64,000 nt of DNA from Myxococcota bacterium. Its GTDB lineage: Bacteria > Myxococcota_A > UBA796 > CAJQPC01. Below are positions 1 to 64,000 of the stretch, piece by piece (the stretch's first letter is position 1; every line of letters starts with the position of its first letter). The notes beneath the pieces were generated by a model. That model ran no database searches, was not told where the DNA came from, and saw only the letters and a program-made list of their open reading frames with translations. The DNA is taken from contig DASCPX010000091.1 of NCBI GenBank assembly GCA_036012755.1, forward strand, positions 39,507 to 103,506, read 5' to 3'. The position numbers and the translations under genes were made by a program.

Positions 1-2
1 CG

Positions 3-35
3 CGCCGACTGGTGTTCGTGGACGACGCCGACTGA
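3..35 (+). CDS. 3' end of upstream gene (partial, ...RRLVFVDDAD*)
   Basis: Open frame from the window edge to TGA at 33-35, directly followed by the GGAGG SD of mgtE. Confidence 0.3.
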   Translation, partial: RRLVFVDDAD

Positions 36-47
36 GGAGGCGACGAG

Positions 48-1397
48 ATGGCCGAGAACCTCGTCCACGCTCGGGTCGAAGCCATCCGGCGGCTCACTCG
101 CCGCAAGGCCACCCGTCCGCTCGAGCGCGCGCTCCAGAAGTCCTCTGCCGACGACATCGCAGAGGCCATCACCCACCTGACGCGCTCCGAGACCCGCTTC
201 TTGATGGTCCACATCGGAGACGACCAGGCTGGAGAGGTCCTGCTCACGGTCGGCGAGGTCGACTTCAACCAGCTCATCGAGGCGGCGCCGATCGACCGCG
301 TCCTGGCCTGGGTCGCCGAGCTCGATCCGGACGACGAGGCCGACTTCATCGCCCGGCTGCCAGAGGATCTGCGAGAGAAGGTCCTCGAGCGCCTCGCCCC
401 AGAAGAGCGGGAGCAGGCCGAGGGGCTGATGGCCTGGCCGGAGGACTCGGCTGGCGGGATCATGTCGCCGGTCGCCTTCCTGATGCAGGACGACACCACC
501 TGCCGTGACGCGATCCTGGCGATCCAGGAGCAGGGCGACGTGGAGATGGTGTTCTACCTCTACGTCGTGAGCGAGCAGGGCCAGCTCGTCGGCGTCACCT
601 CCCTGCGCCAGCTCCTGCTGAACTCCCCGTCGACTCCGCTCTCGGACATCATGACGCCGGACGTCATTTCGGTGCTCCCGGAAGAGGACCAGGAAGAGGT
701 CGCGCGCATCGCCAGCCGCTACGACCTGCTCGCAGTTCCGGTCTGCGACGACACCAACCACTTCCTCGGCATCGTCACGATCGACGACGTCCTCGATGTC
801 CTCCAGGAGGAGGCCGCAGAGGACCTCCTGAAGATGGCGGGTGTGGGCGAGGAGTACGACCCCACGGGCGCGAGCACCCTCAGGGCGTCCATGCAGCGCC
901 TCACCTGGCTCGTGGTCACGCTCGTCGGGGGTGTGCTCTTGTCAGAGGTCATCGGTGGCTTCCGCACCACCCTGTCCGAGCACGTCATGCTGGCCTTCTT
1001 CGTGCCGGTCATCATGGCGCTGGGCGGCGGCGTCGGCATCCAGGCCGCGACCATCACCGTGCGCAACCTCGCCACCGGCCATGTCGCCGTGGGCGCAGGC
1101 AGCCTCTCCCTGATCTGGAGAGAGGCCCGGGTCGGGATCCTCATGGGCACTGTGCTCGGTGCGGCGCTGTCCGCCTACGGCTGGTTCCGGTACGGCGAGC
1201 CGGCCTTCGCCCTGGTCGTGGGCTCGTCCATCCTGAGCACGGTGCTCCTGGCAGCCACCGTCGGGACGATGATCCCGCTGGCGCTCGAAAAGGCGGGAGC
1301 TGATCCGGCCGTCGCGACGGGCCCCTTCGTGACCATCCTCATCGACGCCATCGCCATCGTGCTCTACATGACGCTGGCGACTCTCCTGATGCTCTGA
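48..1397 (+). CDS. mgtE: Magnesium transporter MgtE
   Basis: MgtE N-domain, paired CBS domains (SAGGIM, YLYVV, GIVTIDDV), five-TM C-domain with DPAVATGPFVTILID; SD GAGGAGG. Confidence 0.95.
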   Translation: MAENLVHARVEAIRRLTRRKATRPLERALQKSSADDIAEAITHLTRSETRFLMVHIGDDQAGEVLLTVGEVDFNQLIEAAPIDRVLAWVAELDPDDEADFIARLPEDLREKVLERLAPEEREQAEGLMAWPEDSAGGIMSPVAFLMQDDTTCRDAILAIQEQGDVEMVFYLYVVSEQGQLVGVTSLRQLLLNSPSTPLSDIMTPDVISVLPEEDQEEVARIASRYDLLAVPVCDDTNHFLGIVTIDDVLDVLQEEAAEDLLKMAGVGEEYDPTGASTLRASMQRLTWLVVTLVGGVLLSEVIGGFRTTLSEHVMLAFFVPVIMALGGGVGIQAATITVRNLATGHVAVGAGSLSLIWREARVGILMGTVLGAALSAYGWFRYGEPAFALVVGSSILSTVLLAATVGTMIPLALEKAGADPAVATGPFVTILIDAIAIVLYMTLATLLML

Positions 1398-1401
1398 GGA
1401 C

Positions 1402-2127
1402 ATGCGAGGCGGCAGCGAGGTCCTCGGCATCGTCGTCGGTCACGTCGACTACGGCGAGGCCGATCGCATCGTGCACCTCCTCACCCCCGAGCAGGGCCGG
1501 GTCGCGGCGATGGCCCGCGGGGCCCGAAAGAGCAGGAAGCGCTTCGGCGGAGCGCTGGATCTCGGCAACCGGATCCGGACCCACATCTCCCGCGGCAAGG
1601 GCGAGCTCTGGCGCCTCGCCGGGGCCACGCTGGATCACGGACGGCCTCACGTGCGCCGGGACCTGGAGCGCATCGCCCTGTTGGCCTATGCCTGCGAGCT
1701 CGTCGGTCTGCTCTGCCCCAGGGAGCAGCCCGCGCCGGTCTTCTTTGGCTTGCTGGACACCGCGCTGTTGGTCCTCGACGCGTGCAGCGAGCCCCCCAAG
1801 ACGAGCTGGAGGCCAGCGCTGGAGGCCAAGGCGCTCACCTTCGCGGGCTTCGCCCCCCGGCTGGAGCGCTGTGACGTCTGCGGGCTCGTGGCCGACGACG
1901 ACATCGTGTTCTCCGCGAGCAACGGCGGGGTCCGCCACGCGGTCTGTGGGGGAGGGGCCCCGATGAGCGTCGGCTTCGCCAGGGCGCTGGAGTCCGCGCG
2001 GCGAACCCCCCTGTCCGAGCTGGTGGACACCGACCTCCCGGAGGGCGACGCCTGGTGTTTGAACGAGCTGCTCGTCTGGCACACGGGCCGTGGGCTCAAG
2101 TCCCGTTCCCTCCTCGAGGGGATATGA
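1402..2127 (+). CDS. recO: DNA repair protein RecO
   Basis: YGEADRIVHLLT..GRV..ARGARKSRKRFGG N-terminus; CDVC...C zinc-finger region; ends LKSRSLL. Confidence 0.9.
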   Translation: MRGGSEVLGIVVGHVDYGEADRIVHLLTPEQGRVAAMARGARKSRKRFGGALDLGNRIRTHISRGKGELWRLAGATLDHGRPHVRRDLERIALLAYACELVGLLCPREQPAPVFFGLLDTALLVLDACSEPPKTSWRPALEAKALTFAGFAPRLERCDVCGLVADDDIVFSASNGGVRHAVCGGGAPMSVGFARALESARRTPLSELVDTDLPEGDAWCLNELLVWHTGRGLKSRSLLEGI

Positions 2128-2134
2128 CAGCGCC

Positions 2135-2503
2135 ATGCCGGTCATCCACGTTCGCGCGCTGAGCCCCTCTGACGAGAGCGTGCGCGCCCTGATGCAGGCG
2201 CTCCCGCTGGCGGTCGCCCATGCGACTGGCATCCGGACCGAGCGCATCTGGGCCACCTTCACCCCGCTGAGACCTGGCGCATCCAGTGTCGCTGGTCGCC
2301 TGGTAGAGAGCCCCGCCGATGGCCCCATCGCCTACGTCGACGCTCACGTCCAGCCCCGCACCCCCTTCGTCGTCGAGGCCCTGATCGAGGCCGCCGCGCG
2401 CTGCGTCGCCGAGCACCTCGAGCTCCCGGTCGAGGACGTCTGGGCGCGGGCATGGCCCATCGAGCCTGGCACCGTGTTCGCAGGCGGCGACATCCAGCGC
2501 TAA
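2135..2503 (+). CDS. Tautomerase-superfamily-like small protein
   Basis: Starts M-P-V-I-H-V (Pro1 after Met removal) with two beta-alpha-beta-like halves; start moved to ATG 2135. Confidence 0.5.
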   Translation: MPVIHVRALSPSDESVRALMQALPLAVAHATGIRTERIWATFTPLRPGASSVAGRLVESPADGPIAYVDAHVQPRTPFVVEALIEAAARCVAEHLELPVEDVWARAWPIEPGTVFAGGDIQR

Positions 2504-2513
2504 GGTTCAGCCC

Positions 2514-3194
2514 GTGCTGCTCCTCGCCTGCTATGTCGTCACACCGGAGCCCAGCTCCGAGGTCACCGTCCAGGGCTGGGTCTACGACTCGCCGCTGGCG
2601 GGCGAGGGCGAGGTCATCTCGACCGGCTCGGTCACCTACCTCGACAACAACCTCGTCGAGCTGACCGAGGCCGAGCAGCCTTTTCCGAGCTACCCGGGCT
2701 ACTGGCGCGCAACCATCCCCGCGGACGAGGAGTACAACCTCGTGATCGACGGCGGCGAGGGATACCACCCGGCGATCTGGCGCGGGCGGGCGCCGACGGG
2801 CGATGCCCAGAGCTTCCCGGTGTTCGGCTTCCGATCGGAGCAGGTCGACACCTTCTTCGAGGACCTCGAGGCCGTGACCGGCGTCGACGTCCACGTCGGG
2901 ACCGAGGATCTCGTGCACGTCTGGGGCAGCCCCAACGATCCGGAGTCCGTCTCCGGCGACGAGATCGGGGTCTACGCCAACGGCGGCGCCGGGGGCGTGC
3001 TGGCTTTCGCCGTGAACGACGAGGGAGTGCTGGAACAGACGGTCGATTCGCCGGTCCACTACTTCTTCGCCTTCAACCTGGAGCCCGGAGAGATCGTCGT
3101 CGCCTTCGATCAGGACGGCGTGGTCACGGAGGAGGCCTACGCCACCGTCGGCGGCGACATCGTCGCCCCCTGGTACTTCGAGGGCACCCGATGA
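2514..3194 (+). CDS. Acidic putative lipoprotein, beta-rich, unknown function
   Basis: GTG start after AAGG; MLLLAC leader; stop overlaps the next start. Confidence 0.75.
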   Translation: MLLLACYVVTPEPSSEVTVQGWVYDSPLAGEGEVISTGSVTYLDNNLVELTEAEQPFPSYPGYWRATIPADEEYNLVIDGGEGYHPAIWRGRAPTGDAQSFPVFGFRSEQVDTFFEDLEAVTGVDVHVGTEDLVHVWGSPNDPESVSGDEIGVYANGGAGGVLAFAVNDEGVLEQTVDSPVHYFFAFNLEPGEIVVAFDQDGVVTEEAYATVGGDIVAPWYFEGTR

Positions 3195-3901
3195 TCCTGC
3201 TGTTGGCCTGCAGCCAGGAGCCCGATCTCGTGACGCTCTCCGGAGTCGTCGCAGGGAGTCGCGAAGACGACGACGTCGGGGCGAGCGAGATCCTCGTCGA
3301 GACCCTGGGGCCCACCTATGAAGCGGTCGACGACGCGGCCACCGATGGCCGGGGCTACTTCGAGGTCCAGGTGATCGGCAGCACGCTGATGTACGTGACC
3401 TTCTCTGGCGACGACTTCGCCGCGACCGGCTTCACCGGCGTGGTCGGGGCAGAGGACTATGCCGTCGACGACGGGATCCTCTTCATGAAGACCGACGACG
3501 AGGTCGCGGCGCTCGACGCGCAGTACGCCGGCTGTCCGTACGTCGAGGAGGAAGGGGTCGGCCTCGTCGAGGGCGAGGTCCGCTACCACCTGCCCGGCTA
3601 CGAGGTCGACGACGGCGAGTGGCCGCTGGCCGGCAATGCCTACGCCTGGCTCACCGACGAGGGAGGCACGACCTGGGATGCCTGCTACCTCGACGGCGAG
3701 ACCGGCCTCTACGATCCTGACGCCGAGGTCACGGGAGACACAGGTCGGATCGCCATCTTCGGCGCCTTCAGTGGCCCCGCGACGCTCACCGTGGGCTACG
3801 AGATCGAAGGCGAGCCCTACTACGCGACGGAGTATATGGTCCACGTTCCAGAGGGCGGAATAGCTCCGATCTACCCCGCGTACGTACCGCTTCCTGGGTG
3901 A
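3191..3901 (+). CDS. Acidic putative lipoprotein, carboxypeptidase-regulatory-like beta-sandwich
   Basis: ATGA overlap; MILLLAC leader; VTLSGVV...ATDGRGYFEV motif. Confidence 0.75.
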   Translation: MILLLACSQEPDLVTLSGVVAGSREDDDVGASEILVETLGPTYEAVDDAATDGRGYFEVQVIGSTLMYVTFSGDDFAATGFTGVVGAEDYAVDDGILFMKTDDEVAALDAQYAGCPYVEEEGVGLVEGEVRYHLPGYEVDDGEWPLAGNAYAWLTDEGGTTWDACYLDGETGLYDPDAEVTGDTGRIAIFGAFSGPATLTVGYEIEGEPYYATEYMVHVPEGGIAPIYPAYVPLPG

Positions 3902-3969
3902 GCTTTGTTGCGCGGATCTCTCCAAGTCGGTAGCGTACGCTTCCCATTCCACACAAGGACACTTCGACC

Positions 3970-4245
3970 ATGGGTCAGATCACCAAGCCCGACACGAACC
4001 CCATCGTTCCCGCCCTCCTGAACTTCCTGCTGTTCGGCGGCGTCGGCTACCTGATGATGGGTCAGCAGAAGAAGGGCATCATCAGCATCGTCGCGACGCT
4101 GATCCTCGCCTGCGTCGGCATCGGCTTCATCATCCCGTTCATCACCGCATACGACGCCTACCTCCTGGGCCAGAAGCTCCAGAGCGGCGCCAGCATCGGC
4201 GAGATGGAGAACGGCCTCGATTTCCTGAACGCGATCTTCAAGTAG
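3970..4245 (+). CDS. Small TM2-like membrane protein
   Basis: SD AAGGA; PIVPALLNFLLFGGVGYLMMGQ..KG motif; two hydrophobic segments. Confidence 0.8.
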   Translation: MGQITKPDTNPIVPALLNFLLFGGVGYLMMGQQKKGIISIVATLILACVGIGFIIPFITAYDAYLLGQKLQSGASIGEMENGLDFLNAIFK

Positions 4246-4255
4246 GTCAGGCGGA

Positions 4256-4678
4256 TTGACCACCCACGCCAATCCAGAAGCGGCGTGGGCAGAGGGCAGG
4301 GCCTCCACTCCGGGGACCCTGCTCTTGCTCGTGGGCTTCTTGTCCATCGGGATGGCGGCGCTGAACATGCTCAACGGCCTGTTCGGCTTCGCCGACGGGG
4401 TGATGGCCAGCTACACGCCGGACGAGGAGTTCGGCGCGGCGATGAGCGGCACGACAGCCGTCCTCGTCGGCGCGTTCAACCTCGTGTTCTCCTGCGTGAT
4501 CGCCGCCGCGGGCTGGCGGATGCGCCACTTGGAGAGTCACACCCTGTGCATGGCCGGGGCGATCCTCGCAGCCGTGCCGTGCCTCTCGGGCTGCTCCTGC
4601 TGCCTCGTCACGATCCCGGTGGGGATCTGGTGTCTGCAGGTACTGCGTGACGACATGGTCCGCGCGCAGTTCCACTGA
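4256..4678 (+). CDS. Membrane protein (3-4 TM), unknown function
   Basis: TTG start; hydrophobic segments; Cys-rich PCLSGCSCCLVTIPVGIW motif. Confidence 0.7.
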   Translation: MTTHANPEAAWAEGRASTPGTLLLLVGFLSIGMAALNMLNGLFGFADGVMASYTPDEEFGAAMSGTTAVLVGAFNLVFSCVIAAAGWRMRHLESHTLCMAGAILAAVPCLSGCSCCLVTIPVGIWCLQVLRDDMVRAQFH

Positions 4679-4699
4679 CCTCTGCAGGTGCCCCCCTGC

Positions 4700-4890
4700 G
4701 CCTACGCCGCACCCCCCTCCGGCAGCAGCGCGCCCGACCTTTCTCCTCACGGGCGTGCAAGCACGCCGATTCCGGGGGTATCTCAGGGCCCAAGGATCCA
4801 AAGCGTCTCCTTGAGCGTCGAGAACCCCGGGGTTCTCTGTTGCCAAGGATACGTTTTGGCTCCTTGAGGCCGGAGGGGGCCGGCCTCAGA
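4700..4890 (+). ncRNA. Candidate structured non-coding RNA (family not recognised)
   Basis: 207-bp gap between convergent genes with an 11-bp closing stem (4713-4723/4869-4879) and several internal stems; stem mismatches resolve as G-U pairs on the + strand. Confidence 0.45.
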
Positions 4891-5182
4891 GCCAGCGGAG
4901 CATCGCGACCCTGTCCTCGCCCCGGGCGAGTTGCCAGGCGTCGAGGGCGCTGAGGACCTGGAAGACGAAGATCACCGGCGAGACGACCATCGCCACCTGC
5001 TTCATCTCCATGCTCGTGGCGACGAGGTTCACGAGCTGGAGCGCGAGCACGATCCCGAAGGCGATGCCGAAGCTACGCCAGCGACCCAGGTAGGCGTAGC
5101 CGAGACCTCCGAAGAGGCAGGTCAGCTGGAGGATCGCCGCCAGGACAGGTCGCTTTCTTCGGGGCTCAGAGGTGGTCGACAT
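4886..5182 (-). CDS. Small TM2-like membrane protein
   Basis: RPVLAAILQLTCLFGGLGYAYLGRW...SALDAWQLAR, similar pattern to 3970-4245. Confidence 0.75.
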   Translation of the reverse strand: MSTTSEPRRKRPVLAAILQLTCLFGGLGYAYLGRWRSFGIAFGIVLALQLVNLVATSMEMKQVAMVVSPVIFVFQVLSALDAWQLARGEDRVAMLRWL

Positions 5183-5222
5183 GGGGTGGGTGCGCAGTTA
5201 GTGCCGCCGGGGCCTAGTCGCA

Positions 5223-6071
5223 ATGACCTTCCAGGAACTCATTCTCCGACTCCAGCGCTACTGGGGTGATCAGGGCTGCGCCGTGCTGCAGCCCCTCGAC
5301 ACGGAGGTCGGAGCCGGGACCTTTCATCCGGCGACCTTCCTGCGTTGCCTCGGGCCCGAGCCCTGGCGTGCCGTCTACGTGCAGCCTTGTCGCCGCCCGG
5401 CGGACGCCCGCTACGGCGAGAACCCCAACCGGCTCGGCCACTACTACCAGCTGCAGGTGCTCATCAAGCCCTCGCCCCAGAACATCCAGGACCTCTACCT
5501 GAGCAGCCTCGAGGCTATCGGCGTCGACCTGTCGCGCCACGACATCCGCTTCGTGCACGACGACTGGGAGTCACCGACCCTCGGCGCCTGGGGCCTCGGC
5601 TGGGAGGTCTGGCTCGATGGCATGGAGGTCACCCAGTACACCTACTTCCAGCAGTGCGGCGGGCACGAGCTCTCGCCGGTCTCCGTGGAGCTCACCTACG
5701 GGCTCGAGCGCCTGGCCATGTACCTCCAGGACGTGGACGACGTCTACGACCTGACCTGGGTCGAGGGCATCTCGTACCGGGACGTCTTCCACCGGAACGA
5801 GGTCGAGCAGAGCGCCTACAACTTCGAGCACGCCGACATCGAGGCGCTCTTCGCGAGCTTCAACACCGCCTTCGCCGAGTGCAAGCGCCTCGTCGAGGTG
5901 GGTCTGGCGCTGCCTGCCTACGACCAGTGCTGCAAGTGCTCCCACCTGTTCAACATGCTCGACGCCCGCGGAGCGATCTCGGTCGCGGAGCGGGCTCAGT
6001 ACATCAAGCGCATCCGGGATCTCGCCTGCGCCTGCGCGGACTGCTGGCTCGGAGAGGCACACCATGCCTGA
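5223..6071 (+). CDS. glyQ: Glycine--tRNA ligase alpha subunit
   Basis: [67 protein letters not shown]. Confidence 0.98.
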
Positions 6072-8091
6072 TCTGCTCGTAGAGGTTCGCTGCGAGGAGC
6101 TCCCCCACGAGATGGTCTCGCCTGCGCGAGATGCCCTCGCGGATGGTCTCGTCGCGCTGCTGTCCGGTATCGAGCACGGCGCGGTCCGGACCTGGTCGAC
6201 GCCCCGCCGCATCGCCGTCGGCATCGAGGATGTCGCCACCGGGCGCCCGGTCGAGGACAAGCTCGTCACCGGACCTCCTGTCGCTGCCGCCAAGCGGGAC
6301 GGCGAGTGGACCAGGGCTGCGCTCGGCTTCGCCAGAGGGCGCGGCGTGGATGTCGACGACCTCGTCATCGTCGAAGGTCCGAAGGGGCCCGTCGTGGGCG
6401 CCACGATCCGCGTGGGAGGCGAGCGGACCCTCGACCTCGTCGCTGCTGGCCTCGAGAAGCTGATCGTCGGGCTCCCGTTCAAGAAGAGCATGCGCTGGGG
6501 CGATGGCCCTACGCGCTGGGGCCGCCCGCTACACCAGGTCGTCGCCGTGTTCGATGGAAACCGAGTCCCCGCGACGGTGGCGGGGATCGCCACCAGCGAC
6601 GTGGTCGTCGGGCACAGGCGCTGCACGCTGAGTCCGGGGCCGGTCAGGGACCTGGCCAGCTACCCGGAGTCGCTGGAGGCCCGGTGGGTCATCGCAGACC
6701 GGGGACGGCGGACGGAGCTCATCCGCGAGCTGCTCCTGGCCGCTGCCGCGGAGCACCAGGTCGAGGTCCCAATCGACGAGGTCCTGCTCGAAGAGGTCAC
6801 GGACCTCGTCGAGTGGCCTGTGGTCGTCGTCGGCAGCTTCGACGCGGAGCTCCTGGACCTGCCGGGGCGCCTGCTCGTCGAGTCCATGAAGGTCCACCAG
6901 CGGACCTTCCCCACGATGAAGGACGGGCGCCTCCACAACCTCGTCCTCTGCGTCTCGAACAACCCCACCGGTGACGCGAAGCTCATCGCCCACGGCAACG
7001 CAAAGGTCCTTCGCGCCCGCTTCTACGACGCGAAGTTCTTCTTCGCCGAGGACAAGAAGCGGGGGCTGTCCGAGCTGGGGCAGGGGCTCTCCAAGATGCG
7101 CTGGGTCCGTGGCCTCGGCACGATGCTGGACAAGCAGGCGCGGCTGCGCCACTTCGCTGGAGAGCTGGCACCGCGTCTCGGCGCCAATCCCGCGCAGGCC
7201 CAGCGGGCCGCGCACCTCGCCAAGAACGACCTCGTCTCGCAGATGGTGGCGGAGTTCCCCAAGCTCCAGGGCCACATGGGGCGCCTCTACGCCCAGCACG
7301 AATCAGAGGACGATGTCGTCGCCCTGGCCATCGAGGAGCACTACCTTCCTCGCTTCGCCGGGGACGTGCTCCCGAGCACGGCGGAGGGCGCCGTCGTGGC
7401 CCTCGCCGATCGCCTGGACACCCTCGCGGGCTGCTTCAGCATCGGGCTGTTGCCCAAGAGCTCGGCCGACCCCCAGGGGCTGCGGCGGGCTGCCAACGGC
7501 GTCCTCGCGATCCTCCTGGATCGAGGTCTGCGGGTGGAGCTCGGTGACCTGCTCGAGCCCTTCTGTGTCCAGTATCCGGAGCTCGACGCCGCGAAGCTGG
7601 TCCAGTTCGTGCGCGGGCGACTTCGGGCCCAGCTCGTCGCCGACCACGCCACGGATCTCGTCGACGCCGTGCTCGAAGCTGGCGGAGAAGACGTCGTGCA
7701 GGTGGAGGCGCGGGTCCAGGCGCTGACGGCGCTGTCGGCCTCTGGCCAGTTCGGGTCCCTGATGACCGCCTTCAAGCGGGTGCTGAACATCTCGAAGGAC
7801 CACACCGACTCGAGCTACCACCGCGGCGCCTTCATCCAGCCCGCGGAGCACGCCCTCGCCGACGCCTTCGAGGCCGCCGCAGAGGGCATACCCGCGCAGC
7901 TGGACTCCCTCGACATCGAGGGGGCCATCGACGCGATGATCGCAATGAAGCCGGCCATCGACGGCTACTTCGACAACGTCCTCGTCATGGCCGAGGACCA
8001 CGAGCTGCGTACTGCGCGCCTCGGGCTGCTCCGAGCGATCTCGGGGCTGTTCCGATCCGTCGCGGACTTCCGGCTCATCCACACCGAGTAG
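6064..8091 (+). CDS. glyS: Glycine--tRNA ligase beta subunit
   Basis: [54 protein letters not shown]; overlaps glyQ. Confidence 0.96.
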
Positions 8092-8094
8092 GGA

Positions 8095-10731
<2,637 letters not shown>

Positions 10732-10784
10732 GCTGATCGGATGGCCCCTTCACATGGTGCCGCCGCCTCTGCACTGCGATAGGG

Positions 10785-13700
10785 ATGGGGGCCTTGCTCA
10801 CCACACTGCTCGCGCTGACTGGCTGCATCGTGGACGCGCCTCCGCCGTGGGTCGGAGAGTGCGCCGAGCACCCCGAGGGGATCTACGACTACGGCGAGAT
10901 CGGCATCGGCAGCTGCCTGGCCGGACCGGTGTCGCTGTCCTGGACCTCGGACGGCTCGCACCTCCTCGTCACCAACGCGAATCCCTTCCTCGACTTCACC
11001 GGCGGGAGCGTCAGCGCCATCGACGTCGAGGCCGCGCTCGCGGGGGCCGCGGACCAGGACGACGCCCGGGTCCTCGTCAGCGACGTGAGCCCGAGCGCTC
11101 TGGACATGCCCAGCTTCCCTTCCTACGGGGAGCTCGTCGCTGTGCGCGACCTGCTGCTGGTCCCGAACCGCCTCACAGAGAGCGCAAGGACCCGTGTCGG
11201 CTACGACGATCTCTACTTCGTCGATGTCTCCGATCCGGCCGAGCTCGCGTTCGCGGAGGTCGTCGAGGGCGGAGCCCACCACCTCGAGCTGAAGGACGAC
11301 CCGGCGCTGGTCGCCTACGACACGACCAGCGGGTACGCCTTCGTGGCGAACCTCACGACCCACAGCCTCTCGGTGGTGGACGTGCTCGCGGACCCGGTCG
11401 AGATCATCGACGCCGTCGACACGGCGAGGGTCTCACGGCCGCGCTTCTTCGACTCGGACGGCAGCGGCTCCCATGTCGAGGCCGCCCAGCCAGAGGTCCT
11501 CATCGCGGAGGCAGTCTTCGACCAGGAGTGGACGCTGTCCTACGCAGAGGGCAGCTACCGCGTCTGGAGTCCTCGAGCAGAGGGCGCCGTGCGGCTCACC
11601 AGCATCGGCGACGAGGACTGGTCCGAGTCTGCCCGGGGCGCCGAGATCGACGTCGATGAGCTCGGCCTCGTAGAGGTCTCGGACCCCCAGCCCTACGAGT
11701 CAGATGCTGACGCGGGCATGCTCACGATGACCTTCGTCGACGACGGCCGCATCCTCGCCGCCGACGCAGCCATCATCTCCGGCGAGTGGGACCTCCGGAG
11801 CTCGGCCTTGCTCAGCGAGAGAGAAGGCGACTGGGACGAGATCCTCGGCGGACCGATGGCGCTGGTCGAGGACGAGCGCCACTATCTCTTCTACGACGGC
11901 ACCTCTGCGGAGGGCGTGCAGTCCATCGGGCTCGCCTCCGGGACCGACGGGACCGTCTTCAGGCGGGACAACTCCGGGACACCCGTCCTGAGCCTGGACG
12001 GTGTCCAGCTCGCGGACCCGCACGTGCTCTACGACCGGCAGGCCGACATCTACCGCATGTTCTTCAGCATGGACGACGGCTCTGGCTGGGTCATCGGACA
12101 CGCTGAGTCCACCGATCTGTCGGCTTGGACCATCGACGAGGACGCGGTCTTCGTGCCGGAGGCGGGGGAGGCAGCCGCGCCGGTCGTGACCTACGGCAAC
12201 TTCGAGTTCCGCATGTGGACATCGCGGCTCGGCGACGACGGCATCTGGCGCCTCGGCGCAGCCCGCAGCGTCGACGGCCTGAGCTGGACGGACCTCGGGG
12301 TCGTCTCGGAGCTCGACGCCGCGGAGCCCGCCGACGGGACTCCGCCAGGGGTCGGACTCCAGTCCCAGATCCTGCGCAGCTTCATCCTCAGCGGCGACGA
12401 GTACGGCACGACCCAGCTCGCGGTCCATGGCGGCGACATCCTGAACGCTTCGGGCTTCGGCTTCCTGCTTCAGCTCAGCGCCGGGGCCATCCTGGGCACG
12501 CAGCACGTGGCCGGAGTCGGCGACAACGGCGTCACGGCCGAGAGCTGGTTGGTCGACGAAGGCCTCGTCTACCTCACCCTCACGGACGCCGACGGCACCA
12601 CCTCCGTTGGGGTCATCGGCTGGGACGGGGGCCCCGTCGGCGAGCCCTCCGTCCTCATCACCCCCGAGTCGGGGCCCTTCGATGGCTCGGTGAGCCACCC
12701 TGTCGTCTTCCCCTCCGCCGCCGGCTACACGATGCTCTTCGCGGGCCAGATCGACGGCCGGACCGCCATTGGGTCGGCGACCTCGACGGACGGCCTCGAC
12801 TTCACGGTCGGCGATGCGCTCGTCCTCGACAACGTAGAGGACTGGGAGTCGCTGCTCGTCGCCCCCGGCAGCGTGACCGTCGAGGACGATGGCAGCTTCT
12901 CGCTCTACTACACGGGCTCCGACGGGAGCCGGTCTCGCATCGGCCACGCCACCTCCTCGGATGGACAGACCTGGACACGCGCGGCGGGACCGAGCGAGGA
13001 CTGGCTCATCTCGACCGGCGCCCCCGGCTCCTTCGACGACTCGGCGGTGCGCCATCCCTTCGCGCTCGAGATCGACGGCGTCCAGCACATCTGGTACGCC
13101 GGCTTCGACGGCGACTTCTGGCGTATCGGTCACGTCTCTCGAGAGGCCGACAGCGGAGACGACTTCGAGCCCACGGAGGGCCTGGACGGAGACGCCCGCC
13201 CGGTCATCGACGGTATCGCCGGCAACTTCGACGCCATCGACGCCTACCGGCCGGTGGTGAGCTGGGACGGCAGCACGCTGGAGATGCTCTATACCGGTCG
13301 CGACGGTGGCATCGAGCGCGTCGGGCGCGCTTCCGGGACTCGTCCGGACCGGCTCTACCGAGACCCGGCTCGCCCGACCCTCGGTGACTTCGCACAGTTC
13401 ACCACGATGGCGGGTGACGACCAGGGTGACGGCGACATCTCGCTGGTGCGAGAGGTGGAGGGCCAGCTCGCGGAGGGGCTGGCGGCGAGCTTCCTCCACA
13501 TCGACGACGCGCGGGGCTTCCTCTACGTCGCGAGCAAGCTGCACAACTACATCTACATCATCGACATCCGAGACGACTCCACCGAGATGTGGGTCGACGC
13601 GAACTACCTCGACATCGAGGCGCTCCTGGTCGCCAACACGGACGTCGGCGCGCGCTCCTTCCGCGGGCTCCTCGCGCCCGAGGGCGAGCGCTGGCTCTAC

Positions 13701-14153
13701 GCGCTGAACACCCAGCCGGAGAGCATCATGCTCTTCGACCTCGACGAGGTCGAGGACGACGACCGGGCGACCCTCTTTCCGGACGCTGTCGCTGGTTACA
13801 TCCCCGCTCCCCGTGCCATCGAGCGCGACGCGGGCCTAGAGTCCATGACCGCGCTGGGGCCTGCCCAGCTCGTCATGCTGGGCGACCGGATGCTGGTGTC
13901 GAACTTCAACGCCAACAGCGTGGGTGTCTACGACCTCCGCCTGGGGCTCTTCGGCGAACTCGTCGACGAGGTCGACCTGCTCGGCGAGAACCCCCACGCG
14001 CTCGCCTTGTCCCCGGACGGCACGATGCTGGCGGTCGGGAACTACGTAGGCGAGATCATCGACGGTCGGGTCAGCTCCACGGTCGTCATCCTCGACGTCG
14101 ACGAGACCAGCCCGACCTACCTCGAGGTCCTCGCTCGGGTGGCGAACCAATGA
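10785..14153 (+). CDS. Large acidic lipoprotein with YVTN-like and glycosidase-like (GH43/GH130-type five-blade) beta-propeller repeats
   Basis: LALTGC lipobox; at least 7 blades of P.V....y.m.y.G......IG.A.S.DG..W; YVTN-like ends (GENPHALALSPDG). Confidence 0.8.
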   Translation: MGALLTTLLALTGCIVDAPPPWVGECAEHPEGIYDYGEIGIGSCLAGPVSLSWTSDGSHLLVTNANPFLDFTGGSVSAIDVEAALAGAADQDDARVLVSDVSPSALDMPSFPSYGELVAVRDLLLVPNRLTESARTRVGYDDLYFVDVSDPAELAFAEVVEGGAHHLELKDDPALVAYDTTSGYAFVANLTTHSLSVVDVLADPVEIIDAVDTARVSRPRFFDSDGSGSHVEAAQPEVLIAEAVFDQEWTLSYAEGSYRVWSPRAEGAVRLTSIGDEDWSESARGAEIDVDELGLVEVSDPQPYESDADAGMLTMTFVDDGRILAADAAIISGEWDLRSSALLSEREGDWDEILGGPMALVEDERHYLFYDGTSAEGVQSIGLASGTDGTVFRRDNSGTPVLSLDGVQLADPHVLYDRQADIYRMFFSMDDGSGWVIGHAESTDLSAWTIDEDAVFVPEAGEAAAPVVTYGNFEFRMWTSRLGDDGIWRLGAARSVDGLSWTDLGVVSELDAAEPADGTPPGVGLQSQILRSFILSGDEYGTTQLAVHGGDILNASGFGFLLQLSAGAILGTQHVAGVGDNGVTAESWLVDEGLVYLTLTDADGTTSVGVIGWDGGPVGEPSVLITPESGPFDGSVSHPVVFPSAAGYTMLFAGQIDGRTAIGSATSTDGLDFTVGDALVLDNVEDWESLLVAPGSVTVEDDGSFSLYYTGSDGSRSRIGHATSSDGQTWTRAAGPSEDWLISTGAPGSFDDSAVRHPFALEIDGVQHIWYAGFDGDFWRIGHVSREADSGDDFEPTEGLDGDARPVIDGIAGNFDAIDAYRPVVSWDGSTLEMLYTGRDGGIERVGRASGTRPDRLYRDPARPTLGDFAQFTTMAGDDQGDGDISLVREVEGQLAEGLAASFLHIDDARGFLYVASKLHNYIYIIDIRDDSTEMWVDANYLDIEALLVANTDVGARSFRGLLAPEGERWLYALNTQPESIMLFDLDEVEDDDRATLFPDAVAGYIPAPRAIERDAGLESMTALGPAQLVMLGDRMLVSNFNANSVGVYDLRLGLFGELVDEVDLLGENPHALALSPDGTMLAVGNYVGEIIDGRVSSTVVILDVDETSPTYLEVLARVANQ

Positions 14154-15994
14154 GCCTTCTGCTGCTCGCCGCCTGCCTCAACGAGACGACCTTCATCGAG
14201 GGTCACTTCGACGGCCCGACCTCTGTGGCGGTGCTGCACGCCGAGACGGGCGGCCCCTTCTACGAGCCCGTTGCCTTCGTCTCCAACAGCCGCTCCGGCC
14301 TCATCGTGCCCCTGGACGTCAAGCACGGCTGGCTCCTGGCCGACGACCGCGCCTCGCCCTTCCTGGAGGCTCAGCCAATACCGACCGGCGCCGACCGCAT
14401 CCTCGGGGAGATCGCCGTGTTCGCTCCGGACACGGAGCACATCTCGCTCTTCGTCGCCGACAACAAGACCGCCACCTTGCTGACGGTCGACTACATCCAG
14501 GGGATCGGTGGCGACGGTGCCTTCATCCACTCCCGACCGCGCCTGGTCGGCGAGGTGGACTTCGTCGACGCCGACGGCAGCGGCGATGCTGCGACCCTCG
14601 ACGGCCTGGAGCTCCGGAGCGGGTATGCGACCACCGAGGACTGGGTCCTTCAGTTCGACGGCACCTCGTGGGAAGTCACCGGCAGCCGCTCGGGGGACCA
14701 GGCCTTCGACGCTCGCACCCTCGAGCCCTACAGCACCGACGACGGCGCCCTCCACTTCCTGATCTCCGGGGCAGCGACCAAGGGAGACCGCTTCGAATTC
14801 TCGGTGGACAGCGGGGTAGGGGAGATCGACCTCGCCGGTGTGGTCGGGGGCCTCTACATGTCCCCCGTCCAGGACTGGCTCTACGCGGCGGTGACCTCGC
14901 TCGAGGACGGCACGGGGCGCGTCGCGGTCATCGACCCGACCACAGGGCTCGAAAGAGGCAGCCTGGATCTGCCTGAGGATGCCAGGCCCCATCGCTTCAG
15001 CGGTGACCTCTCGGGCGACCTGATCTACGTCAGCGACGCCCGCAGCGGCGCGGTCTACGAGGTCATCGTCGACCCGATCGACCCCACCAGCTCCGCTGTG
15101 CGCACCCTGGAGATGCCCGGGCCGGTGATCGACGTCGCCTACCAGGCGGACGAACACTACGAGCACCTCTTCGTCGCGCTCGCCGGCGACACCCAGCTCC
15201 ACCTCTACGATCTCGTCGCGGACGCCTGGAAGGACATCAACACGGCGACGCCAGAGGTCGACGCCATCGAGCTCCAGACCCCCATCACCGGCCTCGCGAC
15301 CGGCCTCGATCGCATCCTGCTCCAGCAGTTCGGTCCCAACGGCACCCGGGCATCCGATCGCGTCGTCGTGGCCAGCACCTTCGAGGGCGTCCTGACCACC
15401 ATAGAGGCCGGCACTGGCTGCCTGATGGTGGACGAGAGCGGTCCCTTCGCCACCATGGACACGGACCTGCCATTCGACGACGAGGGCGAGACCAGCACCC
15501 CTTCTCTCGAGGCCAGCGGAGCGACTGGCCGCGCTGTGCAGGTCAACTCGTGCGGCGGTATCGCCAGGACCCAGACCTGGGTCCTGACCTACGACGGCTC
15601 CCTGGGCGCCTGGGTGGCCGAGGGGGCTCGCAGCGGCGTGCAGGACAACCTCGTCTACGAGGACGAGCGGTACGTGAGCGACAGCGGGGAGATCTCGCTC
15701 CTGGTGCGCTCCGGCACCCTGCCTTCGACCAGCGGGGACCGCTTCATGTTCCACGTCGACAGCGGCGTCGCAGAGGTCGACGGCGACATCAGCGGTGACG
15801 GCGTCGTCGCCGGAGACGAGCCGCGCCTCGAGATCCCGACCCGACCAGTGCCCTTCAGCTACCTCGCGGGTCCCGACGCGGAGTCATGGGGAGAGGTCAA
15901 CCGCAAGGTCGGCGTGCTCTGGCCCCAGCAGAACGCGGACATGGTGCTTCGGGTCAACCTCGAGGCCAACAAGATCGAGGTCATCTGGGACTGA
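14150..15994 (+). CDS. Acidic lipoprotein, beta-propeller plus duplicated beta-sandwich repeat
   Basis: ATGA overlap; MSLLLLAAC leader; two copies of W.L.f/yDG..W...G.RSG.Q.....Y..D.G......SG...GDRF.F.VDSGV. Confidence 0.8.
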   Translation: MSLLLLAACLNETTFIEGHFDGPTSVAVLHAETGGPFYEPVAFVSNSRSGLIVPLDVKHGWLLADDRASPFLEAQPIPTGADRILGEIAVFAPDTEHISLFVADNKTATLLTVDYIQGIGGDGAFIHSRPRLVGEVDFVDADGSGDAATLDGLELRSGYATTEDWVLQFDGTSWEVTGSRSGDQAFDARTLEPYSTDDGALHFLISGAATKGDRFEFSVDSGVGEIDLAGVVGGLYMSPVQDWLYAAVTSLEDGTGRVAVIDPTTGLERGSLDLPEDARPHRFSGDLSGDLIYVSDARSGAVYEVIVDPIDPTSSAVRTLEMPGPVIDVAYQADEHYEHLFVALAGDTQLHLYDLVADAWKDINTATPEVDAIELQTPITGLATGLDRILLQQFGPNGTRASDRVVVASTFEGVLTTIEAGTGCLMVDESGPFATMDTDLPFDDEGETSTPSLEASGATGRAVQVNSCGGIARTQTWVLTYDGSLGAWVAEGARSGVQDNLVYEDERYVSDSGEISLLVRSGTLPSTSGDRFMFHVDSGVAEVDGDISGDGVVAGDEPRLEIPTRPVPFSYLAGPDAESWGEVNRKVGVLWPQQNADMVLRVNLEANKIEVIWD

Positions 15995-17130
15995 TCTCCC
16001 TGCTCGCGGCCACGCCCCCGCCCATCGTCGGCGGCAGCGAAGTGCCCGAAAGTCGCTGGCCCTCCGCGGCCTCGATCCACTACGACGACCTGCCTGGTTG
16101 CAGCGGGGTGCTGGTGCATCCAGAGCTGGTCCTGACCGCTGGCCACTGTGCCTCCGAGACCCTGGACGCCGTCGCACTCGGCGGGGTGGACCTCGATGAT
16201 CCGGCGGGCTTCGAGTGGCTGGACGTCGAGGAGGTCCACACCCACGACGACCACTGGAACACGAACGATGTCAGTGTGTTGGTGCTATCCGAGCCTGCCA
16301 CGACGTCGCCGGCGAGGCTCGCGTTGGGGTGCGCCGCGGCCTTCGTCGTCGACGGCGCGGCGGCCAGGATCGTGGGCTTCGGCAACACCGAGACCGACGG
16401 TGGCGGGGCGACCTCCCTGCTCCACGAGGCCGACGTCGAGATCGTCGCGGCCGACTGCCAGGACGCCTCGCGCGGCTGCAACGTCGGCTTCAACGACCTC
16501 ATCGCCGGGGGCGAGGGTGTCGACACCTGCGTCGGTGACTCGGGGGGACCGCTCTTTCTCTGGGGGCCCAATGGGCAGCCCTACCTCGCGGCGACGACCT
16601 CTCGGGCCGCGCTCCCTTCGACCCGCACCTGCGGAGACGGCGGCATCTACGTCCGCGTCGATGGACTCGCCGAGTGGATCGAGGAGGTCTCGGGGCTGAG
16701 TCTCGAGACCCCCGACTGCGGAGAGTTCGAGAACACACCGCCTCAGCCAGCGCCTCTGCGGATGTCGTTGCGGGTCGGTGAGACAGCGACCGAGTTGCTC
16801 AGCGCAGAGGACCCCGACCCGGGCCAGGTCATCACATGGTCCCTGGCCGCCCCGGCGACCCTGGGCACGGCCACCCTGGAGGAGGCGACCCTGACCTACG
16901 AAGCCCGTGAGGAGGGAGAGGAGTCCTTGCTGATCGAGGTCGACGACGGCATCGACGCGGTGGACCTCGAGGTCCCCGTGAGCGTGTCGGCGGCACCTCC
17001 GGATCCCGTCGTGGATCCCGAGCCCCGCAATGGGTGCGCCCACGCTCCCGGAGGCCGCTTCTGGGTGGTGCTGCTCGGCGGCGCCTGGTTGGTCGGCCGG
17101 GGCTCGGCCAGCGATAGAGCTAGAGCCTGA
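15991..17130 (+). CDS. Trypsin-like (S1) serine protease with Ig/cadherin-like domain and MYXO-CTERM-like tail
   Basis: IVGG mature N-terminus, LTAGHC, NDVSVL, GDSGGP; tail GCAHAPG-hydrophobic-R; start inferred at CTG overlapping the upstream TGA. Confidence 0.85.
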   Translation: MISLLAATPPPIVGGSEVPESRWPSAASIHYDDLPGCSGVLVHPELVLTAGHCASETLDAVALGGVDLDDPAGFEWLDVEEVHTHDDHWNTNDVSVLVLSEPATTSPARLALGCAAAFVVDGAAARIVGFGNTETDGGGATSLLHEADVEIVAADCQDASRGCNVGFNDLIAGGEGVDTCVGDSGGPLFLWGPNGQPYLAATTSRAALPSTRTCGDGGIYVRVDGLAEWIEEVSGLSLETPDCGEFENTPPQPAPLRMSLRVGETATELLSAEDPDPGQVITWSLAAPATLGTATLEEATLTYEAREEGEESLLIEVDDGIDAVDLEVPVSVSAAPPDPVVDPEPRNGCAHAPGGRFWVVLLGGAWLVGRGSASDRARA

Positions 17131-18739
17131 TCGCGTCGCGTCGGCGGTTGTCGCCCAGCTCCGTGTCGATGTCGTCGATCAGGCTGAGGAGGTCCTCGAC
17201 GTGGGCCGTGTCGGTTCCGGAGCGCTCCAGCGTCAACAGGTGGGAGAGGGTCCGCCGCGCTCCGGAGAGGTCACCGACTCGGACCGCCTCGACGACGGCG
17301 AGTTCGTAGTGTTCGGCGGCCTCCAGGCGCCTGCCACGTGCGGCGGCGATGTCGCCGCGGAGTCGGATGGCCCCAGCGGCGCTGGCTCGGTGACCGCAGC
17401 GCTGGAGGAGAGGGATGGCGCGGGCCAGCAGGTCCATCGCGCTGTCGTGGTGGCCACGGCGGAGGGCGACGTCGGCTTTTCGGCGGGCTACCGCGGCCTG
17501 GAGGACCGGGACGCCGGGGGCGAGGTCTCGGGCCTCGTCCAGGCGGGTAGTCGCGCTGCGGAGGTCACCGCGCGCCAGCGCGAGCGAGGCCTGGCCAACC
17601 CGCAGGGCAGCCCGCTCCAGGTCCCCCTCGATCGATTGGAAGTCCTCCAGGATCTCCGTGGACTGCTCGAAAATGGCGTCGGCGGCAAGCGCCTCGTTCC
17701 GGGCAAGGGCGATCTCCGCCGAACCCCGCAGTCCGGCCGCGAGGCCCATGAGGGTGCCCGCCCTCCGATGGTGCACCCGCGCCCGCCGCAGGCGCTCCGC
17801 CGCCTCATCCCGCAGTCCCCGCGTCGCCAGGGAGGCTCCGCTTCCTTGCAACAGAGCGGCCGCGAGCTCATGCTCGCCGAGCCGCTCGAAGCGGTCGATC
17901 GCGTCCCGATGCCAGCCGGTCGCGTCCGCATGCAGACCGAAGGCGCTGAGCACATCCCCGCCCGCCCAGTCCAACAGCGCCTGCTCGCGGGAGCCGAGGA
18001 CCGGATCCCGCGCACCGTCGAGCAGGCTACGAGCCAGCGGCAGCTGCCCGCTAACCGCGACCATCCGCACGGCCGCGGCGGCCGCTACCGCGCGCTCGGC
18101 CGGGGAGGGGAGGTGGCGCGCGAGGAAGCGCACCAGGAGGATGTCCTTGTGCTCGACGAGAGCACGCGGCGTGGCGCCCCACGCCAGCTGGAGCCAGCCG
18201 TCGGCGTGCGGACACAGGCTACGGGCGACCAGGTACTCCTCGCCGGGCTCCGCTGACAGGAGCCCGCGGACCACCGGATCGGCAGAGCGGCCACGACGGC
18301 CGACGACCTCGACCGGGTGGGCGCTGCCCAGACCAAGTGGTTGGGCCGTCGTGAACAACCAGCGGACCCCGAGGGCCATCGCCCGCAGGGTGTGGAAGGC
18401 TACGGTGGCCTCGGGCACCGTGTCCTCGAGCACGACGAGCGGTGCCCCGAGGCGGCGCAGCGTCTCTCCGACGGCCGTGGCGTCTCCAGGGAGCGGAAGG
18501 TCCAGGGCGAAGCCGATCGCACGGAGCACGTCGTGCTCGTCCTGGCAACCCGCGAGGCTGGCCCGGACCGGAGGCGCGTCGATGTGGCTGGCGGCTGCGG
18601 CCGCGAGCTGAGATGCGACCACGCCCGAGTCCGCCACGAGCTCTACGACGGCCCCAGAAGCCTGCAGCGCGAGGGCCAGCTCTGCGGCGTGCTCGAGGTG
18701 GGCTCCGTCCAGGTCTTCGGGGCGCGCGGCAGGCAGCAT
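17120..18739 (-). CDS. TPR-containing protein with degenerate STAND-like ATPase N-domain
   Basis: Ala/Leu-rich TPR-like C-half; N-half aligns by eye to the predicted-ATPase pattern but lacks GKT. Confidence 0.6.
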   Translation of the reverse strand: MLPAARPEDLDGAHLEHAAELALALQASGAVVELVADSGVVASQLAAAAASHIDAPPVRASLAGCQDEHDVLRAIGFALDLPLPGDATAVGETLRRLGAPLVVLEDTVPEATVAFHTLRAMALGVRWLFTTAQPLGLGSAHPVEVVGRRGRSADPVVRGLLSAEPGEEYLVARSLCPHADGWLQLAWGATPRALVEHKDILLVRFLARHLPSPAERAVAAAAAVRMVAVSGQLPLARSLLDGARDPVLGSREQALLDWAGGDVLSAFGLHADATGWHRDAIDRFERLGEHELAAALLQGSGASLATRGLRDEAAERLRRARVHHRRAGTLMGLAAGLRGSAEIALARNEALAADAIFEQSTEILEDFQSIEGDLERAALRVGQASLALARGDLRSATTRLDEARDLAPGVPVLQAAVARRKADVALRRGHHDSAMDLLARAIPLLQRCGHRASAAGAIRLRGDIAAARGRRLEAAEHYELAVVEAVRVGDLSGARRTLSHLLTLERSGTDTAHVEDLLSLIDDIDTELGDNRRRDAIRL

Positions 18740-18779
18740 CGGGTTAGTCCGTCCGCCCCCAAGTTAGCGGATTGGCAGC

Positions 18780-19628
18780 ATGTCGAACATCAACACCCTC
18801 GGCGTCGTCGGCGCTGGCCAGATGGGCAACGGCATCGCCCACGTGGCCGCACTCTCGGGGCTGGACGTCATCCTCTCCGACGTGAACGACGCGGCCCTGG
18901 AGCGAGCACGGGGCACCATCGACAGGAACATGGGTCGGCTCGTCCGAAAGGAGCGGATCACCGAGGCAGATGCGACCGCCGCGGTCGCACGGATCCGCAC
19001 CTACACCGATCTCGCTGCGCACGAAGGCGCCGACCTCGTCGTCGAAGCCGCGACGGAGCGAGTGGACCTCAAGCTGGACATCTTCCAGAAGCTCTCGACC
19101 CTGACGCCGGCCTCGACGCTGCTGGTGTCGAACACGAGCTCGATCAGCATCACGCTGATCGCGGCGAACACGGACCGCCCGGAGAAGTGCATGGGCATGC
19201 ACTTCATGAACCCGGTTCCGGTCATGAAACTCGTCGAGCTCATCCGGGGCCTCGCGACCAGCGACGAGACCTACGCCGCCGTCGACGCTGTCGCGCAGAG
19301 GATGGGCAAGACCACCGTCGAGGGTCGGGACATGCCCGGCTTCATCGTGAACCGCGTGCTCATGCCCTACATCAACGAGGCCGCGTACGCCCTGTACGAG
19401 GGCATCGCCAGCGTAGAGGACATCGACACCGCCATGAAGCTCGGCACCAACGTGCCCATGGGCCCACTGACGCTGGCGGACTTCATCGGTCTGGACACCT
19501 GCCTGGCCATCATGGAGGTCCTCCACGGCGGCGGCGACAGCAAGTACCGCCCTTGTCCGCTCCTTCGGAAGTACGTCGAGGCTGGCTGGCTCGGCCGCAA
19601 GAGCGGTCGCGGTTTCTACACCTACTAG
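18780..19628 (+). CDS. hbd: 3-hydroxybutyryl-CoA (3-hydroxyacyl-CoA) dehydrogenase
   Basis: GAGQMGNGIA, SNTSSISIT, GMHFMNPVPVMKLVE, PGFIVNR, PMGPL.LADFIGLD, LGRKSGRGFY. Confidence 0.92.
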   Translation: MSNINTLGVVGAGQMGNGIAHVAALSGLDVILSDVNDAALERARGTIDRNMGRLVRKERITEADATAAVARIRTYTDLAAHEGADLVVEAATERVDLKLDIFQKLSTLTPASTLLVSNTSSISITLIAANTDRPEKCMGMHFMNPVPVMKLVELIRGLATSDETYAAVDAVAQRMGKTTVEGRDMPGFIVNRVLMPYINEAAYALYEGIASVEDIDTAMKLGTNVPMGPLTLADFIGLDTCLAIMEVLHGGGDSKYRPCPLLRKYVEAGWLGRKSGRGFYTY

Positions 19629-19638
19629 GGGTCTCCGA

Positions 19639-20439
19639 ATGTCCGAACAGACCGTCCACCTCTATGGCTGCTTGAAGCTCGCCTTCGAGGACGAGGGCAT
19701 AGCGCTGATCACGCTGAACCGCCCCAAGGCGCTCAACGCGCTGAACACCGCCATGGTCGAGGAGCTGGGCGAAGCCCTGGACGAGGTCGGCGCCCGCACG
19801 GGGCTCCGGGCCCTGATCCTCACCGGCGCAGGAAACCGGGCCTTCGCCGCCGGCGCCGACATCAGCCAGATGCGTGACTTCACGCCCGCGATGGCGACCT
19901 GGTTCGCGGAGAAGGGTCAGCGCATCTTCAGCCGACTGGAGAGCTTCCCGCTGCCGGTCATCGCCGCCGTCAACGGCTTCGCCCTCGGCGGCGGCTGCGA
20001 GCTGGCCATGGCCTGCGACCTCATCCTGGCCAGTCAATCGGCCGTCTTCGGGCAGCCCGAGGTGAAGCTGGGGGTCATCCCTGGCTTCGGTGGCAGCCAG
20101 CGCCTGGCTCGGCTGGTCGGTCGCCAGCGCGCCCGGGAGATCTGCCTGACCGGTCGCAGCGTGCGCGCGGAGGAGGCCGAGCGCATCGGTCTCGCGCTCC
20201 GCGTGGTGGACGGAGACGTGCTCTCCGCCGCCCGTGACCTCGCGCGTATGCTCGCGGGCAACGGGCCCCGAGCGGTCTCCCTCTGCAAGCGCGCCATCAA
20301 CGACGGCGTCGACCTGCCCATGGGACCCGCGCTGGCCCACGAGGCCCAGCTCTTTGGTGCCTGCTTTGCCACAGACGACCAGGTGGAGGGCATGAGCGCC
20401 TTCCTCGAAAAGCGCAAAGCCGACTTCAAGGGGCGCTGA
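19639..20439 (+). CDS. crt: Enoyl-CoA hydratase (crotonase)
   Basis: LNRPKALNAL, AF.AGADI, GFALGGGCELA, FGQPEVKLG..PGFGG.QRL. Confidence 0.9.
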   Translation: MSEQTVHLYGCLKLAFEDEGIALITLNRPKALNALNTAMVEELGEALDEVGARTGLRALILTGAGNRAFAAGADISQMRDFTPAMATWFAEKGQRIFSRLESFPLPVIAAVNGFALGGGCELAMACDLILASQSAVFGQPEVKLGVIPGFGGSQRLARLVGRQRAREICLTGRSVRAEEAERIGLALRVVDGDVLSAARDLARMLAGNGPRAVSLCKRAINDGVDLPMGPALAHEAQLFGACFATDDQVEGMSAFLEKRKADFKGR

Positions 20440-20441
20440 GC

Positions 20442-21584
20442 ATGTTCGAACTCTCCGAAGACACGCAGCAGATCCGTGACCTCGCGCGGGACTACGCCCG
20501 AGAGGTCCTCGTCCCCACCTCGATGGGGCGCGATCGCACCAAGGAGTTCCCGGCCGAGATCGTCGCCCAGCTCGGCGAGATGGGCTTCATGGGCATGTTC
20601 GTACCAGAGGAGTACGGCGGCTCCGATCTGTCAGTCCTCGACTACGTCGTCGCGCTGGAGGAGATCTGCTACGGCGATGCCTCGGTCGGTGTCGTCATGT
20701 CGGTCAACAACAGCCTGGCCATCTACCCGATCCTGAAGTTCGGCACAGAGGCCCAGAAGCGGAAGTACCTGCCGCCGTTGGCGTCCGGTGAGAAGCTCGG
20801 GTGCTATGCGCTCACGGAGCCAGAGGCTGGAAGCGACGCCGGGGCGCAGAAGACGCGCGCTGACAAGACCGAGAGCGGGGACTTCGTGCTCAACGGCACG
20901 AAGATGTGGATCACGAACGGGCCCCAGGCCGACATCTGCGTCGCCTACGCCAACCGCGATCCCGCGATGCGCCACAAGACCGTGTGCGCCTTCATCCTCG
21001 AGAACACCTGGGAGGGCTACGGGGTGGGCAAGGTCGAGCCGAAGCTCGGCATCGCCTCGAGTCACACCTCCGAGCTCATCTTCGAGGATCTCCACGTCCC
21101 CGCCGAGAACCTGCTCGGCGCGGAAGGGGATGGCTTCAAGGTGGCGATGGGGACCCTCGACGGTGGCCGGATCGGCATCGCGGCCCAGTCCCTCGGGATC
21201 GCCCAGCGCGCCTTTGATCTGGCCGTCAGCTACAGCCAGGCGCGCTGTCAGTTCGGCAAGCCCATCGCTACCAAGCAGGCCATCCAGTGGATGATCGCCG
21301 ACATGGGCACCCGGATCGAGGCGGCCAGGTTGCTGACCTGGAAGGCCGCGGCGCTCAAGGACGCGGGCTCCCGCGGCAGCCGTGAGTGTTCGATGGCGAA
21401 GCTTTTTGCCAGCGAGACCGCCAACTTCTGCGCCGATCGGGCCCTTCAGATCCACGGGGGCTACGGCTACTCCAAGGAGTACGAGGTCGAGCGGCTCTAC
21501 CGCGACGCCCGCATCACGACGCTGTACGAGGGCACCTCCGAGATCCAGCGCCTCGTCATCGCGAAGAGCTTCCTCACTGGCTGA
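20442..21584 (+). CDS. Acyl-CoA dehydrogenase (butyryl-CoA type)
   Basis: ALTEPEAGSDA, LNGTKMWITNG, LDGGRIGIAAQ, QIHGGYGY, YEGTSEIQR. Confidence 0.93.
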   Translation: MFELSEDTQQIRDLARDYAREVLVPTSMGRDRTKEFPAEIVAQLGEMGFMGMFVPEEYGGSDLSVLDYVVALEEICYGDASVGVVMSVNNSLAIYPILKFGTEAQKRKYLPPLASGEKLGCYALTEPEAGSDAGAQKTRADKTESGDFVLNGTKMWITNGPQADICVAYANRDPAMRHKTVCAFILENTWEGYGVGKVEPKLGIASSHTSELIFEDLHVPAENLLGAEGDGFKVAMGTLDGGRIGIAAQSLGIAQRAFDLAVSYSQARCQFGKPIATKQAIQWMIADMGTRIEAARLLTWKAAALKDAGSRGSRECSMAKLFASETANFCADRALQIHGGYGYSKEYEVERLYRDARITTLYEGTSEIQRLVIAKSFLTG

Positions 21585-21634
21585 TTGACCATCTGCTACG
21601 GCGCTTGCTATCTCCTCATACCAAGGAGTGGGCG

Positions 21635-22240
21635 CTGGCACGTCGCTCGAACAAGAGACGCGGGGTTCCCCCTGCGTTGCTGGCCGGAACCAGCAGTCAG
21701 TACCTCGGCGGCCGCGCGCTTCCGAAGGTGCTCCGGCAGCGTGCGCTCGTCCTGGTGCTGGGTCCCCGCGGCTCGGGCAAGTCGGCCGTCGCGCGCCAGA
21801 TCCTCCCGAGCGCCACCATCCTTCGCGGCGACAAGCTCGACGCCGAGGCCGCACGCGCCGTGAGACGGCGAAGATGGCCCGAGGAGCTGTGCGAGGCCAG
21901 CGAGCTCATCATCGACGGACCGAGCTTCCTGTCACGACGGGTCGGCGTCCGGCGCCTGCTGGACCAGCTCCTCGACGAGCGGGCCGCCCAGGGCAAGCGC
22001 TCGGCCGTGGTCCAGGGGGCGGACGACAGCGCGCTGCTCTTGGCCGACGCCGTGGAACCCCACCTGCGGGCCACCGTGAACCTCCGTTTCCCGCAGCGCA
22101 ATGGTCGGCTCCGCTTCGCTCGGCGCCTTGCCGAGGAGCTCGGCGTTCCGAGAGACGCTGCCGACGCGCTCGTGGTCGAGGAGCCCTGGACCTACCTCAA
22201 GGTCATCCGGGCGCTACACCGGATGAAGCGTCAGGGGTAG
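21635..22240 (+). CDS. Small P-loop NTPase, DnaA/Hda-like AAA+ core (divergent)
   Basis: Walker A GPRGSGKS; LIIDG at Walker B position; start inferred at CTG 6 nt after AAGGAG. Confidence 0.6.
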   Translation: MARRSNKRRGVPPALLAGTSSQYLGGRALPKVLRQRALVLVLGPRGSGKSAVARQILPSATILRGDKLDAEAARAVRRRRWPEELCEASELIIDGPSFLSRRVGVRRLLDQLLDERAAQGKRSAVVQGADDSALLLADAVEPHLRATVNLRFPQRNGRLRFARRLAEELGVPRDAADALVVEEPWTYLKVIRALHRMKRQG

Positions 22241-22289
22241 CTGCTCGGGAGCTCCGCCTCGACCACGCGATGCCGCGGAGGACCTGAGG

Positions 22290-22598
22290 TTACGCGCTGC
22301 GCACGATGTCGCCGGTGACGTCCTTGCCGCCGGAGAGGTTCGAGAACAGCACCATGACGCTGTAGATGGGGCCCCAGGGAAAGCCCCACCAGCCGAAGAG
22401 CATCGTGATGATGCTGTAGGGGAGCCCCTTCACGAAGGCGCTCTCCCCAGGGCGGATGAAGAAGACGTCCGAGCTGCGCTTGAAGGACATGATGACGACG
22501 CTGATGGCGTACTCGAAGTAGACGAACTTCCCGCCCTGCTGGACCAGGGCGTGGATCTCCTGGTCGGAGAGTCCCTCGATGCCCTTGATGTCGGCCAT
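22290..22598 (-). CDS. Hypothetical membrane protein
   Basis: SD GAGGAGG before ATG 22598; GGKFV.FEY.IS...FKRSS, FGWWGFPWGPIY. Confidence 0.85.
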   Translation of the reverse strand: MADIKGIEGLSDQEIHALVQQGGKFVYFEYAISVVIMSFKRSSDVFFIRPGESAFVKGLPYSIITMLFGWWGFPWGPIYSVMVLFSNLSGGKDVTGDIVRSA

Positions 22599-22643
22599 GG
22601 CTACCTCCTCGGTGCAAAGACGACGTGGCACCGGAGGCCGATC

Positions 22644-23441
22644 CTACAGCGCCAGATCGAGGAAGGCGCGCCAGGCATCCGGGTCATCCAGCAGGTCGTC
22701 GTTGTGCCCGACCCCTTCGACGAGTTGGAAGCTGGCGTCCGGCAGCACCTCGGCCAGCTGGCGGCCGTGGTGGGATCCGATCATCGCGTCCTGGGAGCCA
22801 TGCAGCACCAGGACCGGAGAGCGCACGAGAGCGGCGCGCTCGTCAGAGCGCCAGGTGTTCCTCATCACCCAGCGCACGGGCAGGAAGGGGTAGGCCTCAG
22901 CGCCAACTGCGACGGCGCTGAGGAAGGTGCTCTCCAACACCACGGCGCGAGGCCGGACCTCCGAGGCAAGGGCAACCGCGACGCCGCCGCCGAGGGACTT
23001 GCCGAGCACGATGATGTCCTCGCTCGCGTGGCTTCGGGTTGCCAGGCTCCACGCAGCCTTCGCATCGAGGACGAGTCCGTCCTCCGAGGGCGAGCCCTCG
23101 CTGCCCGGGTAGCCGCGGTAGTTCACGTGCAGCACGGACAGGCCGGCCTCGTCGAAGCGGCGGTAGCGATCGAGCCAGGCCCCCACCGTCCCCCCGTTGC
23201 CGGAGAAGCAGAGCACGAGCCGCTCGTGGTCCCCAAGGCGCCAGCCGTAGAGCATGACTCCGTCCTCGGCGGTCACGCGGACCTCCTCCGCCCCCACCTT
23301 CGTGGCGAGCTCGGTCAGGCGCGACACCTCCACCTGCGGGCGAGGGTAGACGAGCGCGGTCTCGAACATCGACATCAGCACGACGAGGGCTCCGTAGCCG
23401 AGGAGCGCCGCGGCGGCGATGCGGGTGAGGCGGCGCCTCAG
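22644..23441 (-). CDS. Alpha/beta hydrolase (ABHD/BEM46-like) with N-terminal TM
   Basis: GNGG, YRGY..SEG.PSE.GL..DA, GKSLGG nucleophile elbow, HGSQD, GHND; start inferred at CTG overlapping the upstream TGA. Confidence 0.88.
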   Translation of the reverse strand: MRRRLTRIAAAALLGYGALVVLMSMFETALVYPRPQVEVSRLTELATKVGAEEVRVTAEDGVMLYGWRLGDHERLVLCFSGNGGTVGAWLDRYRRFDEAGLSVLHVNYRGYPGSEGSPSEDGLVLDAKAAWSLATRSHASEDIIVLGKSLGGGVAVALASEVRPRAVVLESTFLSAVAVGAEAYPFLPVRWVMRNTWRSDERAALVRSPVLVLHGSQDAMIGSHHGRQLAEVLPDASFQLVEGVGHNDDLLDDPDAWRAFLDLAL

Positions 23442-24214
23442 TGGTCCGGGTTGGGCTCGGCCCACTCGATGTCAGAGGAAAACGCCGCGCCGAGGCAGAT
23501 GTCGTCGACGATCGTGAAGAAGCCCTGAGCCTCGACCTTGGTGTGCTGGTAGAGCCGCAGCCGCACCTCTTGACCCAGCCAGGGCTGGACGTCGGTGACC
23601 TGCCACACGAGCTCCCCCTCGGTCGGTTCGCCGTAGCCGATGTCGGGGAAGCCGGCGATGGGCACGTGTTCGCTCGAGAGCGCGGGCACGTAGCCTCCGG
23701 TGACAGCGAGGTCATCGAGGCTGGCGAGCACGGCTCCCCCAACCAACAGGTCGGCGTAGAAGTCGATGCCCTCTGCGCCGACCTCGGAGAGCTGGTACCA
23801 CCAGAGGTGATCGTCCTCGATGACGAAGGGCTCTGTGGTGGCGATGGCGACGCTGTCGACATCTCCGGCGTGCGAGGACCGCATCACGAGCGCTCGGCTC
23901 TCGCGGACGTCGATGAGCTCTTCGCCGACCAGCCCGGAGAAGTCGGTGCCCTCTCGCACGTTCCAGAGCAGGGCGCCGTCCGCCAGCTGGACCTCCTGGC
24001 CGTCGTAGCCGGCACCCTCGAGGGTCCCGTCCTCCCAGTCGAGGCACCAGGAGGTCGTCGGCACGAAGTCCCCAGTGTCGACCGGACCGGTGTCGCCGGT
24101 GTCACCGCTGTCGTCGTCAGAGTCCGCGCTGTCGCCGGAGTCCACCACCACCCCCGAGTCCACCGGCAACACCTGTTGGTCGGTGCGACACGCGAGGAGC
24201 AGGAGGAAGGTCAC
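23438..24214 (-). CDS. Acidic lipoprotein with DSG/DTG linker and jelly-roll-like domain
   Basis: MTFLLLLAC leader; DSGDSADSDDDSGDTGDTG linker; DVQPWLGQEVRLR...VDDI. Confidence 0.75.
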   Translation of the reverse strand: MTFLLLLACRTDQQVLPVDSGVVVDSGDSADSDDDSGDTGDTGPVDTGDFVPTTSWCLDWEDGTLEGAGYDGQEVQLADGALLWNVREGTDFSGLVGEELIDVRESRALVMRSSHAGDVDSVAIATTEPFVIEDDHLWWYQLSEVGAEGIDFYADLLVGGAVLASLDDLAVTGGYVPALSSEHVPIAGFPDIGYGEPTEGELVWQVTDVQPWLGQEVRLRLYQHTKVEAQGFFTIVDDICLGAAFSSDIEWAEPNPDH

Positions 24215-24223
24215 GAGGGCAGT

Positions 24224-26632
24224 TTAGTCGCCTTCGAGGTACCCCAGGATCTGAAGCGTCTCGATGGCCGCCGGGTCGTGGGCGGCGCCGAGGTCGCCGC
24301 GCGCGTCCTCTGCGAGGCGGTCGCGCACGGAGTCCTGGATGAGCAGGACCGGGCCGGGCTCGATGACGCTGATCGCGGAGTGGTCCCCCTCGATGGCGAC
24401 GGGCTCGGCGGGGGACAGCACCAGCAGCGTGCCCTTGCCATGGGAGCCGGGCTCGAAGGACAGCCGCAGCCCGTCCTCGCTGAGCTTCACCTGCCCGATG
24501 TCCTCTGGCCAGATGTCCGGGAAGTCTCCCCACTCGATGTTCGCCCGCTGCGTCCGCGCCGCCTCGGGATCCATGACGACGGCGCTGACAGGGCTCTCGA
24601 AGACCAGGGTGAAGGGGGCTGGCTTGCGGATCCGGACGCGCAGACCATCGCCAGAGGGGAAGCCGGCGGCCTCGCCGATGCGAGCCACGCAGCGCCGCGC
24701 CAGCTCCTCGTTCGAGGCCAGGTTCACCGTCTCGCCCGGGTCCGAGCCGAGATCGTAGACCTCCAGCTGGCCGTCAGAGGTGCGCAGGGTGCACTTGTGT
24801 CCGTCCGCCACCGCGCCCCAGAGCTCCTGGTCGTACATGAGGTGCCCGAGCTGCAGCGGCCGGTCGTGGAGGTGGGCGTCGAGGTCGGACAGCTCCGCGG
24901 CGGCGCCAGCGTCGAGATAGGGCCGCAGCGACACGCCGTCGGTGTCCGCCTGGAGCCCCGCGAGGTCGTACAGGGTCGGCGCGAGGTCGTGCAGCCCGAC
25001 GGGCGCCTCGACGTGGTGTGGCCCGCCGCCCCAGCCCTCGGGGGTGCGGACCCAGAGGGCCGCCCTCGTCACCTCGTCGTAGAGGGTGTGGTTGTGCTCG
25101 TAGGAGCCGTGGTCCCAGAACTCCTCTCCGTGGTCGGAGTGGATGGCGACCACCGTGTCGCCGGGGAGGGCGAGCACGTACGCCAGGAAGCCCGACAGCT
25201 GGTCGGCCATCCAGGCCACCTCGCCGTCGTAGCGCTCCCGGAGCCAGGCCTTGTTGTCGGCGGTGAGGCCCCCCATGCGCAGGATCTGCCAGCGGTTGAG
25301 GTCGAAGGACAGCGGCCCCTTTTTGTGTTCGACGTACTTGTTCGCCCACAAGCCGGGCGCCTTGTAGAAGTTGTGGGGGTCCATCAGGTGGAGGAACAGC
25401 AGGCTGTCCCGGTCCTTGTTGGGCTCGAGCCAGGCCTTCGCGCGGTCGACCTGCACATTGGCGTCGACGCTGTTGTCGAACTGCCAGAAGTCGAAGCCGT
25501 CGTTGAAGCCGTGCTTCGGCACGAGGTGGACGTTCGCGGTGATGCCAGCCGTCGTGAAGCCTGCCTCCTGGAAGAGCTCGCCGAGGGTCGGCGCGGGGAT
25601 CGCCGCCAGGGGGTAGTGGCCGGTGGTCGAGGTGCGGAAGCTGGGTCGGGTGCGGGGGGCCGGCGCCCAGGCGTTGTCGAAGAGCACAGCCGAGGAGGCG
25701 AAGTCGTCGAGGGCAGCCGTGACGTCCTTGGCATAGCCCTGCTGGGTGAGCTCGTCGGTGCGCAGCGTGTCGATGCCGATGACGACCACGCGCCGAGGCG
25801 GACCCGCTCGCTCACCGTAGAGCAGGGGCTCGCCGACGAAGACGTAGTCCCAGTCGCTCGCGCCGTCCGGATCGCTGCGGAGCACCAGCCCGACGGTGGT
25901 CCCGGCCCACGGCGACAGATCGACGACGTGGTCGTCCGAGTCCTCGTCGACCGAGAAGCGCGCGACGGTCTCGCCGTCGACCTCGACCAGCAGCAGAGCC
26001 CCGTCGCAGGGCTCGTCTTCCAGCCCGAGCGGAGCGATCACCGTGGACATGGAGAGCTCGGCCCCCTCCGGCACGTCGATGGTCCAACTGATCGAGCCCG
26101 GCGCCGGGATCAGGAGCCCAGGGCGCGTGACCTGGCCATCGTCCGTCTGGAGTGTGATCTCGTGGTCGACGTAGGCCCCATGCTCCAGGCCCGCTTCGGC
26201 GACGTCGAGTCGCTTCGCGCGCGCCGACAGCGTGCTCGACGACAGCACTGCGGACACAGGTTCGCCCTCGCGCTTGAGCCGGATCTCGCCGTCGACGAGT
26301 CGCCAGCCGCGGGGGCCATATGGCACCGCCCGACCGGCCAGCAGGAGCGACACGCCAGCTGGCGCGCGGCTGTGCTTCTTCTTGGTCCTCGTCGGCAGCG
26401 GGTAGTCGTGGACCTGGTGTTCGCCGTCAGCGCTCCAGTGGTCCAGCTGGAACTGGCCAGGCAGTGTGCTCGCCGGGAGGTTCGTCTCCGGCAGGGTGAT
26501 GACGGCCCCGCCGAGCATCTCGCGCAGACGCATTGGTGCCCCGGCGCCGCCGGTGTGAAAGCGCGTGGTCGGCATCTCGGCTGCGGCGTCCGGAAGCTCC
26601 GGCGCGCTGCAGGCCAGCATCAGCGCAAGCAT
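24224..26632 (-). CDS. Sulfatase-like (alkaline phosphatase superfamily) lipoprotein
   Basis: MLALMLAC; IGIDTLRTD, RTRPS...TG.YP, HLMDPH..Y, YDGEV, SDHGEEF.DHG..EH, LYDE; ends LQILGYLE. Confidence 0.88.
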   Translation of the reverse strand: MLALMLACSAPELPDAAAEMPTTRFHTGGAGAPMRLREMLGGAVITLPETNLPASTLPGQFQLDHWSADGEHQVHDYPLPTRTKKKHSRAPAGVSLLLAGRAVPYGPRGWRLVDGEIRLKREGEPVSAVLSSSTLSARAKRLDVAEAGLEHGAYVDHEITLQTDDGQVTRPGLLIPAPGSISWTIDVPEGAELSMSTVIAPLGLEDEPCDGALLLVEVDGETVARFSVDEDSDDHVVDLSPWAGTTVGLVLRSDPDGASDWDYVFVGEPLLYGERAGPPRRVVVIGIDTLRTDELTQQGYAKDVTAALDDFASSAVLFDNAWAPAPRTRPSFRTSTTGHYPLAAIPAPTLGELFQEAGFTTAGITANVHLVPKHGFNDGFDFWQFDNSVDANVQVDRAKAWLEPNKDRDSLLFLHLMDPHNFYKAPGLWANKYVEHKKGPLSFDLNRWQILRMGGLTADNKAWLRERYDGEVAWMADQLSGFLAYVLALPGDTVVAIHSDHGEEFWDHGSYEHNHTLYDEVTRAALWVRTPEGWGGGPHHVEAPVGLHDLAPTLYDLAGLQADTDGVSLRPYLDAGAAAELSDLDAHLHDRPLQLGHLMYDQELWGAVADGHKCTLRTSDGQLEVYDLGSDPGETVNLASNEELARRCVARIGEAAGFPSGDGLRVRIRKPAPFTLVFESPVSAVVMDPEAARTQRANIEWGDFPDIWPEDIGQVKLSEDGLRLSFEPGSHGKGTLLVLSPAEPVAIEGDHSAISVIEPGPVLLIQDSVRDRLAEDARGDLGAAHDPAAIETLQILGYLEGD

Positions 26633-26655
26633 GGCGCGGCTCTAACCGGAGAGAA

Positions 26656-29556
26656 CTAGGGCCCCCAGAAGATGTAGACGTAGCCGACCCGGTTGTCGGA
26701 GCCCCGCGCGATGCCCTCGCCACCGATGACCCACTCACCGAGGCCATCACCGTCCATGTCGCCAGTGATCGCCGGCTTGCGCCCGACGAAGTGGTTCGAC
26801 TGGTTGCCCTTGAAGGTCGCCTGGGAGTCGTCCCAGATCGTCGAGCCGGTCGTCCAGTCGGAGTAGTCCGCTGCGAGCAGGAGGTAGGCGGTGCCGGCGT
26901 TGCTCTTGCTGCTGTTGGTCGTCGAGTAGGCGCCGGTGGTCCACTCGAGGTTGCCGTCACCGTCCATGTCGCCAGAGGCCATGTCCCAGCCCAGGCGGGC
27001 GTCGGCCTCGCTCGTGCCGAAGGAGGCGTCAGCGCTGCCGGCGTCGACGGTCCCGGTGGACGCCGCGTCACCGAAGAAGAAGTAGACGCCTCCACCGTCG
27101 GCGGTGTCTACGTCGGCGAAGCGAGCCCCGACGAGGAAGTCCTCTGCCCCGTCGCTGTCGAGGTCGCCCAGCCCAAGGGCGGAGAGGCCGAAGTTGTCGT
27201 CGGAGGCCTCGCCTTCGATGGTCAGGGTCGCGATGTCCTCTGCCAGGCCGTCCGTCAGCGCACCCGAGGAGATGACGTAGGCCACGCCGGCGTTGGAGAC
27301 CGAGGAGGTGTCCGCGTTGTAGGCGCCGAGCAGGACATCGTCGGTGCCGTCGCCGTCGACATCGCCGAGGGCGCGTATGCAGTTGAGGCCGAGGCGGTCG
27401 GCGCTCCCGGAGCCGTAGAGCAGCACGTCCGCATCGCTTGCGTCGTAGGTCCCAGCGCTCAGCGAGGCGCCGTAGAAGACCGCGACGAGGCCCGCTGCGC
27501 TCCCGCTCGTGTCCTCGTAGGGCGCGCCGACCAGGACATCACCAAGGCCGTCGCCGTCGAGGTCGCTTCCGAGCATGCTCTCGCCCAGGCGGTCCTTGTC
27601 CGTCTCCCCGCGAATGACGACCGAAGCCTCGTCCGTGATGTCCGCGGCCGTGGTCCAGGAGGCCCCGTCGGTCCCGAGCAGGTAGACCTCGCCGCGCTCG
27701 GCGCCGCCGTCGCCCGCGGCGAAGGAGGCCCCCGCGAGCAGGTCCGGGTAGCCGTCCCCGTCGACATCCCCGGCGGCGGCGACGCCCTGACCGTCTCCCA
27801 GGTGGTCACCGGCCGCGCCGCCATACCAGTAGTACTCGGCCTCGTTGTCCTGGAAGGTGCCGCCCGCGCCGAGATCGGCGCCGCTGTAGAGGAAGACAGC
27901 GCCGGCCTCGCTCTCGTAGCCGATGCCGCTGACGACGAGGTCGTCCGTTCCGTCACCGTCGACGTCACCGGGGGCGATGACGGAGTGACCGAAGTATCCC
28001 TGCGCCACCTTGCCCTTGATGTAGACGTCGGCCGAGGAGGGCCCGTAGCTGCCGTCGAGGCGCTCGCCGACGAAGACGCTCGCGCTCACCTCCGAGGTGT
28101 CCTCGCCGTCGTCGGCGGTGAGCGTGCAGGCGACCGTCGAGCCGTCCGCGACTCCGGTCGTGTCGTAGGTGTCGGTGGTCGCGGTGCCGTCGAGTACGCC
28201 GTTGACGGTCCAGCTCAGCGAGGTCGTCACCGTGTCGCCCGGGTCGATGTCAGTGGCGGAGCCATCCTGGACGCAACTCAGCGTGTCGCCAGGGACCGCC
28301 GGTTCTGGGGTGATGGACAGGCCCGGGAGCACCGGCGCGCTGTTGTGGACGACGGTCGTGCCGGTCTGTACGGCAGGGCTGTCCTGGGTCCCGTCGCTGG
28401 CGGTCAGGCTGCAGTAGAGCTCGTCACCCTTGTCGAAAGAGGCGCCGTCGAGCTCCGTTTCGCCCTCCAGCACCGTGTCCCCGTTGACGACCCAGGCGTA
28501 GGCGATCGTCACCTCGTCACCGTCGACATCGGACGCTTCGGCCTCGCAGCTCACCGTGGTGTCCTCGTAGACGTCGCCAGGCTCGAGGTTCGCCGAGTCG
28601 ATCTGCGGCGGGTGGTTCGTGATCGTCACCTGGGCGTTGGCGGTGTTGGTCTGTGAGGAGGTGGCGGTGACCTCGCAAGCGACGACATCGCCGACGACGA
28701 ACGCTGTGCTGGGCAGCGGCGCGGAGCCGTCCCCAGCCTCGACACCGGAGACGTACCAGAGCGCCGACTCCTCGACGATCTCCTCGCCGTCCGGATCGAA
28801 GGCCTCCCACCCGCAGCTCAGCTCGTCGGTGGCCGAAGGGCTCTCCGGGGTGATCCAGACCGTGATGGCCGGCCCGCTCCCGTCGACGCTGACGCTGTCC
28901 TCGGCGATGTCGGAGTAGAGCTGCCCATCGCTGGCCCGGACCTGGACGGTCCAGACTTCGCCCAGCGCGACCTCGCCTTGCGGGATCTCGTCGAGCCCGC
29001 TGTACTCCTGGCGGCTCTCGCCATCCACGGACCAGGCGTAGTCATAGGTGACGGTGCTCCCCTCGGGATCGACCGACTCCGCGAGGAGCCCCACGAACAG
29101 CGCCTGCCCGCTGACCGGCTCCTGCGGGTAGACGATGACCTGGGGCGTGCTCGGCGGCTGGTCGTCGAGCTGGACCACGGTGAGCACGGCCTGGTCGGTG
29201 TTCTCGCGCGGATCCATGACGTCGAAGGTCAACGTGTGGCTGCCCAGCTCGAGGTCCACGGTGGCGACGAAGTGCGTGTCGTCGACCAGCGTGAGATCCA
29301 GTGGAATCCCACCTGCGATGTCGGAGGTGAGGGTGATGACCTGCTGATCGAGGGCGTGGTCGCCGTCCTGGACCGTGCCCGCTATGTCGAGCGACTGGCC
29401 GATGCCGAGGACCAGGCCGTCGCTCGGAGAGCTGAGCTCGAGCTCGGGCGGTGCCCCGAGGTTCGGGAAGCCGCCGGGTGCTGGCTCCCACGCGGCATCA
29501 CAGCCCGCTCCGAAGAGGAGGAGAGACAGGGGCAGCGCGCGCGGAATATGAGCCAT
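26656..29556 (-). CDS. Large surface lipoprotein with about 4 Ig-like repeats and FG-GAP/integrin-alpha beta-propeller
   Basis: SD GAGGT before ATG 29556; LLFGAGC lipobox; repeated P...D.DGD..t..y.W.VnG...GD...C..tAsDG; repeated GD.DGDG..D.lvGA. Confidence 0.85.
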   Translation of the reverse strand: MAHIPRALPLSLLLFGAGCDAAWEPAPGGFPNLGAPPELELSSPSDGLVLGIGQSLDIAGTVQDGDHALDQQVITLTSDIAGGIPLDLTLVDDTHFVATVDLELGSHTLTFDVMDPRENTDQAVLTVVQLDDQPPSTPQVIVYPQEPVSGQALFVGLLAESVDPEGSTVTYDYAWSVDGESRQEYSGLDEIPQGEVALGEVWTVQVRASDGQLYSDIAEDSVSVDGSGPAITVWITPESPSATDELSCGWEAFDPDGEEIVEESALWYVSGVEAGDGSAPLPSTAFVVGDVVACEVTATSSQTNTANAQVTITNHPPQIDSANLEPGDVYEDTTVSCEAEASDVDGDEVTIAYAWVVNGDTVLEGETELDGASFDKGDELYCSLTASDGTQDSPAVQTGTTVVHNSAPVLPGLSITPEPAVPGDTLSCVQDGSATDIDPGDTVTTSLSWTVNGVLDGTATTDTYDTTGVADGSTVACTLTADDGEDTSEVSASVFVGERLDGSYGPSSADVYIKGKVAQGYFGHSVIAPGDVDGDGTDDLVVSGIGYESEAGAVFLYSGADLGAGGTFQDNEAEYYWYGGAAGDHLGDGQGVAAAGDVDGDGYPDLLAGASFAAGDGGAERGEVYLLGTDGASWTTAADITDEASVVIRGETDKDRLGESMLGSDLDGDGLGDVLVGAPYEDTSGSAAGLVAVFYGASLSAGTYDASDADVLLYGSGSADRLGLNCIRALGDVDGDGTDDVLLGAYNADTSSVSNAGVAYVISSGALTDGLAEDIATLTIEGEASDDNFGLSALGLGDLDSDGAEDFLVGARFADVDTADGGGVYFFFGDAASTGTVDAGSADASFGTSEADARLGWDMASGDMDGDGNLEWTTGAYSTTNSSKSNAGTAYLLLAADYSDWTTGSTIWDDSQATFKGNQSNHFVGRKPAITGDMDGDGLGEWVIGGEGIARGSDNRVGYVYIFWGP

Positions 29557-29610
29557 CTGGGACCTCGCCGGAGGAGTGTAGCCGGCTTTGTTCCACCCAT
29601 CGGAGGTGCG

Positions 29611-30504
29611 GTGCTGACGTGGACCACGGCTGGGGCTGTCGAGCGGCCAACGCGCGTCCAGATACGTGTGCAGCGCGCGTACCCGGGGCGTGTGCGCGCG
29701 GGAGCGCCGGTCCCGACCCGCTCGATGACAGAGGCCGAGATCCGGGACAACCTGCGCTTCTTCACGGAAGGACTCAGCGGTCCGCGGTCGAAGCCCTGCA
29801 GGGTGCTCGTGCTGTCCGGGGTCGGGGTCGCGGCGCGACCGGACACCCCGGAGGTGCTCGAAGCGGCGCGGGGCCTCGGCCTTCGGCACGTGACCCTCCA
29901 CGTCGGGGTCGAGGATCTCGAGGGGCTGGACGTCGGGCGACTGGCCGGGGTCGTGGACACGCTGGTCGTGCCCGTGCAGCCGGGCCCGACAGGGGCGGTT
30001 CGCCTTGGCGCCATGGCCCTGCGCGCCTGTCGGGACGCGGGCATCGACGTGGTCGCCAACACGGTGCTGTCGGAGAACGCCTTGCCCTCGCTTCAGCCCG
30101 CTGCTCGGGCGATAGCCAGGGCTGGACCCCGCTCGGCGACCTTCACGTACCCCTTCCCGATCTCGGGCAACACCTCGTCGGAGGTTCCTCGCATCGCTGC
30201 GGTCATCGCGGCTCTCGGCCCTGCCGTCGGCGAACTCGAGCGGGGCGGCGTCAGTGTCACCATCAAGGGGCTCCCCGCCTGCTACCTCGGCGAGATGAGC
30301 CGCCTGTGCACGCGCTCGGCGAACCGCTGGTACGTCGACGCAGACCACCAGAGAGAGGACGCCATCCTGTTCTTCCCCGGCGTGGTTCGCTTCCACAAGG
30401 GCGAGGCGTGCCGGTTCTGCTCGCTGGACTCGGCGTGCGATGGCTTCTTCGCGACCTACCTGCGTCGTCCGGGTTTCCCGGCGCTGTCCCCGGTGGCTCA
30501 GTAG
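29611..30504 (+). CDS. Radical-SAM-fold-like protein lacking CxxxCxxC (HxsC-like C-terminal Cys cluster)
   Basis: SD GGAGG before GTG; LVLSG, VVANTVL, GLPAC.L, KGEACRFCSLDSACDG...Y. Confidence 0.6.
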   Translation: MLTWTTAGAVERPTRVQIRVQRAYPGRVRAGAPVPTRSMTEAEIRDNLRFFTEGLSGPRSKPCRVLVLSGVGVAARPDTPEVLEAARGLGLRHVTLHVGVEDLEGLDVGRLAGVVDTLVVPVQPGPTGAVRLGAMALRACRDAGIDVVANTVLSENALPSLQPAARAIARAGPRSATFTYPFPISGNTSSEVPRIAAVIAALGPAVGELERGGVSVTIKGLPACYLGEMSRLCTRSANRWYVDADHQREDAILFFPGVVRFHKGEACRFCSLDSACDGFFATYLRRPGFPALSPVAQ

Positions 30505-31544
30505 GCTGCTCGGACCCGGCTGGCCAGGTTTGCGGCGTCCTTGCCCCGTGGGTGGTCCGACTCCGAGATGCGCTCGAGCTCCCAGAGCGCATCGCCGATC
30601 TGGAGATCGAGCACCAGCGCCTGGGCGTACCACCAGTCGAAGCCCCAGGGGAGCTCGTCGTACTGGACGTTGTCGTTGACGTCCCGTAGTGCCTCGAAGG
30701 CGTTGGGCCCATCGTGGGAGCAGACGTATGCGAGGCCTTCGAGGTAGCGGAGGTTCCAGTCCTCTGGGTCGCCGCGCCACGCCATGTGGAGCTTCGTTGA
30801 TGCCGCTCTGCAATCTCCTTGCCCCAGGCCCTCGATCGCGGCAGCGGTGCTGCCAGCGTAGAGAGACGCCATCGCGTCGGGAGGGAGCTCGTCCGGGAGG
30901 AGCGCCGCAGCCTTCCAACTCTCCTGCTCCGGGCTCAAACGCCCCGCCCACCAGCTCCCCGCCGCGATGATGAGCCCCGCGATCACAACCGGGGTCCATG
31001 GCACCGCGATGGGCTTCTTCTGTTCCTGGCGTCTGCGTAGTCCTCGCTTGGGGCGCGGTCGGTTTGCCGGGGGGGCCGCCGGCGGGGCCGGCTTGGGTGC
31101 AGGCACCTCTGCTGCGCGGTTTGCGCTCGCGGCGGTCCGCAGGGCGAGGCGCACCAGCTCGATGTGGGTGCTGCATCGCGTGCACTGGGAGGCGTGCTGC
31201 TCGAGCTGCCTGGCCTGGTTCTCCGAGGCGGTCTCCAGCGCCACCGAGACGATCAGCTGGGCCTCCGGGTGGCGGCCGACGACGCCGTCGTCCTTGCGCA
31301 GTCGCTCCAGGCCTTTCAGCGCCGCAGCGTCCATGGCGGCGACCGCATAGCCCACTGCGTCTGGTGCGAGGCTGCCCAGCGCGATGGCGGCCGCCTCCTT
31401 CTCGAGCTCGGTCCTGGTCGGAGCGTCGAAGCGCCACCGCGGCGACGCGAGCACCCGAGCGGCCACCGCCCGGAGATGGTTGCGCATCGCGGTGCGTGCG
31501 TTGGGATCCCCAGAGCGGAAGCGGGAGATCAGCTCCTGGTCCAT
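30498..31544 (-). CDS. Membrane protein: ECF-sigma-region-2-like N-terminus + zf-HC2 (ZAS) + TM + TPR
   Basis: MDQELISRFRSGDPNA; H-x24-HASQCTRC; TM VVIAGLIIAAGSWW; TPR-like YLEGLAY / WWYAQAL. Confidence 0.65.
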   Translation of the reverse strand: MDQELISRFRSGDPNARTAMRNHLRAVAARVLASPRWRFDAPTRTELEKEAAAIALGSLAPDAVGYAVAAMDAAALKGLERLRKDDGVVGRHPEAQLIVSVALETASENQARQLEQHASQCTRCSTHIELVRLALRTAASANRAAEVPAPKPAPPAAPPANRPRPKRGLRRRQEQKKPIAVPWTPVVIAGLIIAAGSWWAGRLSPEQESWKAAALLPDELPPDAMASLYAGSTAAAIEGLGQGDCRAASTKLHMAWRGDPEDWNLRYLEGLAYVCSHDGPNAFEALRDVNDNVQYDELPWGFDWWYAQALVLDLQIGDALWELERISESDHPRGKDAANLASRVRAAY

Positions 31545-31609
31545 GGCCACCCTCGGCGCCTCGGCGCGAGGCGTCGTTATGATACCGACTCACCGGAGGT
31601 GGGGTCGGA

Positions 31610-33055
<1,446 letters not shown>

Positions 33056-33092
33056 GGCGTTCGGGATATCAGTCCCACAACGGAGGCCATGC

Positions 33093-34163
33093 ATGGACGC
33101 GTTCGCCCAGATGAGCCGAATGGGTCACGAGCAGGTCGTCTTCGTGAGCAACCCGGAGGTCGGGCTTCGGGCGATCATCGCGATCCACGACACGACCCTC
33201 GGTCCGTCGCTGGGTGGGTGCCGCCTCTACCCATACACCAGCGAGGGAGACGCCCTGCGAGACGTCCTTCGCCTGTCGCGCGGAATGACCTACAAGGCCG
33301 CGATCGCAGGCTTGGACCTTGGCGGCGGAAAGGCCGTCATCATCGGCGATCCCGGCATCAAGTCAGAGGCCCTGTTCCGGGCCTTCGGCCGAGCGGTCGA
33401 GTCCCTCGGTGGCCGCTACATCACGGCCGAGGACATGAACACGAACGTCGACGACATGGGCCACATCGCCCGGGAGTCCAAGTGGGTCATGGGCACCGGC
33501 AAGGCCAGCGGCGGCTCGGGCGATCCCTCCCCGGTGACCGCCTGGGGCGTCTTCCACGGCATCCGCGCCACCTTGGAGGTCGTCTTCGGGAGTCCCGAGG
33601 TTCGCGGTCGAAAGGTCGCCGTCCAGGGTGTCGGCCACGTCGGCTACTACCTCGCCGGGTATCTCGCGGAGGCGGGCGCGGAGCTCTACTTCACCGACAT
33701 CAACCCGACCAGGCTGCAGAAGTGCCTCGACGACCACGGCGGAGAGGTGATCGACGGCGAGGCCTTCTACGCGATGGACGTCGACGTCCTGGCGCCCTGC
33801 GCCATCGGCGGAATCCTGAACGAGCACACGATTCCGCAGATCAAGGCTCCAATCATCGCTGGCGGTGCCAACAACGTGCTCAACGACGAGACCAGTGACG
33901 GCAAGGCCGTCCTGGAGCGCGGCATCACCTATGCCCCCGACTTCGTCATCAACGCCGGCGGCCTGATCAACGTCTACAGCGAGCTGCGGGGCTGGCCTCG
34001 CGACAAGGCCATGGACGACGCGGCCAGGGTCTTCGACACGGTGAAGGACATCATCAACCGCGCAAAAGCACAGGGCACGACGACCAACCAGGCCGCAGAG
34101 GAGCTGGCTCAGCGCCGGCTCGACCAGGTCGCCTGCATCCAGCGGCTGCACCTGCCACGCTAG
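33093..34163 (+). CDS. Leu/Phe/Val dehydrogenase
   Basis: IAIHDTTLGP.LGG.R, LRLSRGMTYKAA.AGL.LGGGKAVI, YITAED, GSGDPSPVTA, PDFVINAGG. Confidence 0.93.
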   Translation: MDAFAQMSRMGHEQVVFVSNPEVGLRAIIAIHDTTLGPSLGGCRLYPYTSEGDALRDVLRLSRGMTYKAAIAGLDLGGGKAVIIGDPGIKSEALFRAFGRAVESLGGRYITAEDMNTNVDDMGHIARESKWVMGTGKASGGSGDPSPVTAWGVFHGIRATLEVVFGSPEVRGRKVAVQGVGHVGYYLAGYLAEAGAELYFTDINPTRLQKCLDDHGGEVIDGEAFYAMDVDVLAPCAIGGILNEHTIPQIKAPIIAGGANNVLNDETSDGKAVLERGITYAPDFVINAGGLINVYSELRGWPRDKAMDDAARVFDTVKDIINRAKAQGTTTNQAAEELAQRRLDQVACIQRLHLPR

Positions 34164-34642
34164 AGCGGGTACTTCCCGCGCAGGGCCTGGTTCACGGCTG
34201 CAGGCACGTAGCGACTGACGTCGCCGTGGTTCATCGCGATCTCCTTCACCAGCGAGGAGCTCACGAAGATGTTGCAGGGCGGGGCGAGCAGGAAGACCGT
34301 CTGGACCGCGGGCGCCATGTCCATGTTGGCCAGGCCGATCTGGAACTCGAAGTCGAAGTCCGAGGTCGCGCGCAGCCCGCGCAGGATGACGTCGGCGCCG
34401 ACCTCGACGCAGTAGTCCACCAGGAGCCCGCTGAAGGCCTCGACCTTCACGTCTGGGAGGTGACCGGTGCAGGCGTAGAGGAGCTCGATGCGCTCATCGA
34501 TGTCGAAGAGCGACGTCTTCTCCACGTTGTGCCCGCACGCTACGAGGACCTCGTCGAAGATCACAGTGCCTCGGGCGATGATGTCGAGGTGGCCGTTCGT
34601 GATCGGGTCGAAGGACCCGGCAACCACCGCTCGCGTCGTCAT
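34160..34642 (-). CDS. coaD: Phosphopantetheine adenylyltransferase
   Basis: GSFDPITNGHLDII, RGLRA.SDFDFE, SSSLVKE. Confidence 0.96.
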   Translation of the reverse strand: MTTRAVVAGSFDPITNGHLDIIARGTVIFDEVLVACGHNVEKTSLFDIDERIELLYACTGHLPDVKVEAFSGLLVDYCVEVGADVILRGLRATSDFDFEFQIGLANMDMAPAVQTVFLLAPPCNIFVSSSLVKEIAMNHGDVSRYVPAAVNQALRGKYPL

Positions 34643-35505
34643 CCGAGGCGACTCGCGAGGCGTGCTCCGAGCATCTGGGCGGCCTCGAGGTGCCAGTCCT
34701 CGAACTCGGCGACTCCGAAGGGGTTGAGCAGCTCGAGGCAGCCGTGCACCCGCCTCGGACCGCGCAGCGGCACTACCAGGATGGCCTGGGTGGCGTAGCC
34801 GGAGCGCTTGTCCACCTCGTCGAAGTGTCTCGCATCGTGCCAGACCTCGCGAAGCAGGAGCGCGGTCCGCGAGCTCACGGCCACACCGGCGAGGCCCTTG
34901 TCGGCTGGGATCTTCAGCCCTCGCACGTTGCCGGAGCGGGGCCCGGTCGCCGCAACGAAGACGAGCTCGTCTCCGCCCGGGGTCAGCAGGAGGACCGCCC
35001 CCGACTCGGCAGGGATGAACTGGCCGGCGAGGTCGAGGGCCGCACGACAGGCGTCCTCTGTGGTCTCGGCGGTCTCGAGGACCGCGGCGGCGTCGACCAG
35101 GGCTTCTATGCTGTCGGCGCTGCGCTCGGCGACGGTCTCGAAGGCCGGAGAGGTGCGGGGATCCGGAGCGTCGAAGTCGTCCGCCTCCACCGGCTCGGCG
35201 ACGGAGATGGCCTCTGCGAGGCGGGGACGCACGCTGGGCTCGGGCTCCGGCTCCGCTGGCGTGCCTGCGCCGACCTGGAGCGAGACCGCCTCCGCGGCCT
35301 CCTTGACCTCTTCGACGAGGAAGCTCGCCCCGCTGGCGGGGTCACACACCGTGATGATTCCGGTCGGGTCGAGGTCGCAGATGACCCGGGAGAGGTCGCC
35401 CTCCGACAGGCCGAAGTGGCCGAGGCCGCTGCCCAGGGCAGCCATCCAGTTTGCGGCTTCGACGCGGTGCTCGTCGCTTCCGCTGAGGATTCGGAACGTT
35501 GGCAT
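34639..35505 (-). CDS. GAF-domain protein with uncharacterised N-terminal domain
   Basis: SD GGAGG; GAF motifs L.F.AA.G, GLAG, D.RHF.EVD..SGY.T..IL.VPL, G.LELLN. Confidence 0.8.
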   Translation of the reverse strand: MPTFRILSGSDEHRVEAANWMAALGSGLGHFGLSEGDLSRVICDLDPTGIITVCDPASGASFLVEEVKEAAEAVSLQVGAGTPAEPEPEPSVRPRLAEAISVAEPVEADDFDAPDPRTSPAFETVAERSADSIEALVDAAAVLETAETTEDACRAALDLAGQFIPAESGAVLLLTPGGDELVFVAATGPRSGNVRGLKIPADKGLAGVAVSSRTALLLREVWHDARHFDEVDKRSGYATQAILVVPLRGPRRVHGCLELLNPFGVAEFEDWHLEAAQMLGARLASRLG

Positions 35506-35618
35506 CGGTCCTCCGGGCACACGCTGACGTAGGCACCCTGATATCACGCCGGTGTCGGACCTCGGATAGGAGGGAACACGACCCGCCAGGTGTGGTCGCT
35601 CCCTCAAGGAGGCAGAGC

Positions 35619-37442
35619 ATGTGCGGAATCGTCGGCTACGTCGGACCTCGCCGGGCCACGCCAGTCCTTCTCGATGGCCTCAAGAGGCTGGAGTACCGTG
35701 GCTACGACTCAGCTGGCGTCGCTCTGATCGACTCGGGCAAGCTGGAGGTCACCAAGCGCGTCGGGCGGGTCGCCAACCTCGCGGCAGCCATCGATGAAGA
35801 TGGTGTCGCCAAGCTGGGGATCGCCCACACGCGGTGGGCAACTCACGGCGGGGTGACACGACCCAACGCTCACCCTCACACCGACGTGAGCGGGCGCATC
35901 GCCGTGGTGCACAACGGCATCATCGACAACGACGAGGCGCTCCGGGGCCGCCTCGTCGCCGAGGGAATCCGCTTCGCCAGCGAGACGGACACAGAGGTCC
36001 TCGCTCACCTGGTCGCCTCCCACTACGACGGGGACCCCGAGGCGGCAGTGCTGGCGGCCCTGCGCGAGGTCCGGGGGACCTACGGCCTCGTCGTCGTCTT
36101 CGCGGACCACCCGGGCACGCTGGTCGCGGCGCGAAACGGCTCTCCGCTGGTCGTCGGGCTGGGGGAGGGGGAGAACTTCGTCGCCTCTGATCCCCACGCG
36201 CTGACGCGCTACACGCGGCGCGTCATCTACCTCGAGGACCGCGAGCTCGCGGTCGTCACTGCGGGCGATGTGCACAGCGTCCAGCTCGACGGGACAGAGG
36301 CCATCCACACCGTCGAGGAGCTCGAGGCCGTCTACGGCGACGACGACAAGGGTGACTACCCCCACTACATGCTCAAGGAGATCCACGAGCAGCCCGAGTC
36401 CATCGGCCGGTGCCTGCGCGGACGTGTCCAGCCCGAGCTCGGCACGGCGCGTCTGGGGGGCTTCGACCTCACACCACGGCAGCTCACAGAGATCCACCGC
36501 GTGACGATCCTGGGCTGCGGGACGAGCTACCACGCGGCCCTGGTCGGGGCCTACGCCATCGAGAGCCTGGCGCGCGTGCCAGCCTCGGCCCAGATCGCGA
36601 GCGAGTTCCGCTACCGCAACCCGGTCATAGACCCGAGGGGCCTCTTCCTGGTCGTGTCCCAGTCCGGCGAGACCGCCGACAGCCTCGGCGCCATCCGCGA
36701 GGTCCAGATCAAGGGTGGGGACGTGAAGGGGGTCGTCAACGTCGTCGGCTCCTCTATCGCCCGGCTCTGCGGGGCTGGGGTCTACATCCACAGCGGCCCC
36801 GAGGTCGCCGTGGCCTCGACGAAGGCCTTCACCTCCCAGATCTCGGCGCTGTACGTCTTCACGCTGATGCTCGCGCGCACCCTCACGCTGCCGCCGCACG
36901 AGAGCCAGGAGCTGGCCCGGTCCCTGGTCGAGATGCCGGAGCTCGTCCGGGCCTACCTGGAGGACCCGGGGGACATCGAGGGCGCCGTCCGCCTCCTCGT
37001 CGGCGCGAGGTACGCCCTGTTCATGGGCCGCGGCCTGTCCTACCCGGTGGCGCTGGAGGGCGCCCTGAAGCTCAAGGAGATCGCCTACATCCCGTGCGAG
37101 GCCTACCCGGGTGGGGAGATGAAGCACGGCCCGATCGCCATGATGGAGGCGGGAACTCCTGTCGTAGCCGTCGTGCCCGAGGACGCCCACCGGGAGAAGA
37201 TGCTCAGCAACATGCAGGAGGTCCGTGCCCGTGGGGCGACCCTGGTCGTCGTCCATAGCCGCGGCGACAGGCAGGCCGAGGGTCTCGCGGATGTCTCCCT
37301 CCCGGTCCCCGCGACCGCGCCCATGCTCTCCCCCCTCGTCACCGTGCTCCCGCTGCAGCTGCTCAGCTACCGCGCGGCCCTCGCGATGGGCCGTGACATC
37401 GACATGCCGAGGAACCTCGCGAAGTCCGTCACGGTCGAGTAG
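35619..37442 (+). CDS. glmS: Glutamine--fructose-6-phosphate aminotransferase
   Basis: MCGIVG, LEYRGYDSAG, HTRWATHG, SQSGETAD, VASTKAFT, EMKHGP, PRNLAKSVTVE. Confidence 0.98.
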   Translation: MCGIVGYVGPRRATPVLLDGLKRLEYRGYDSAGVALIDSGKLEVTKRVGRVANLAAAIDEDGVAKLGIAHTRWATHGGVTRPNAHPHTDVSGRIAVVHNGIIDNDEALRGRLVAEGIRFASETDTEVLAHLVASHYDGDPEAAVLAALREVRGTYGLVVVFADHPGTLVAARNGSPLVVGLGEGENFVASDPHALTRYTRRVIYLEDRELAVVTAGDVHSVQLDGTEAIHTVEELEAVYGDDDKGDYPHYMLKEIHEQPESIGRCLRGRVQPELGTARLGGFDLTPRQLTEIHRVTILGCGTSYHAALVGAYAIESLARVPASAQIASEFRYRNPVIDPRGLFLVVSQSGETADSLGAIREVQIKGGDVKGVVNVVGSSIARLCGAGVYIHSGPEVAVASTKAFTSQISALYVFTLMLARTLTLPPHESQELARSLVEMPELVRAYLEDPGDIEGAVRLLVGARYALFMGRGLSYPVALEGALKLKEIAYIPCEAYPGGEMKHGPIAMMEAGTPVVAVVPEDAHREKMLSNMQEVRARGATLVVVHSRGDRQAEGLADVSLPVPATAPMLSPLVTVLPLQLLSYRAALAMGRDIDMPRNLAKSVTVE

Positions 37443-37447
37443 TCCGG

Positions 37448-38536
37448 CTAGCGAATGCCGACGAGGCGCCCGTCCGCGAGGCCCGCCGTCAGCACACCCT
37501 GGAAGATCGAGAGCCCGCCGACGACCGGCGCGTCCAGCTCGATCCCGCCCCAGCGCACGCCGTCGTCCACGTCGATGACGACGACCTGGCCAGAGGGGCT
37601 TCCGAGGTAGACGCGATCGCCGGCCAACACCGCGCCCGTCGAGAGCGCGACCCCGGTCTCGGCTGCCCAGCGCTCTGCTCCGGTCTCGGGGTCGAAGGCG
37701 TGGAGCAGACCGCCGGCCTCCGCGACGAGCCAGCCTGCGCGCGGGTGGAAGCTCGGGGGGCCGGATGCCTTCAGCCCGAGCTCCGTTCGCCACAGGCGCT
37801 GTCCGCTGTCCGCCGAGAAGCACACCGCGGCGCCGGGGACGTCCTCGTAGGGAGCGGTGATGACGAGCAAGCGCTGGCCGTCGAAGGCCACTCGCTCCTG
37901 GGCCGGTCCTCCGAGCACTGCGAGCCAGGCTTGCTCCCGGCCTTCGATCGCGATCAGCTCGCCCTCTTCCGTGGCCAGCCAGAGGCGCTCGCCGTCCGTG
38001 CTGAGACCGCCGGCCGAGCTGATGGCGCTGTCGACCGTCCAGCCCGCCGAGGACGACACCAGGCCACCCTCGACGACCCAGGCGAGCTCGTCCTCGTGGA
38101 GGACCGGACTGCCGGAGAGCTCCCCCATCGCGTCGAGGTTCGTCATCCGGTACCCGTCGACGTTCTTGAGCTTCACGAGCCGCTGGCCATCGCCCACCCA
38201 GATCCCGACCACGTCGACGCGCAGCTGTCCACGGACCTCGGCGTCCACCGACCAGGCGATGCTCCCATCGGGCTCCACTCGCAGCACCCGGTCCCCCGCC
38301 GGAAGGTAGAGCGCTCGCCCGTCCGTCGCCCCAGCCCAGACGACAGGGACGCCGAGGTGGTACTCCCACGCCACCTCGGGGGCCCCGGCAGGACCGGGAC
38401 CGGGCCAGATGTCGAGACCCCAGTCGGCGGGCAACGGCTCCGCGGTCGGAAGAGCCTCCGGCGTCGCCTGCGGCCCCATCGGCTGCACTTCGCGGTGGTG
38501 TGCCGTCGACGGCACGCAGGCCAGGAGCCACATCAT
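37448..38536 (-). CDS. PQQ-like beta-propeller lipoprotein (BamB-like fold)
   Basis: MMWLLAC; repeated A.D..TG...W blades. Confidence 0.75.
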   Translation of the reverse strand: MMWLLACVPSTAHHREVQPMGPQATPEALPTAEPLPADWGLDIWPGPGPAGAPEVAWEYHLGVPVVWAGATDGRALYLPAGDRVLRVEPDGSIAWSVDAEVRGQLRVDVVGIWVGDGQRLVKLKNVDGYRMTNLDAMGELSGSPVLHEDELAWVVEGGLVSSSAGWTVDSAISSAGGLSTDGERLWLATEEGELIAIEGREQAWLAVLGGPAQERVAFDGQRLLVITAPYEDVPGAAVCFSADSGQRLWRTELGLKASGPPSFHPRAGWLVAEAGGLLHAFDPETGAERWAAETGVALSTGAVLAGDRVYLGSPSGQVVVIDVDDGVRWGGIELDAPVVGGLSIFQGVLTAGLADGRLVGIR

Positions 38537-38560
38537 CGGTACATGGCTATGCTCCCACGC

Positions 38561-39718
38561 ATGAAAGCGCCCTCATGTGCTGTCGCTGCGTGTCTCCTCC
38601 TCGTCGGCTGCGGGGTCTCGCAGTCCAAGATCCCGGGTCACTCCATCTACGCGGACGAAGACGACCAGCTCACCCACGGCGACGGCGAGCTGCAGTTCGC
38701 GGTCGTCGGGAACCTCCAGAGCGAGGAGCAGGTCACCAAAGACCTGGTGGGCGAGCTGCGCCGGCGGGTCGACAAGAAGCAGCTCGACTTCGTCCTGCTC
38801 ACCGGCGACTCGGTGCCCATGTCGTCCACGAAGACCTGGCAGGCCTTCGATCAGCTCTGGCGCGAGGTCCTCGACGGTGACTCGATCCCCACGACGGAGG
38901 GCTACCGCGTGCCGGTCGTCGCGGTGACGGGGGACCGGGAATACGTCGGCGACAAGAAGCTCCTCGGCATGGAGGGCAGCTTCCCCGGCTACGGCACGGA
39001 CATCGGCTACAACCGCATCGCGAGCTGGTACCACTTCGACGTGCGGGTCGATGACGCCATCTGGCGCTTCCTCATCGTCGACACGAACAAGGACAAGCTC
39101 GGAAGCCGGTGGAACGAGCAGCTCTACTGGATCCCCAGGGCCACAGAGGGGCGCTACGACAAGATCCTCGTGTTCATGCACCATCCCCCATTGACGCTCG
39201 GCTCGGACACGGCGAGCAACGCGGGGGGGGCGCCGCTCGAGCTGCTGGAGGCCATCGAGGACAACTCCGGTCTGATGAAGGTGAAGGCGGTCTTCTCCGG
39301 CGAGCCCAAGACCACGGAGGTGCTGCTGCCCGACGGAAAGCTGGGGACGGCCTTCTTCACGGCTGGCGGCGGCGGCGCACCGGCCGAGGAGCTCGAGCGC
39401 TGGGGCAACGCCCACGCCCAGGGCTACGGCGATGTGCAGCTCGAGCCTTTCTTCGACCTCAAGCTCCAGGGGGACTTCGACTCCCAGGCGCGGGACAGCG
39501 AGTTCCCGGAGCAGGTCATCGACAAGGCCAAGGCCAGCGGCTCGTGGGAGGGCTTCACCGCCGCCTACGACCCCAAGTACTTCCCGCTCTATGGCTACTG
39601 GCTGGTCACGATCACCGGTGACGATCTCGTCGCCAGCTACCGGATGTACCAGGCCGGCGACTTCAGCGAGGTCTACCGGATCGACTTCGAGGGTCGGGAG
39701 TGGGTCTCAGGGGGCTGA
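38561..39718 (+). CDS. Calcineurin-like metallophosphoesterase-fold lipoprotein (degenerate metal site)
   Basis: LLLVGC lipobox; FAVVGN, LTGD, TGDREY, MHHPP, VFSGE, TAGGGGAP. Confidence 0.7.
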   Translation: MKAPSCAVAACLLLVGCGVSQSKIPGHSIYADEDDQLTHGDGELQFAVVGNLQSEEQVTKDLVGELRRRVDKKQLDFVLLTGDSVPMSSTKTWQAFDQLWREVLDGDSIPTTEGYRVPVVAVTGDREYVGDKKLLGMEGSFPGYGTDIGYNRIASWYHFDVRVDDAIWRFLIVDTNKDKLGSRWNEQLYWIPRATEGRYDKILVFMHHPPLTLGSDTASNAGGAPLELLEAIEDNSGLMKVKAVFSGEPKTTEVLLPDGKLGTAFFTAGGGGAPAEELERWGNAHAQGYGDVQLEPFFDLKLQGDFDSQARDSEFPEQVIDKAKASGSWEGFTAAYDPKYFPLYGYWLVTITGDDLVASYRMYQAGDFSEVYRIDFEGREWVSGG

Positions 39719-41446
39719 GGGCATCACGACCCCCGGCGGGAGCTCCGAGGGGTCCGTCACGATGACCAGGCGCCCTTCCAGCCAGGCCACGAAGATCGCG
39801 TGCGAGCGCGCGTCGCCAGAGAGGCGAAGCAAGCGCTCGACCTGCTCGTCGAGTGGCACGCCACCCTGCCACTGGAGGCGCATCTTCTTGTAGGTCTCGA
39901 AGTCGCCGCGGCGCACGGACTCGGCGGAGAGCACGAGCAGGGCGTGGCCGAAGGGGTCTCGGTCGATCTGCTTCTCGATGGCGACCGCCTCTGACCAGCG
40001 ACCAAGCGAGGCCAGCGCGAGACCGTAGTGGGTCATCGTCTCGGCGATGGGGGGACAACCCCGCTCGCGCAGGCCCCAGGAGCCCATTCGCACGGCCTCC
40101 TCCGGGTCGTCCATGGCCATGCCGACCATGACCAGGTGGGTGCAGGCGTCGCGGTACGGCGGGTCGCCGCCGACGGCCTCGACGAAGAGCTGCTTGGCCT
40201 CGGCGTAGTCACCGTCCTGGTAGACGTAGAAGGCCAGCCCGCCGGCGGTGAAGGCCGTGGGGAAGGCTTCGTGCGCCTCGTTCCACAGGGTGCGTGAGGT
40301 CCTCCAGTCGGGGAGGCGCAGCTCGATGGCGACGACCGCCAGGGCGCAGCCGGCGAAGAGCACGTGGAGCAGCCGGGGGACCAGGGGGATCGTGCCGGCG
40401 ACCAGGAGCGCGACGCCGGCCATCGGGAAGTAGAGGTAGCGCTCTCCGAGCAGCCCCTTGTCCACCGTGGCCATCAGGGTCGGGACCCAGGCCGCCACCG
40501 CCCATGCGAGCCCTGCCAGGCCAAGCCGCCGCTGCCGTCCGGCATAGAGCGCGTAGCCGATGAGGCCGGTGGCGACAGCGCCGCCCACGAGGAAGGGCCA
40601 GCTCGTCTCCGGAAGCCACAGCACGTGGCGCGCGGGTGTCAGGGGCCAGGGCCAGACCAGGAGTGTGCCGTAGGTGCCCAGCACCAGGTGCGCCTTGCCC
40701 AGCACGAGCCCGAAGCTCGACCACTCCGGCAAGGCGGCGCTACCCACCCCCGCCGCGTGGCGAACTCCCAAGAAGGCGATCACACCGATGGCCAGGGCGA
40801 CGTAGCGCTTCCAGTTCCTGGGCCGCCCGTACCGCGCGAGGTCGATGCAGCCGAGCAGGACCGGGGCGAGCAACGCGGACTCCTTGGACAAGAGCCCGAG
40901 GAAGGTCAGCAGCGCAGCGAGTCCGAGGCGCCAGGGGCGGACATCCAGCTCGGCCAGGAGCAACAGGGCGGCCATGCAGAAGGCCGCAGCCATGGCGTCG
41001 TTCCGGGCGGCGATCAGCGCGACTGCCTCGATCTGGACAGGGTGCAGCGCGAAGAGGGCCGCGCCGATCAGCGCCGGAATCGCCGGCACCAGCTTGCGCA
41101 AGAGCCCCCACAGGGCGAGCACGCAGGCGAGGTGCCAAAGGACACTGTGGGCGTGGTGGGCCGCGGGGTCGAGGCCGAAGAGGCTGCGGTCCACCGCCAG
41201 CGACAGCAGCATCAGGGGCCGGTAGTAGCCGCTGTCCGCCGACCCGAGCCGGAGCGTGTGCCAGAGGTCTGCGGTGAGGATCTCTCGGAGGTTTCCGAAC
41301 AGATCGCCAGTGAGCCGGTTGTCCGCCACCAGCGCGGAGTCGTCCCAGACGAAGCCCGAGCTCAGCAGGGGCAGATAGGCGATCCCCGTCAACACGATGA
41401 GCGCCAGGATCCCCCACTTCCCGAGGGCATCTTCGAGCCTAGACAT
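39707..41446 (-). CDS. TMTC-like GT-C membrane glycosyltransferase with C-terminal TPRs
   Basis: FVWDD, YYRPL, LFALHP...EAV..I..R, LLSKES, ERYLYFP; multi-TM; TPR tail. Confidence 0.8.
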   Translation of the reverse strand: MSRLEDALGKWGILALIVLTGIAYLPLLSSGFVWDDSALVADNRLTGDLFGNLREILTADLWHTLRLGSADSGYYRPLMLLSLAVDRSLFGLDPAAHHAHSVLWHLACVLALWGLLRKLVPAIPALIGAALFALHPVQIEAVALIAARNDAMAAAFCMAALLLLAELDVRPWRLGLAALLTFLGLLSKESALLAPVLLGCIDLARYGRPRNWKRYVALAIGVIAFLGVRHAAGVGSAALPEWSSFGLVLGKAHLVLGTYGTLLVWPWPLTPARHVLWLPETSWPFLVGGAVATGLIGYALYAGRQRRLGLAGLAWAVAAWVPTLMATVDKGLLGERYLYFPMAGVALLVAGTIPLVPRLLHVLFAGCALAVVAIELRLPDWRTSRTLWNEAHEAFPTAFTAGGLAFYVYQDGDYAEAKQLFVEAVGGDPPYRDACTHLVMVGMAMDDPEEAVRMGSWGLRERGCPPIAETMTHYGLALASLGRWSEAVAIEKQIDRDPFGHALLVLSAESVRRGDFETYKKMRLQWQGGVPLDEQVERLLRLSGDARSHAIFVAWLEGRLVIVTDPSELPPGVVMPSAP

Positions 41447-41455
41447 CGTGGACCC

Positions 41456-42406
41456 TCAACGGATCGTGAGCCCCAGGGGGAGGTGGTCCGAGCTCGGCCC
41501 GGGGTCTGCGACGACGTCGACCTCGACGACCTCGACCTCCGCGTTGACGAGGAGGTGATCGAGGCGGCGATTGGGCGCCCCGGCAGGGAAGGTGTCCTCG
41601 ACCCCGCCGACCCGCGTCCAGCCGCAGTCTTCGAGGGTCTGCAGGGTGTCGTCGCCCTGGAAGTCCGTGTCGGGCTCGTCGTCGAAGCCGGTGAAGCGAC
41701 CGCTCTCGGGCGGGACCGTGTTGAGGTCTCCCATGACGACTCCCGGACCCCGGACGCGCCCCATCAACGCAGCGAGGGTCCGGGCCTGCTGGCGCCGGTT
41801 GGCCTGGTCGAAGGCCTCCAGGTGGACGTTGAGGATCGTCAGGCGACGCCCGCGACCAAGGTCCAGGACGACCTCCTGGACGCAGCGATGCAGGTAGAAG
41901 CGGTTGTAGACGCGACCGAAGCGTGAGGGCTGCGCCAGGGCGTGACGGCGCTGCTCGACGACCGGAAAGCGCGAGAGCACGGCCTGTCCCGACCACATGC
42001 GGCCGAACTGCTGGCGAGGCGGCGCCGCAACGGGGTGGGGGACCCAGGCCGCGTCCCAGGTGGTGGCGAAGCTGGCGTGCCGCAGCCCCGTGGAGTCCCG
42101 CAGGATCTCCAGCTGGTCGATGTGGGCCGACCGCATCGAGTCGCGGTCGACCTCCTGGAGCGCGACGATGTCCGCCTCCTCGCGTCGAAGGACCTCCGCC
42201 ATGCGCTGGAGGTTCGTGCTGACGGTCTGCCGGTCGAAGCGCCGGCTGTCCTCCAGCTCGGGCCCGGCCCCCCAGTGGATGTTCCAGCTGACCAGACGCA
42301 GGCCACCCACGGCTTCGGGACGGTCGTGTCCGCGGAAGAGGAAGGCGTCCTCTGCAGAGGGCCGGTACACTCCGAATCGGGGTGCGGAACGCTTCTTTCG
42401 GGACAT
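41456..42406 (-). CDS. Endonuclease/exonuclease/phosphatase (EEP) family protein
   Basis: SWNIH, DIVALQEVD, NVHL, MGDLN, RLDHL, SDHLP. Confidence 0.9.
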   Translation of the reverse strand: MSRKKRSAPRFGVYRPSAEDAFLFRGHDRPEAVGGLRLVSWNIHWGAGPELEDSRRFDRQTVSTNLQRMAEVLRREEADIVALQEVDRDSMRSAHIDQLEILRDSTGLRHASFATTWDAAWVPHPVAAPPRQQFGRMWSGQAVLSRFPVVEQRRHALAQPSRFGRVYNRFYLHRCVQEVVLDLGRGRRLTILNVHLEAFDQANRRQQARTLAALMGRVRGPGVVMGDLNTVPPESGRFTGFDDEPDTDFQGDDTLQTLEDCGWTRVGGVEDTFPAGAPNRRLDHLLVNAEVEVVEVDVVADPGPSSDHLPLGLTIR

Positions 42407-42459
42407 CGAGTCGCGTTGTGCCTTGTGGTTGGCGCAGCACGGACCTATATCGCACCGCG

Positions 42460-45060
42460 ATGAGCACCCTCCGCGACATCCTGCGTAGCGACGTGTTCCC
42501 GCGGGTCGAGAAGCCCTCGCGCTACCTGGGCACGGAGCTCAACGCGGTGCACAAGGAGCTCGGCGAGGTCGACCTGCGGCTGGCGCTCTGCTTCCCCGAT
42601 CTCTACGACCTCGGGCTCGGGAACCTGGGCCTGCACATCCTCTACGCCATCCTCAACGGCATCGAGGGTGTCTGGTGCGAGCGGGCCTACAGCCCCGCGC
42701 CGGACCTCGAGCGAGAGCTTCGCGCCCGAGGGCTGCCCGCCTTCGCCAACGAGTCCCAGGAGCCCCTGTCCGTCTTCGACGGTGTGGGCTTCACGCTGCA
42801 GTCGGAGCTGACGTACACGAACATCCTGAACCTCATCGACCTCGCCGGTCTGCCCCTTCGCAGCGAGGACCGGGCCGAGGACGCGCCGCTGTTGTTCGCC
42901 GGCGGTCCGTCGGCCTTCAACCCGGAGCCGCTGGCCCCCTTCATGGACTTCTTCGTGATCGGTGACGGTGAGGACGTCGTCGTCGAGATCGTAGAGGTCT
43001 TCCGGAGCACCTCCACCCGAGCAGAGCGCCTCCTCGCGCTCGCTGCGCTCGAGGGCGTCTACGTGCCAGCGCTCTACGAGATGGAGCAGCTCGCAGACGG
43101 GCGCATCCTGCCGCCGGTGGAGGGTCCGAGGATCTCCAAGCGCACGAGCGCGGACCTCGACGCCGCCACCTTCCCGGTCGACTACATCGTGCCCTTCACC
43201 CAGCAGGTGCACGACCGCGTATCGCTCGAGGTCCTTCGAGGCTGCACGCGGGGCTGCCGCTTCTGCCAGGCCGGAATGACCACGCGGCCGGTTCGCGAGC
43301 GCAGCATCGCCATGGTCGAGGAGCTGATGGACCGCTCGTTGCAGGCCACCGGCTACGAGGAGGTGAGCCTGGTCTCGCTCTCGACCTGCGACCACAGCCG
43401 GGTGCAGCAACTCGTCGACCGGATCGCGGACCGCGCCGCCGGAACCCGGGTGAGCGTCTCGCTGCCATCCCTGCGACTGGACAGCTTCAGCGTCGGCCTC
43501 GCTGATCGTGTCGCCGACGTGCGTCGCTCGGGCCTGACCTTCGCTCCAGAGGCTGCGAGCCCGCGCCTGCGCGCCCTCATCAACAAGTGGATCCCCGACG
43601 CCGAGCTCCTCGGAATGGCCGAGCAGGCCTATGGCCTGGGGTGGAACCACGTGAAGCTCTACTTCATGATCGGTCTGCCGACCGAGCGCGACGACGACAT
43701 CGAAGCGATCGCGGAGCTCACCCTCCGCACCCTGCGCGTCGGCAGGTCCGTCAACCGCCGCGCTCGCGTGAACCTGGGGATCTCGACCTTCGTGCCGAAG
43801 CCCTTTACGCCCTTCCAGTGGGCGCCGCAGATCACGATCGCCGAGACCCACCGCCGGCAAGGGATCCTCGAGCAGCGCTTCGGACGCAACCCCGGGATCA
43901 AGTTCGGACGCCACGGCGCCAGGGAGACCTTCCTGGAGGGACTGCTGACCCGCGGGGACCGCCGCACGGCTGACCTCATCGAGGCCGCCTTTCGAAACGG
44001 CGCCCGGCTGGACGCCTGGCGCGAGCACCTCGACTTCGCGGCGTGGGAGCTGGCCATCGAGCAGCTCGACTTCGACGTGGCGGAGGCGCTGCGGGAGCGC
44101 GAGCTGGACGAGCGCCTGCCTTGGGACCACATCGACGTCCACATCCCCAAGCGGTGGTTCCAGGAGGACTGGCAGCGGGCGCTGGAGCTGAAGCACGCCC
44201 AGGACTGCCGCCACCACAAGTGCCACCGCTGCGGTGTGATCGACGTCGAGCGGGAGCTCTGCGCATCGATGCTGCGGGACAACATCGAGGGTCGAAAGAG
44301 CGAGGCGCTCCACGAGCGCACCGAGAAGAAGGCTGCAGAGGCGAAACCCGCCGTCCAGCGGCTTCGCTTCCGAGTGGGCCGGGTCGAAGACGCGCGTTTC
44401 CTGGGTCACCTCGAGGCGATGAACGCCTGGATTCGCGCTCTGCGCCGGGCAGGGATGCCCCTCTGCTACAGCCAGGGCTTTCACGCTCACCCCCGCGTCA
44501 ACTTCGCAGCCGCCCTGCCCACCGGAGAGGAGTCGACCGGCGAGTACATGGACATCTTCCTGCGAGAGCCGGTCGATGTGGCGCAGGCCATGGCGCGCCT
44601 GGCGTCTGTGCTGCCTCGAGGCTTCCTGGTCCTTGCGGCCGCCGATGTGCCGCTGAAGGCGAAGAGCCTGATGGCCTCTGTCGAAGCGCTCGTCTACTCG
44701 CTGATCACCCCAGCCGATGATGGGCGCGTGGCCTCGAAGATCCAGGAGCTCAACGCCGCCACCGAGATCCCGATCATGCGAAGCGTGAAGACGCGGGACA
44801 AGCGGCAACGCAGAGGGCGTCGGCGTGTCCGAGAGCTGCGCGAGGTCGACCTGAAGCCCATGATCCAGCGCTTGGCCGCCAGGGCAGGGGAGGGCGGTGT
44901 GGTCATCGAGCTCGTGACCGTGCAGCACGAGGGCCGCTTCGCCAAGCCGAAGGAGCTCGTCCAGCTCCTCGGGCTCGATCCGCTGGCGACGCGGATCCTC
45001 AAGCGGGACACGGTGCTCGCCGGCGGAAACAAGGGGCTCGAAGGGGGCACCGAGTGCTGA
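42460..45060 (+). CDS. B12-binding-type radical SAM protein (TIGR03960-like) fused to TIGR03936-like domain
   Basis: KPSRYLG.E, FPD.Y, RGCTRGCRFCQAG, TFAPEA, STFVPKP.TPFQW; C-domain R.LGHLE, YSQGFH.HP, ALPTG.ES..EY. Confidence 0.9.
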   Translation: MSTLRDILRSDVFPRVEKPSRYLGTELNAVHKELGEVDLRLALCFPDLYDLGLGNLGLHILYAILNGIEGVWCERAYSPAPDLERELRARGLPAFANESQEPLSVFDGVGFTLQSELTYTNILNLIDLAGLPLRSEDRAEDAPLLFAGGPSAFNPEPLAPFMDFFVIGDGEDVVVEIVEVFRSTSTRAERLLALAALEGVYVPALYEMEQLADGRILPPVEGPRISKRTSADLDAATFPVDYIVPFTQQVHDRVSLEVLRGCTRGCRFCQAGMTTRPVRERSIAMVEELMDRSLQATGYEEVSLVSLSTCDHSRVQQLVDRIADRAAGTRVSVSLPSLRLDSFSVGLADRVADVRRSGLTFAPEAASPRLRALINKWIPDAELLGMAEQAYGLGWNHVKLYFMIGLPTERDDDIEAIAELTLRTLRVGRSVNRRARVNLGISTFVPKPFTPFQWAPQITIAETHRRQGILEQRFGRNPGIKFGRHGARETFLEGLLTRGDRRTADLIEAAFRNGARLDAWREHLDFAAWELAIEQLDFDVAEALRERELDERLPWDHIDVHIPKRWFQEDWQRALELKHAQDCRHHKCHRCGVIDVERELCASMLRDNIEGRKSEALHERTEKKAAEAKPAVQRLRFRVGRVEDARFLGHLEAMNAWIRALRRAGMPLCYSQGFHAHPRVNFAAALPTGEESTGEYMDIFLREPVDVAQAMARLASVLPRGFLVLAAADVPLKAKSLMASVEALVYSLITPADDGRVASKIQELNAATEIPIMRSVKTRDKRQRRGRRRVRELREVDLKPMIQRLAARAGEGGVVIELVTVQHEGRFAKPKELVQLLGLDPLATRILKRDTVLAGGNKGLEGGTEC

Positions 45061-45794
45061 TCCTCACCATGTCCTGCCTGTACAAGGCCCCTCCGCGTGT
45101 CTTCGTCGAGGACCACGGGGAGCTCTCGCGCTCGCCAGGCGTGGTGGCGCTGGTCGATCCGATCTTCCTCGACGGCGCCTCCGGCGATGCCTTCGCCGAG
45201 GGCGTCTTCGTAGGCAGCATCACGATGTCTGGCGGCTTCGTGGTCGACGAGGACGACGAGCACGGCATGCAGACGAGGTCCAAGGACTTCGTCCTGTCCT
45301 CAGAGGACAGCTACCGCTCACTCGCCGCTGGCTTCGTCGACTCCAGCCTGGGCGCAGCGCTCGACGATCAAGGCGTCTCCTGGCGCTCGGTGGAACTGGA
45401 GGCCCCGCTACCAGAGCGTCGGGCCTACCGGGGCACGCACCCCGAGGACGGCAAGGACAACGTGAACCTGCCACGCTTCACTCTCTCCCCGACGGCGCTG
45501 GAGCCAGGCAGCGTGGAGGGGGTCGACGTCGTCATCGTTCCCTACGTCGTGCGCTACTACAGCCACAACGGTGGCTGGTTCATCGGCCAGCACCTCGGCT
45601 GCGAGGCCGGGGCACGCATGCGGTTGTTCTGGGTCGCCTACGACAACACCAGCGGCGTCGCCCTGGCGTGGCGCGACATCGACGTGCGGTACTTCGAGGA
45701 GCACCTCTTCTCGCCGAGCTCAGCTCAGCTGGAAGACGCGCTGATCGAGGTCGAGGCCCTGGTGAAGAAGGACCTCGACCGCCACCTCTTCTGA
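45054..45794 (+). CDS. Putative lipoprotein, unknown function
   Basis: Overlaps the upstream stop; MLILTMSC leader; globular composition. Confidence 0.7.
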   Translation: MLILTMSCLYKAPPRVFVEDHGELSRSPGVVALVDPIFLDGASGDAFAEGVFVGSITMSGGFVVDEDDEHGMQTRSKDFVLSSEDSYRSLAAGFVDSSLGAALDDQGVSWRSVELEAPLPERRAYRGTHPEDGKDNVNLPRFTLSPTALEPGSVEGVDVVIVPYVVRYYSHNGGWFIGQHLGCEAGARMRLFWVAYDNTSGVALAWRDIDVRYFEEHLFSPSSAQLEDALIEVEALVKKDLDRHLF

Positions 45795-45797
45795 GAC

Positions 45798-46271
45798 CTA
45801 CTGGTTGACCGTCGGGCGGTCACCGATCTTGACGCCCCGAGCCTCGACGGTCGTGCAGCGCGTGCCGAAGAGCACCGGCGCGCCGGCGCTCGGGTACAGG
45901 GGCACACCCTTGAGCTCGGTGTGGACGCGGGGTGCGAGCAGGTGGGTCGCCTCGGGCATCTTCTCGAGCGCGTAGTACATCGCGCGGCTGCCCTCCGCTC
46001 CGAGCATCGCGCTGTGCATGACCGCGGCGCCCGTGCCGATGGTGCCGTCGAAGGCGAAGGTGCCCGGCGTGATCGAGGCGCCCTCGTTCTTGAAGAGGTG
46101 ACCGAAGTCGATGGTGAAGATGTAGGTGCCGCACTCCTCGTGGTTGGTGCTGCCGAGGACCGTATAGTCGGCCTTGGCGAAGGGAATCGGGGCACCGGGG
46201 ACGGTCGAGCCCTTGAGGGCGCAGCCGGTCATCATGGCGACGGCGGAGAGGGCGAGAACGAGGCGCTTCAT
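45798..46271 (-). CDS. Lipoprotein, unknown function
   Basis: Canonical MKRLVLALSAVAMMTGC signal with lipobox. Confidence 0.8.
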   Translation of the reverse strand: MKRLVLALSAVAMMTGCALKGSTVPGAPIPFAKADYTVLGSTNHEECGTYIFTIDFGHLFKNEGASITPGTFAFDGTIGTGAAVMHSAMLGAEGSRAMYYALEKMPEATHLLAPRVHTELKGVPLYPSAGAPVLFGTRCTTVEARGVKIGDRPTVNQ

Positions 46272-46368
46272 CTGGGCTTTCCTGCGGGCATGTTGGAATG
46301 GGGGAGGGGAGCCTATGGCAGTGCTCGCGAGGGGTCAAGCGCGTTAGAGGGTGGCTCAGGGAGGCGCC

Positions 46369-47511
46369 GTGTTCGTCGACACCGACATTCAGCAGGACCT
46401 TCGCGGAGCGGCCCGAGAAGCCGCTCGAGCCATCCTCACGCCCTCGCTGGAGAAGGATGACGAGGAGGAGATCTTCAACAAGGAGCTCTTTCATGCCCTG
46501 GGCGAGGCTGGCCTCTGCGGTGTGCAGACGGCAGAGGTCCACGGCGGCCTCGGCCTGGGCTACAGCGAGTACGCCGTGGTGTTGGAGGAGGTCGCGAAAG
46601 TCAGCGCCTCGTGGGGAGTCTGCGTCGCCGTCAGCGGCCTGGCCCAGGTCATCCTCTCGACTTTCGGCAACGCCGCCCAGCGCGACGAGTGGTTGCCGGG
46701 ACTGGCTGCGGGCGAGAAGCTCGGCGCCTTCGCGCTCTCAGAGCCCGAGTCCGGGAGCGACGCGGCGAGCCTCCGGACGACTGCGGTGCTCGACGGCGAG
46801 GACTACGTGCTCAACGGCACGAAGTTCTGGATCACCCACGGCGGGTACGCGGACATCTACATCGTCATGGCGCGCACCAGCGGCACCGGTGCGCGGGGTA
46901 TCAGCGCCTTCATCGTCCCCGGCGACGCGCCTGGGCTCTCCTTCGGCAAGAAGGAGCGGAAGATGGGCCTCAGGGCCAGCCCCACCGTGGAGCTGATCCT
47001 GGAGGACTGCCGCATCCCGGCCCAGAACCTCATCCGACGCGAGGGGGCCGGATTCCGCATCGCGCTGTCCGCGCTCGACTCCGGACGAATCACGATCGGG
47101 GCGATCGCGAACGGCATCAGCTCCGCCGCCCTGGACGTGGCCGGTGCCTACGCCTGCCAGCGCCGCCAGTTCAGGACGGCGATCATCAACTTCCAGGCGG
47201 TCGGTTTCATGCTCGCTGACATGGCGACGAGGCTCGAGTCCAGCCGCCTGCTGGTCCGCAAGGCCGCCTGGCTGCGGGACAACGGGCGGCCCTACACCGA
47301 CATCGCGGCGATGGCCAAGTGCTCCGCCACCGACTCCTCCCTCGCGATCGCCGCGGACGCTGTCCAGGTGCTCGGCGGCTACGGCTACACCCGCGAGTAC
47401 CCGGTGGAGCGCTACATGCGGGACGCGAAGGTGATGCAGATCGTCGAGGGCACGAACCAGGTCCAGCGTCTGGTCATCGCCCGCCACCTGAAGAAGGTCT
47501 ACGAACAGTGA
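46369..47511 (+). CDS. Acyl-CoA dehydrogenase
   Basis: SD GGAGG before GTG 46369; ALSEPESGSDA, LNGTKFWIT, QVLGGYGY, IVEGTNQVQR. Confidence 0.93.
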   Translation: MFVDTDIQQDLRGAAREAARAILTPSLEKDDEEEIFNKELFHALGEAGLCGVQTAEVHGGLGLGYSEYAVVLEEVAKVSASWGVCVAVSGLAQVILSTFGNAAQRDEWLPGLAAGEKLGAFALSEPESGSDAASLRTTAVLDGEDYVLNGTKFWITHGGYADIYIVMARTSGTGARGISAFIVPGDAPGLSFGKKERKMGLRASPTVELILEDCRIPAQNLIRREGAGFRIALSALDSGRITIGAIANGISSAALDVAGAYACQRRQFRTAIINFQAVGFMLADMATRLESSRLLVRKAAWLRDNGRPYTDIAAMAKCSATDSSLAIAADAVQVLGGYGYTREYPVERYMRDAKVMQIVEGTNQVQRLVIARHLKKVYEQ

Positions 47512-47553
47512 GCCTGCCCCGGCGAGGGTATGATGACGCCTCGTTGAGGCGGC

Positions 47554-48897
47554 ATGTCGACGAGAGACTTGATGAAGATCTGTAGCCTCTGCGGCACAAC
47601 CTATGACAATCGCGTAGATTTCTGCTTCCGCGATGGCACGCCTCTGCAGCCGGTCGCAGCGGACACGGACGTGCCCGATTCGCCTCTCCGCGAGGCGCTG
47701 CCCGATGTCCTGCCGCCGAGCTCGGATCTCGACGCACCGGATCCGGCCTCGCTCCGCTTCGACGACGTCCCCGAACCGATGGCCCTCCGAGGCGTGCTCC
47801 CGGACGTGGGCGCCGAGGTCCCGAAACCAGGGCACCTGGAGCCCAGCCCAGCTGTGCCGAAGCGCAGCGCGATCAGCGAGTCCCCGACGATCCCCGTGCC
47901 CATGGACCAGGCGAAGCCCTTCCTCGAGCCACCCGCGGTCGAACAGGCGCCACTTCGGATCGAGCCGCCCGAGCCCAGCCCCTTCGGTGGCGCCGAAGGG
48001 GACCTCGGCGAGGACGATCCTCCAGCGGGCCTCGATGACTCCGACGAGGTCTTCTCCGACTACCCGGACTACACGGACGAGGAGCCTCCGAAGTCCAGGA
48101 CCGGGGTCGTCTTCGGCGGACTGATACTCGTCGTGTTGCTGGTCGGGGGCGGCTTCGTGTTGCTCACCAACGAAAACGGAGGGTCCGAGCCAGTCGCTGA
48201 GCTCGACGCCGCGCCGGTGGCACCGCCCGAGCCCGACCCGGTCGTTCCCGACCCCGTCGATCTGGAGGAGCTGGCGGTGGCCGACGTGGACGAGCCGGCA
48301 GAGGTGGACGTGGACGAGCCGGACCCGGTTGTGGAGCCGACCCCGCCGGATCGGGTACGGAACACCGGCCGCAACACCGGAAGGAACACCGGAAGGAACA
48401 CCGGCGGTCGCACCAAGGCCGTCGTGACTCCGGCCGACCCCGTCACCGACGACAACCCGTGGGGCGAGACTCCGGCGCCGGCCGCGAAGGTCGCTCTGCG
48501 CATCTCCACAGAGCCCGTCGGAGCCTCGCTGACCGTCGACGGCAACCCCGCGGGGACCTCTCCGACCACCGTGGATGTCACTCCGGGAACGCACCAGCTT
48601 CGGGCAGAGCTCGCCGGTTACGAGCCGGCGACCATCGCCAGCGACGCGAGCGGGCGCTCGAGCAACGCGATCATCACGCTCACGAAGGTCGCCCCAGCAC
48701 CGAACGTGGTGACGCTCTTCGGACCACCGGGCGCCCAGGTCTTCCTCCAAGGGAGGAGCATCGGCTTCCTGCCAGTCCAGACGGAGCTCGTCCTGGGGAC
48801 CCACGCCTTCAAGGTCGTGACCACCGATGGAACGGTGTACACCGTGAACGGCTCGGTGACAGCAGACACGACAGGGATTCCGCTGAGCCCACCTTGA
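47554..48897 (+). CDS. Bitopic membrane protein: zinc-ribbon, Pro/Asp-rich linker, TM, PEGA domains
   Basis: CSLC...FCFRDGTPL; TM VVFGGLILVVLLVGGGFVLL; STEPVGASLTVDG...G.SP...VTPG.H...AELAGY (start may be ATG 47572). Confidence 0.8.
   Translation: MSTRDLMKICSLCGTTYDNRVDFCFRDGTPLQPVAADTDVPDSPLREALPDVLPPSSDLDAPDPASLRFDDVPEPMALRGVLPDVGAEVPKPGHLEPSPAVPKRSAISESPTIPVPMDQAKPFLEPPAVEQAPLRIEPPEPSPFGGAEGDLGEDDPPAGLDDSDEVFSDYPDYTDEEPPKSRTGVVFGGLILVVLLVGGGFVLLTNENGGSEPVAELDAAPVAPPEPDPVVPDPVDLEELAVADVDEPAEVDVDEPDPVVEPTPPDRVRNTGRNTGRNTGRNTGGRTKAVVTPADPVTDDNPWGETPAPAAKVALRISTEPVGASLTVDGNPAGTSPTTVDVTPGTHQLRAELAGYEPATIASDASGRSSNAIITLTKVAPAPNVVTLFGPPGAQVFLQGRSIGFLPVQTELVLGTHAFKVVTTDGTVYTVNGSVTADTTGIPLSPP
48358..48405 (+). 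repeat. 12-bp coding tandem repeat x4 (RNTG)4
   Basis: cggaacaccggc cgcaacaccgga aggaacaccgga aggaacaccggc. Confidence 0.9.
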
Positions 48898-48920
48898 GCG
48901 TTGTTCGTGCCATTGGCGGT

Positions 48921-48948
48921 ATTGAACATAATGTACATTATCGGACGG
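48921..48948 (-). other. dif: dif-like XerCD recombination site
   Basis: Minus strand CCGTCCGATAA-TGTACA-TTATGTTCAAT (11-6-11) versus E. coli GGTGCGCATAA-TGTATA-TTATGTTAAAT; intergenic AT-rich island. Confidence 0.88.
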
Positions 48949-48982
48949 TAGAGCCGGCACCGAGCTGGATATGATCCAGGTG

Positions 48983-49678
48983 ATGTCGTGGCTGCTTTCG
49001 TGCTCCCCCATGGACGAGGCCTACCTCGTCGCGTCCGGCTCCCTCGCGGTCGACACCGAAGCCCTGGACTTCGACGCGGTCGCAATGGACGAGGTGCTCA
49101 CCCGGGAGTTCACCATCGCAAACGGCGGGCATGACCTCCTCTCGGTCGACCTCACCCCGCTGGGCCGAGGCTTCACCGCCTCTCAGGACCGTGTCGAGCT
49201 CCTCGGAGCCCAGAGCGCGACTCTGAGCGTGTGGTTCTCGCCCTATGGCCGGGACGCTGCCCTGGGCGAGCTCGTTGTCGAGACCGCGGACGAGGTCCAT
49301 CGCGTGACGTTGTCGGGTACCACGAACCCAGACGGTGACGATGACGGCTACGAACACGAGGAGCTCGACGGCACGGACTGCGACGACACGGACGCGGCCA
49401 TCCACCCGGGGGCTGACGAGGTCTGGTACGACGAGGTCGACCAGGACTGCGCGGGCGGCGACGACTTCGACCAGGACGCCGACGGCTACGCACGCCGACC
49501 CGAAGGCCTCGACTGCGACGACGAGCGCGGGGACGTCAACCCGAGCGCGGAGGAGGTCTGGTACGACGGCATCGACCAGGACTGCCGAGACGACGACGAC
49601 TACGACCAGGACGCCGACGGCTACCCGGTCGACGAAGACTGCGATGACACGAAGGCCTGGATCGGGCCTTGTGAATAG
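48983..49678 (+). CDS. Putative lipoprotein with ASH-like Ig domain and putative metal-binding (DCDD...PGA.E..D..DQDC) repeats
   Basis: MSWLLSC leader (alternative start 48971); LDF..V......FTIANGG...L; two full and one partial DCDD repeats. Confidence 0.8.
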   Translation: MSWLLSCSPMDEAYLVASGSLAVDTEALDFDAVAMDEVLTREFTIANGGHDLLSVDLTPLGRGFTASQDRVELLGAQSATLSVWFSPYGRDAALGELVVETADEVHRVTLSGTTNPDGDDDGYEHEELDGTDCDDTDAAIHPGADEVWYDEVDQDCAGGDDFDQDADGYARRPEGLDCDDERGDVNPSAEEVWYDGIDQDCRDDDDYDQDADGYPVDEDCDDTKAWIGPCE

Positions 49679-49693
49679 GCGCTAGCGCTAGCG

Positions 49694-50863
49694 CTAGAGC
49701 GGAGCGTCGACGCCCAAGCGACCCGTATCGAAGTCCAGGTCGGCACCTGGGCTGAGCATCGACATCAGGCGCCCGGCGTTGGTGACCGCGACGAGCTGAC
49801 GGCCGACGATGAGCGGGGCGACGGTGATGCCGTCCATGAAGTGGCCGGGATCGTGCTCCCACAGCAGCGTGCCGTCCTCTTGCGCGACGAGGTAGAGCGA
49901 GCCATCGCTACAGCCCACGAACACACCGGCGTCGACGACCAGTGGGCGCGTCAGGGCGCCCGTCGTCAGGGAGTCCCAGGTCCAGAGGACCTCTCCACCT
50001 TGGGCATCAATGGCGCGGAGCTTGCCGTCGGTCGCCCCGTGGTAGAGGACCCCGTCCACCAGCGTCGGCGTCGAGGCCGTTCCCACCTCCAGGCGCCAGC
50101 GCACCGCCCGCTGCTCCAGATCCAGGGCAACCAGGGGCTCGCTGTACCCGCCGACGTAGGCCAGACTGCCTTCGACGAGAGGGGTAGCGATGACGTCCGG
50201 GTAGCGCCCCTCTCCTACCCTGCGCTCCCACTCGACCTCGCCGGTGCGCGCCGAGAGGCCCACGACCGCGCCGTCCGAGAAACCCACGATGAGCAAATCA
50301 CCGACTCGGACCGGAGATGGAGCGCCAAAGAGCGTCAGCTCGGTAGCCCGCGTAGCGTCGGGTGGCCTCGCGTAGCGCCAGCTGAGCTCGCCGTCGTCCG
50401 CGTCGAGGGCGTAGACGACATCGTCCACGTTGGCGACGAAGACGAGGCCGCCGGAGAGTGCCGGAGACCCGGCCACCGGCGCGCCGCCGTAGTGACTCCA
50501 GGTCGCGGTCTCGGCACCGATGCCGTAGCGCCAGGTGTAGCCAGCGCTGTCGGAGAAGAGCACCTCGTCGTCCAGCAGCACGGCCTCTGACTGGACCGGG
50601 GCTCCAGCCGGGTAGCGGTGGAGCTCCTCGCCGTCTACGCGGGCGACCTGCACGAGTGCGTCCACGGAAGCGGAGCCCAGGAACAGGTCGGTCCCGTCGG
50701 TCGCCGGCCTGCCGCGCTCGGTGTGCGTGAAGGCCATGAGCCGAGGTCCAGGCAGGTGGCGTTGCCAGTGCGGAACCGGTGCTTGCAGGAAGGCACCGTC
50801 GTAGTGCGGCTCGCGGAAGACCGGCTCGTCTTGCGCGAAGAGGCTCACGAGGAAGGGCAGCAT
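49694..50863 (-). CDS. BamB-like PQQ beta-propeller protein
   Basis: Multiple AlD...G...W blades; directly downstream of a YfgM-like gene (TGATG overlap). Confidence 0.75.
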   Translation of the reverse strand: MLPFLVSLFAQDEPVFREPHYDGAFLQAPVPHWQRHLPGPRLMAFTHTERGRPATDGTDLFLGSASVDALVQVARVDGEELHRYPAGAPVQSEAVLLDDEVLFSDSAGYTWRYGIGAETATWSHYGGAPVAGSPALSGGLVFVANVDDVVYALDADDGELSWRYARPPDATRATELTLFGAPSPVRVGDLLIVGFSDGAVVGLSARTGEVEWERRVGEGRYPDVIATPLVEGSLAYVGGYSEPLVALDLEQRAVRWRLEVGTASTPTLVDGVLYHGATDGKLRAIDAQGGEVLWTWDSLTTGALTRPLVVDAGVFVGCSDGSLYLVAQEDGTLLWEHDPGHFMDGITVAPLIVGRQLVAVTNAGRLMSMLSPGADLDFDTGRLGVDAPL

Positions 50864-51621
50864 CAGGTGCCTTCACCCTCGGGGGTCTCTACGGTCGTCG
50901 GCGCCGGGGCGTAGTCCGACAGCTCGCCGGCCATCTGGCTGTTCGGGAAGCGCACGAGGAACTCCTGTGCAGCTGCCGTTGCCTTGTCTGTCTCTCCGGC
51001 GCGTTCCCAGGCCTTCGTGGTGGAGACGAGCGCTACCTGCGCGAGGTAGCCCTGGTCGGTCTTCGCCACCGCCGCCCACTGCGCCGCGGCGCCTTCGATG
51101 TCGCCCGCCGCCTCCGCCTGCTTGGCGAGGGAGTTGCGCGCCGCGAAGCCAACGATCCCCGTGGTGTCAGCCGCGTTCTCGTAGGCAGCGGCGGCCTTCT
51201 CTGTCTCACCCAGCCTGGTCCAGGTGTCGCCGGCCTTGACCCAGCCGCTGGCACCGATACCGCTGATTCCAACCTCAGCGGCGGCCTCGTAGCGGCTGGC
51301 ACCTTCGCTCAGGTTTGCGACGTGCTGACTGTCGTCGAGGTCGTCGATCGGGGCAAGCCCCATCAAGGCGGCCTGGCTCGGCTCCGGCATGCGGCGATCA
51401 ACCTCGTCGATCGCCTGCGCCGTCTCCTTGAGCCGTCCCGTGTGCCAGCTCGTATACAGGCCGTAGACCAGCGCTACGAAGAGGATGACACCGATGAGGG
51501 CGAGCCCCTCCTTCCAGTTGCCCATCACCATCTTGTAGGCCCCCATCTGGGCCTTGAAGAGGTAGTCGACGTCCTCTTCTTCCCCAGGGAGCGGGACTCC
51601 GGGCTTGATGTCGTCGGCCAC
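50863..51621 (-). CDS. YfgM-like TPR membrane protein
   Basis: Short acidic N-terminus, NW..L...hydrophobic TM..GLY..W, then TPR helices ending RFPNS. Confidence 0.7.
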   Translation of the reverse strand: MADDIKPGVPLPGEEEDVDYLFKAQMGAYKMVMGNWKEGLALIGVILFVALVYGLYTSWHTGRLKETAQAIDEVDRRMPEPSQAALMGLAPIDDLDDSQHVANLSEGASRYEAAAEVGISGIGASGWVKAGDTWTRLGETEKAAAAYENAADTTGIVGFAARNSLAKQAEAAGDIEGAAAQWAAVAKTDQGYLAQVALVSTTKAWERAGETDKATAAAQEFLVRFPNSQMAGELSDYAPAPTTVETPEGEGT

Positions 51622-51687
51622 GCCGTCTCCGTGTGTGCACAGGCCTCGATTGCTAACCGGTTAGCGGGCCCGCGAGGAGACAAGACC

Positions 51688-52077
51688 CTGGGCCGGAATC
51701 CGTACATCGAGGCAGCCGCGCCGCCGCCACCCCGGCATCGCTATCGGCTCACCGTGGCCAACACCGGTCAGGTGATCGAGGTCGACCCGGACAACCTCCC
51801 GGACCTGGACGACGGACAGGTGGGCTCGCTCCTGCAGCTCTGCCTGGATGCAGGCGTCGACATCGACCACGCTTGTGGGGGCGTCGTCGCCTGTTCCACC
51901 TGCCACGTCTATGTCGAGGCCGGTTTCGACAGCGCTCCCGAGCCGATCGAGGAGGAGGAGGACATGCTCGACAACGCGCCGGCGCTGCGCGACACCTCTC
52001 GCCTTGCCTGTCAGTGCGTGCCGAACGGCTCCGTAGACGTCGTCGTCGAGCTGCCCAGCTGGGGCCGTCACGCGTGA
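51688..52077 (+). CDS. fdx: 2Fe-2S ferredoxin (ISC/adrenodoxin type)
   Basis: HACGGVVACSTCHV, EEDMLD.A, SRLACQ; start inferred at CTG 8 nt after GAGGAG. Confidence 0.9.
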   Translation: MGRNPYIEAAAPPPPRHRYRLTVANTGQVIEVDPDNLPDLDDGQVGSLLQLCLDAGVDIDHACGGVVACSTCHVYVEAGFDSAPEPIEEEEDMLDNAPALRDTSRLACQCVPNGSVDVVVELPSWGRHA

Positions 52078-52090
52078 GCGGGCAACGCTG

Positions 52091-52468
52091 ATGCCGATCC
52101 CGGTGCCGGAGCTCGCTCGATGGCTGGAGGCTCGAGTCCGGCTGGAGAGAGCGGTCCTCCCTCCCCTCCCCTTGTCGCTGAAGCCCAGCGCGTGGGTACT
52201 GAGCGCGTGCGCGCCCCATGGCCAACCTGGTGACGATGACGATGCGCGGCACCGCGCTCTGCTGACGTCGCTCTCCCAGTCCAAGCTGGTCCATCGCGAG
52301 GTCGTCCTGGAGTTGCCCGACCGGAGCCAGGCGGCGGTGCTCGTCCAGGGCATCGACCGCGCCCGCGCGGTGCGGCTCGGCTACAAGCGCAAGCAGTGGG
52401 CAGTCCTCGGTTTCGAGGGCGACCGCGTCGTCGTGGTCTACACGGGACTGGACAGCCACATGCGATGA
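52091..52468 (+). CDS. DUF3293-like small protein
   Basis: Pattern LSA..P.G......RH..L...L...GI....A..LG....Q.AV resembles DUF3293. Confidence 0.5.
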   Translation: MPIPVPELARWLEARVRLERAVLPPLPLSLKPSAWVLSACAPHGQPGDDDDARHRALLTSLSQSKLVHREVVLELPDRSQAAVLVQGIDRARAVRLGYKRKQWAVLGFEGDRVVVVYTGLDSHMR

Positions 52469-52564
52469 CGGACCGCGCGTCTGCCCAGGCACGACCTCGG
52501 GTTGCTCCGAGAGGGCATCAGACATATTCTCCGCTCTCGCAGCGATGGGTGTGGAGGAACGAGA

Positions 52565-53431
52565 ATGTCCGACCTCGCGGGACAGACTACGCAGCAGCTG
52601 TTCTCCCGCTGGCGCACCGGTGACGCTAGCGCCGGGCAGGCCATGGCCCAGCGTTTTTCGGACTGGTACTACGCCATCTCCGCGTCCCGCCTCGGAGACA
52701 GCAACTGCCGCCCCGCTCTCGAGCGTGCATGCAAGCGCTTCGCCCAGGGCGTCGCGTCGGTCACAGAGGCCGGGAAGCTGGCCGATTGGGCCCACGGCAT
52801 CATCGCCGAGGAGATCCAGATGGCGGGGGGCCGCGTTCAAGGCGGCGACCATCCCAACGCGCTGACCAATCACCGCAGTCCCTCTGAGCTCCTTCGCAAC
52901 AACCGGAACAAGCTCACTCCCCAGCAGGTCCGTTTGCTTGGCCTCGCCTACGACATGAACTCGAACATCGACTCCGTGAGGAAGGAAGCAGAGGCCGCGG
53001 GTGGCTACCCCCTCGCCGTGCTGGAGGCCCGGTACGCGCTCAAGCGCGCCCTTCGCGCAAATGACAACGTCCCGTTTTCCGAGATTCCCGACAAGCCCAA
53101 CCTCGACTGGGGTCCCCTCCCCCTGTACGAGGGCGGCCGCATGACAGAGAGCAACGAGGAGAACGCCTTCGAGACCTGGATGCTCTCCGACTTGACCCTG
53201 TGCAAGGACATCGCGGAGTTCGCCGCCTTCGCCCTCGCGCTGCGTGGTGGAGCATGGAGCGACAGCGTCGGCGCCGCGAGAAAGGGCCCGCCAGTCGTCG
53301 AGCGCCCGCCTCGCCCACCCAGGCGCGAGCTCCGGGCCGACATCCCCACCAAGGACAACACCGTGCTCTTCGTGGTCGTCGGGCTCGTCGTGCTGGTCGC
53401 TGCGGCCCTCGCTGCGGCCTTCTTGTTCTAG
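52565..53431 (+). CDS. Divergent ECF-sigma-like protein with anti-sigma-like segment and C-terminal TM anchor
   Basis: SD GGAGG; LFSRWRTGDASA...RF..WYY....RLGD; region-4-like LTPQQVRLL.L.Y...ARYALKRAL; C-terminal hydrophobic helix. Confidence 0.65.
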   Translation: MSDLAGQTTQQLFSRWRTGDASAGQAMAQRFSDWYYAISASRLGDSNCRPALERACKRFAQGVASVTEAGKLADWAHGIIAEEIQMAGGRVQGGDHPNALTNHRSPSELLRNNRNKLTPQQVRLLGLAYDMNSNIDSVRKEAEAAGGYPLAVLEARYALKRALRANDNVPFSEIPDKPNLDWGPLPLYEGGRMTESNEENAFETWMLSDLTLCKDIAEFAAFALALRGGAWSDSVGAARKGPPVVERPPRPPRRELRADIPTKDNTVLFVVVGLVVLVAAALAAAFLF

Positions 53432-53496
53432 CCTCGACCCCCGTCCTGGCCTCGACGTGCGCGGCGAGACCCGGGCCTTCGGGATAGATTCACTCG

Positions 53497-54342
53497 ATGA
53501 GCTTCTCCAGCAACTGGCAGCTGGACCTGGCGGAGATCGGTGCGTTGCGCCTACAGCACGCCCGCCGGGCCTTCAACGACCGTGATCCCGTGCTCGCCTT
53601 GGTAGAGGCCGAGGAGCTGCTCGAAGAGGAGCCCGACAACCTCGACGCCTTGATGATCGTGGCTGACGCGGCCTTGGATCTCGGCGACCCGGTGGTGTCC
53701 CGAGCGGCCTTCTTGCAGGCCATCGACCTCGGCGCCACGGCAGCCCTCGTCTTCAGCGGCCTCGCCGTGACCTGCTACGAGCTCACGGACCTCGAGGGCT
53801 GCATCGAGGCCAGCAACCGCGCCTTGGAGGTCGAGCCCGATCTCGCCGAGGCCTGGTACTACAAGGGCATCGCGCTGGACCAGCTCGGACTGGCCGACGA
53901 GGCTACGCAAGCGCTCCGACAGGCGATGTTCCACGACCCACAGGGCTTCCCCATGCCGACGGCGATGTCCACAGAGGACATCGAGGCCCTGCTCGGGGAG
54001 GCGCTCTCGTGCATGCCGCCAGAGCTCGCCGAGTGGTACCGCCGGGTGCGCTTCGAGGTCCACCGTTACCCCGACCTTCGCCAGCTCAGGGACTCGGACA
54101 TGCCGCTGTCGCCGTCGTCGCCGGCGCTGTACCACGGCACTCCGTCGCCCGAGCGGCAGGATCCCTGGCAGACGCTGCCCGATCGCGTCGATGTCTACGT
54201 CGGCAACCTCGAGCGCGCTGCTGCTCTGGGCGCGAACCCGGCTCAACTCCTGGCGGCGTCGCTGCGAAACGAGGCCCTCGACTGGCTAGGGCTGCCCGAC
54301 GACGGGCTGCCGCTGGTCTTCGCCGGTTCCCCGAGGGCTTGA
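53497..54342 (+). CDS. TPR protein fused to Zincin_1-like domain (HExxH lost)
   Basis: TPRs (RALEVEPDLAEAWYYKG); LYHGTP, LPDRVDVY, RNEALDWLG. Confidence 0.7.
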   Translation: MSFSSNWQLDLAEIGALRLQHARRAFNDRDPVLALVEAEELLEEEPDNLDALMIVADAALDLGDPVVSRAAFLQAIDLGATAALVFSGLAVTCYELTDLEGCIEASNRALEVEPDLAEAWYYKGIALDQLGLADEATQALRQAMFHDPQGFPMPTAMSTEDIEALLGEALSCMPPELAEWYRRVRFEVHRYPDLRQLRDSDMPLSPSSPALYHGTPSPERQDPWQTLPDRVDVYVGNLERAAALGANPAQLLAASLRNEALDWLGLPDDGLPLVFAGSPRA

Positions 54343-55106
54343 GGCTGCGCCTCACCATCTTGGGGTCGGGGACCACGCTGCCGGATCCGGAGCGGGGCGC
54401 GGCGGGGTTTCTCCTGCAAGCCGGCGGCGCCGCGCTGCTCGTCGACGGCGGCACCGGGACGATCGCCCGCCTGGCGCGGGCCGGGGTGGACGCGCGCGAA
54501 CTCGACGGCGGCATCTACACCCACCGTCACGTCGACCACACCGGCGACCTTGTTCCCCTGGTCTTCACGATGAAGGTCGGCATCGACCGCCCGCGACAAC
54601 GCAACTACCCGATCTGGGCTGGAGAGGGCTTCGCCGCCTTCCTCCAGGACCTGCAGGGAGTGTATGGAGGGTGGCTGGATGGCGAGGGCTGGACCACTCC
54701 GGTCACCGAGCTGCCCCTCGATGGCGCCGGGAGCGCAGAGCTGCCAGGTGGCCTGCGCCTCGAGACGCTTCCGGCGAATCACAGCGCGGGGGCCCTGCAC
54801 CTGCGGTTCTCGGCGGGGGACAAGCGCGTCGTGCTCTCCGGGGACACCGCGACGAGCGACAACCTCGTCGAGTTGGCGCGGGGAGCGGATCTGTTGATCT
54901 GCGAGTGCGCCGTGCCCGAGCCGGACGACTACGGTGGGCACCTCTGTCCGGCGGACATCCGCGACCTGCTCGAGCGGGCCCGGCCCAAGCGGACCCTGCT
55001 CACGCACCTCTACCCGCACGTCGACCCCAAGGCGGCCCTGGCCGAGATCGAGCGCTCGGGGTTGGCCGTCGAACGGGCCTACGACGGGCAGTGCGTCGAG
55101 ATCTGA
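54339..55106 (+). CDS. Metallo-beta-lactamase-fold hydrolase (RNase Z/BN-like)
   Basis: RLTILGSG, LVDGG.G, THRHVDH..D, SGDT, ECA, GHL, LTHLYP; TTGA overlap. Confidence 0.88.
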   Translation: MRLRLTILGSGTTLPDPERGAAGFLLQAGGAALLVDGGTGTIARLARAGVDARELDGGIYTHRHVDHTGDLVPLVFTMKVGIDRPRQRNYPIWAGEGFAAFLQDLQGVYGGWLDGEGWTTPVTELPLDGAGSAELPGGLRLETLPANHSAGALHLRFSAGDKRVVLSGDTATSDNLVELARGADLLICECAVPEPDDYGGHLCPADIRDLLERARPKRTLLTHLYPHVDPKAALAEIERSGLAVERAYDGQCVEI

Positions 55107-55109
55107 GCG

Positions 55110-56630
55110 CTATTCCCACTCGATGGTGGCGGGTGGCTTGCTCGAGATGTCGTAGACGACCCGGTTGATGCCGCTGACCTCGTTGATGATGCGGTTCGAG
55201 ATCCGCCCCAGGAGTTCGTAGGGCATCGGGTACCAGTCGGCGGTCATGCCGTCGGTGGAGGTCACGCAGCGCAGCGCGGCCGTGTTTTCGTAGGTCCGCT
55301 CGTCGCCCATGACGCCGACGCTCTTGACGGGAAGGAGTACGACCAGTGCCTGCCAGATGCGGTCGTAGTGACCCGCGGCGCGGATCTCCTCCATGGCGAT
55401 GTGATCCGCGAGCCGGAGCAGGTCACAGCGCTCCTTGTTGACCTCGCCCAGGATGCGGATGGCGAGTCCAGGCCCCGGGAAGGGGTGACGCCCGATTCGC
55501 GACTCGGACAGTCCGAGGCGCCTCCCGAGCTCCCGGACCTCGTCCTTGAACAGCTCTCTGAGCGGCTCGATCAGCCGCAGCTCCATTTCCTCGGGTAGCC
55601 CCCCGACGTTGTGGTGGGACTTGATGGTGGCGGAGGGCCCCTTGAAGCTCACGGACTCGATGACGTCCGGGTAGAGCGTGCCCTGAGCGAGCCAGTCGGT
55701 GTCGCCGATGTCGCGGGCCGCTGCCTCGAAGACATCGATGAAGGTCTCACCGATGATCTTGCGCTTGGCCTCCGGGTCCGACACCCCGGCGAGGCGGTCG
55801 AGGAAGAGGTCCTCGACCACGCAGACCCGGAGGTCGTACTCGTCGAACTCGGCGGCGACGGACTCCCTCTCGTCCTGCCGGAGCAAGCCGTGGTCGACGA
55901 AGATGCAGGTCAGCTGATCGCCGATCGCCCTGTGCAGTAGCGCCGCGACGACGCTCGAGTCGACGCCGCCAGAGAGACCACAGATGACACGACCCTGTCC
56001 GACCTCGTCTCTGATCTTCTGGACCTGCTCCTCGATGAAGGACCCCATCGTCCAGTCACCGGCGCACCCGCAGATGCCAAAGAGGAAGTTCTTCAGGATG
56101 ATCACACCCGCGTGGGTGTGGTGCACCTCGGGGTGGAACTGGAGGCCATAGCGCTTCAGCGCGGGGTTCTCGAAGGCCGCAACCGGGCAGCTGGCAGTCG
56201 CGCGCACCCGATAGCCGGTCGGCGGCGTCTCCACGTGGTCCCCGTGGCTCATCCACACCTGGCTCCGGGGCTCCACCCCCTCGAAGAGGCCGCCGGCCTC
56301 TGGTTCGAGCTGGAGCGTCGCCTTGCCGTACTCCCGGTGGGTCGACCGGGCCACGACGCCGTCGCCGAGCACCGTCAACAGCTGCATTCCGTAGCAGATT
56401 CCCAGCACCGGCGTCCCCGCAGAGAGCCAGCCCTCGTCGAAGGGCGGGCGCGTGTCTGACAGCACGGAGTCGGGCCCACCGGAGAGCACGAGCCCCTTCA
56501 GGCCTGGCGGGAGGTCGGGGGCATCAGTGCAGGGGCGGATCTCGCAGTAGACACCCTGCTCGCGGATACGACGCGCGATGAGCTGGGTGTACTGGGATCC
56601 GAAATCCAGGATCAGGATCAGCTCGTGCAT
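55110..56630 (-). CDS. guaA: GMP synthase (glutamine-hydrolysing)
   Basis: [63 protein letters not shown]. Confidence 0.98.
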
Positions 56631-56747
56631 GGGCCGATCTAGCAGCAGCCGCCTGGGCAGGGAGTCACCATTGCGTGACTAATTGGATGGCCGGGCTGAT
56701 GCTCAAAACCCGCCGGGGGCCGCCCGCGCCCGGTTAGGCAGGGGGCC

Positions 56748-58046
56748 ATGCACCGACTGTTCCGTGGAGCGCTGCTCGTCACCTGCGACGAGAGCATGGA
56801 CACAGCCGTCGCGGACCTGCGCGTCCGGAACGGGTTGATCGCCGAGATCGGCCAACTCGAGCCCGGCGACGCAGAGATCGTGGACCTCTCCGGGCGGTGG
56901 CTCGCCCCAGGTTTCGTCCAGACCCACGTCCACCTCGTCCAGAGCCTGTTCCGCGGTCTGTGCGACGACCTGTCGCTCATGGACTGGCTTCGTACCCGCA
57001 TCTGGCCCCTCGAGGGGGCACACGACGAGGAGTCGACCTACTGGGCCGCCCGTCTCGGCGTGAGTGAGCTCCTGCTGGGTGGGACCACAGCCATCCTGGA
57101 CATGGCGAGCGTTCGACACACCGACGCGGTCTTCCGAGCATGCCAGGAGGCCGGCATCCGGGCTGCTGTGGGTCGGGCCCTGATGGACCGTCCCAACGAG
57201 GCAGGCCTCTCCGAGTCGCGCGAGGCGGGTCTGCGCGGTGCATGCGACGAGGCTGACACCTGGCACGGCAAGGGCCGCCTGCGCTACGCCTTCGCCCCGC
57301 GCTTCGTTCCCTCCTGCACCGACGGACTCCTCCGCGAGTGCGCCGCCGAGGCCCGGCGACGGGGCTGCCTGATCCACACGCACGCTTCGGAGAACGAGGC
57401 CGAGGTCCAGCTCGTTCGTGAGCTGACAGGCTGCGACAACATCGTCCACCTGCACGAGCACGGGCTCACGGGTCCCGACGTGTGCCTCGCACACTGCATC
57501 CACCTCACAGACCACGAAGAGGCGATCCTCGCCGGGACGCGCACCCGTGTGCTGCACTGCCCCTCCTCCAACTTGAAGCTCGGCAGTGGAGTCGCTCGGA
57601 TCCCCGAACTCATGGCGCGAGGGATCCATGTCTCGCTCGGTGCGGACGGTGCGCCTTGCAACAACCGCATGGAGATCTTCACGGAGATGCGGCTGGCGGC
57701 GCTGATACAGAAGCCGCGTCTCGGAGCCACGGCGATGCCCGCCTCCACCGCGCTGGCCCTCGCGACACGCAACGGGGCAGAGGCGCTCGGGCTGAAAGGG
57801 GGCATGCTGGAGGTCGGCCGTCCTGCTGATCTCGTCGTGCTCGACCCGAACCGGGCCGGCGTGCTCCCCGCCTTGGAGCCCGCCAGCGCCATCGTGTACG
57901 CCATGTCCTCGGCCAGCGTCGAGTCCGTGTGGATCGACGGTGAGCCCGTGGTCCGTGACGGCCGTGTCGGGCCCTGGGATCCCGAAGAGACCCGCCGAGG
58001 TGTGCTGGCAGCGGCGGAGAGGGTGCGCCTGCGGGTCGGGCTTTGA
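56748..58046 (+). CDS. Amidohydrolase, 5'-deoxyadenosine/MTA-SAH deaminase family
   Basis: PGFVQTHVHL, IWPLE, HTHASE, LAHCIH, HCPSSNLKLGSG, GADGAPCNN. Confidence 0.88.
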   Translation: MHRLFRGALLVTCDESMDTAVADLRVRNGLIAEIGQLEPGDAEIVDLSGRWLAPGFVQTHVHLVQSLFRGLCDDLSLMDWLRTRIWPLEGAHDEESTYWAARLGVSELLLGGTTAILDMASVRHTDAVFRACQEAGIRAAVGRALMDRPNEAGLSESREAGLRGACDEADTWHGKGRLRYAFAPRFVPSCTDGLLRECAAEARRRGCLIHTHASENEAEVQLVRELTGCDNIVHLHEHGLTGPDVCLAHCIHLTDHEEAILAGTRTRVLHCPSSNLKLGSGVARIPELMARGIHVSLGADGAPCNNRMEIFTEMRLAALIQKPRLGATAMPASTALALATRNGAEALGLKGGMLEVGRPADLVVLDPNRAGVLPALEPASAIVYAMSSASVESVWIDGEPVVRDGRVGPWDPEETRRGVLAAAERVRLRVGL

Positions 58047-58876
58047 AGGTACTCGCGGCGGGGTTGGAGGCCATGAGGGAGGGACGGCGCTGCGCCCTGT
58101 GCACCGTGATCGGTGTCGATGGCTCCGCTCCCCGCGCTGCCGGGGCCCGCATGCTGGTGTTCGACGACGAGTCCATCGTCGGCACGATCGGCGGTGGCGA
58201 GTGGGAGCGTCGCTGTGTCCTTACCGCGCTCGAAGTCATCGACGCCGGGGTCCCCCGGCGCTACGCGGCACACCTGACCCGTGACCTCGGTATGTGCTGT
58301 GGAGGAGCCATGGACGTCTACATCGAGCCACTATCGACCACCGACCGCCTCCACGTCTTCGGGGCGGGACACGTCGGCCGGGCCCTGGCCGACGCGGCGA
58401 GACCCCTCGGATTCGAGCTCCACGTCTACGACGAGCGGGACGAGTGGCTGAATCAGCAGCGCTTTCCCGGCGCCACGCTGATGCTTCGGGATCCCAGACT
58501 ACAGCTGCCTCAGCTCGGACCTCGGGACTACGCCGTGGTCCTCACCCACAGCCACCAGCTCGACCAGGATCTGCTGGAAGGGCTCATCGGGCAGCCCTTT
58601 GCCTACCTGGGCATGATCGGGAGCCGCAACAAGGTCGCCAGGTTCTTCGTGCGCCTCCGCGCCGCTGGGGTCGAAGAGGCGCTCTTCTCCAGGGTGTGCG
58701 CTCCCATCGGGCTGGACATCGGCGCGGAGACGCCCGAGGAGATCGCGGTCGCGATCGCCGCTGAGCTCGTCCGTGTCCGCCGCGGCCAGCGCTCGATGCC
58801 CCGAGCGATGAGCGAGCACCCCCTCCCCGCCCGTGGCGGAGACGGAGTCGCGATTCCCCCTGCCCTCAGGGACTGA
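58043..58876 (+). CDS. xdhC: Xanthine dehydrogenase accessory protein XdhC/CoxI family
   Basis: GSAPR..GA.M, GTIGGG..E, LGMCCGG, FGAGHVG, THSH..D, YLGMIGS, PIGLDIGAETPEEIA. Confidence 0.9.
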   Translation: MKVLAAGLEAMREGRRCALCTVIGVDGSAPRAAGARMLVFDDESIVGTIGGGEWERRCVLTALEVIDAGVPRRYAAHLTRDLGMCCGGAMDVYIEPLSTTDRLHVFGAGHVGRALADAARPLGFELHVYDERDEWLNQQRFPGATLMLRDPRLQLPQLGPRDYAVVLTHSHQLDQDLLEGLIGQPFAYLGMIGSRNKVARFFVRLRAAGVEEALFSRVCAPIGLDIGAETPEEIAVAIAAELVRVRRGQRSMPRAMSEHPLPARGGDGVAIPPALRD

Positions 58877-58880
58877 ACCT

Positions 58881-59085
58881 GGTTCCCGCAATCCGACGTC
58901 CCGAACCTCGTCCACCGTCTCGTTGCGGGAACTACGGCACGCAAGGCGGGCCGCCGGGGGGGGCGCCGAAGGCGCGGGGGGGCAGGGCCCCCCAGAGGAG
59001 GAAGCGAGTGCCCCTGCGCCGCGAAGCGGCGGGCGCCTGGCGCCATCGGGAGTCGCGTCGCGACTTCCGATCGGGGTACTACCCC
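58881..59085. repeat. Cluster of GC-rich palindromes/hairpins (REP/MITE-like)
   Basis: At least six inverted repeats in the gap between convergent genes, two with GAA loops. Confidence 0.55.
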
Positions 59086-59702
59086 CGGGCCTGGCGGCCG
59101 TGCTGCTGGGTGTTCGTGATCGTGGCTTCGACCAGGGACAACAGCTCGTCGAGCTTCAGCGGCTTCTGGATGAAGCCATCGAAGTCCTCTTCATGGATCC
59201 GCCGTTCGACCTCGACGTCGCGATAGGCCGTGCAGGCGAGGATCGGGATGTGGCGCGTGTCGCGCCCGGCCCGGAGCACGCGAAGGACCTCGAAGCCGTC
59301 CATGTCCGGCATCATGATGTCCATGAGGATCAGCTCCGGCTTGAAGCGCGCCACGGTGTAGCCGGCGGCGAAGCCGGAGTCGGCGACCTCGAGGTCGAAC
59401 TTGCCCTTGATCGTCAAGTACTCCCGGACCATGTCGGAGAAGTCGCGCTCGTCGTCGACGACGAGGACCCTGCGACGTCCCGTGGACTCCGCGAGGAACT
59501 CCTCGGACAGCGGGTAGTTGAACTCCCGGGCGAAGCCGATCAGGTCGTTCCGCGCGATGCGGCGGTGGCCGCCCGGCGTTCGGTGAGCCCGCATCTTGTT
59601 CGAGTTCACCCAGTTGACCACCGTCGGCAGGCTCACGCCGAGGACCTTCGAGACCTGATAGGTCGTGTAGTAGGTGGGTCCGCCGGGCGTCTTTCTAGCC
59701 AT
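59079..59702 (-). CDS. Excisionase-type HTH (HTH_17) + receiver-domain response regulator
   Basis: YTTYQVSKVLGVSLPTVVNWV...RTPGGHRRI; VLVVDDE, MDIMMPDMDG, IQKP. Confidence 0.92.
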   Translation of the reverse strand: MARKTPGGPTYYTTYQVSKVLGVSLPTVVNWVNSNKMRAHRTPGGHRRIARNDLIGFAREFNYPLSEEFLAESTGRRRVLVVDDERDFSDMVREYLTIKGKFDLEVADSGFAAGYTVARFKPELILMDIMMPDMDGFEVLRVLRAGRDTRHIPILACTAYRDVEVERRIHEEDFDGFIQKPLKLDELLSLVEATITNTQQHGRQARG

Positions 59703-59805
59703 CCAGTTCCTCTACGCGACAGCTAAGCGGCTGGACACGGAGATGTCAACACTCCAAATTCTCAGAAATCCCGACGTGGCCCCCCATCCTCGGTCTCGAC
59801 TGAGC

Positions 59806-60111
59806 TTAACCCGAACCGCCCTCGATTCGCAGCCTATCGACGAGCACTTCAAGCATGTCTGCGAGCCGCTCGGCCTGCCGCTCGATCGTGGCCAACGCCG
59901 CCTCCTGCTTAGGCGTGAGTTCCCCGTACACCCCTTCCTTGACGAGCTCGGCGTTGCCGAGGATCACTCCGAGGGGGTTGCGCAGATCGTGGGCAAGGAC
60001 CCGGCGGACCTCTCCCCCGTCGACCCGCTCGACGTCGTACCCCCGATCCCTCAACAGGGCTACAGCCGAGTCATCCGAGGCGCTGGGCTGGAGGAGGATC
60101 ATCCTTGCCAT
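59806..60111 (-). CDS. Stand-alone HisKA (DHp) domain protein
   Basis: H-box LAHDLRNPLGVILGNAEL, YGELTPKQ...I...AERL; no ATPase domain. Confidence 0.75.
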   Translation of the reverse strand: MARMILLQPSASDDSAVALLRDRGYDVERVDGGEVRRVLAHDLRNPLGVILGNAELVKEGVYGELTPKQEAALATIERQAERLADMLEVLVDRLRIEGGSG

Positions 60112-60150
60112 GCGCCGACTCTACCGGGAGCGCGGGCTCCTGCAGGCAAC

Positions 60151-61308
60151 TCAGTCCATGATCCGGAAGCGGAAGAAGGTCTCACCGATGATGACCTCTT
60201 CGCCACCGAAGAGCCGCCGCTCGGTGATGAGCTCGCCGTTGACGAGCGAGCCGTTGGAGGACTTGTTGTCCTCGATGTAGAAGTTGTCGCCGCGGCGGAA
60301 GACCTTGCAGTGGTAGCGACTGACCTTCGAGTCGTTCTTGATCTGGATGTCGTTGTCGCGACCACGACCGATGGTGAGCACGTCCCCCGTGAAGGGGTAG
60401 ATCTGCTCCTCGGCGGTGCCCTCCTGGTAGATCAGGAGCGCGCGGCGGGTGCCAACCTCGCCTTCCTCGGCGCCCCCGGTGTCACCTTCGACGATGATCT
60501 CCTCGACATCCTCGAGCCCGATCTCGTCGTCCGGTTCCAGGTCGTCCGCGCCGACCAGGTCGATCTCGACTTCGTCCGCGCCGTCATCCGCGAGGATGTC
60601 GACGTCCTCGTCGTCCGCCTCGAAGCCGAAGTCGACATCGACGGCTTCTTCGTCGTCCGCATCGGACTCGCTAGCCTCGATGCTGATCTCGGCGTCCTCG
60701 TCGGTGGAAGAGACCGCGACCGCTGCCGCCGATCCGCCATCGTCAAAGACCGCTGAGACGTCTTCCTTCATGCCACCGCTGTGGGCGTGCACGTCGTCCG
60801 CGTCGCCGTTCTCGATCTCGATCTCGATCTCTTGAGGGGCGTCCGCGACGCCCGAGTCGTGAGCGGCCTTGGCTGCCAGGTCGACCCACGCGTCCAGGGT
60901 GGCCCTGAACTCGTCGAGGTCCTTCTGCAGCTCCCCGACCTTGCCGTCCGCCTCGGACAGCTCTTTCTTGAAGGCCTTGGCCTCCTTGTCGAACTGCTTC
61001 GCCGTGAGCTCGCCGATCTCCTTGCGGAGCTCCAGCTCCTCCATCTCCTCGGCGGCCGACGACTTTCTCTCGTTGACGTCAGCGACCTCCTTGGCGAGAC
61101 CGTCGATGACGCCGGCGACGTCGCCGACAAGTGGGCGGATCAGGTCGCCGACGTCGACCGACTTGATCTCGTTCTTCATCACGACCTTTTCGATGGTCGC
61201 AGCCGAGAACTTGCCCCCCTGAGCCTTGGCTTTTCCGATGAAACCACGGAGCTCGGTGTAGGCGGTGAGGTGCTCGTTGAAGGTCTTGAGAAGATCCGCG
61301 TTTTCCAT
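60151..61308 (-). CDS. Coiled-coil + acidic linker + C-terminal FHA-domain protein
   Basis: FHA: IGRGRDNDI.I..DSKVSRYH...SSNGSLVNG; EELELR..IGE coiled coil; start at ATG 61308. Confidence 0.88.
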   Translation of the reverse strand: MENADLLKTFNEHLTAYTELRGFIGKAKAQGGKFSAATIEKVVMKNEIKSVDVGDLIRPLVGDVAGVIDGLAKEVADVNERKSSAAEEMEELELRKEIGELTAKQFDKEAKAFKKELSEADGKVGELQKDLDEFRATLDAWVDLAAKAAHDSGVADAPQEIEIEIENGDADDVHAHSGGMKEDVSAVFDDGGSAAAVAVSSTDEDAEISIEASESDADDEEAVDVDFGFEADDEDVDILADDGADEVEIDLVGADDLEPDDEIGLEDVEEIIVEGDTGGAEEGEVGTRRALLIYQEGTAEEQIYPFTGDVLTIGRGRDNDIQIKNDSKVSRYHCKVFRRGDNFYIEDNKSSNGSLVNGELITERRLFGGEEVIIGETFFRFRIMD

Positions 61309-61412
61309 CTGTCGCGAACTCCGAGAGATGCGGGTGTGAGAGCCGGGGCAGGTCATGTTCCCGGTGGGAACTCGTACCGACTGCTGGCTGCTGGCGCAGG
61401 GGTCACTGCTGT

Positions 61413-62045
61413 TTAGTGGATGGGGCCCCACGCAGTCAAGTCGGCCTGCGTCAGCGGGCTCCCCCACACGATCTGGACGACGGCGCCACCATCCTTGCGA
61501 GGGGCCACGACCACACCCGGACGGCGCCTCCTCGTCTCCCTGACCGTGTCCGCGACGGCATAGGAGCGAAAGCTGATGTCCAGGAGCGCCAGCGGGATGA
61601 GGGGGCCGACGAGCTCGGCGCCAAAGACCCACCAGGCAGCGGCGCCGAGGAGCGCGAGCTCCACGGTCGAGTAGCCGACGAACCCGCCGAGGTCTCCCAG
61701 GATCAGGTGTCCCGCTCCGGGCCACAAGGCGCTGGCGGTGCCCACGACCAGCGGAGGCGGCACTCGGCGGCTGCCCGGGCCGAGCCCCCTGCTCTCGAGC
61801 TGGGTGAGCCGGAAGGCCTCGAGATCGAGGGCGTAGGCGGCGACGTCCAGTTCGACACCGTCCACCCACACTCGGGACACGAGCGGGGTCGGGACCTCGT
61901 ACCGTCCCGCGGCGCTCGAGACGACGAGCACATCGTCCGAGGCGCTCAGGGCGTAGCCCTCGACCTGTGTTCCGCCGCGCAGCTCGAAGCGAACCTCGTC
62001 GCCGCTCTCCAGGGCGGCAGCGAGCGCGACAAGCGCTAGGATCAT
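61413..62045 (-). CDS. Exported/membrane protein, unknown function
   Basis: ATGA overlap with dnaB; hydrophobic N-terminus; SALWPGAGHL..G TM2-like motif. Confidence 0.7.
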   Translation of the reverse strand: MILALVALAAALESGDEVRFELRGGTQVEGYALSASDDVLVVSSAAGRYEVPTPLVSRVWVDGVELDVAAYALDLEAFRLTQLESRGLGPGSRRVPPPLVVGTASALWPGAGHLILGDLGGFVGYSTVELALLGAAAWWVFGAELVGPLIPLALLDISFRSYAVADTVRETRRRRPGVVVAPRKDGGAVVQIVWGSPLTQADLTAWGPIH

Positions 62046-63394
62046 CCGTAGCTCGCGTAGTCTGGAGCCAGGTTGTCGAAGCGCGTGAAGCGACCCTCGA
62101 AGGCGAGGTCGACCGTGCCGGTGGGTCCGTTTCGCTGCTTGGCGATGATCACCTCGGCCACTCCGGGCTTGGTCGACTTCTCCTTGAGGTAGTAGTCGTC
62201 CCGGTAGATGAACAGGATCACGTCAGCGTCCTGCTCGATGGCGCCGGATTCCCTCAGGTCGGAGATCAGCGGGCGCTTGTCGGCGCGCGACTCGACGCCG
62301 CGGTTGAGTTGAGAGAGGGCCAAGACAGGCAACTCCAGCTCCTTGGCGAGCGCCTTGAGCCCGCGGGAGATGCGCCCGATCTGCTGCTCGCGCGACTCGT
62401 TCTTGGAGCCAGCCCCCCCAGAGCCCATCAGCTGCAGGTAGTCGATGACGATGAGGCCGAGGGTGGGGCACATGCTTGCCAGCCGCCGAGCCTTCGAGCG
62501 CAGCTGCGTGATCGTCAAGCCTGCCGTGTCGTCGATCCAGACGGGCTGCTGGTAGAGGACCTCGTGGGCGTCCTCGAGGCGCACCCAGTCGTCGTTCCTC
62601 GAGAGCATGCCCGTGCGGATCTTGCCCGCGTCCACCCGGGCCTCCGAGCTGAGGATGCGCAGGGCGAGCTGGCCTGCGGCCATCTCGAGGGAGAAGATCC
62701 CGACGGCCACGCCAGCGTCGACGGCGGCCCTCTGGGCGATGTTCAGGGCGAGGGCCGTCTTGCCCATGGCTGGCCGCGCAGCGAGCACGATCAGGTCGGA
62801 GGGCTGCAGCCCGGCGAGCTTCTCGTCCAGCTCCAGGAAGCCCGTTCGCACGCCGGTGACCGCGCCGCGATTCTCCGTGCGGGTCTCGAGCTTCTGCCAC
62901 TCGACGTCGATGACCTGGCCCAGCACCTGCCAGTCCTTCTTCGCCCGCTGCTGGGCGACCTGGAAGACGCTGGACTCGGCGTGGTCGAGCAGCTCCGGGA
63001 GCTCGTCCGCGCCTGCCAGGACCCTGGCGTTGATGTCGGCCGTCACCTCCATCAGGCGGCGCCGAACGGCCTTGTCCTTGATGATGCGAGCGTAGTACTC
63101 GAGGTTCTCCGTGGACGGAACCAGCTCCGGGAGCGAGGTCGCGTAGGAGAGCCCGCCGAACTCCTCCGCTTGCCCGGTGGAGAGGATGTGATCGGTGAGG
63201 CCGAGCACGTCGAGCGCCTCGCTCTGGGCGTACCGGCTCAGCATCAGCTCGAAGATCTTGCGATGCGCCGCGCTGTGGAAGTCCATCGGAGCAAGGACCT
63301 CTGAGATCGCGGCGACCTGGCCGTGATCCAACAGCAAGCCGCCGAGCAAGGCGCGCTCGGCCTCGAGCGACTGCGGGTGCTGGCGAGTATCCAC
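62042..63394 (-). CDS. dnaB: Replicative DNA helicase DnaB
   Basis: [56 protein letters not shown]; no intein. Confidence 0.98.
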
Positions 63395-63413
63395 GCTTTC
63401 TCCAACGCGAGAA

Positions 63414-63444
63414 GGGCCCGAGGGAGTCTCGCTCCGCCGGGCCC
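63414..63444 (-). terminator. Stem-loop between rplI and dnaB (possible terminator/attenuator)
   Basis: Minus strand GGGCCCG-gc-GGAG-cgaga-CTCC-ct-CGGGCCC followed only by TTCT. Confidence 0.45.
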
Positions 63445-63458
63445 CAGAAACTGTCCGG

Positions 63459-63902
63459 CTACTCCCGGATGACGTAGACCTTGACGCTGGCCTCGATGCC
63501 CATGCCCAGCTTCACCGGCACCGTGAAGACACCGATGTTGCGAATGGGCTCGTCGAGAACGATGTTGCGGCGATCGATCTCGAAGTTCTCCGCGGCCAAA
63601 GCCTCAGCGATGTCGCGGTTGGTGACGGAGCCGAAGAGCTTGTCCTCGTCTCCAGCGGAGCGCTTGAGGCTGACGGCGGTCTCGGCCAGCCGGGTCGCGA
63701 CGGCCTGCGCCTCCTCCTCCAGCCGGTTGCGGCGGTGGGAAGTGACCCGCTTCTGGTGTTCGAGCCGCTTCACGTTCCGCTCGTCGGCGTGCAGCGCGAG
63801 CCCACGGGGAATGAGGAAGTTCCGACCGTAGCCATCCGCCACGGTCACGACGTCGCCGACGCTGCCCAGGTTGGACACATCGGCCTGCAGGATGACCTTC
63901 AT
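63459..63902 (-). CDS. rplI: 50S ribosomal protein L9
   Basis: MKVIL..DV.NLG..GDVV.V..GYGRNFLIPRG, KLFGSVT..DIA. Confidence 0.98.
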   Translation of the reverse strand: MKVILQADVSNLGSVGDVVTVADGYGRNFLIPRGLALHADERNVKRLEHQKRVTSHRRNRLEEEAQAVATRLAETAVSLKRSAGDEDKLFGSVTNRDIAEALAAENFEIDRRNIVLDEPIRNIGVFTVPVKLGMGIEASVKVYVIRE

Positions 63903-64000
63903 TCCGGGCTCCCTTCATCATCGTCGGTGGCCGTGGCAGCATCGTCGGTGGCCGTGGCAGCATCGTCGGTGGCCGTGGCAGCATCGTCGGTGGCCGTGGC
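63899..64000 (-). CDS. 3' end of gene upstream of rplI (partial), ending (ATATDDA)n-ATATDDDEGSPE*
   Basis: Open frame from the window edge to TGA 63901-63899, which overlaps the rplI ATG (ATGA). Confidence 0.6.
   Translation of the reverse strand, partial: ATATDDAATATDDAATATDDAATATDDDEGSPE
63919..64000. repeat. Perfect 21-bp tandem repeat, at least 3.9 copies, runs off the window
   Basis: CATCGTCGGTGGCCGTGGCAG at 63919, 63940, 63961 and 63982 (partial). Confidence 0.97.

Follow-up and report, generated by a model that had tools for sequence, protein, structure and literature searches.

Can envelope proteins be exported with uncharged leaders in which Cys is already residue 6 to 9? The question is raised by a window of 64,000 nucleotides (the whole stretch analysed here, positions 39,507 to 103,506 of contig DASCPX010000091.1, Myxococcota bacterium, assembly GCA_036012755.1), in which eight genes had been predicted to start with such lipoprotein-like leaders. 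All eight were found at the predicted coordinates and strands, with GTG as the initiator in three of them (Table 1). For seven leaders, no upstream in-frame ATG, GTG or TTG was present before a stop or across 30 codons. The remaining one, 48983, has alternative starts one and four codons upstream, which would place Cys at residue 11 at most, and the leader is uncharged even then. The hexamer in front of this gene is probably a leaderless promoter that fixes its start. The in-frame stops three codons before 24214 and 26632 and the ATGA overlaps at 3191 and 14150 were verified as well; the stop preceding 24214 was seen to be the terminator of the upstream sulfatase gene.

Exported-type domains had been ascribed to all eight proteins. 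This held for three only, since Pfam matches were obtained in three (sulfatase, PQQ_2 propeller and MopE-type repeats) and the other five gave none. Equivalents without Cys were confirmed as uncharged SPase I-type leaders at 50863 and 62045, while the one at 15991 would exist only with a CTG start. The trypsin-family protease encoded there has a hydrophobic/basic tail at its C-terminus. The conventional leaders expected to coexist (46271, 38561 and 29556) were present in the window. An intermediate uncharged leader, absent from the original prediction, was seen at 10785.

Table 1. Leaders and associated features in the window, with conventional leaders for comparison
Position	Strand	Feature	Leader	Evidence
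2514..3194	+	GTG-start gene	short lipoprotein-type, 2514-2531, Cys6	no Pfam match; no in-frame start within 30 codons upstream
3191..3901	+	gene ATGA-coupled to preceding gene	short, 3191-3211, Cys7	no Pfam match
10785..14153	+	propeller-type protein, 1,122 aa	intermediate uncharged lipoprotein-type, Cys14	
14150..15994	+	gene with ATGA overlap	short, 14150-14176, Cys9	no Pfam match
15991..17130	+	trypsin-family protease	short non-Cys, if putative CTG start overlapping upstream stop	PF00089, E 2e-28
23438..24214	-	GTG-start gene	short, 24188-24214, Cys9, then acidic tether	in-frame upstream-gene stop 3 codons before
24224..26632	-	sulfatase-domain protein	short, 26609-26632, Cys8	PF00884, E 1e-26; in-frame stop 3 codons upstream
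26656..29556	-	FG-GAP protein (comparison)	conventional, Arg, Cys19	
37448..38536	-	PQQ_2 (BamB-like) propeller	short, 38516-38536, Cys7	Pfam
38561..39718	+	comparison	conventional lipoprotein, Lys, Cys17	
45054..45794	+	GTG-start gene, 7-nt overlap with upstream stop	short, 45054-45077, Cys8	no Pfam match
45798..46271	-	comparison	conventional basic lipoprotein, Cys17	
48970..48975	+	-10-like hexamer, 7 nt upstream of ATG 48983		sequence; putative function
48983..49678	+	Ig-like and MopE-type repeat protein	short, 48983-49003, Cys7	Pfam
49694..50863	-	PQQ_2 propeller	10-residue SPase I-type, uncharged	E 4e-40; in-frame stop 3 codons upstream
61413..62045	-	gene ATGA-coupled to upstream gene	about 10-11-residue SPase I-type, uncharged	no Pfam match

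Genome-wide census and start sites

Of the 5,818 genes, 599 begin with a hydrophobic leader that is uncharged and has Cys at residue 6-12, against 9.6 expected from the 72,255 interior start codons of the genome. The pattern given with the original prediction yielded 524 matches (12.7 expected). In a reversed-sequence control 16 leaders were detected, compared with 583 real short lipoprotein-type leaders, and in the same scan the short form was the majority (583 versus 151 conventional lipoprotein leaders). When the starts were chosen by a model with no guidance from the motif, 748 leaders had Cys at 6-12. The proposal that minimal leaders are the trait of a lineage is supported, the organism being placed near UBA796 (Myxococcota_A); no report of the trait was found in a literature search. 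Short SPase I-type leaders (9-18 residues, A-x-A) were identified in 240 genes versus 14.2 expected. They share the A-x-A motif with the Sec/SPase I signals processed by LepB, which is encoded in the genome, and differ from them in that 215 of the 240 have 9-13 residues in total and an N-terminus without Lys or Arg. The strict patterns combined cover about 840 of the 5,818 genes (14%), and the short export leaders, at about 6-13 uncharged residues, have about half the textbook length.

The lipoprotein-type leaders resemble Sec/SPase II signals of the E. coli Lpp type (Lgt, LspA, Lnt, Lol) in their hydrophobic core, the Leu at -3, Ala/Gly/Ser at -1 and invariant Cys, and a polar tether. The differences lie in the basic n-region, which is absent (Lys or Arg in 16 of 637 leaders under a relaxed pattern), in the median of 7 residues before Cys and in Leu instead of a small residue at -2. 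A mean of 4.4 large hydrophobic residues follows Met, and the membrane-spanning h-region of SPase II signals is lacking. With model-chosen starts, Lys or Arg occurred in 5 of 327 leaders with Cys at 9-11, where 1-3 positions are available for them, versus 87 of 101 with Cys at 16-23. Leader lengths form an unbroken series between 6 and about 25. Residue -2 is Leu in 401/599, for which reason only 103/599 match the strict lipobox [LV][ASTVI][GAS]C, compared with 80 of the 142 conventional lipoprotein leaders that coexist in the genome; this low share is partly forced, as the short-leader pattern bars Ser and Thr at -2. The mature N-terminus is net negative in 95% of the short-leader lipoproteins, and downstream transmembrane segments occur in just 1.2%. 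When the second residue is small, Cys comes one position later (mean 9.0 versus 8.0), which could reflect removal of Met instead of retention of the formyl group.

Several features argue that the short leaders are genuine N-termini, a conclusion supported at the level of the DNA. A -10 hexamer lies at -12 before 12.2% of the short-leader starts (0.0% in the interior control), and the motif peaks at -12/-13 genome-wide. Shine-Dalgarno sites peak at -9 to -12, and 114/599 genes have ATGA overlaps. In-frame GC3 is 0.60 upstream and 0.90 downstream of the starts, and the upstream in-frame DNA looks non-coding, as it does for other genes. In 139/599 an in-frame stop, with all three stop codons represented, occurs within 8 codons upstream, and in 211/599 none of seven possible start codons is present across 30 upstream codons; in 204/599 a further ATG, GTG or TTG lies within that distance. 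Homologues in other assemblies share the start residue. A few of the sampled matches turned out to be conventional leaders. The stop three codons upstream was discarded as special evidence, since stops within 8 codons precede 23% of these genes and 21% of the others: it constrains starts without being enriched, and arises partly because the -10 hexamer at -12 begins in a stop-like manner.

Carrier proteins and their homologues

BamA, BamD, LolA, TonB receptors and OmpA-domain proteins function only beyond the inner membrane. In a function-first test, read by eye, 26 of the 33 assessable Omp85, BamD, LolA, TonB-receptor and OmpA-domain proteins had no basic n-region and hence not the tripartite layout of SPase I signals. 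The A-x-A motif was found on extracytoplasmic proteins, namely Omp85, LolA, BamD and TonB receptors, and the leaders of BamA, BamD and both LolA contain no basic residue. Further carriers that likewise function only beyond the inner membrane include a solute-binding protein of family 5, a multihaem cytochrome c, an imelysin, an L,D-transpeptidase and an amidase. Short leaders were thereby shown to mark envelope proteins, as had been anticipated. A peculiarity of lipoproteins was not supported, since the same shortening affects BamA, BamD, LolA and TonB-dependent receptors. About half of 144 sampled short-pattern proteins had no Pfam match; RpiB and two amine oxidases were noticed as cytoplasmic false positives in this set.

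As judged by alignment, the leaders were shown to be shortened relative to those of orthologues. The imelysin has Cys at residue 8, aligned with the lipobox Cys of its conventional homologues. Nearly all of its 119 homologues have long basic leaders, with Lys or Arg in 101 and Cys at residue 16 or later in 100 of the 107 that were parsed. Both leader and Cys of the PQQ_2 propeller 37448..38536 are shared by five of seven homologues; two of the seven were annotated from a later start. Conservation of the Cys in homologues is supported. No named relatives were retrieved with a PQQ protein of the window. The BamD leader lacks Lys and Arg, which are present in most orthologues from related genomes. 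For BamA, the starts were unreadable in five relatives: G006 (masked), G007, G011, G013 and G016 (mis-anchored).

Export machinery and SecY residue 187

The genome encodes single-copy secA, secY, ffh and yidC, together with five lgt, two lspA, one lnt above the cut-off and two lolA. Four of the lgt and lspA genes form an lspA-lspA-lgt-lgt cluster, and His at the HGG motif is present in just one of the five Lgt copies. Inspection of lgt, lspA, lnt, secA and lol paralogues had been suggested. The lgt number is not special to the lineage: 3-5 copies occur in 15 genomes of the order, and among 16 genomes elsewhere in the class the range was 2-7. Expansion of Lgt was therefore rejected as the cause of the short leaders. 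SecA was aligned solely with solved structures, in an alignment gapped at the groove region.

The new element here, a candidate only, is an order-wide substitution in SecY, in the pore ring that gates the export channel. The pore-ring residue Ile187, a member of the isoleucine ring in the cited passages of PMC2171872, was replaced by Ala or Ser in 25/25 genomes of the order (12/12 and 13/13) and in 80/80 named loci; outside the order it was Ile in 46 of 47 genomes. The remaining five ring residues are normal. Two of 116 conserved SecY columns were lost in the order, 187 being one of them, versus 0/137 in four neighbouring genes. The replacement is a single event on one stem (support of the order clade 0.855), and among 147 diverse SecY representatives residue 187, the most variable of the ring, was Ala or Ser in 20 and Thr in 8. 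It is because of this single event and these 20 sequences that the residue ranks only as a candidate. As far as the cited passages describe them, most prl alleles map to the plug or pore ring (PMC3518225), and alleles there admit defective signals (PMC3518225, PMC3164448). The substitution lies in the pore ring, and it resembles the alleles of E. coli SecY and yeast Sec61 in exchanging a bulky ring residue for a small or polar one (PMC3518225, PMC3164448); it differs in being natural, fixed order-wide and located at I187, with a predicted effect. A prl phenotype for I187A/S was not found in the literature search.

The distribution of short leaders among genomes rests on samples of 8-60 kb per genome. 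In five Ala/Ser members of the order (G004, G020, G025, G042 and G051), short lipoprotein leaders were absent from the 20-60 kb examined, and a couple of plausible ones occurred outside the order (G050 and G034). Taken on its own, Ile187 to Ala/Ser may be the permissive change, although this assignment is tentative. Other SecY changes were set aside: E110Q, present in all sequences of the order but two, is weak because the site varies widely, and E18D is conservative.

Export route of the short leaders

With a probability of about 0.7, the short leaders would be ordinary Sec/Lgt/LspA/LepB signals without an n-region, in which a Leu-rich core of about 4-7 residues passes directly into the motif for cleavage, either a lipobox (Lgt, LspA and Lnt) or A-x-A (LepB), with a permissive SecY as the candidate accomplice. 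The leaders would use SecYEG. A helix of seven residues is too short for the bilayer, so the uncharged N-terminus would sink into the lateral gate or the membrane, bringing Cys to the periplasmic side. The N-terminus is possibly still formylated. SRP-protected, N-formylated membrane proteins (PMC5454389) offer a known means of keeping a hydrophobic N-terminus uncharged, demonstrated for inner-membrane proteins whose signals are long. Burial of the N-terminus would explain why Lys and Arg are excluded from short leaders and kept in long ones, and the acidic mature N-terminus would help to orient the chain outwards. A permissive translocon may have arisen in the ancestor of the order; n-regions would then have been eroded gene by gene, because a single base change makes a core Leu codon a start codon. 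The picture of a basic, membrane-spanning signal, as given in the cited passages of PMC8048626 and PMC9360617, conflicts with leaders so short.

A dedicated route parallel to Sec, such as a specialised Lgt or LspA paralogue, YidC-only insertion or another targeting factor, is unlikely. The clustered lgt and lspA copies, the single HGG His, by which paralogues may differ in use, and the split into short uncharged and long basic classes speak for it. Nevertheless, class members with few short leaders have as many Lgt copies or more, and the separate targeting route of the original prediction was not supported, given the shortening of SPase I Sec substrates (among them beta-barrels 700-1,000 residues long), the continuous leader lengths and the single secA, secY, ffh and yidC. 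It also appears improbable that lipoprotein-type leaders target outwards but escape standard processing, as uncleaved anchors or through lipidation without cleavage. The prevalent Leu at -2 and the partly pattern-forced deficit of strict lipoboxes would fit. Against this, the -3, -1 and +1 residues are retained, Cys takes the lipobox position of conventional homologues, LspA, Lnt and two LolA are encoded, and the lipobox is read by Lgt and LspA at the periplasmic face in the cited passages of PMC8048626.

Longer true N-termini with a normal n-region, through missed starts, read-through or frameshifting, could be suspected from the 204 genes with alternative starts and the few conventional leaders sampled, but are very improbable given the 139 close stops, the 211 genes with no possible start, the 114 overlaps with an upstream stop, the non-coding-like upstream DNA and the start residue shared by homologues elsewhere. 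There is equally little likelihood that the proteins stay inside and the motif serves as a cytoplasmic-face acylation or membrane-tethering tag. The leaders are below classical signal size and about half of the sampled proteins lack a Pfam match, yet the carriers include BamA, BamD, LolA, TonB receptors, OmpA domains, imelysin and multihaem cytochrome c.

If the leaders work as ordinary signals stripped of the n-region, neither the basic n-region nor the membrane-spanning core would be needed for most of the proteins that a free-living diderm exports, BamA included. The natural lower bound would be about 6-7 residues for SPase II and 9-10 for SPase I signals, across Sec, Lgt, LspA and LepB, and the purpose of the n-region could be tested with hundreds of natural cases, with conventional orthologues as controls. 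With about 840 genes affected, rule-based prediction and start calling probably go wrong for much of the envelope proteome of this lineage. Very short signals could also be useful in secretion engineering. A broader possibility, though a doubtful one, is that an order-wide low-fidelity SecY (Ala/Ser187) accepts signals of sub-membrane length, most of the envelope proteome being exported with a buried N-terminus instead of one held in the cytoplasm by charge. This would constitute a genome-scale natural exception to the tripartite signal and the loop model that hinges on a single testable residue, and the Ile187 change amounts to a one-residue experiment.

The short leaders contain no Arg, and the twin-arginine motif of Tat substrates is absent from them. 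Twin-arginine leaders were seen separately in the leader sample of this genome.

Extent of the short leaders in the genome

A genome-trained hexamer model called 5,934 genes, 5,818 of them with a closed 5' end. At the model's own starts a lipobox-like Cys was most frequent at residues 7 to 10 (136, 219, 147 and 91 genes), over a background of about 5. The original prediction had proposed a genome-wide count, and the uncharged short pattern was found in 599 genes against 9.6 expected, a figure derived from 72,255 interior start codons. A further 240 genes carry a short A-x-A pattern where 14.2 were expected; 215 of these leaders span 9-13 residues. Conventional basic lipoprotein leaders are present in 142 genes (23.4 expected). 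A scan independent of the gene caller gave 583 short lipoprotein leaders and 151 conventional ones; in reversed sequence it gave 16 of the short type. Since the short pattern itself partly imposes the absence of charge, charge was re-tested without that constraint, and K or R occurred in 16 of 637 short leaders matching the relaxed pattern. Shortness and absence of charge are coupled: when Cys lies at 9-11, 5 of 327 leaders contain K/R, and when it lies at 16-23, 87 of 101 do.

The short leaders are a real, genome-wide, lineage-biased variant of Sec signal peptides. They lack two features that define textbook signal peptides, yet very probably work like them. Reviews describe the n-region as positively charged (excerpts of PMC9360617 and PMC8048626), and the SignalP 6.0 labelling rules presuppose n, h and c regions and a seven-residue hydrophobicity window (excerpt of PMC9287161). 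No description of the trait was found in the open-access literature searched; it is not remarked on in the parts covered of a secretome study (PMC11495043), and the sections consulted of a Myxococcota preprint (10.64898/2026.07.10.737566) do not mention signal peptides.

Start sites, carriers and competing readings

All eight leaders of the original prediction were found in the window, with Cys at residue 6-9, together with the ATGA overlaps and in-frame stops claimed for four of them (see table). Exported-type domains had been attributed to all eight products; Pfam matches were obtained for three and for none of the other five. The start codon is GTG in three. Seven lack another ATG, GTG or TTG within 30 codons or up to the upstream stop, while the only possible extension of the eighth (48983) leads to Cys11 and is still uncharged.

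Features in the window and in the source genome (G000)
Feature	Position (strand)	Observation
Short leader	2514	
Short leader	3191	ATGA overlap
Short leader	14150	ATGA overlap
Short leader	24214	In-frame stop three codons upstream
Short leader	26632	In-frame stop three codons upstream
Short leader	38536	PQQ propeller
Short leader	45054	
Short leader	48983	
Adjoining, translationally coupled short-leader pair	2514-3901 (+)	226 and 236 aa, similar size, no Pfam match; possibly diverged paralogues or a pair
Two big coupled lipoprotein-like propeller-type proteins	10785-15994 (+)	1,122 and 614 aa; Pfam coverage almost nil; trypsin gene directly 3'
Trypsin-family gene	15991-17130 (+)	Apparent CTG start overlapping TGA of upstream gene; next common start codon beyond leader and mature-type N-terminus; C-terminal tail with Cys, hydrophobic then basic, resembling a MYXO-CTERM sorting tag
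Tandem cluster lspA-lspA-lgt-lgt (loci L003 and L005)	G000:C59 ~99,970-102,650	

Of the 599 short-leader genes, 114 share a four-base overlap with the preceding stop, 139 have an in-frame stop at most 8 codons upstream, and in 211 the 30 codons upstream contain none of seven potential start codons. GC3 of the in-frame DNA is 0.60 upstream and 0.90 downstream of the starts, other genes being alike, and Shine-Dalgarno words are commonest from -9 to -12. A -10-like hexamer is most frequent at -12 (12.2%) and -13 (5.7%), compared with 4.3% and 1.9% in other genes and 0.0% at interior starts. This peak suggests that leaderless transcripts are numerous in G000, a Myxococcota_A genome, and putatively enriched on short-leader genes; the hexamer lies 12-13 nt ahead of the start in 18% of these and 6% of the others. 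In the PQQ propeller an identical 7-residue leader plus Cys opens five of seven homologues (53-79% identity), with divergent residues after it; the remaining two had been called with a start further downstream. As counter-evidence, another common start codon lies upstream in 204 of the 599 genes, and a few sampled matches are disguised conventional leaders. Hidden longer starts are highly improbable.

A cytoplasmic tag is just as improbable. Of the 839 short-leader proteins, 144 drawn from the 20 regions richest in them were trimmed to 340 residues and searched against Pfam. About half had matches, mostly to envelope families (sulfatases, MopE-type repeats, FG-GAP, peptidases M15/M23/M75, L,D-transpeptidase, amidase, solute-binding protein, multihaem cytochrome c, alginate-export barrel); cytoplasmic false positives were few (RpiB, two amine oxidases). 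When proteins were chosen by function, a basic n-region was absent, as judged by eye, in 26 of 33 assessable envelope proteins: Omp85 (6/6, including BamA), BamD, LolA (2/2), TonB receptors (3/6) and OmpA-domain proteins (14/18, three of the 14 requiring a start downstream of the model's). Two TonB receptors (one fused, one a fragment) and three OmpA-domain genes (two open-ended, one MotB) were excluded. Imelysin has Cys8 in G000, and of 107 leaders parsed from 120 sequences, G000's own included, 101 contain K/R and 100 have Cys at residue 16 or later. BamD and BamA orthologues in kin have mixed leaders, many longer and basic. The short form is thus a truncated conventional signal.

BamD is normally a lipoprotein. 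In most of 30 genomes of the order around UBA796 (L209-L238) its leader is of SPase I type and lacks a lipobox; a leader Cys occurs in only about three.

The favoured reading, with a probability of roughly 0.7, is that short leaders are Sec signals cut to core and cleavage site and handled by standard enzymes. The standard lipoprotein enzymes recognise the lipobox on the periplasmic side (excerpt of PMC8048626). A 7-residue helix is too short for the bilayer, so the N-terminus would have to be buried in the gate or the membrane. A basic residue would resist such burial, which fits the tight link of length and charge. A retained formyl group would aid it, and formyl retention has precedent in SRP substrates (excerpt of PMC5454389). 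The Cys sits one residue later in leaders with a small second residue, which could equally reflect Met removal. The mature N-terminus is net negative in 95% of short-leader proteins and 87% of conventional ones. Once short leaders were tolerated, individual genes may have shed their n-regions separately, one change that makes a start codon within the core being enough. The minimal leader originally described stands as a real, lineage-biased, genome-wide trait; the separate route offered with it, dedicated to short leaders, is disfavoured as unlikely, the number of lgt genes being uninformative. Export without standard processing appears slightly less likely still.

Lineage distribution and SecY

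SecY relatives came from assemblies labelled Myxococcota or mislabelled, and the SecY of the record 'Deltaproteobacteria bacterium UBA796' is nested in the order's clade. Class UBA796 is placed in Myxococcota_A (parts covered of 10.64898/2026.07.10.737566), and we infer UBA796 as the order's name. In sampled sequence, short and conventional lipoprotein leaders numbered 42 and 46 in the order (27 genomes, 1.18 Mb), 5 and 16 in the class outside it (10 genomes, 0.32 Mb) and 4 and 17 in other classes (12 genomes, 0.40 Mb); short matches outside the order are mostly internal-start-like, one or two looking genuine, and some within it are also false. G000 is extreme, with 8.7 per 100 kb versus 3.6 for the order, and some members had no short lipoprotein leader within the 20-60 kb sampled from each. 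Many clade assemblies (L275-L354) carry wrong public labels, e.g. Enterobacterales, Alphaproteobacteria, Klebsiella pneumoniae and Bifidobacterium breve, which would conceal the trait from name-based surveys.

The SecY residue aligned to E. coli Ile187 is Ala/Ser in 12/12 order genomes, and outside it is Ile in 45 of 46 and Met in one. Further genomes gave Ala/Ser in 13/13 of the order and Ile in one more of the class, and 80/80 named loci picked by other motifs, probably overlapping these genomes, have Ala/Ser. Outside the order, 116 SecY columns are conserved to 95% or more; of these, just 187 and the conservative E18D are lost inside it, and in four neighbouring genes 0/137 such columns are lost. 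I187 belongs to the isoleucine ring (excerpt of PMC2171872), and prl alleles, which pass defective signals, are located in their majority in ring or plug (excerpts of PMC3518225 and PMC3164448). That a naturally prl-like translocon underlies the short leaders is possible but doubtful. The change is a single event on one stem (support 0.855); 147 diverse representatives covering the site have Ile 80, Val 25, Ala 13, Met 12, Thr 8, Ser 7, Cys 1 and Pro 1; no prl allele at 187 was found in the literature searched; and Ala/Ser187 is also present in members of the order with few short leaders. These observations count against a causal role, and the change would be at most permissive. Other SecY changes in the order (locus L062 and order alignments) are Gln/Arg in place of the acidic residue at 110, within the cytoplasmic loop that follows TM2; Ser/Ala in place of Thr168; and mostly Thr in place of Phe192, which lies a turn away from the pore ring.

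In G000, secA, secY, ffh and yidC are single-copy, with three S26 peptidases, one lnt (over the cut-off), two lolA, two lspA and five lgt. An lgt expansion as the cause of the short leaders was rejected: 15 order genomes have 3-5 copies and 16 others of the class 2-7, so lgt number explains nothing. His at the HGG motif is present in only one of the five Lgt copies, the remaining four having Tyr, Met, Thr or Asn.
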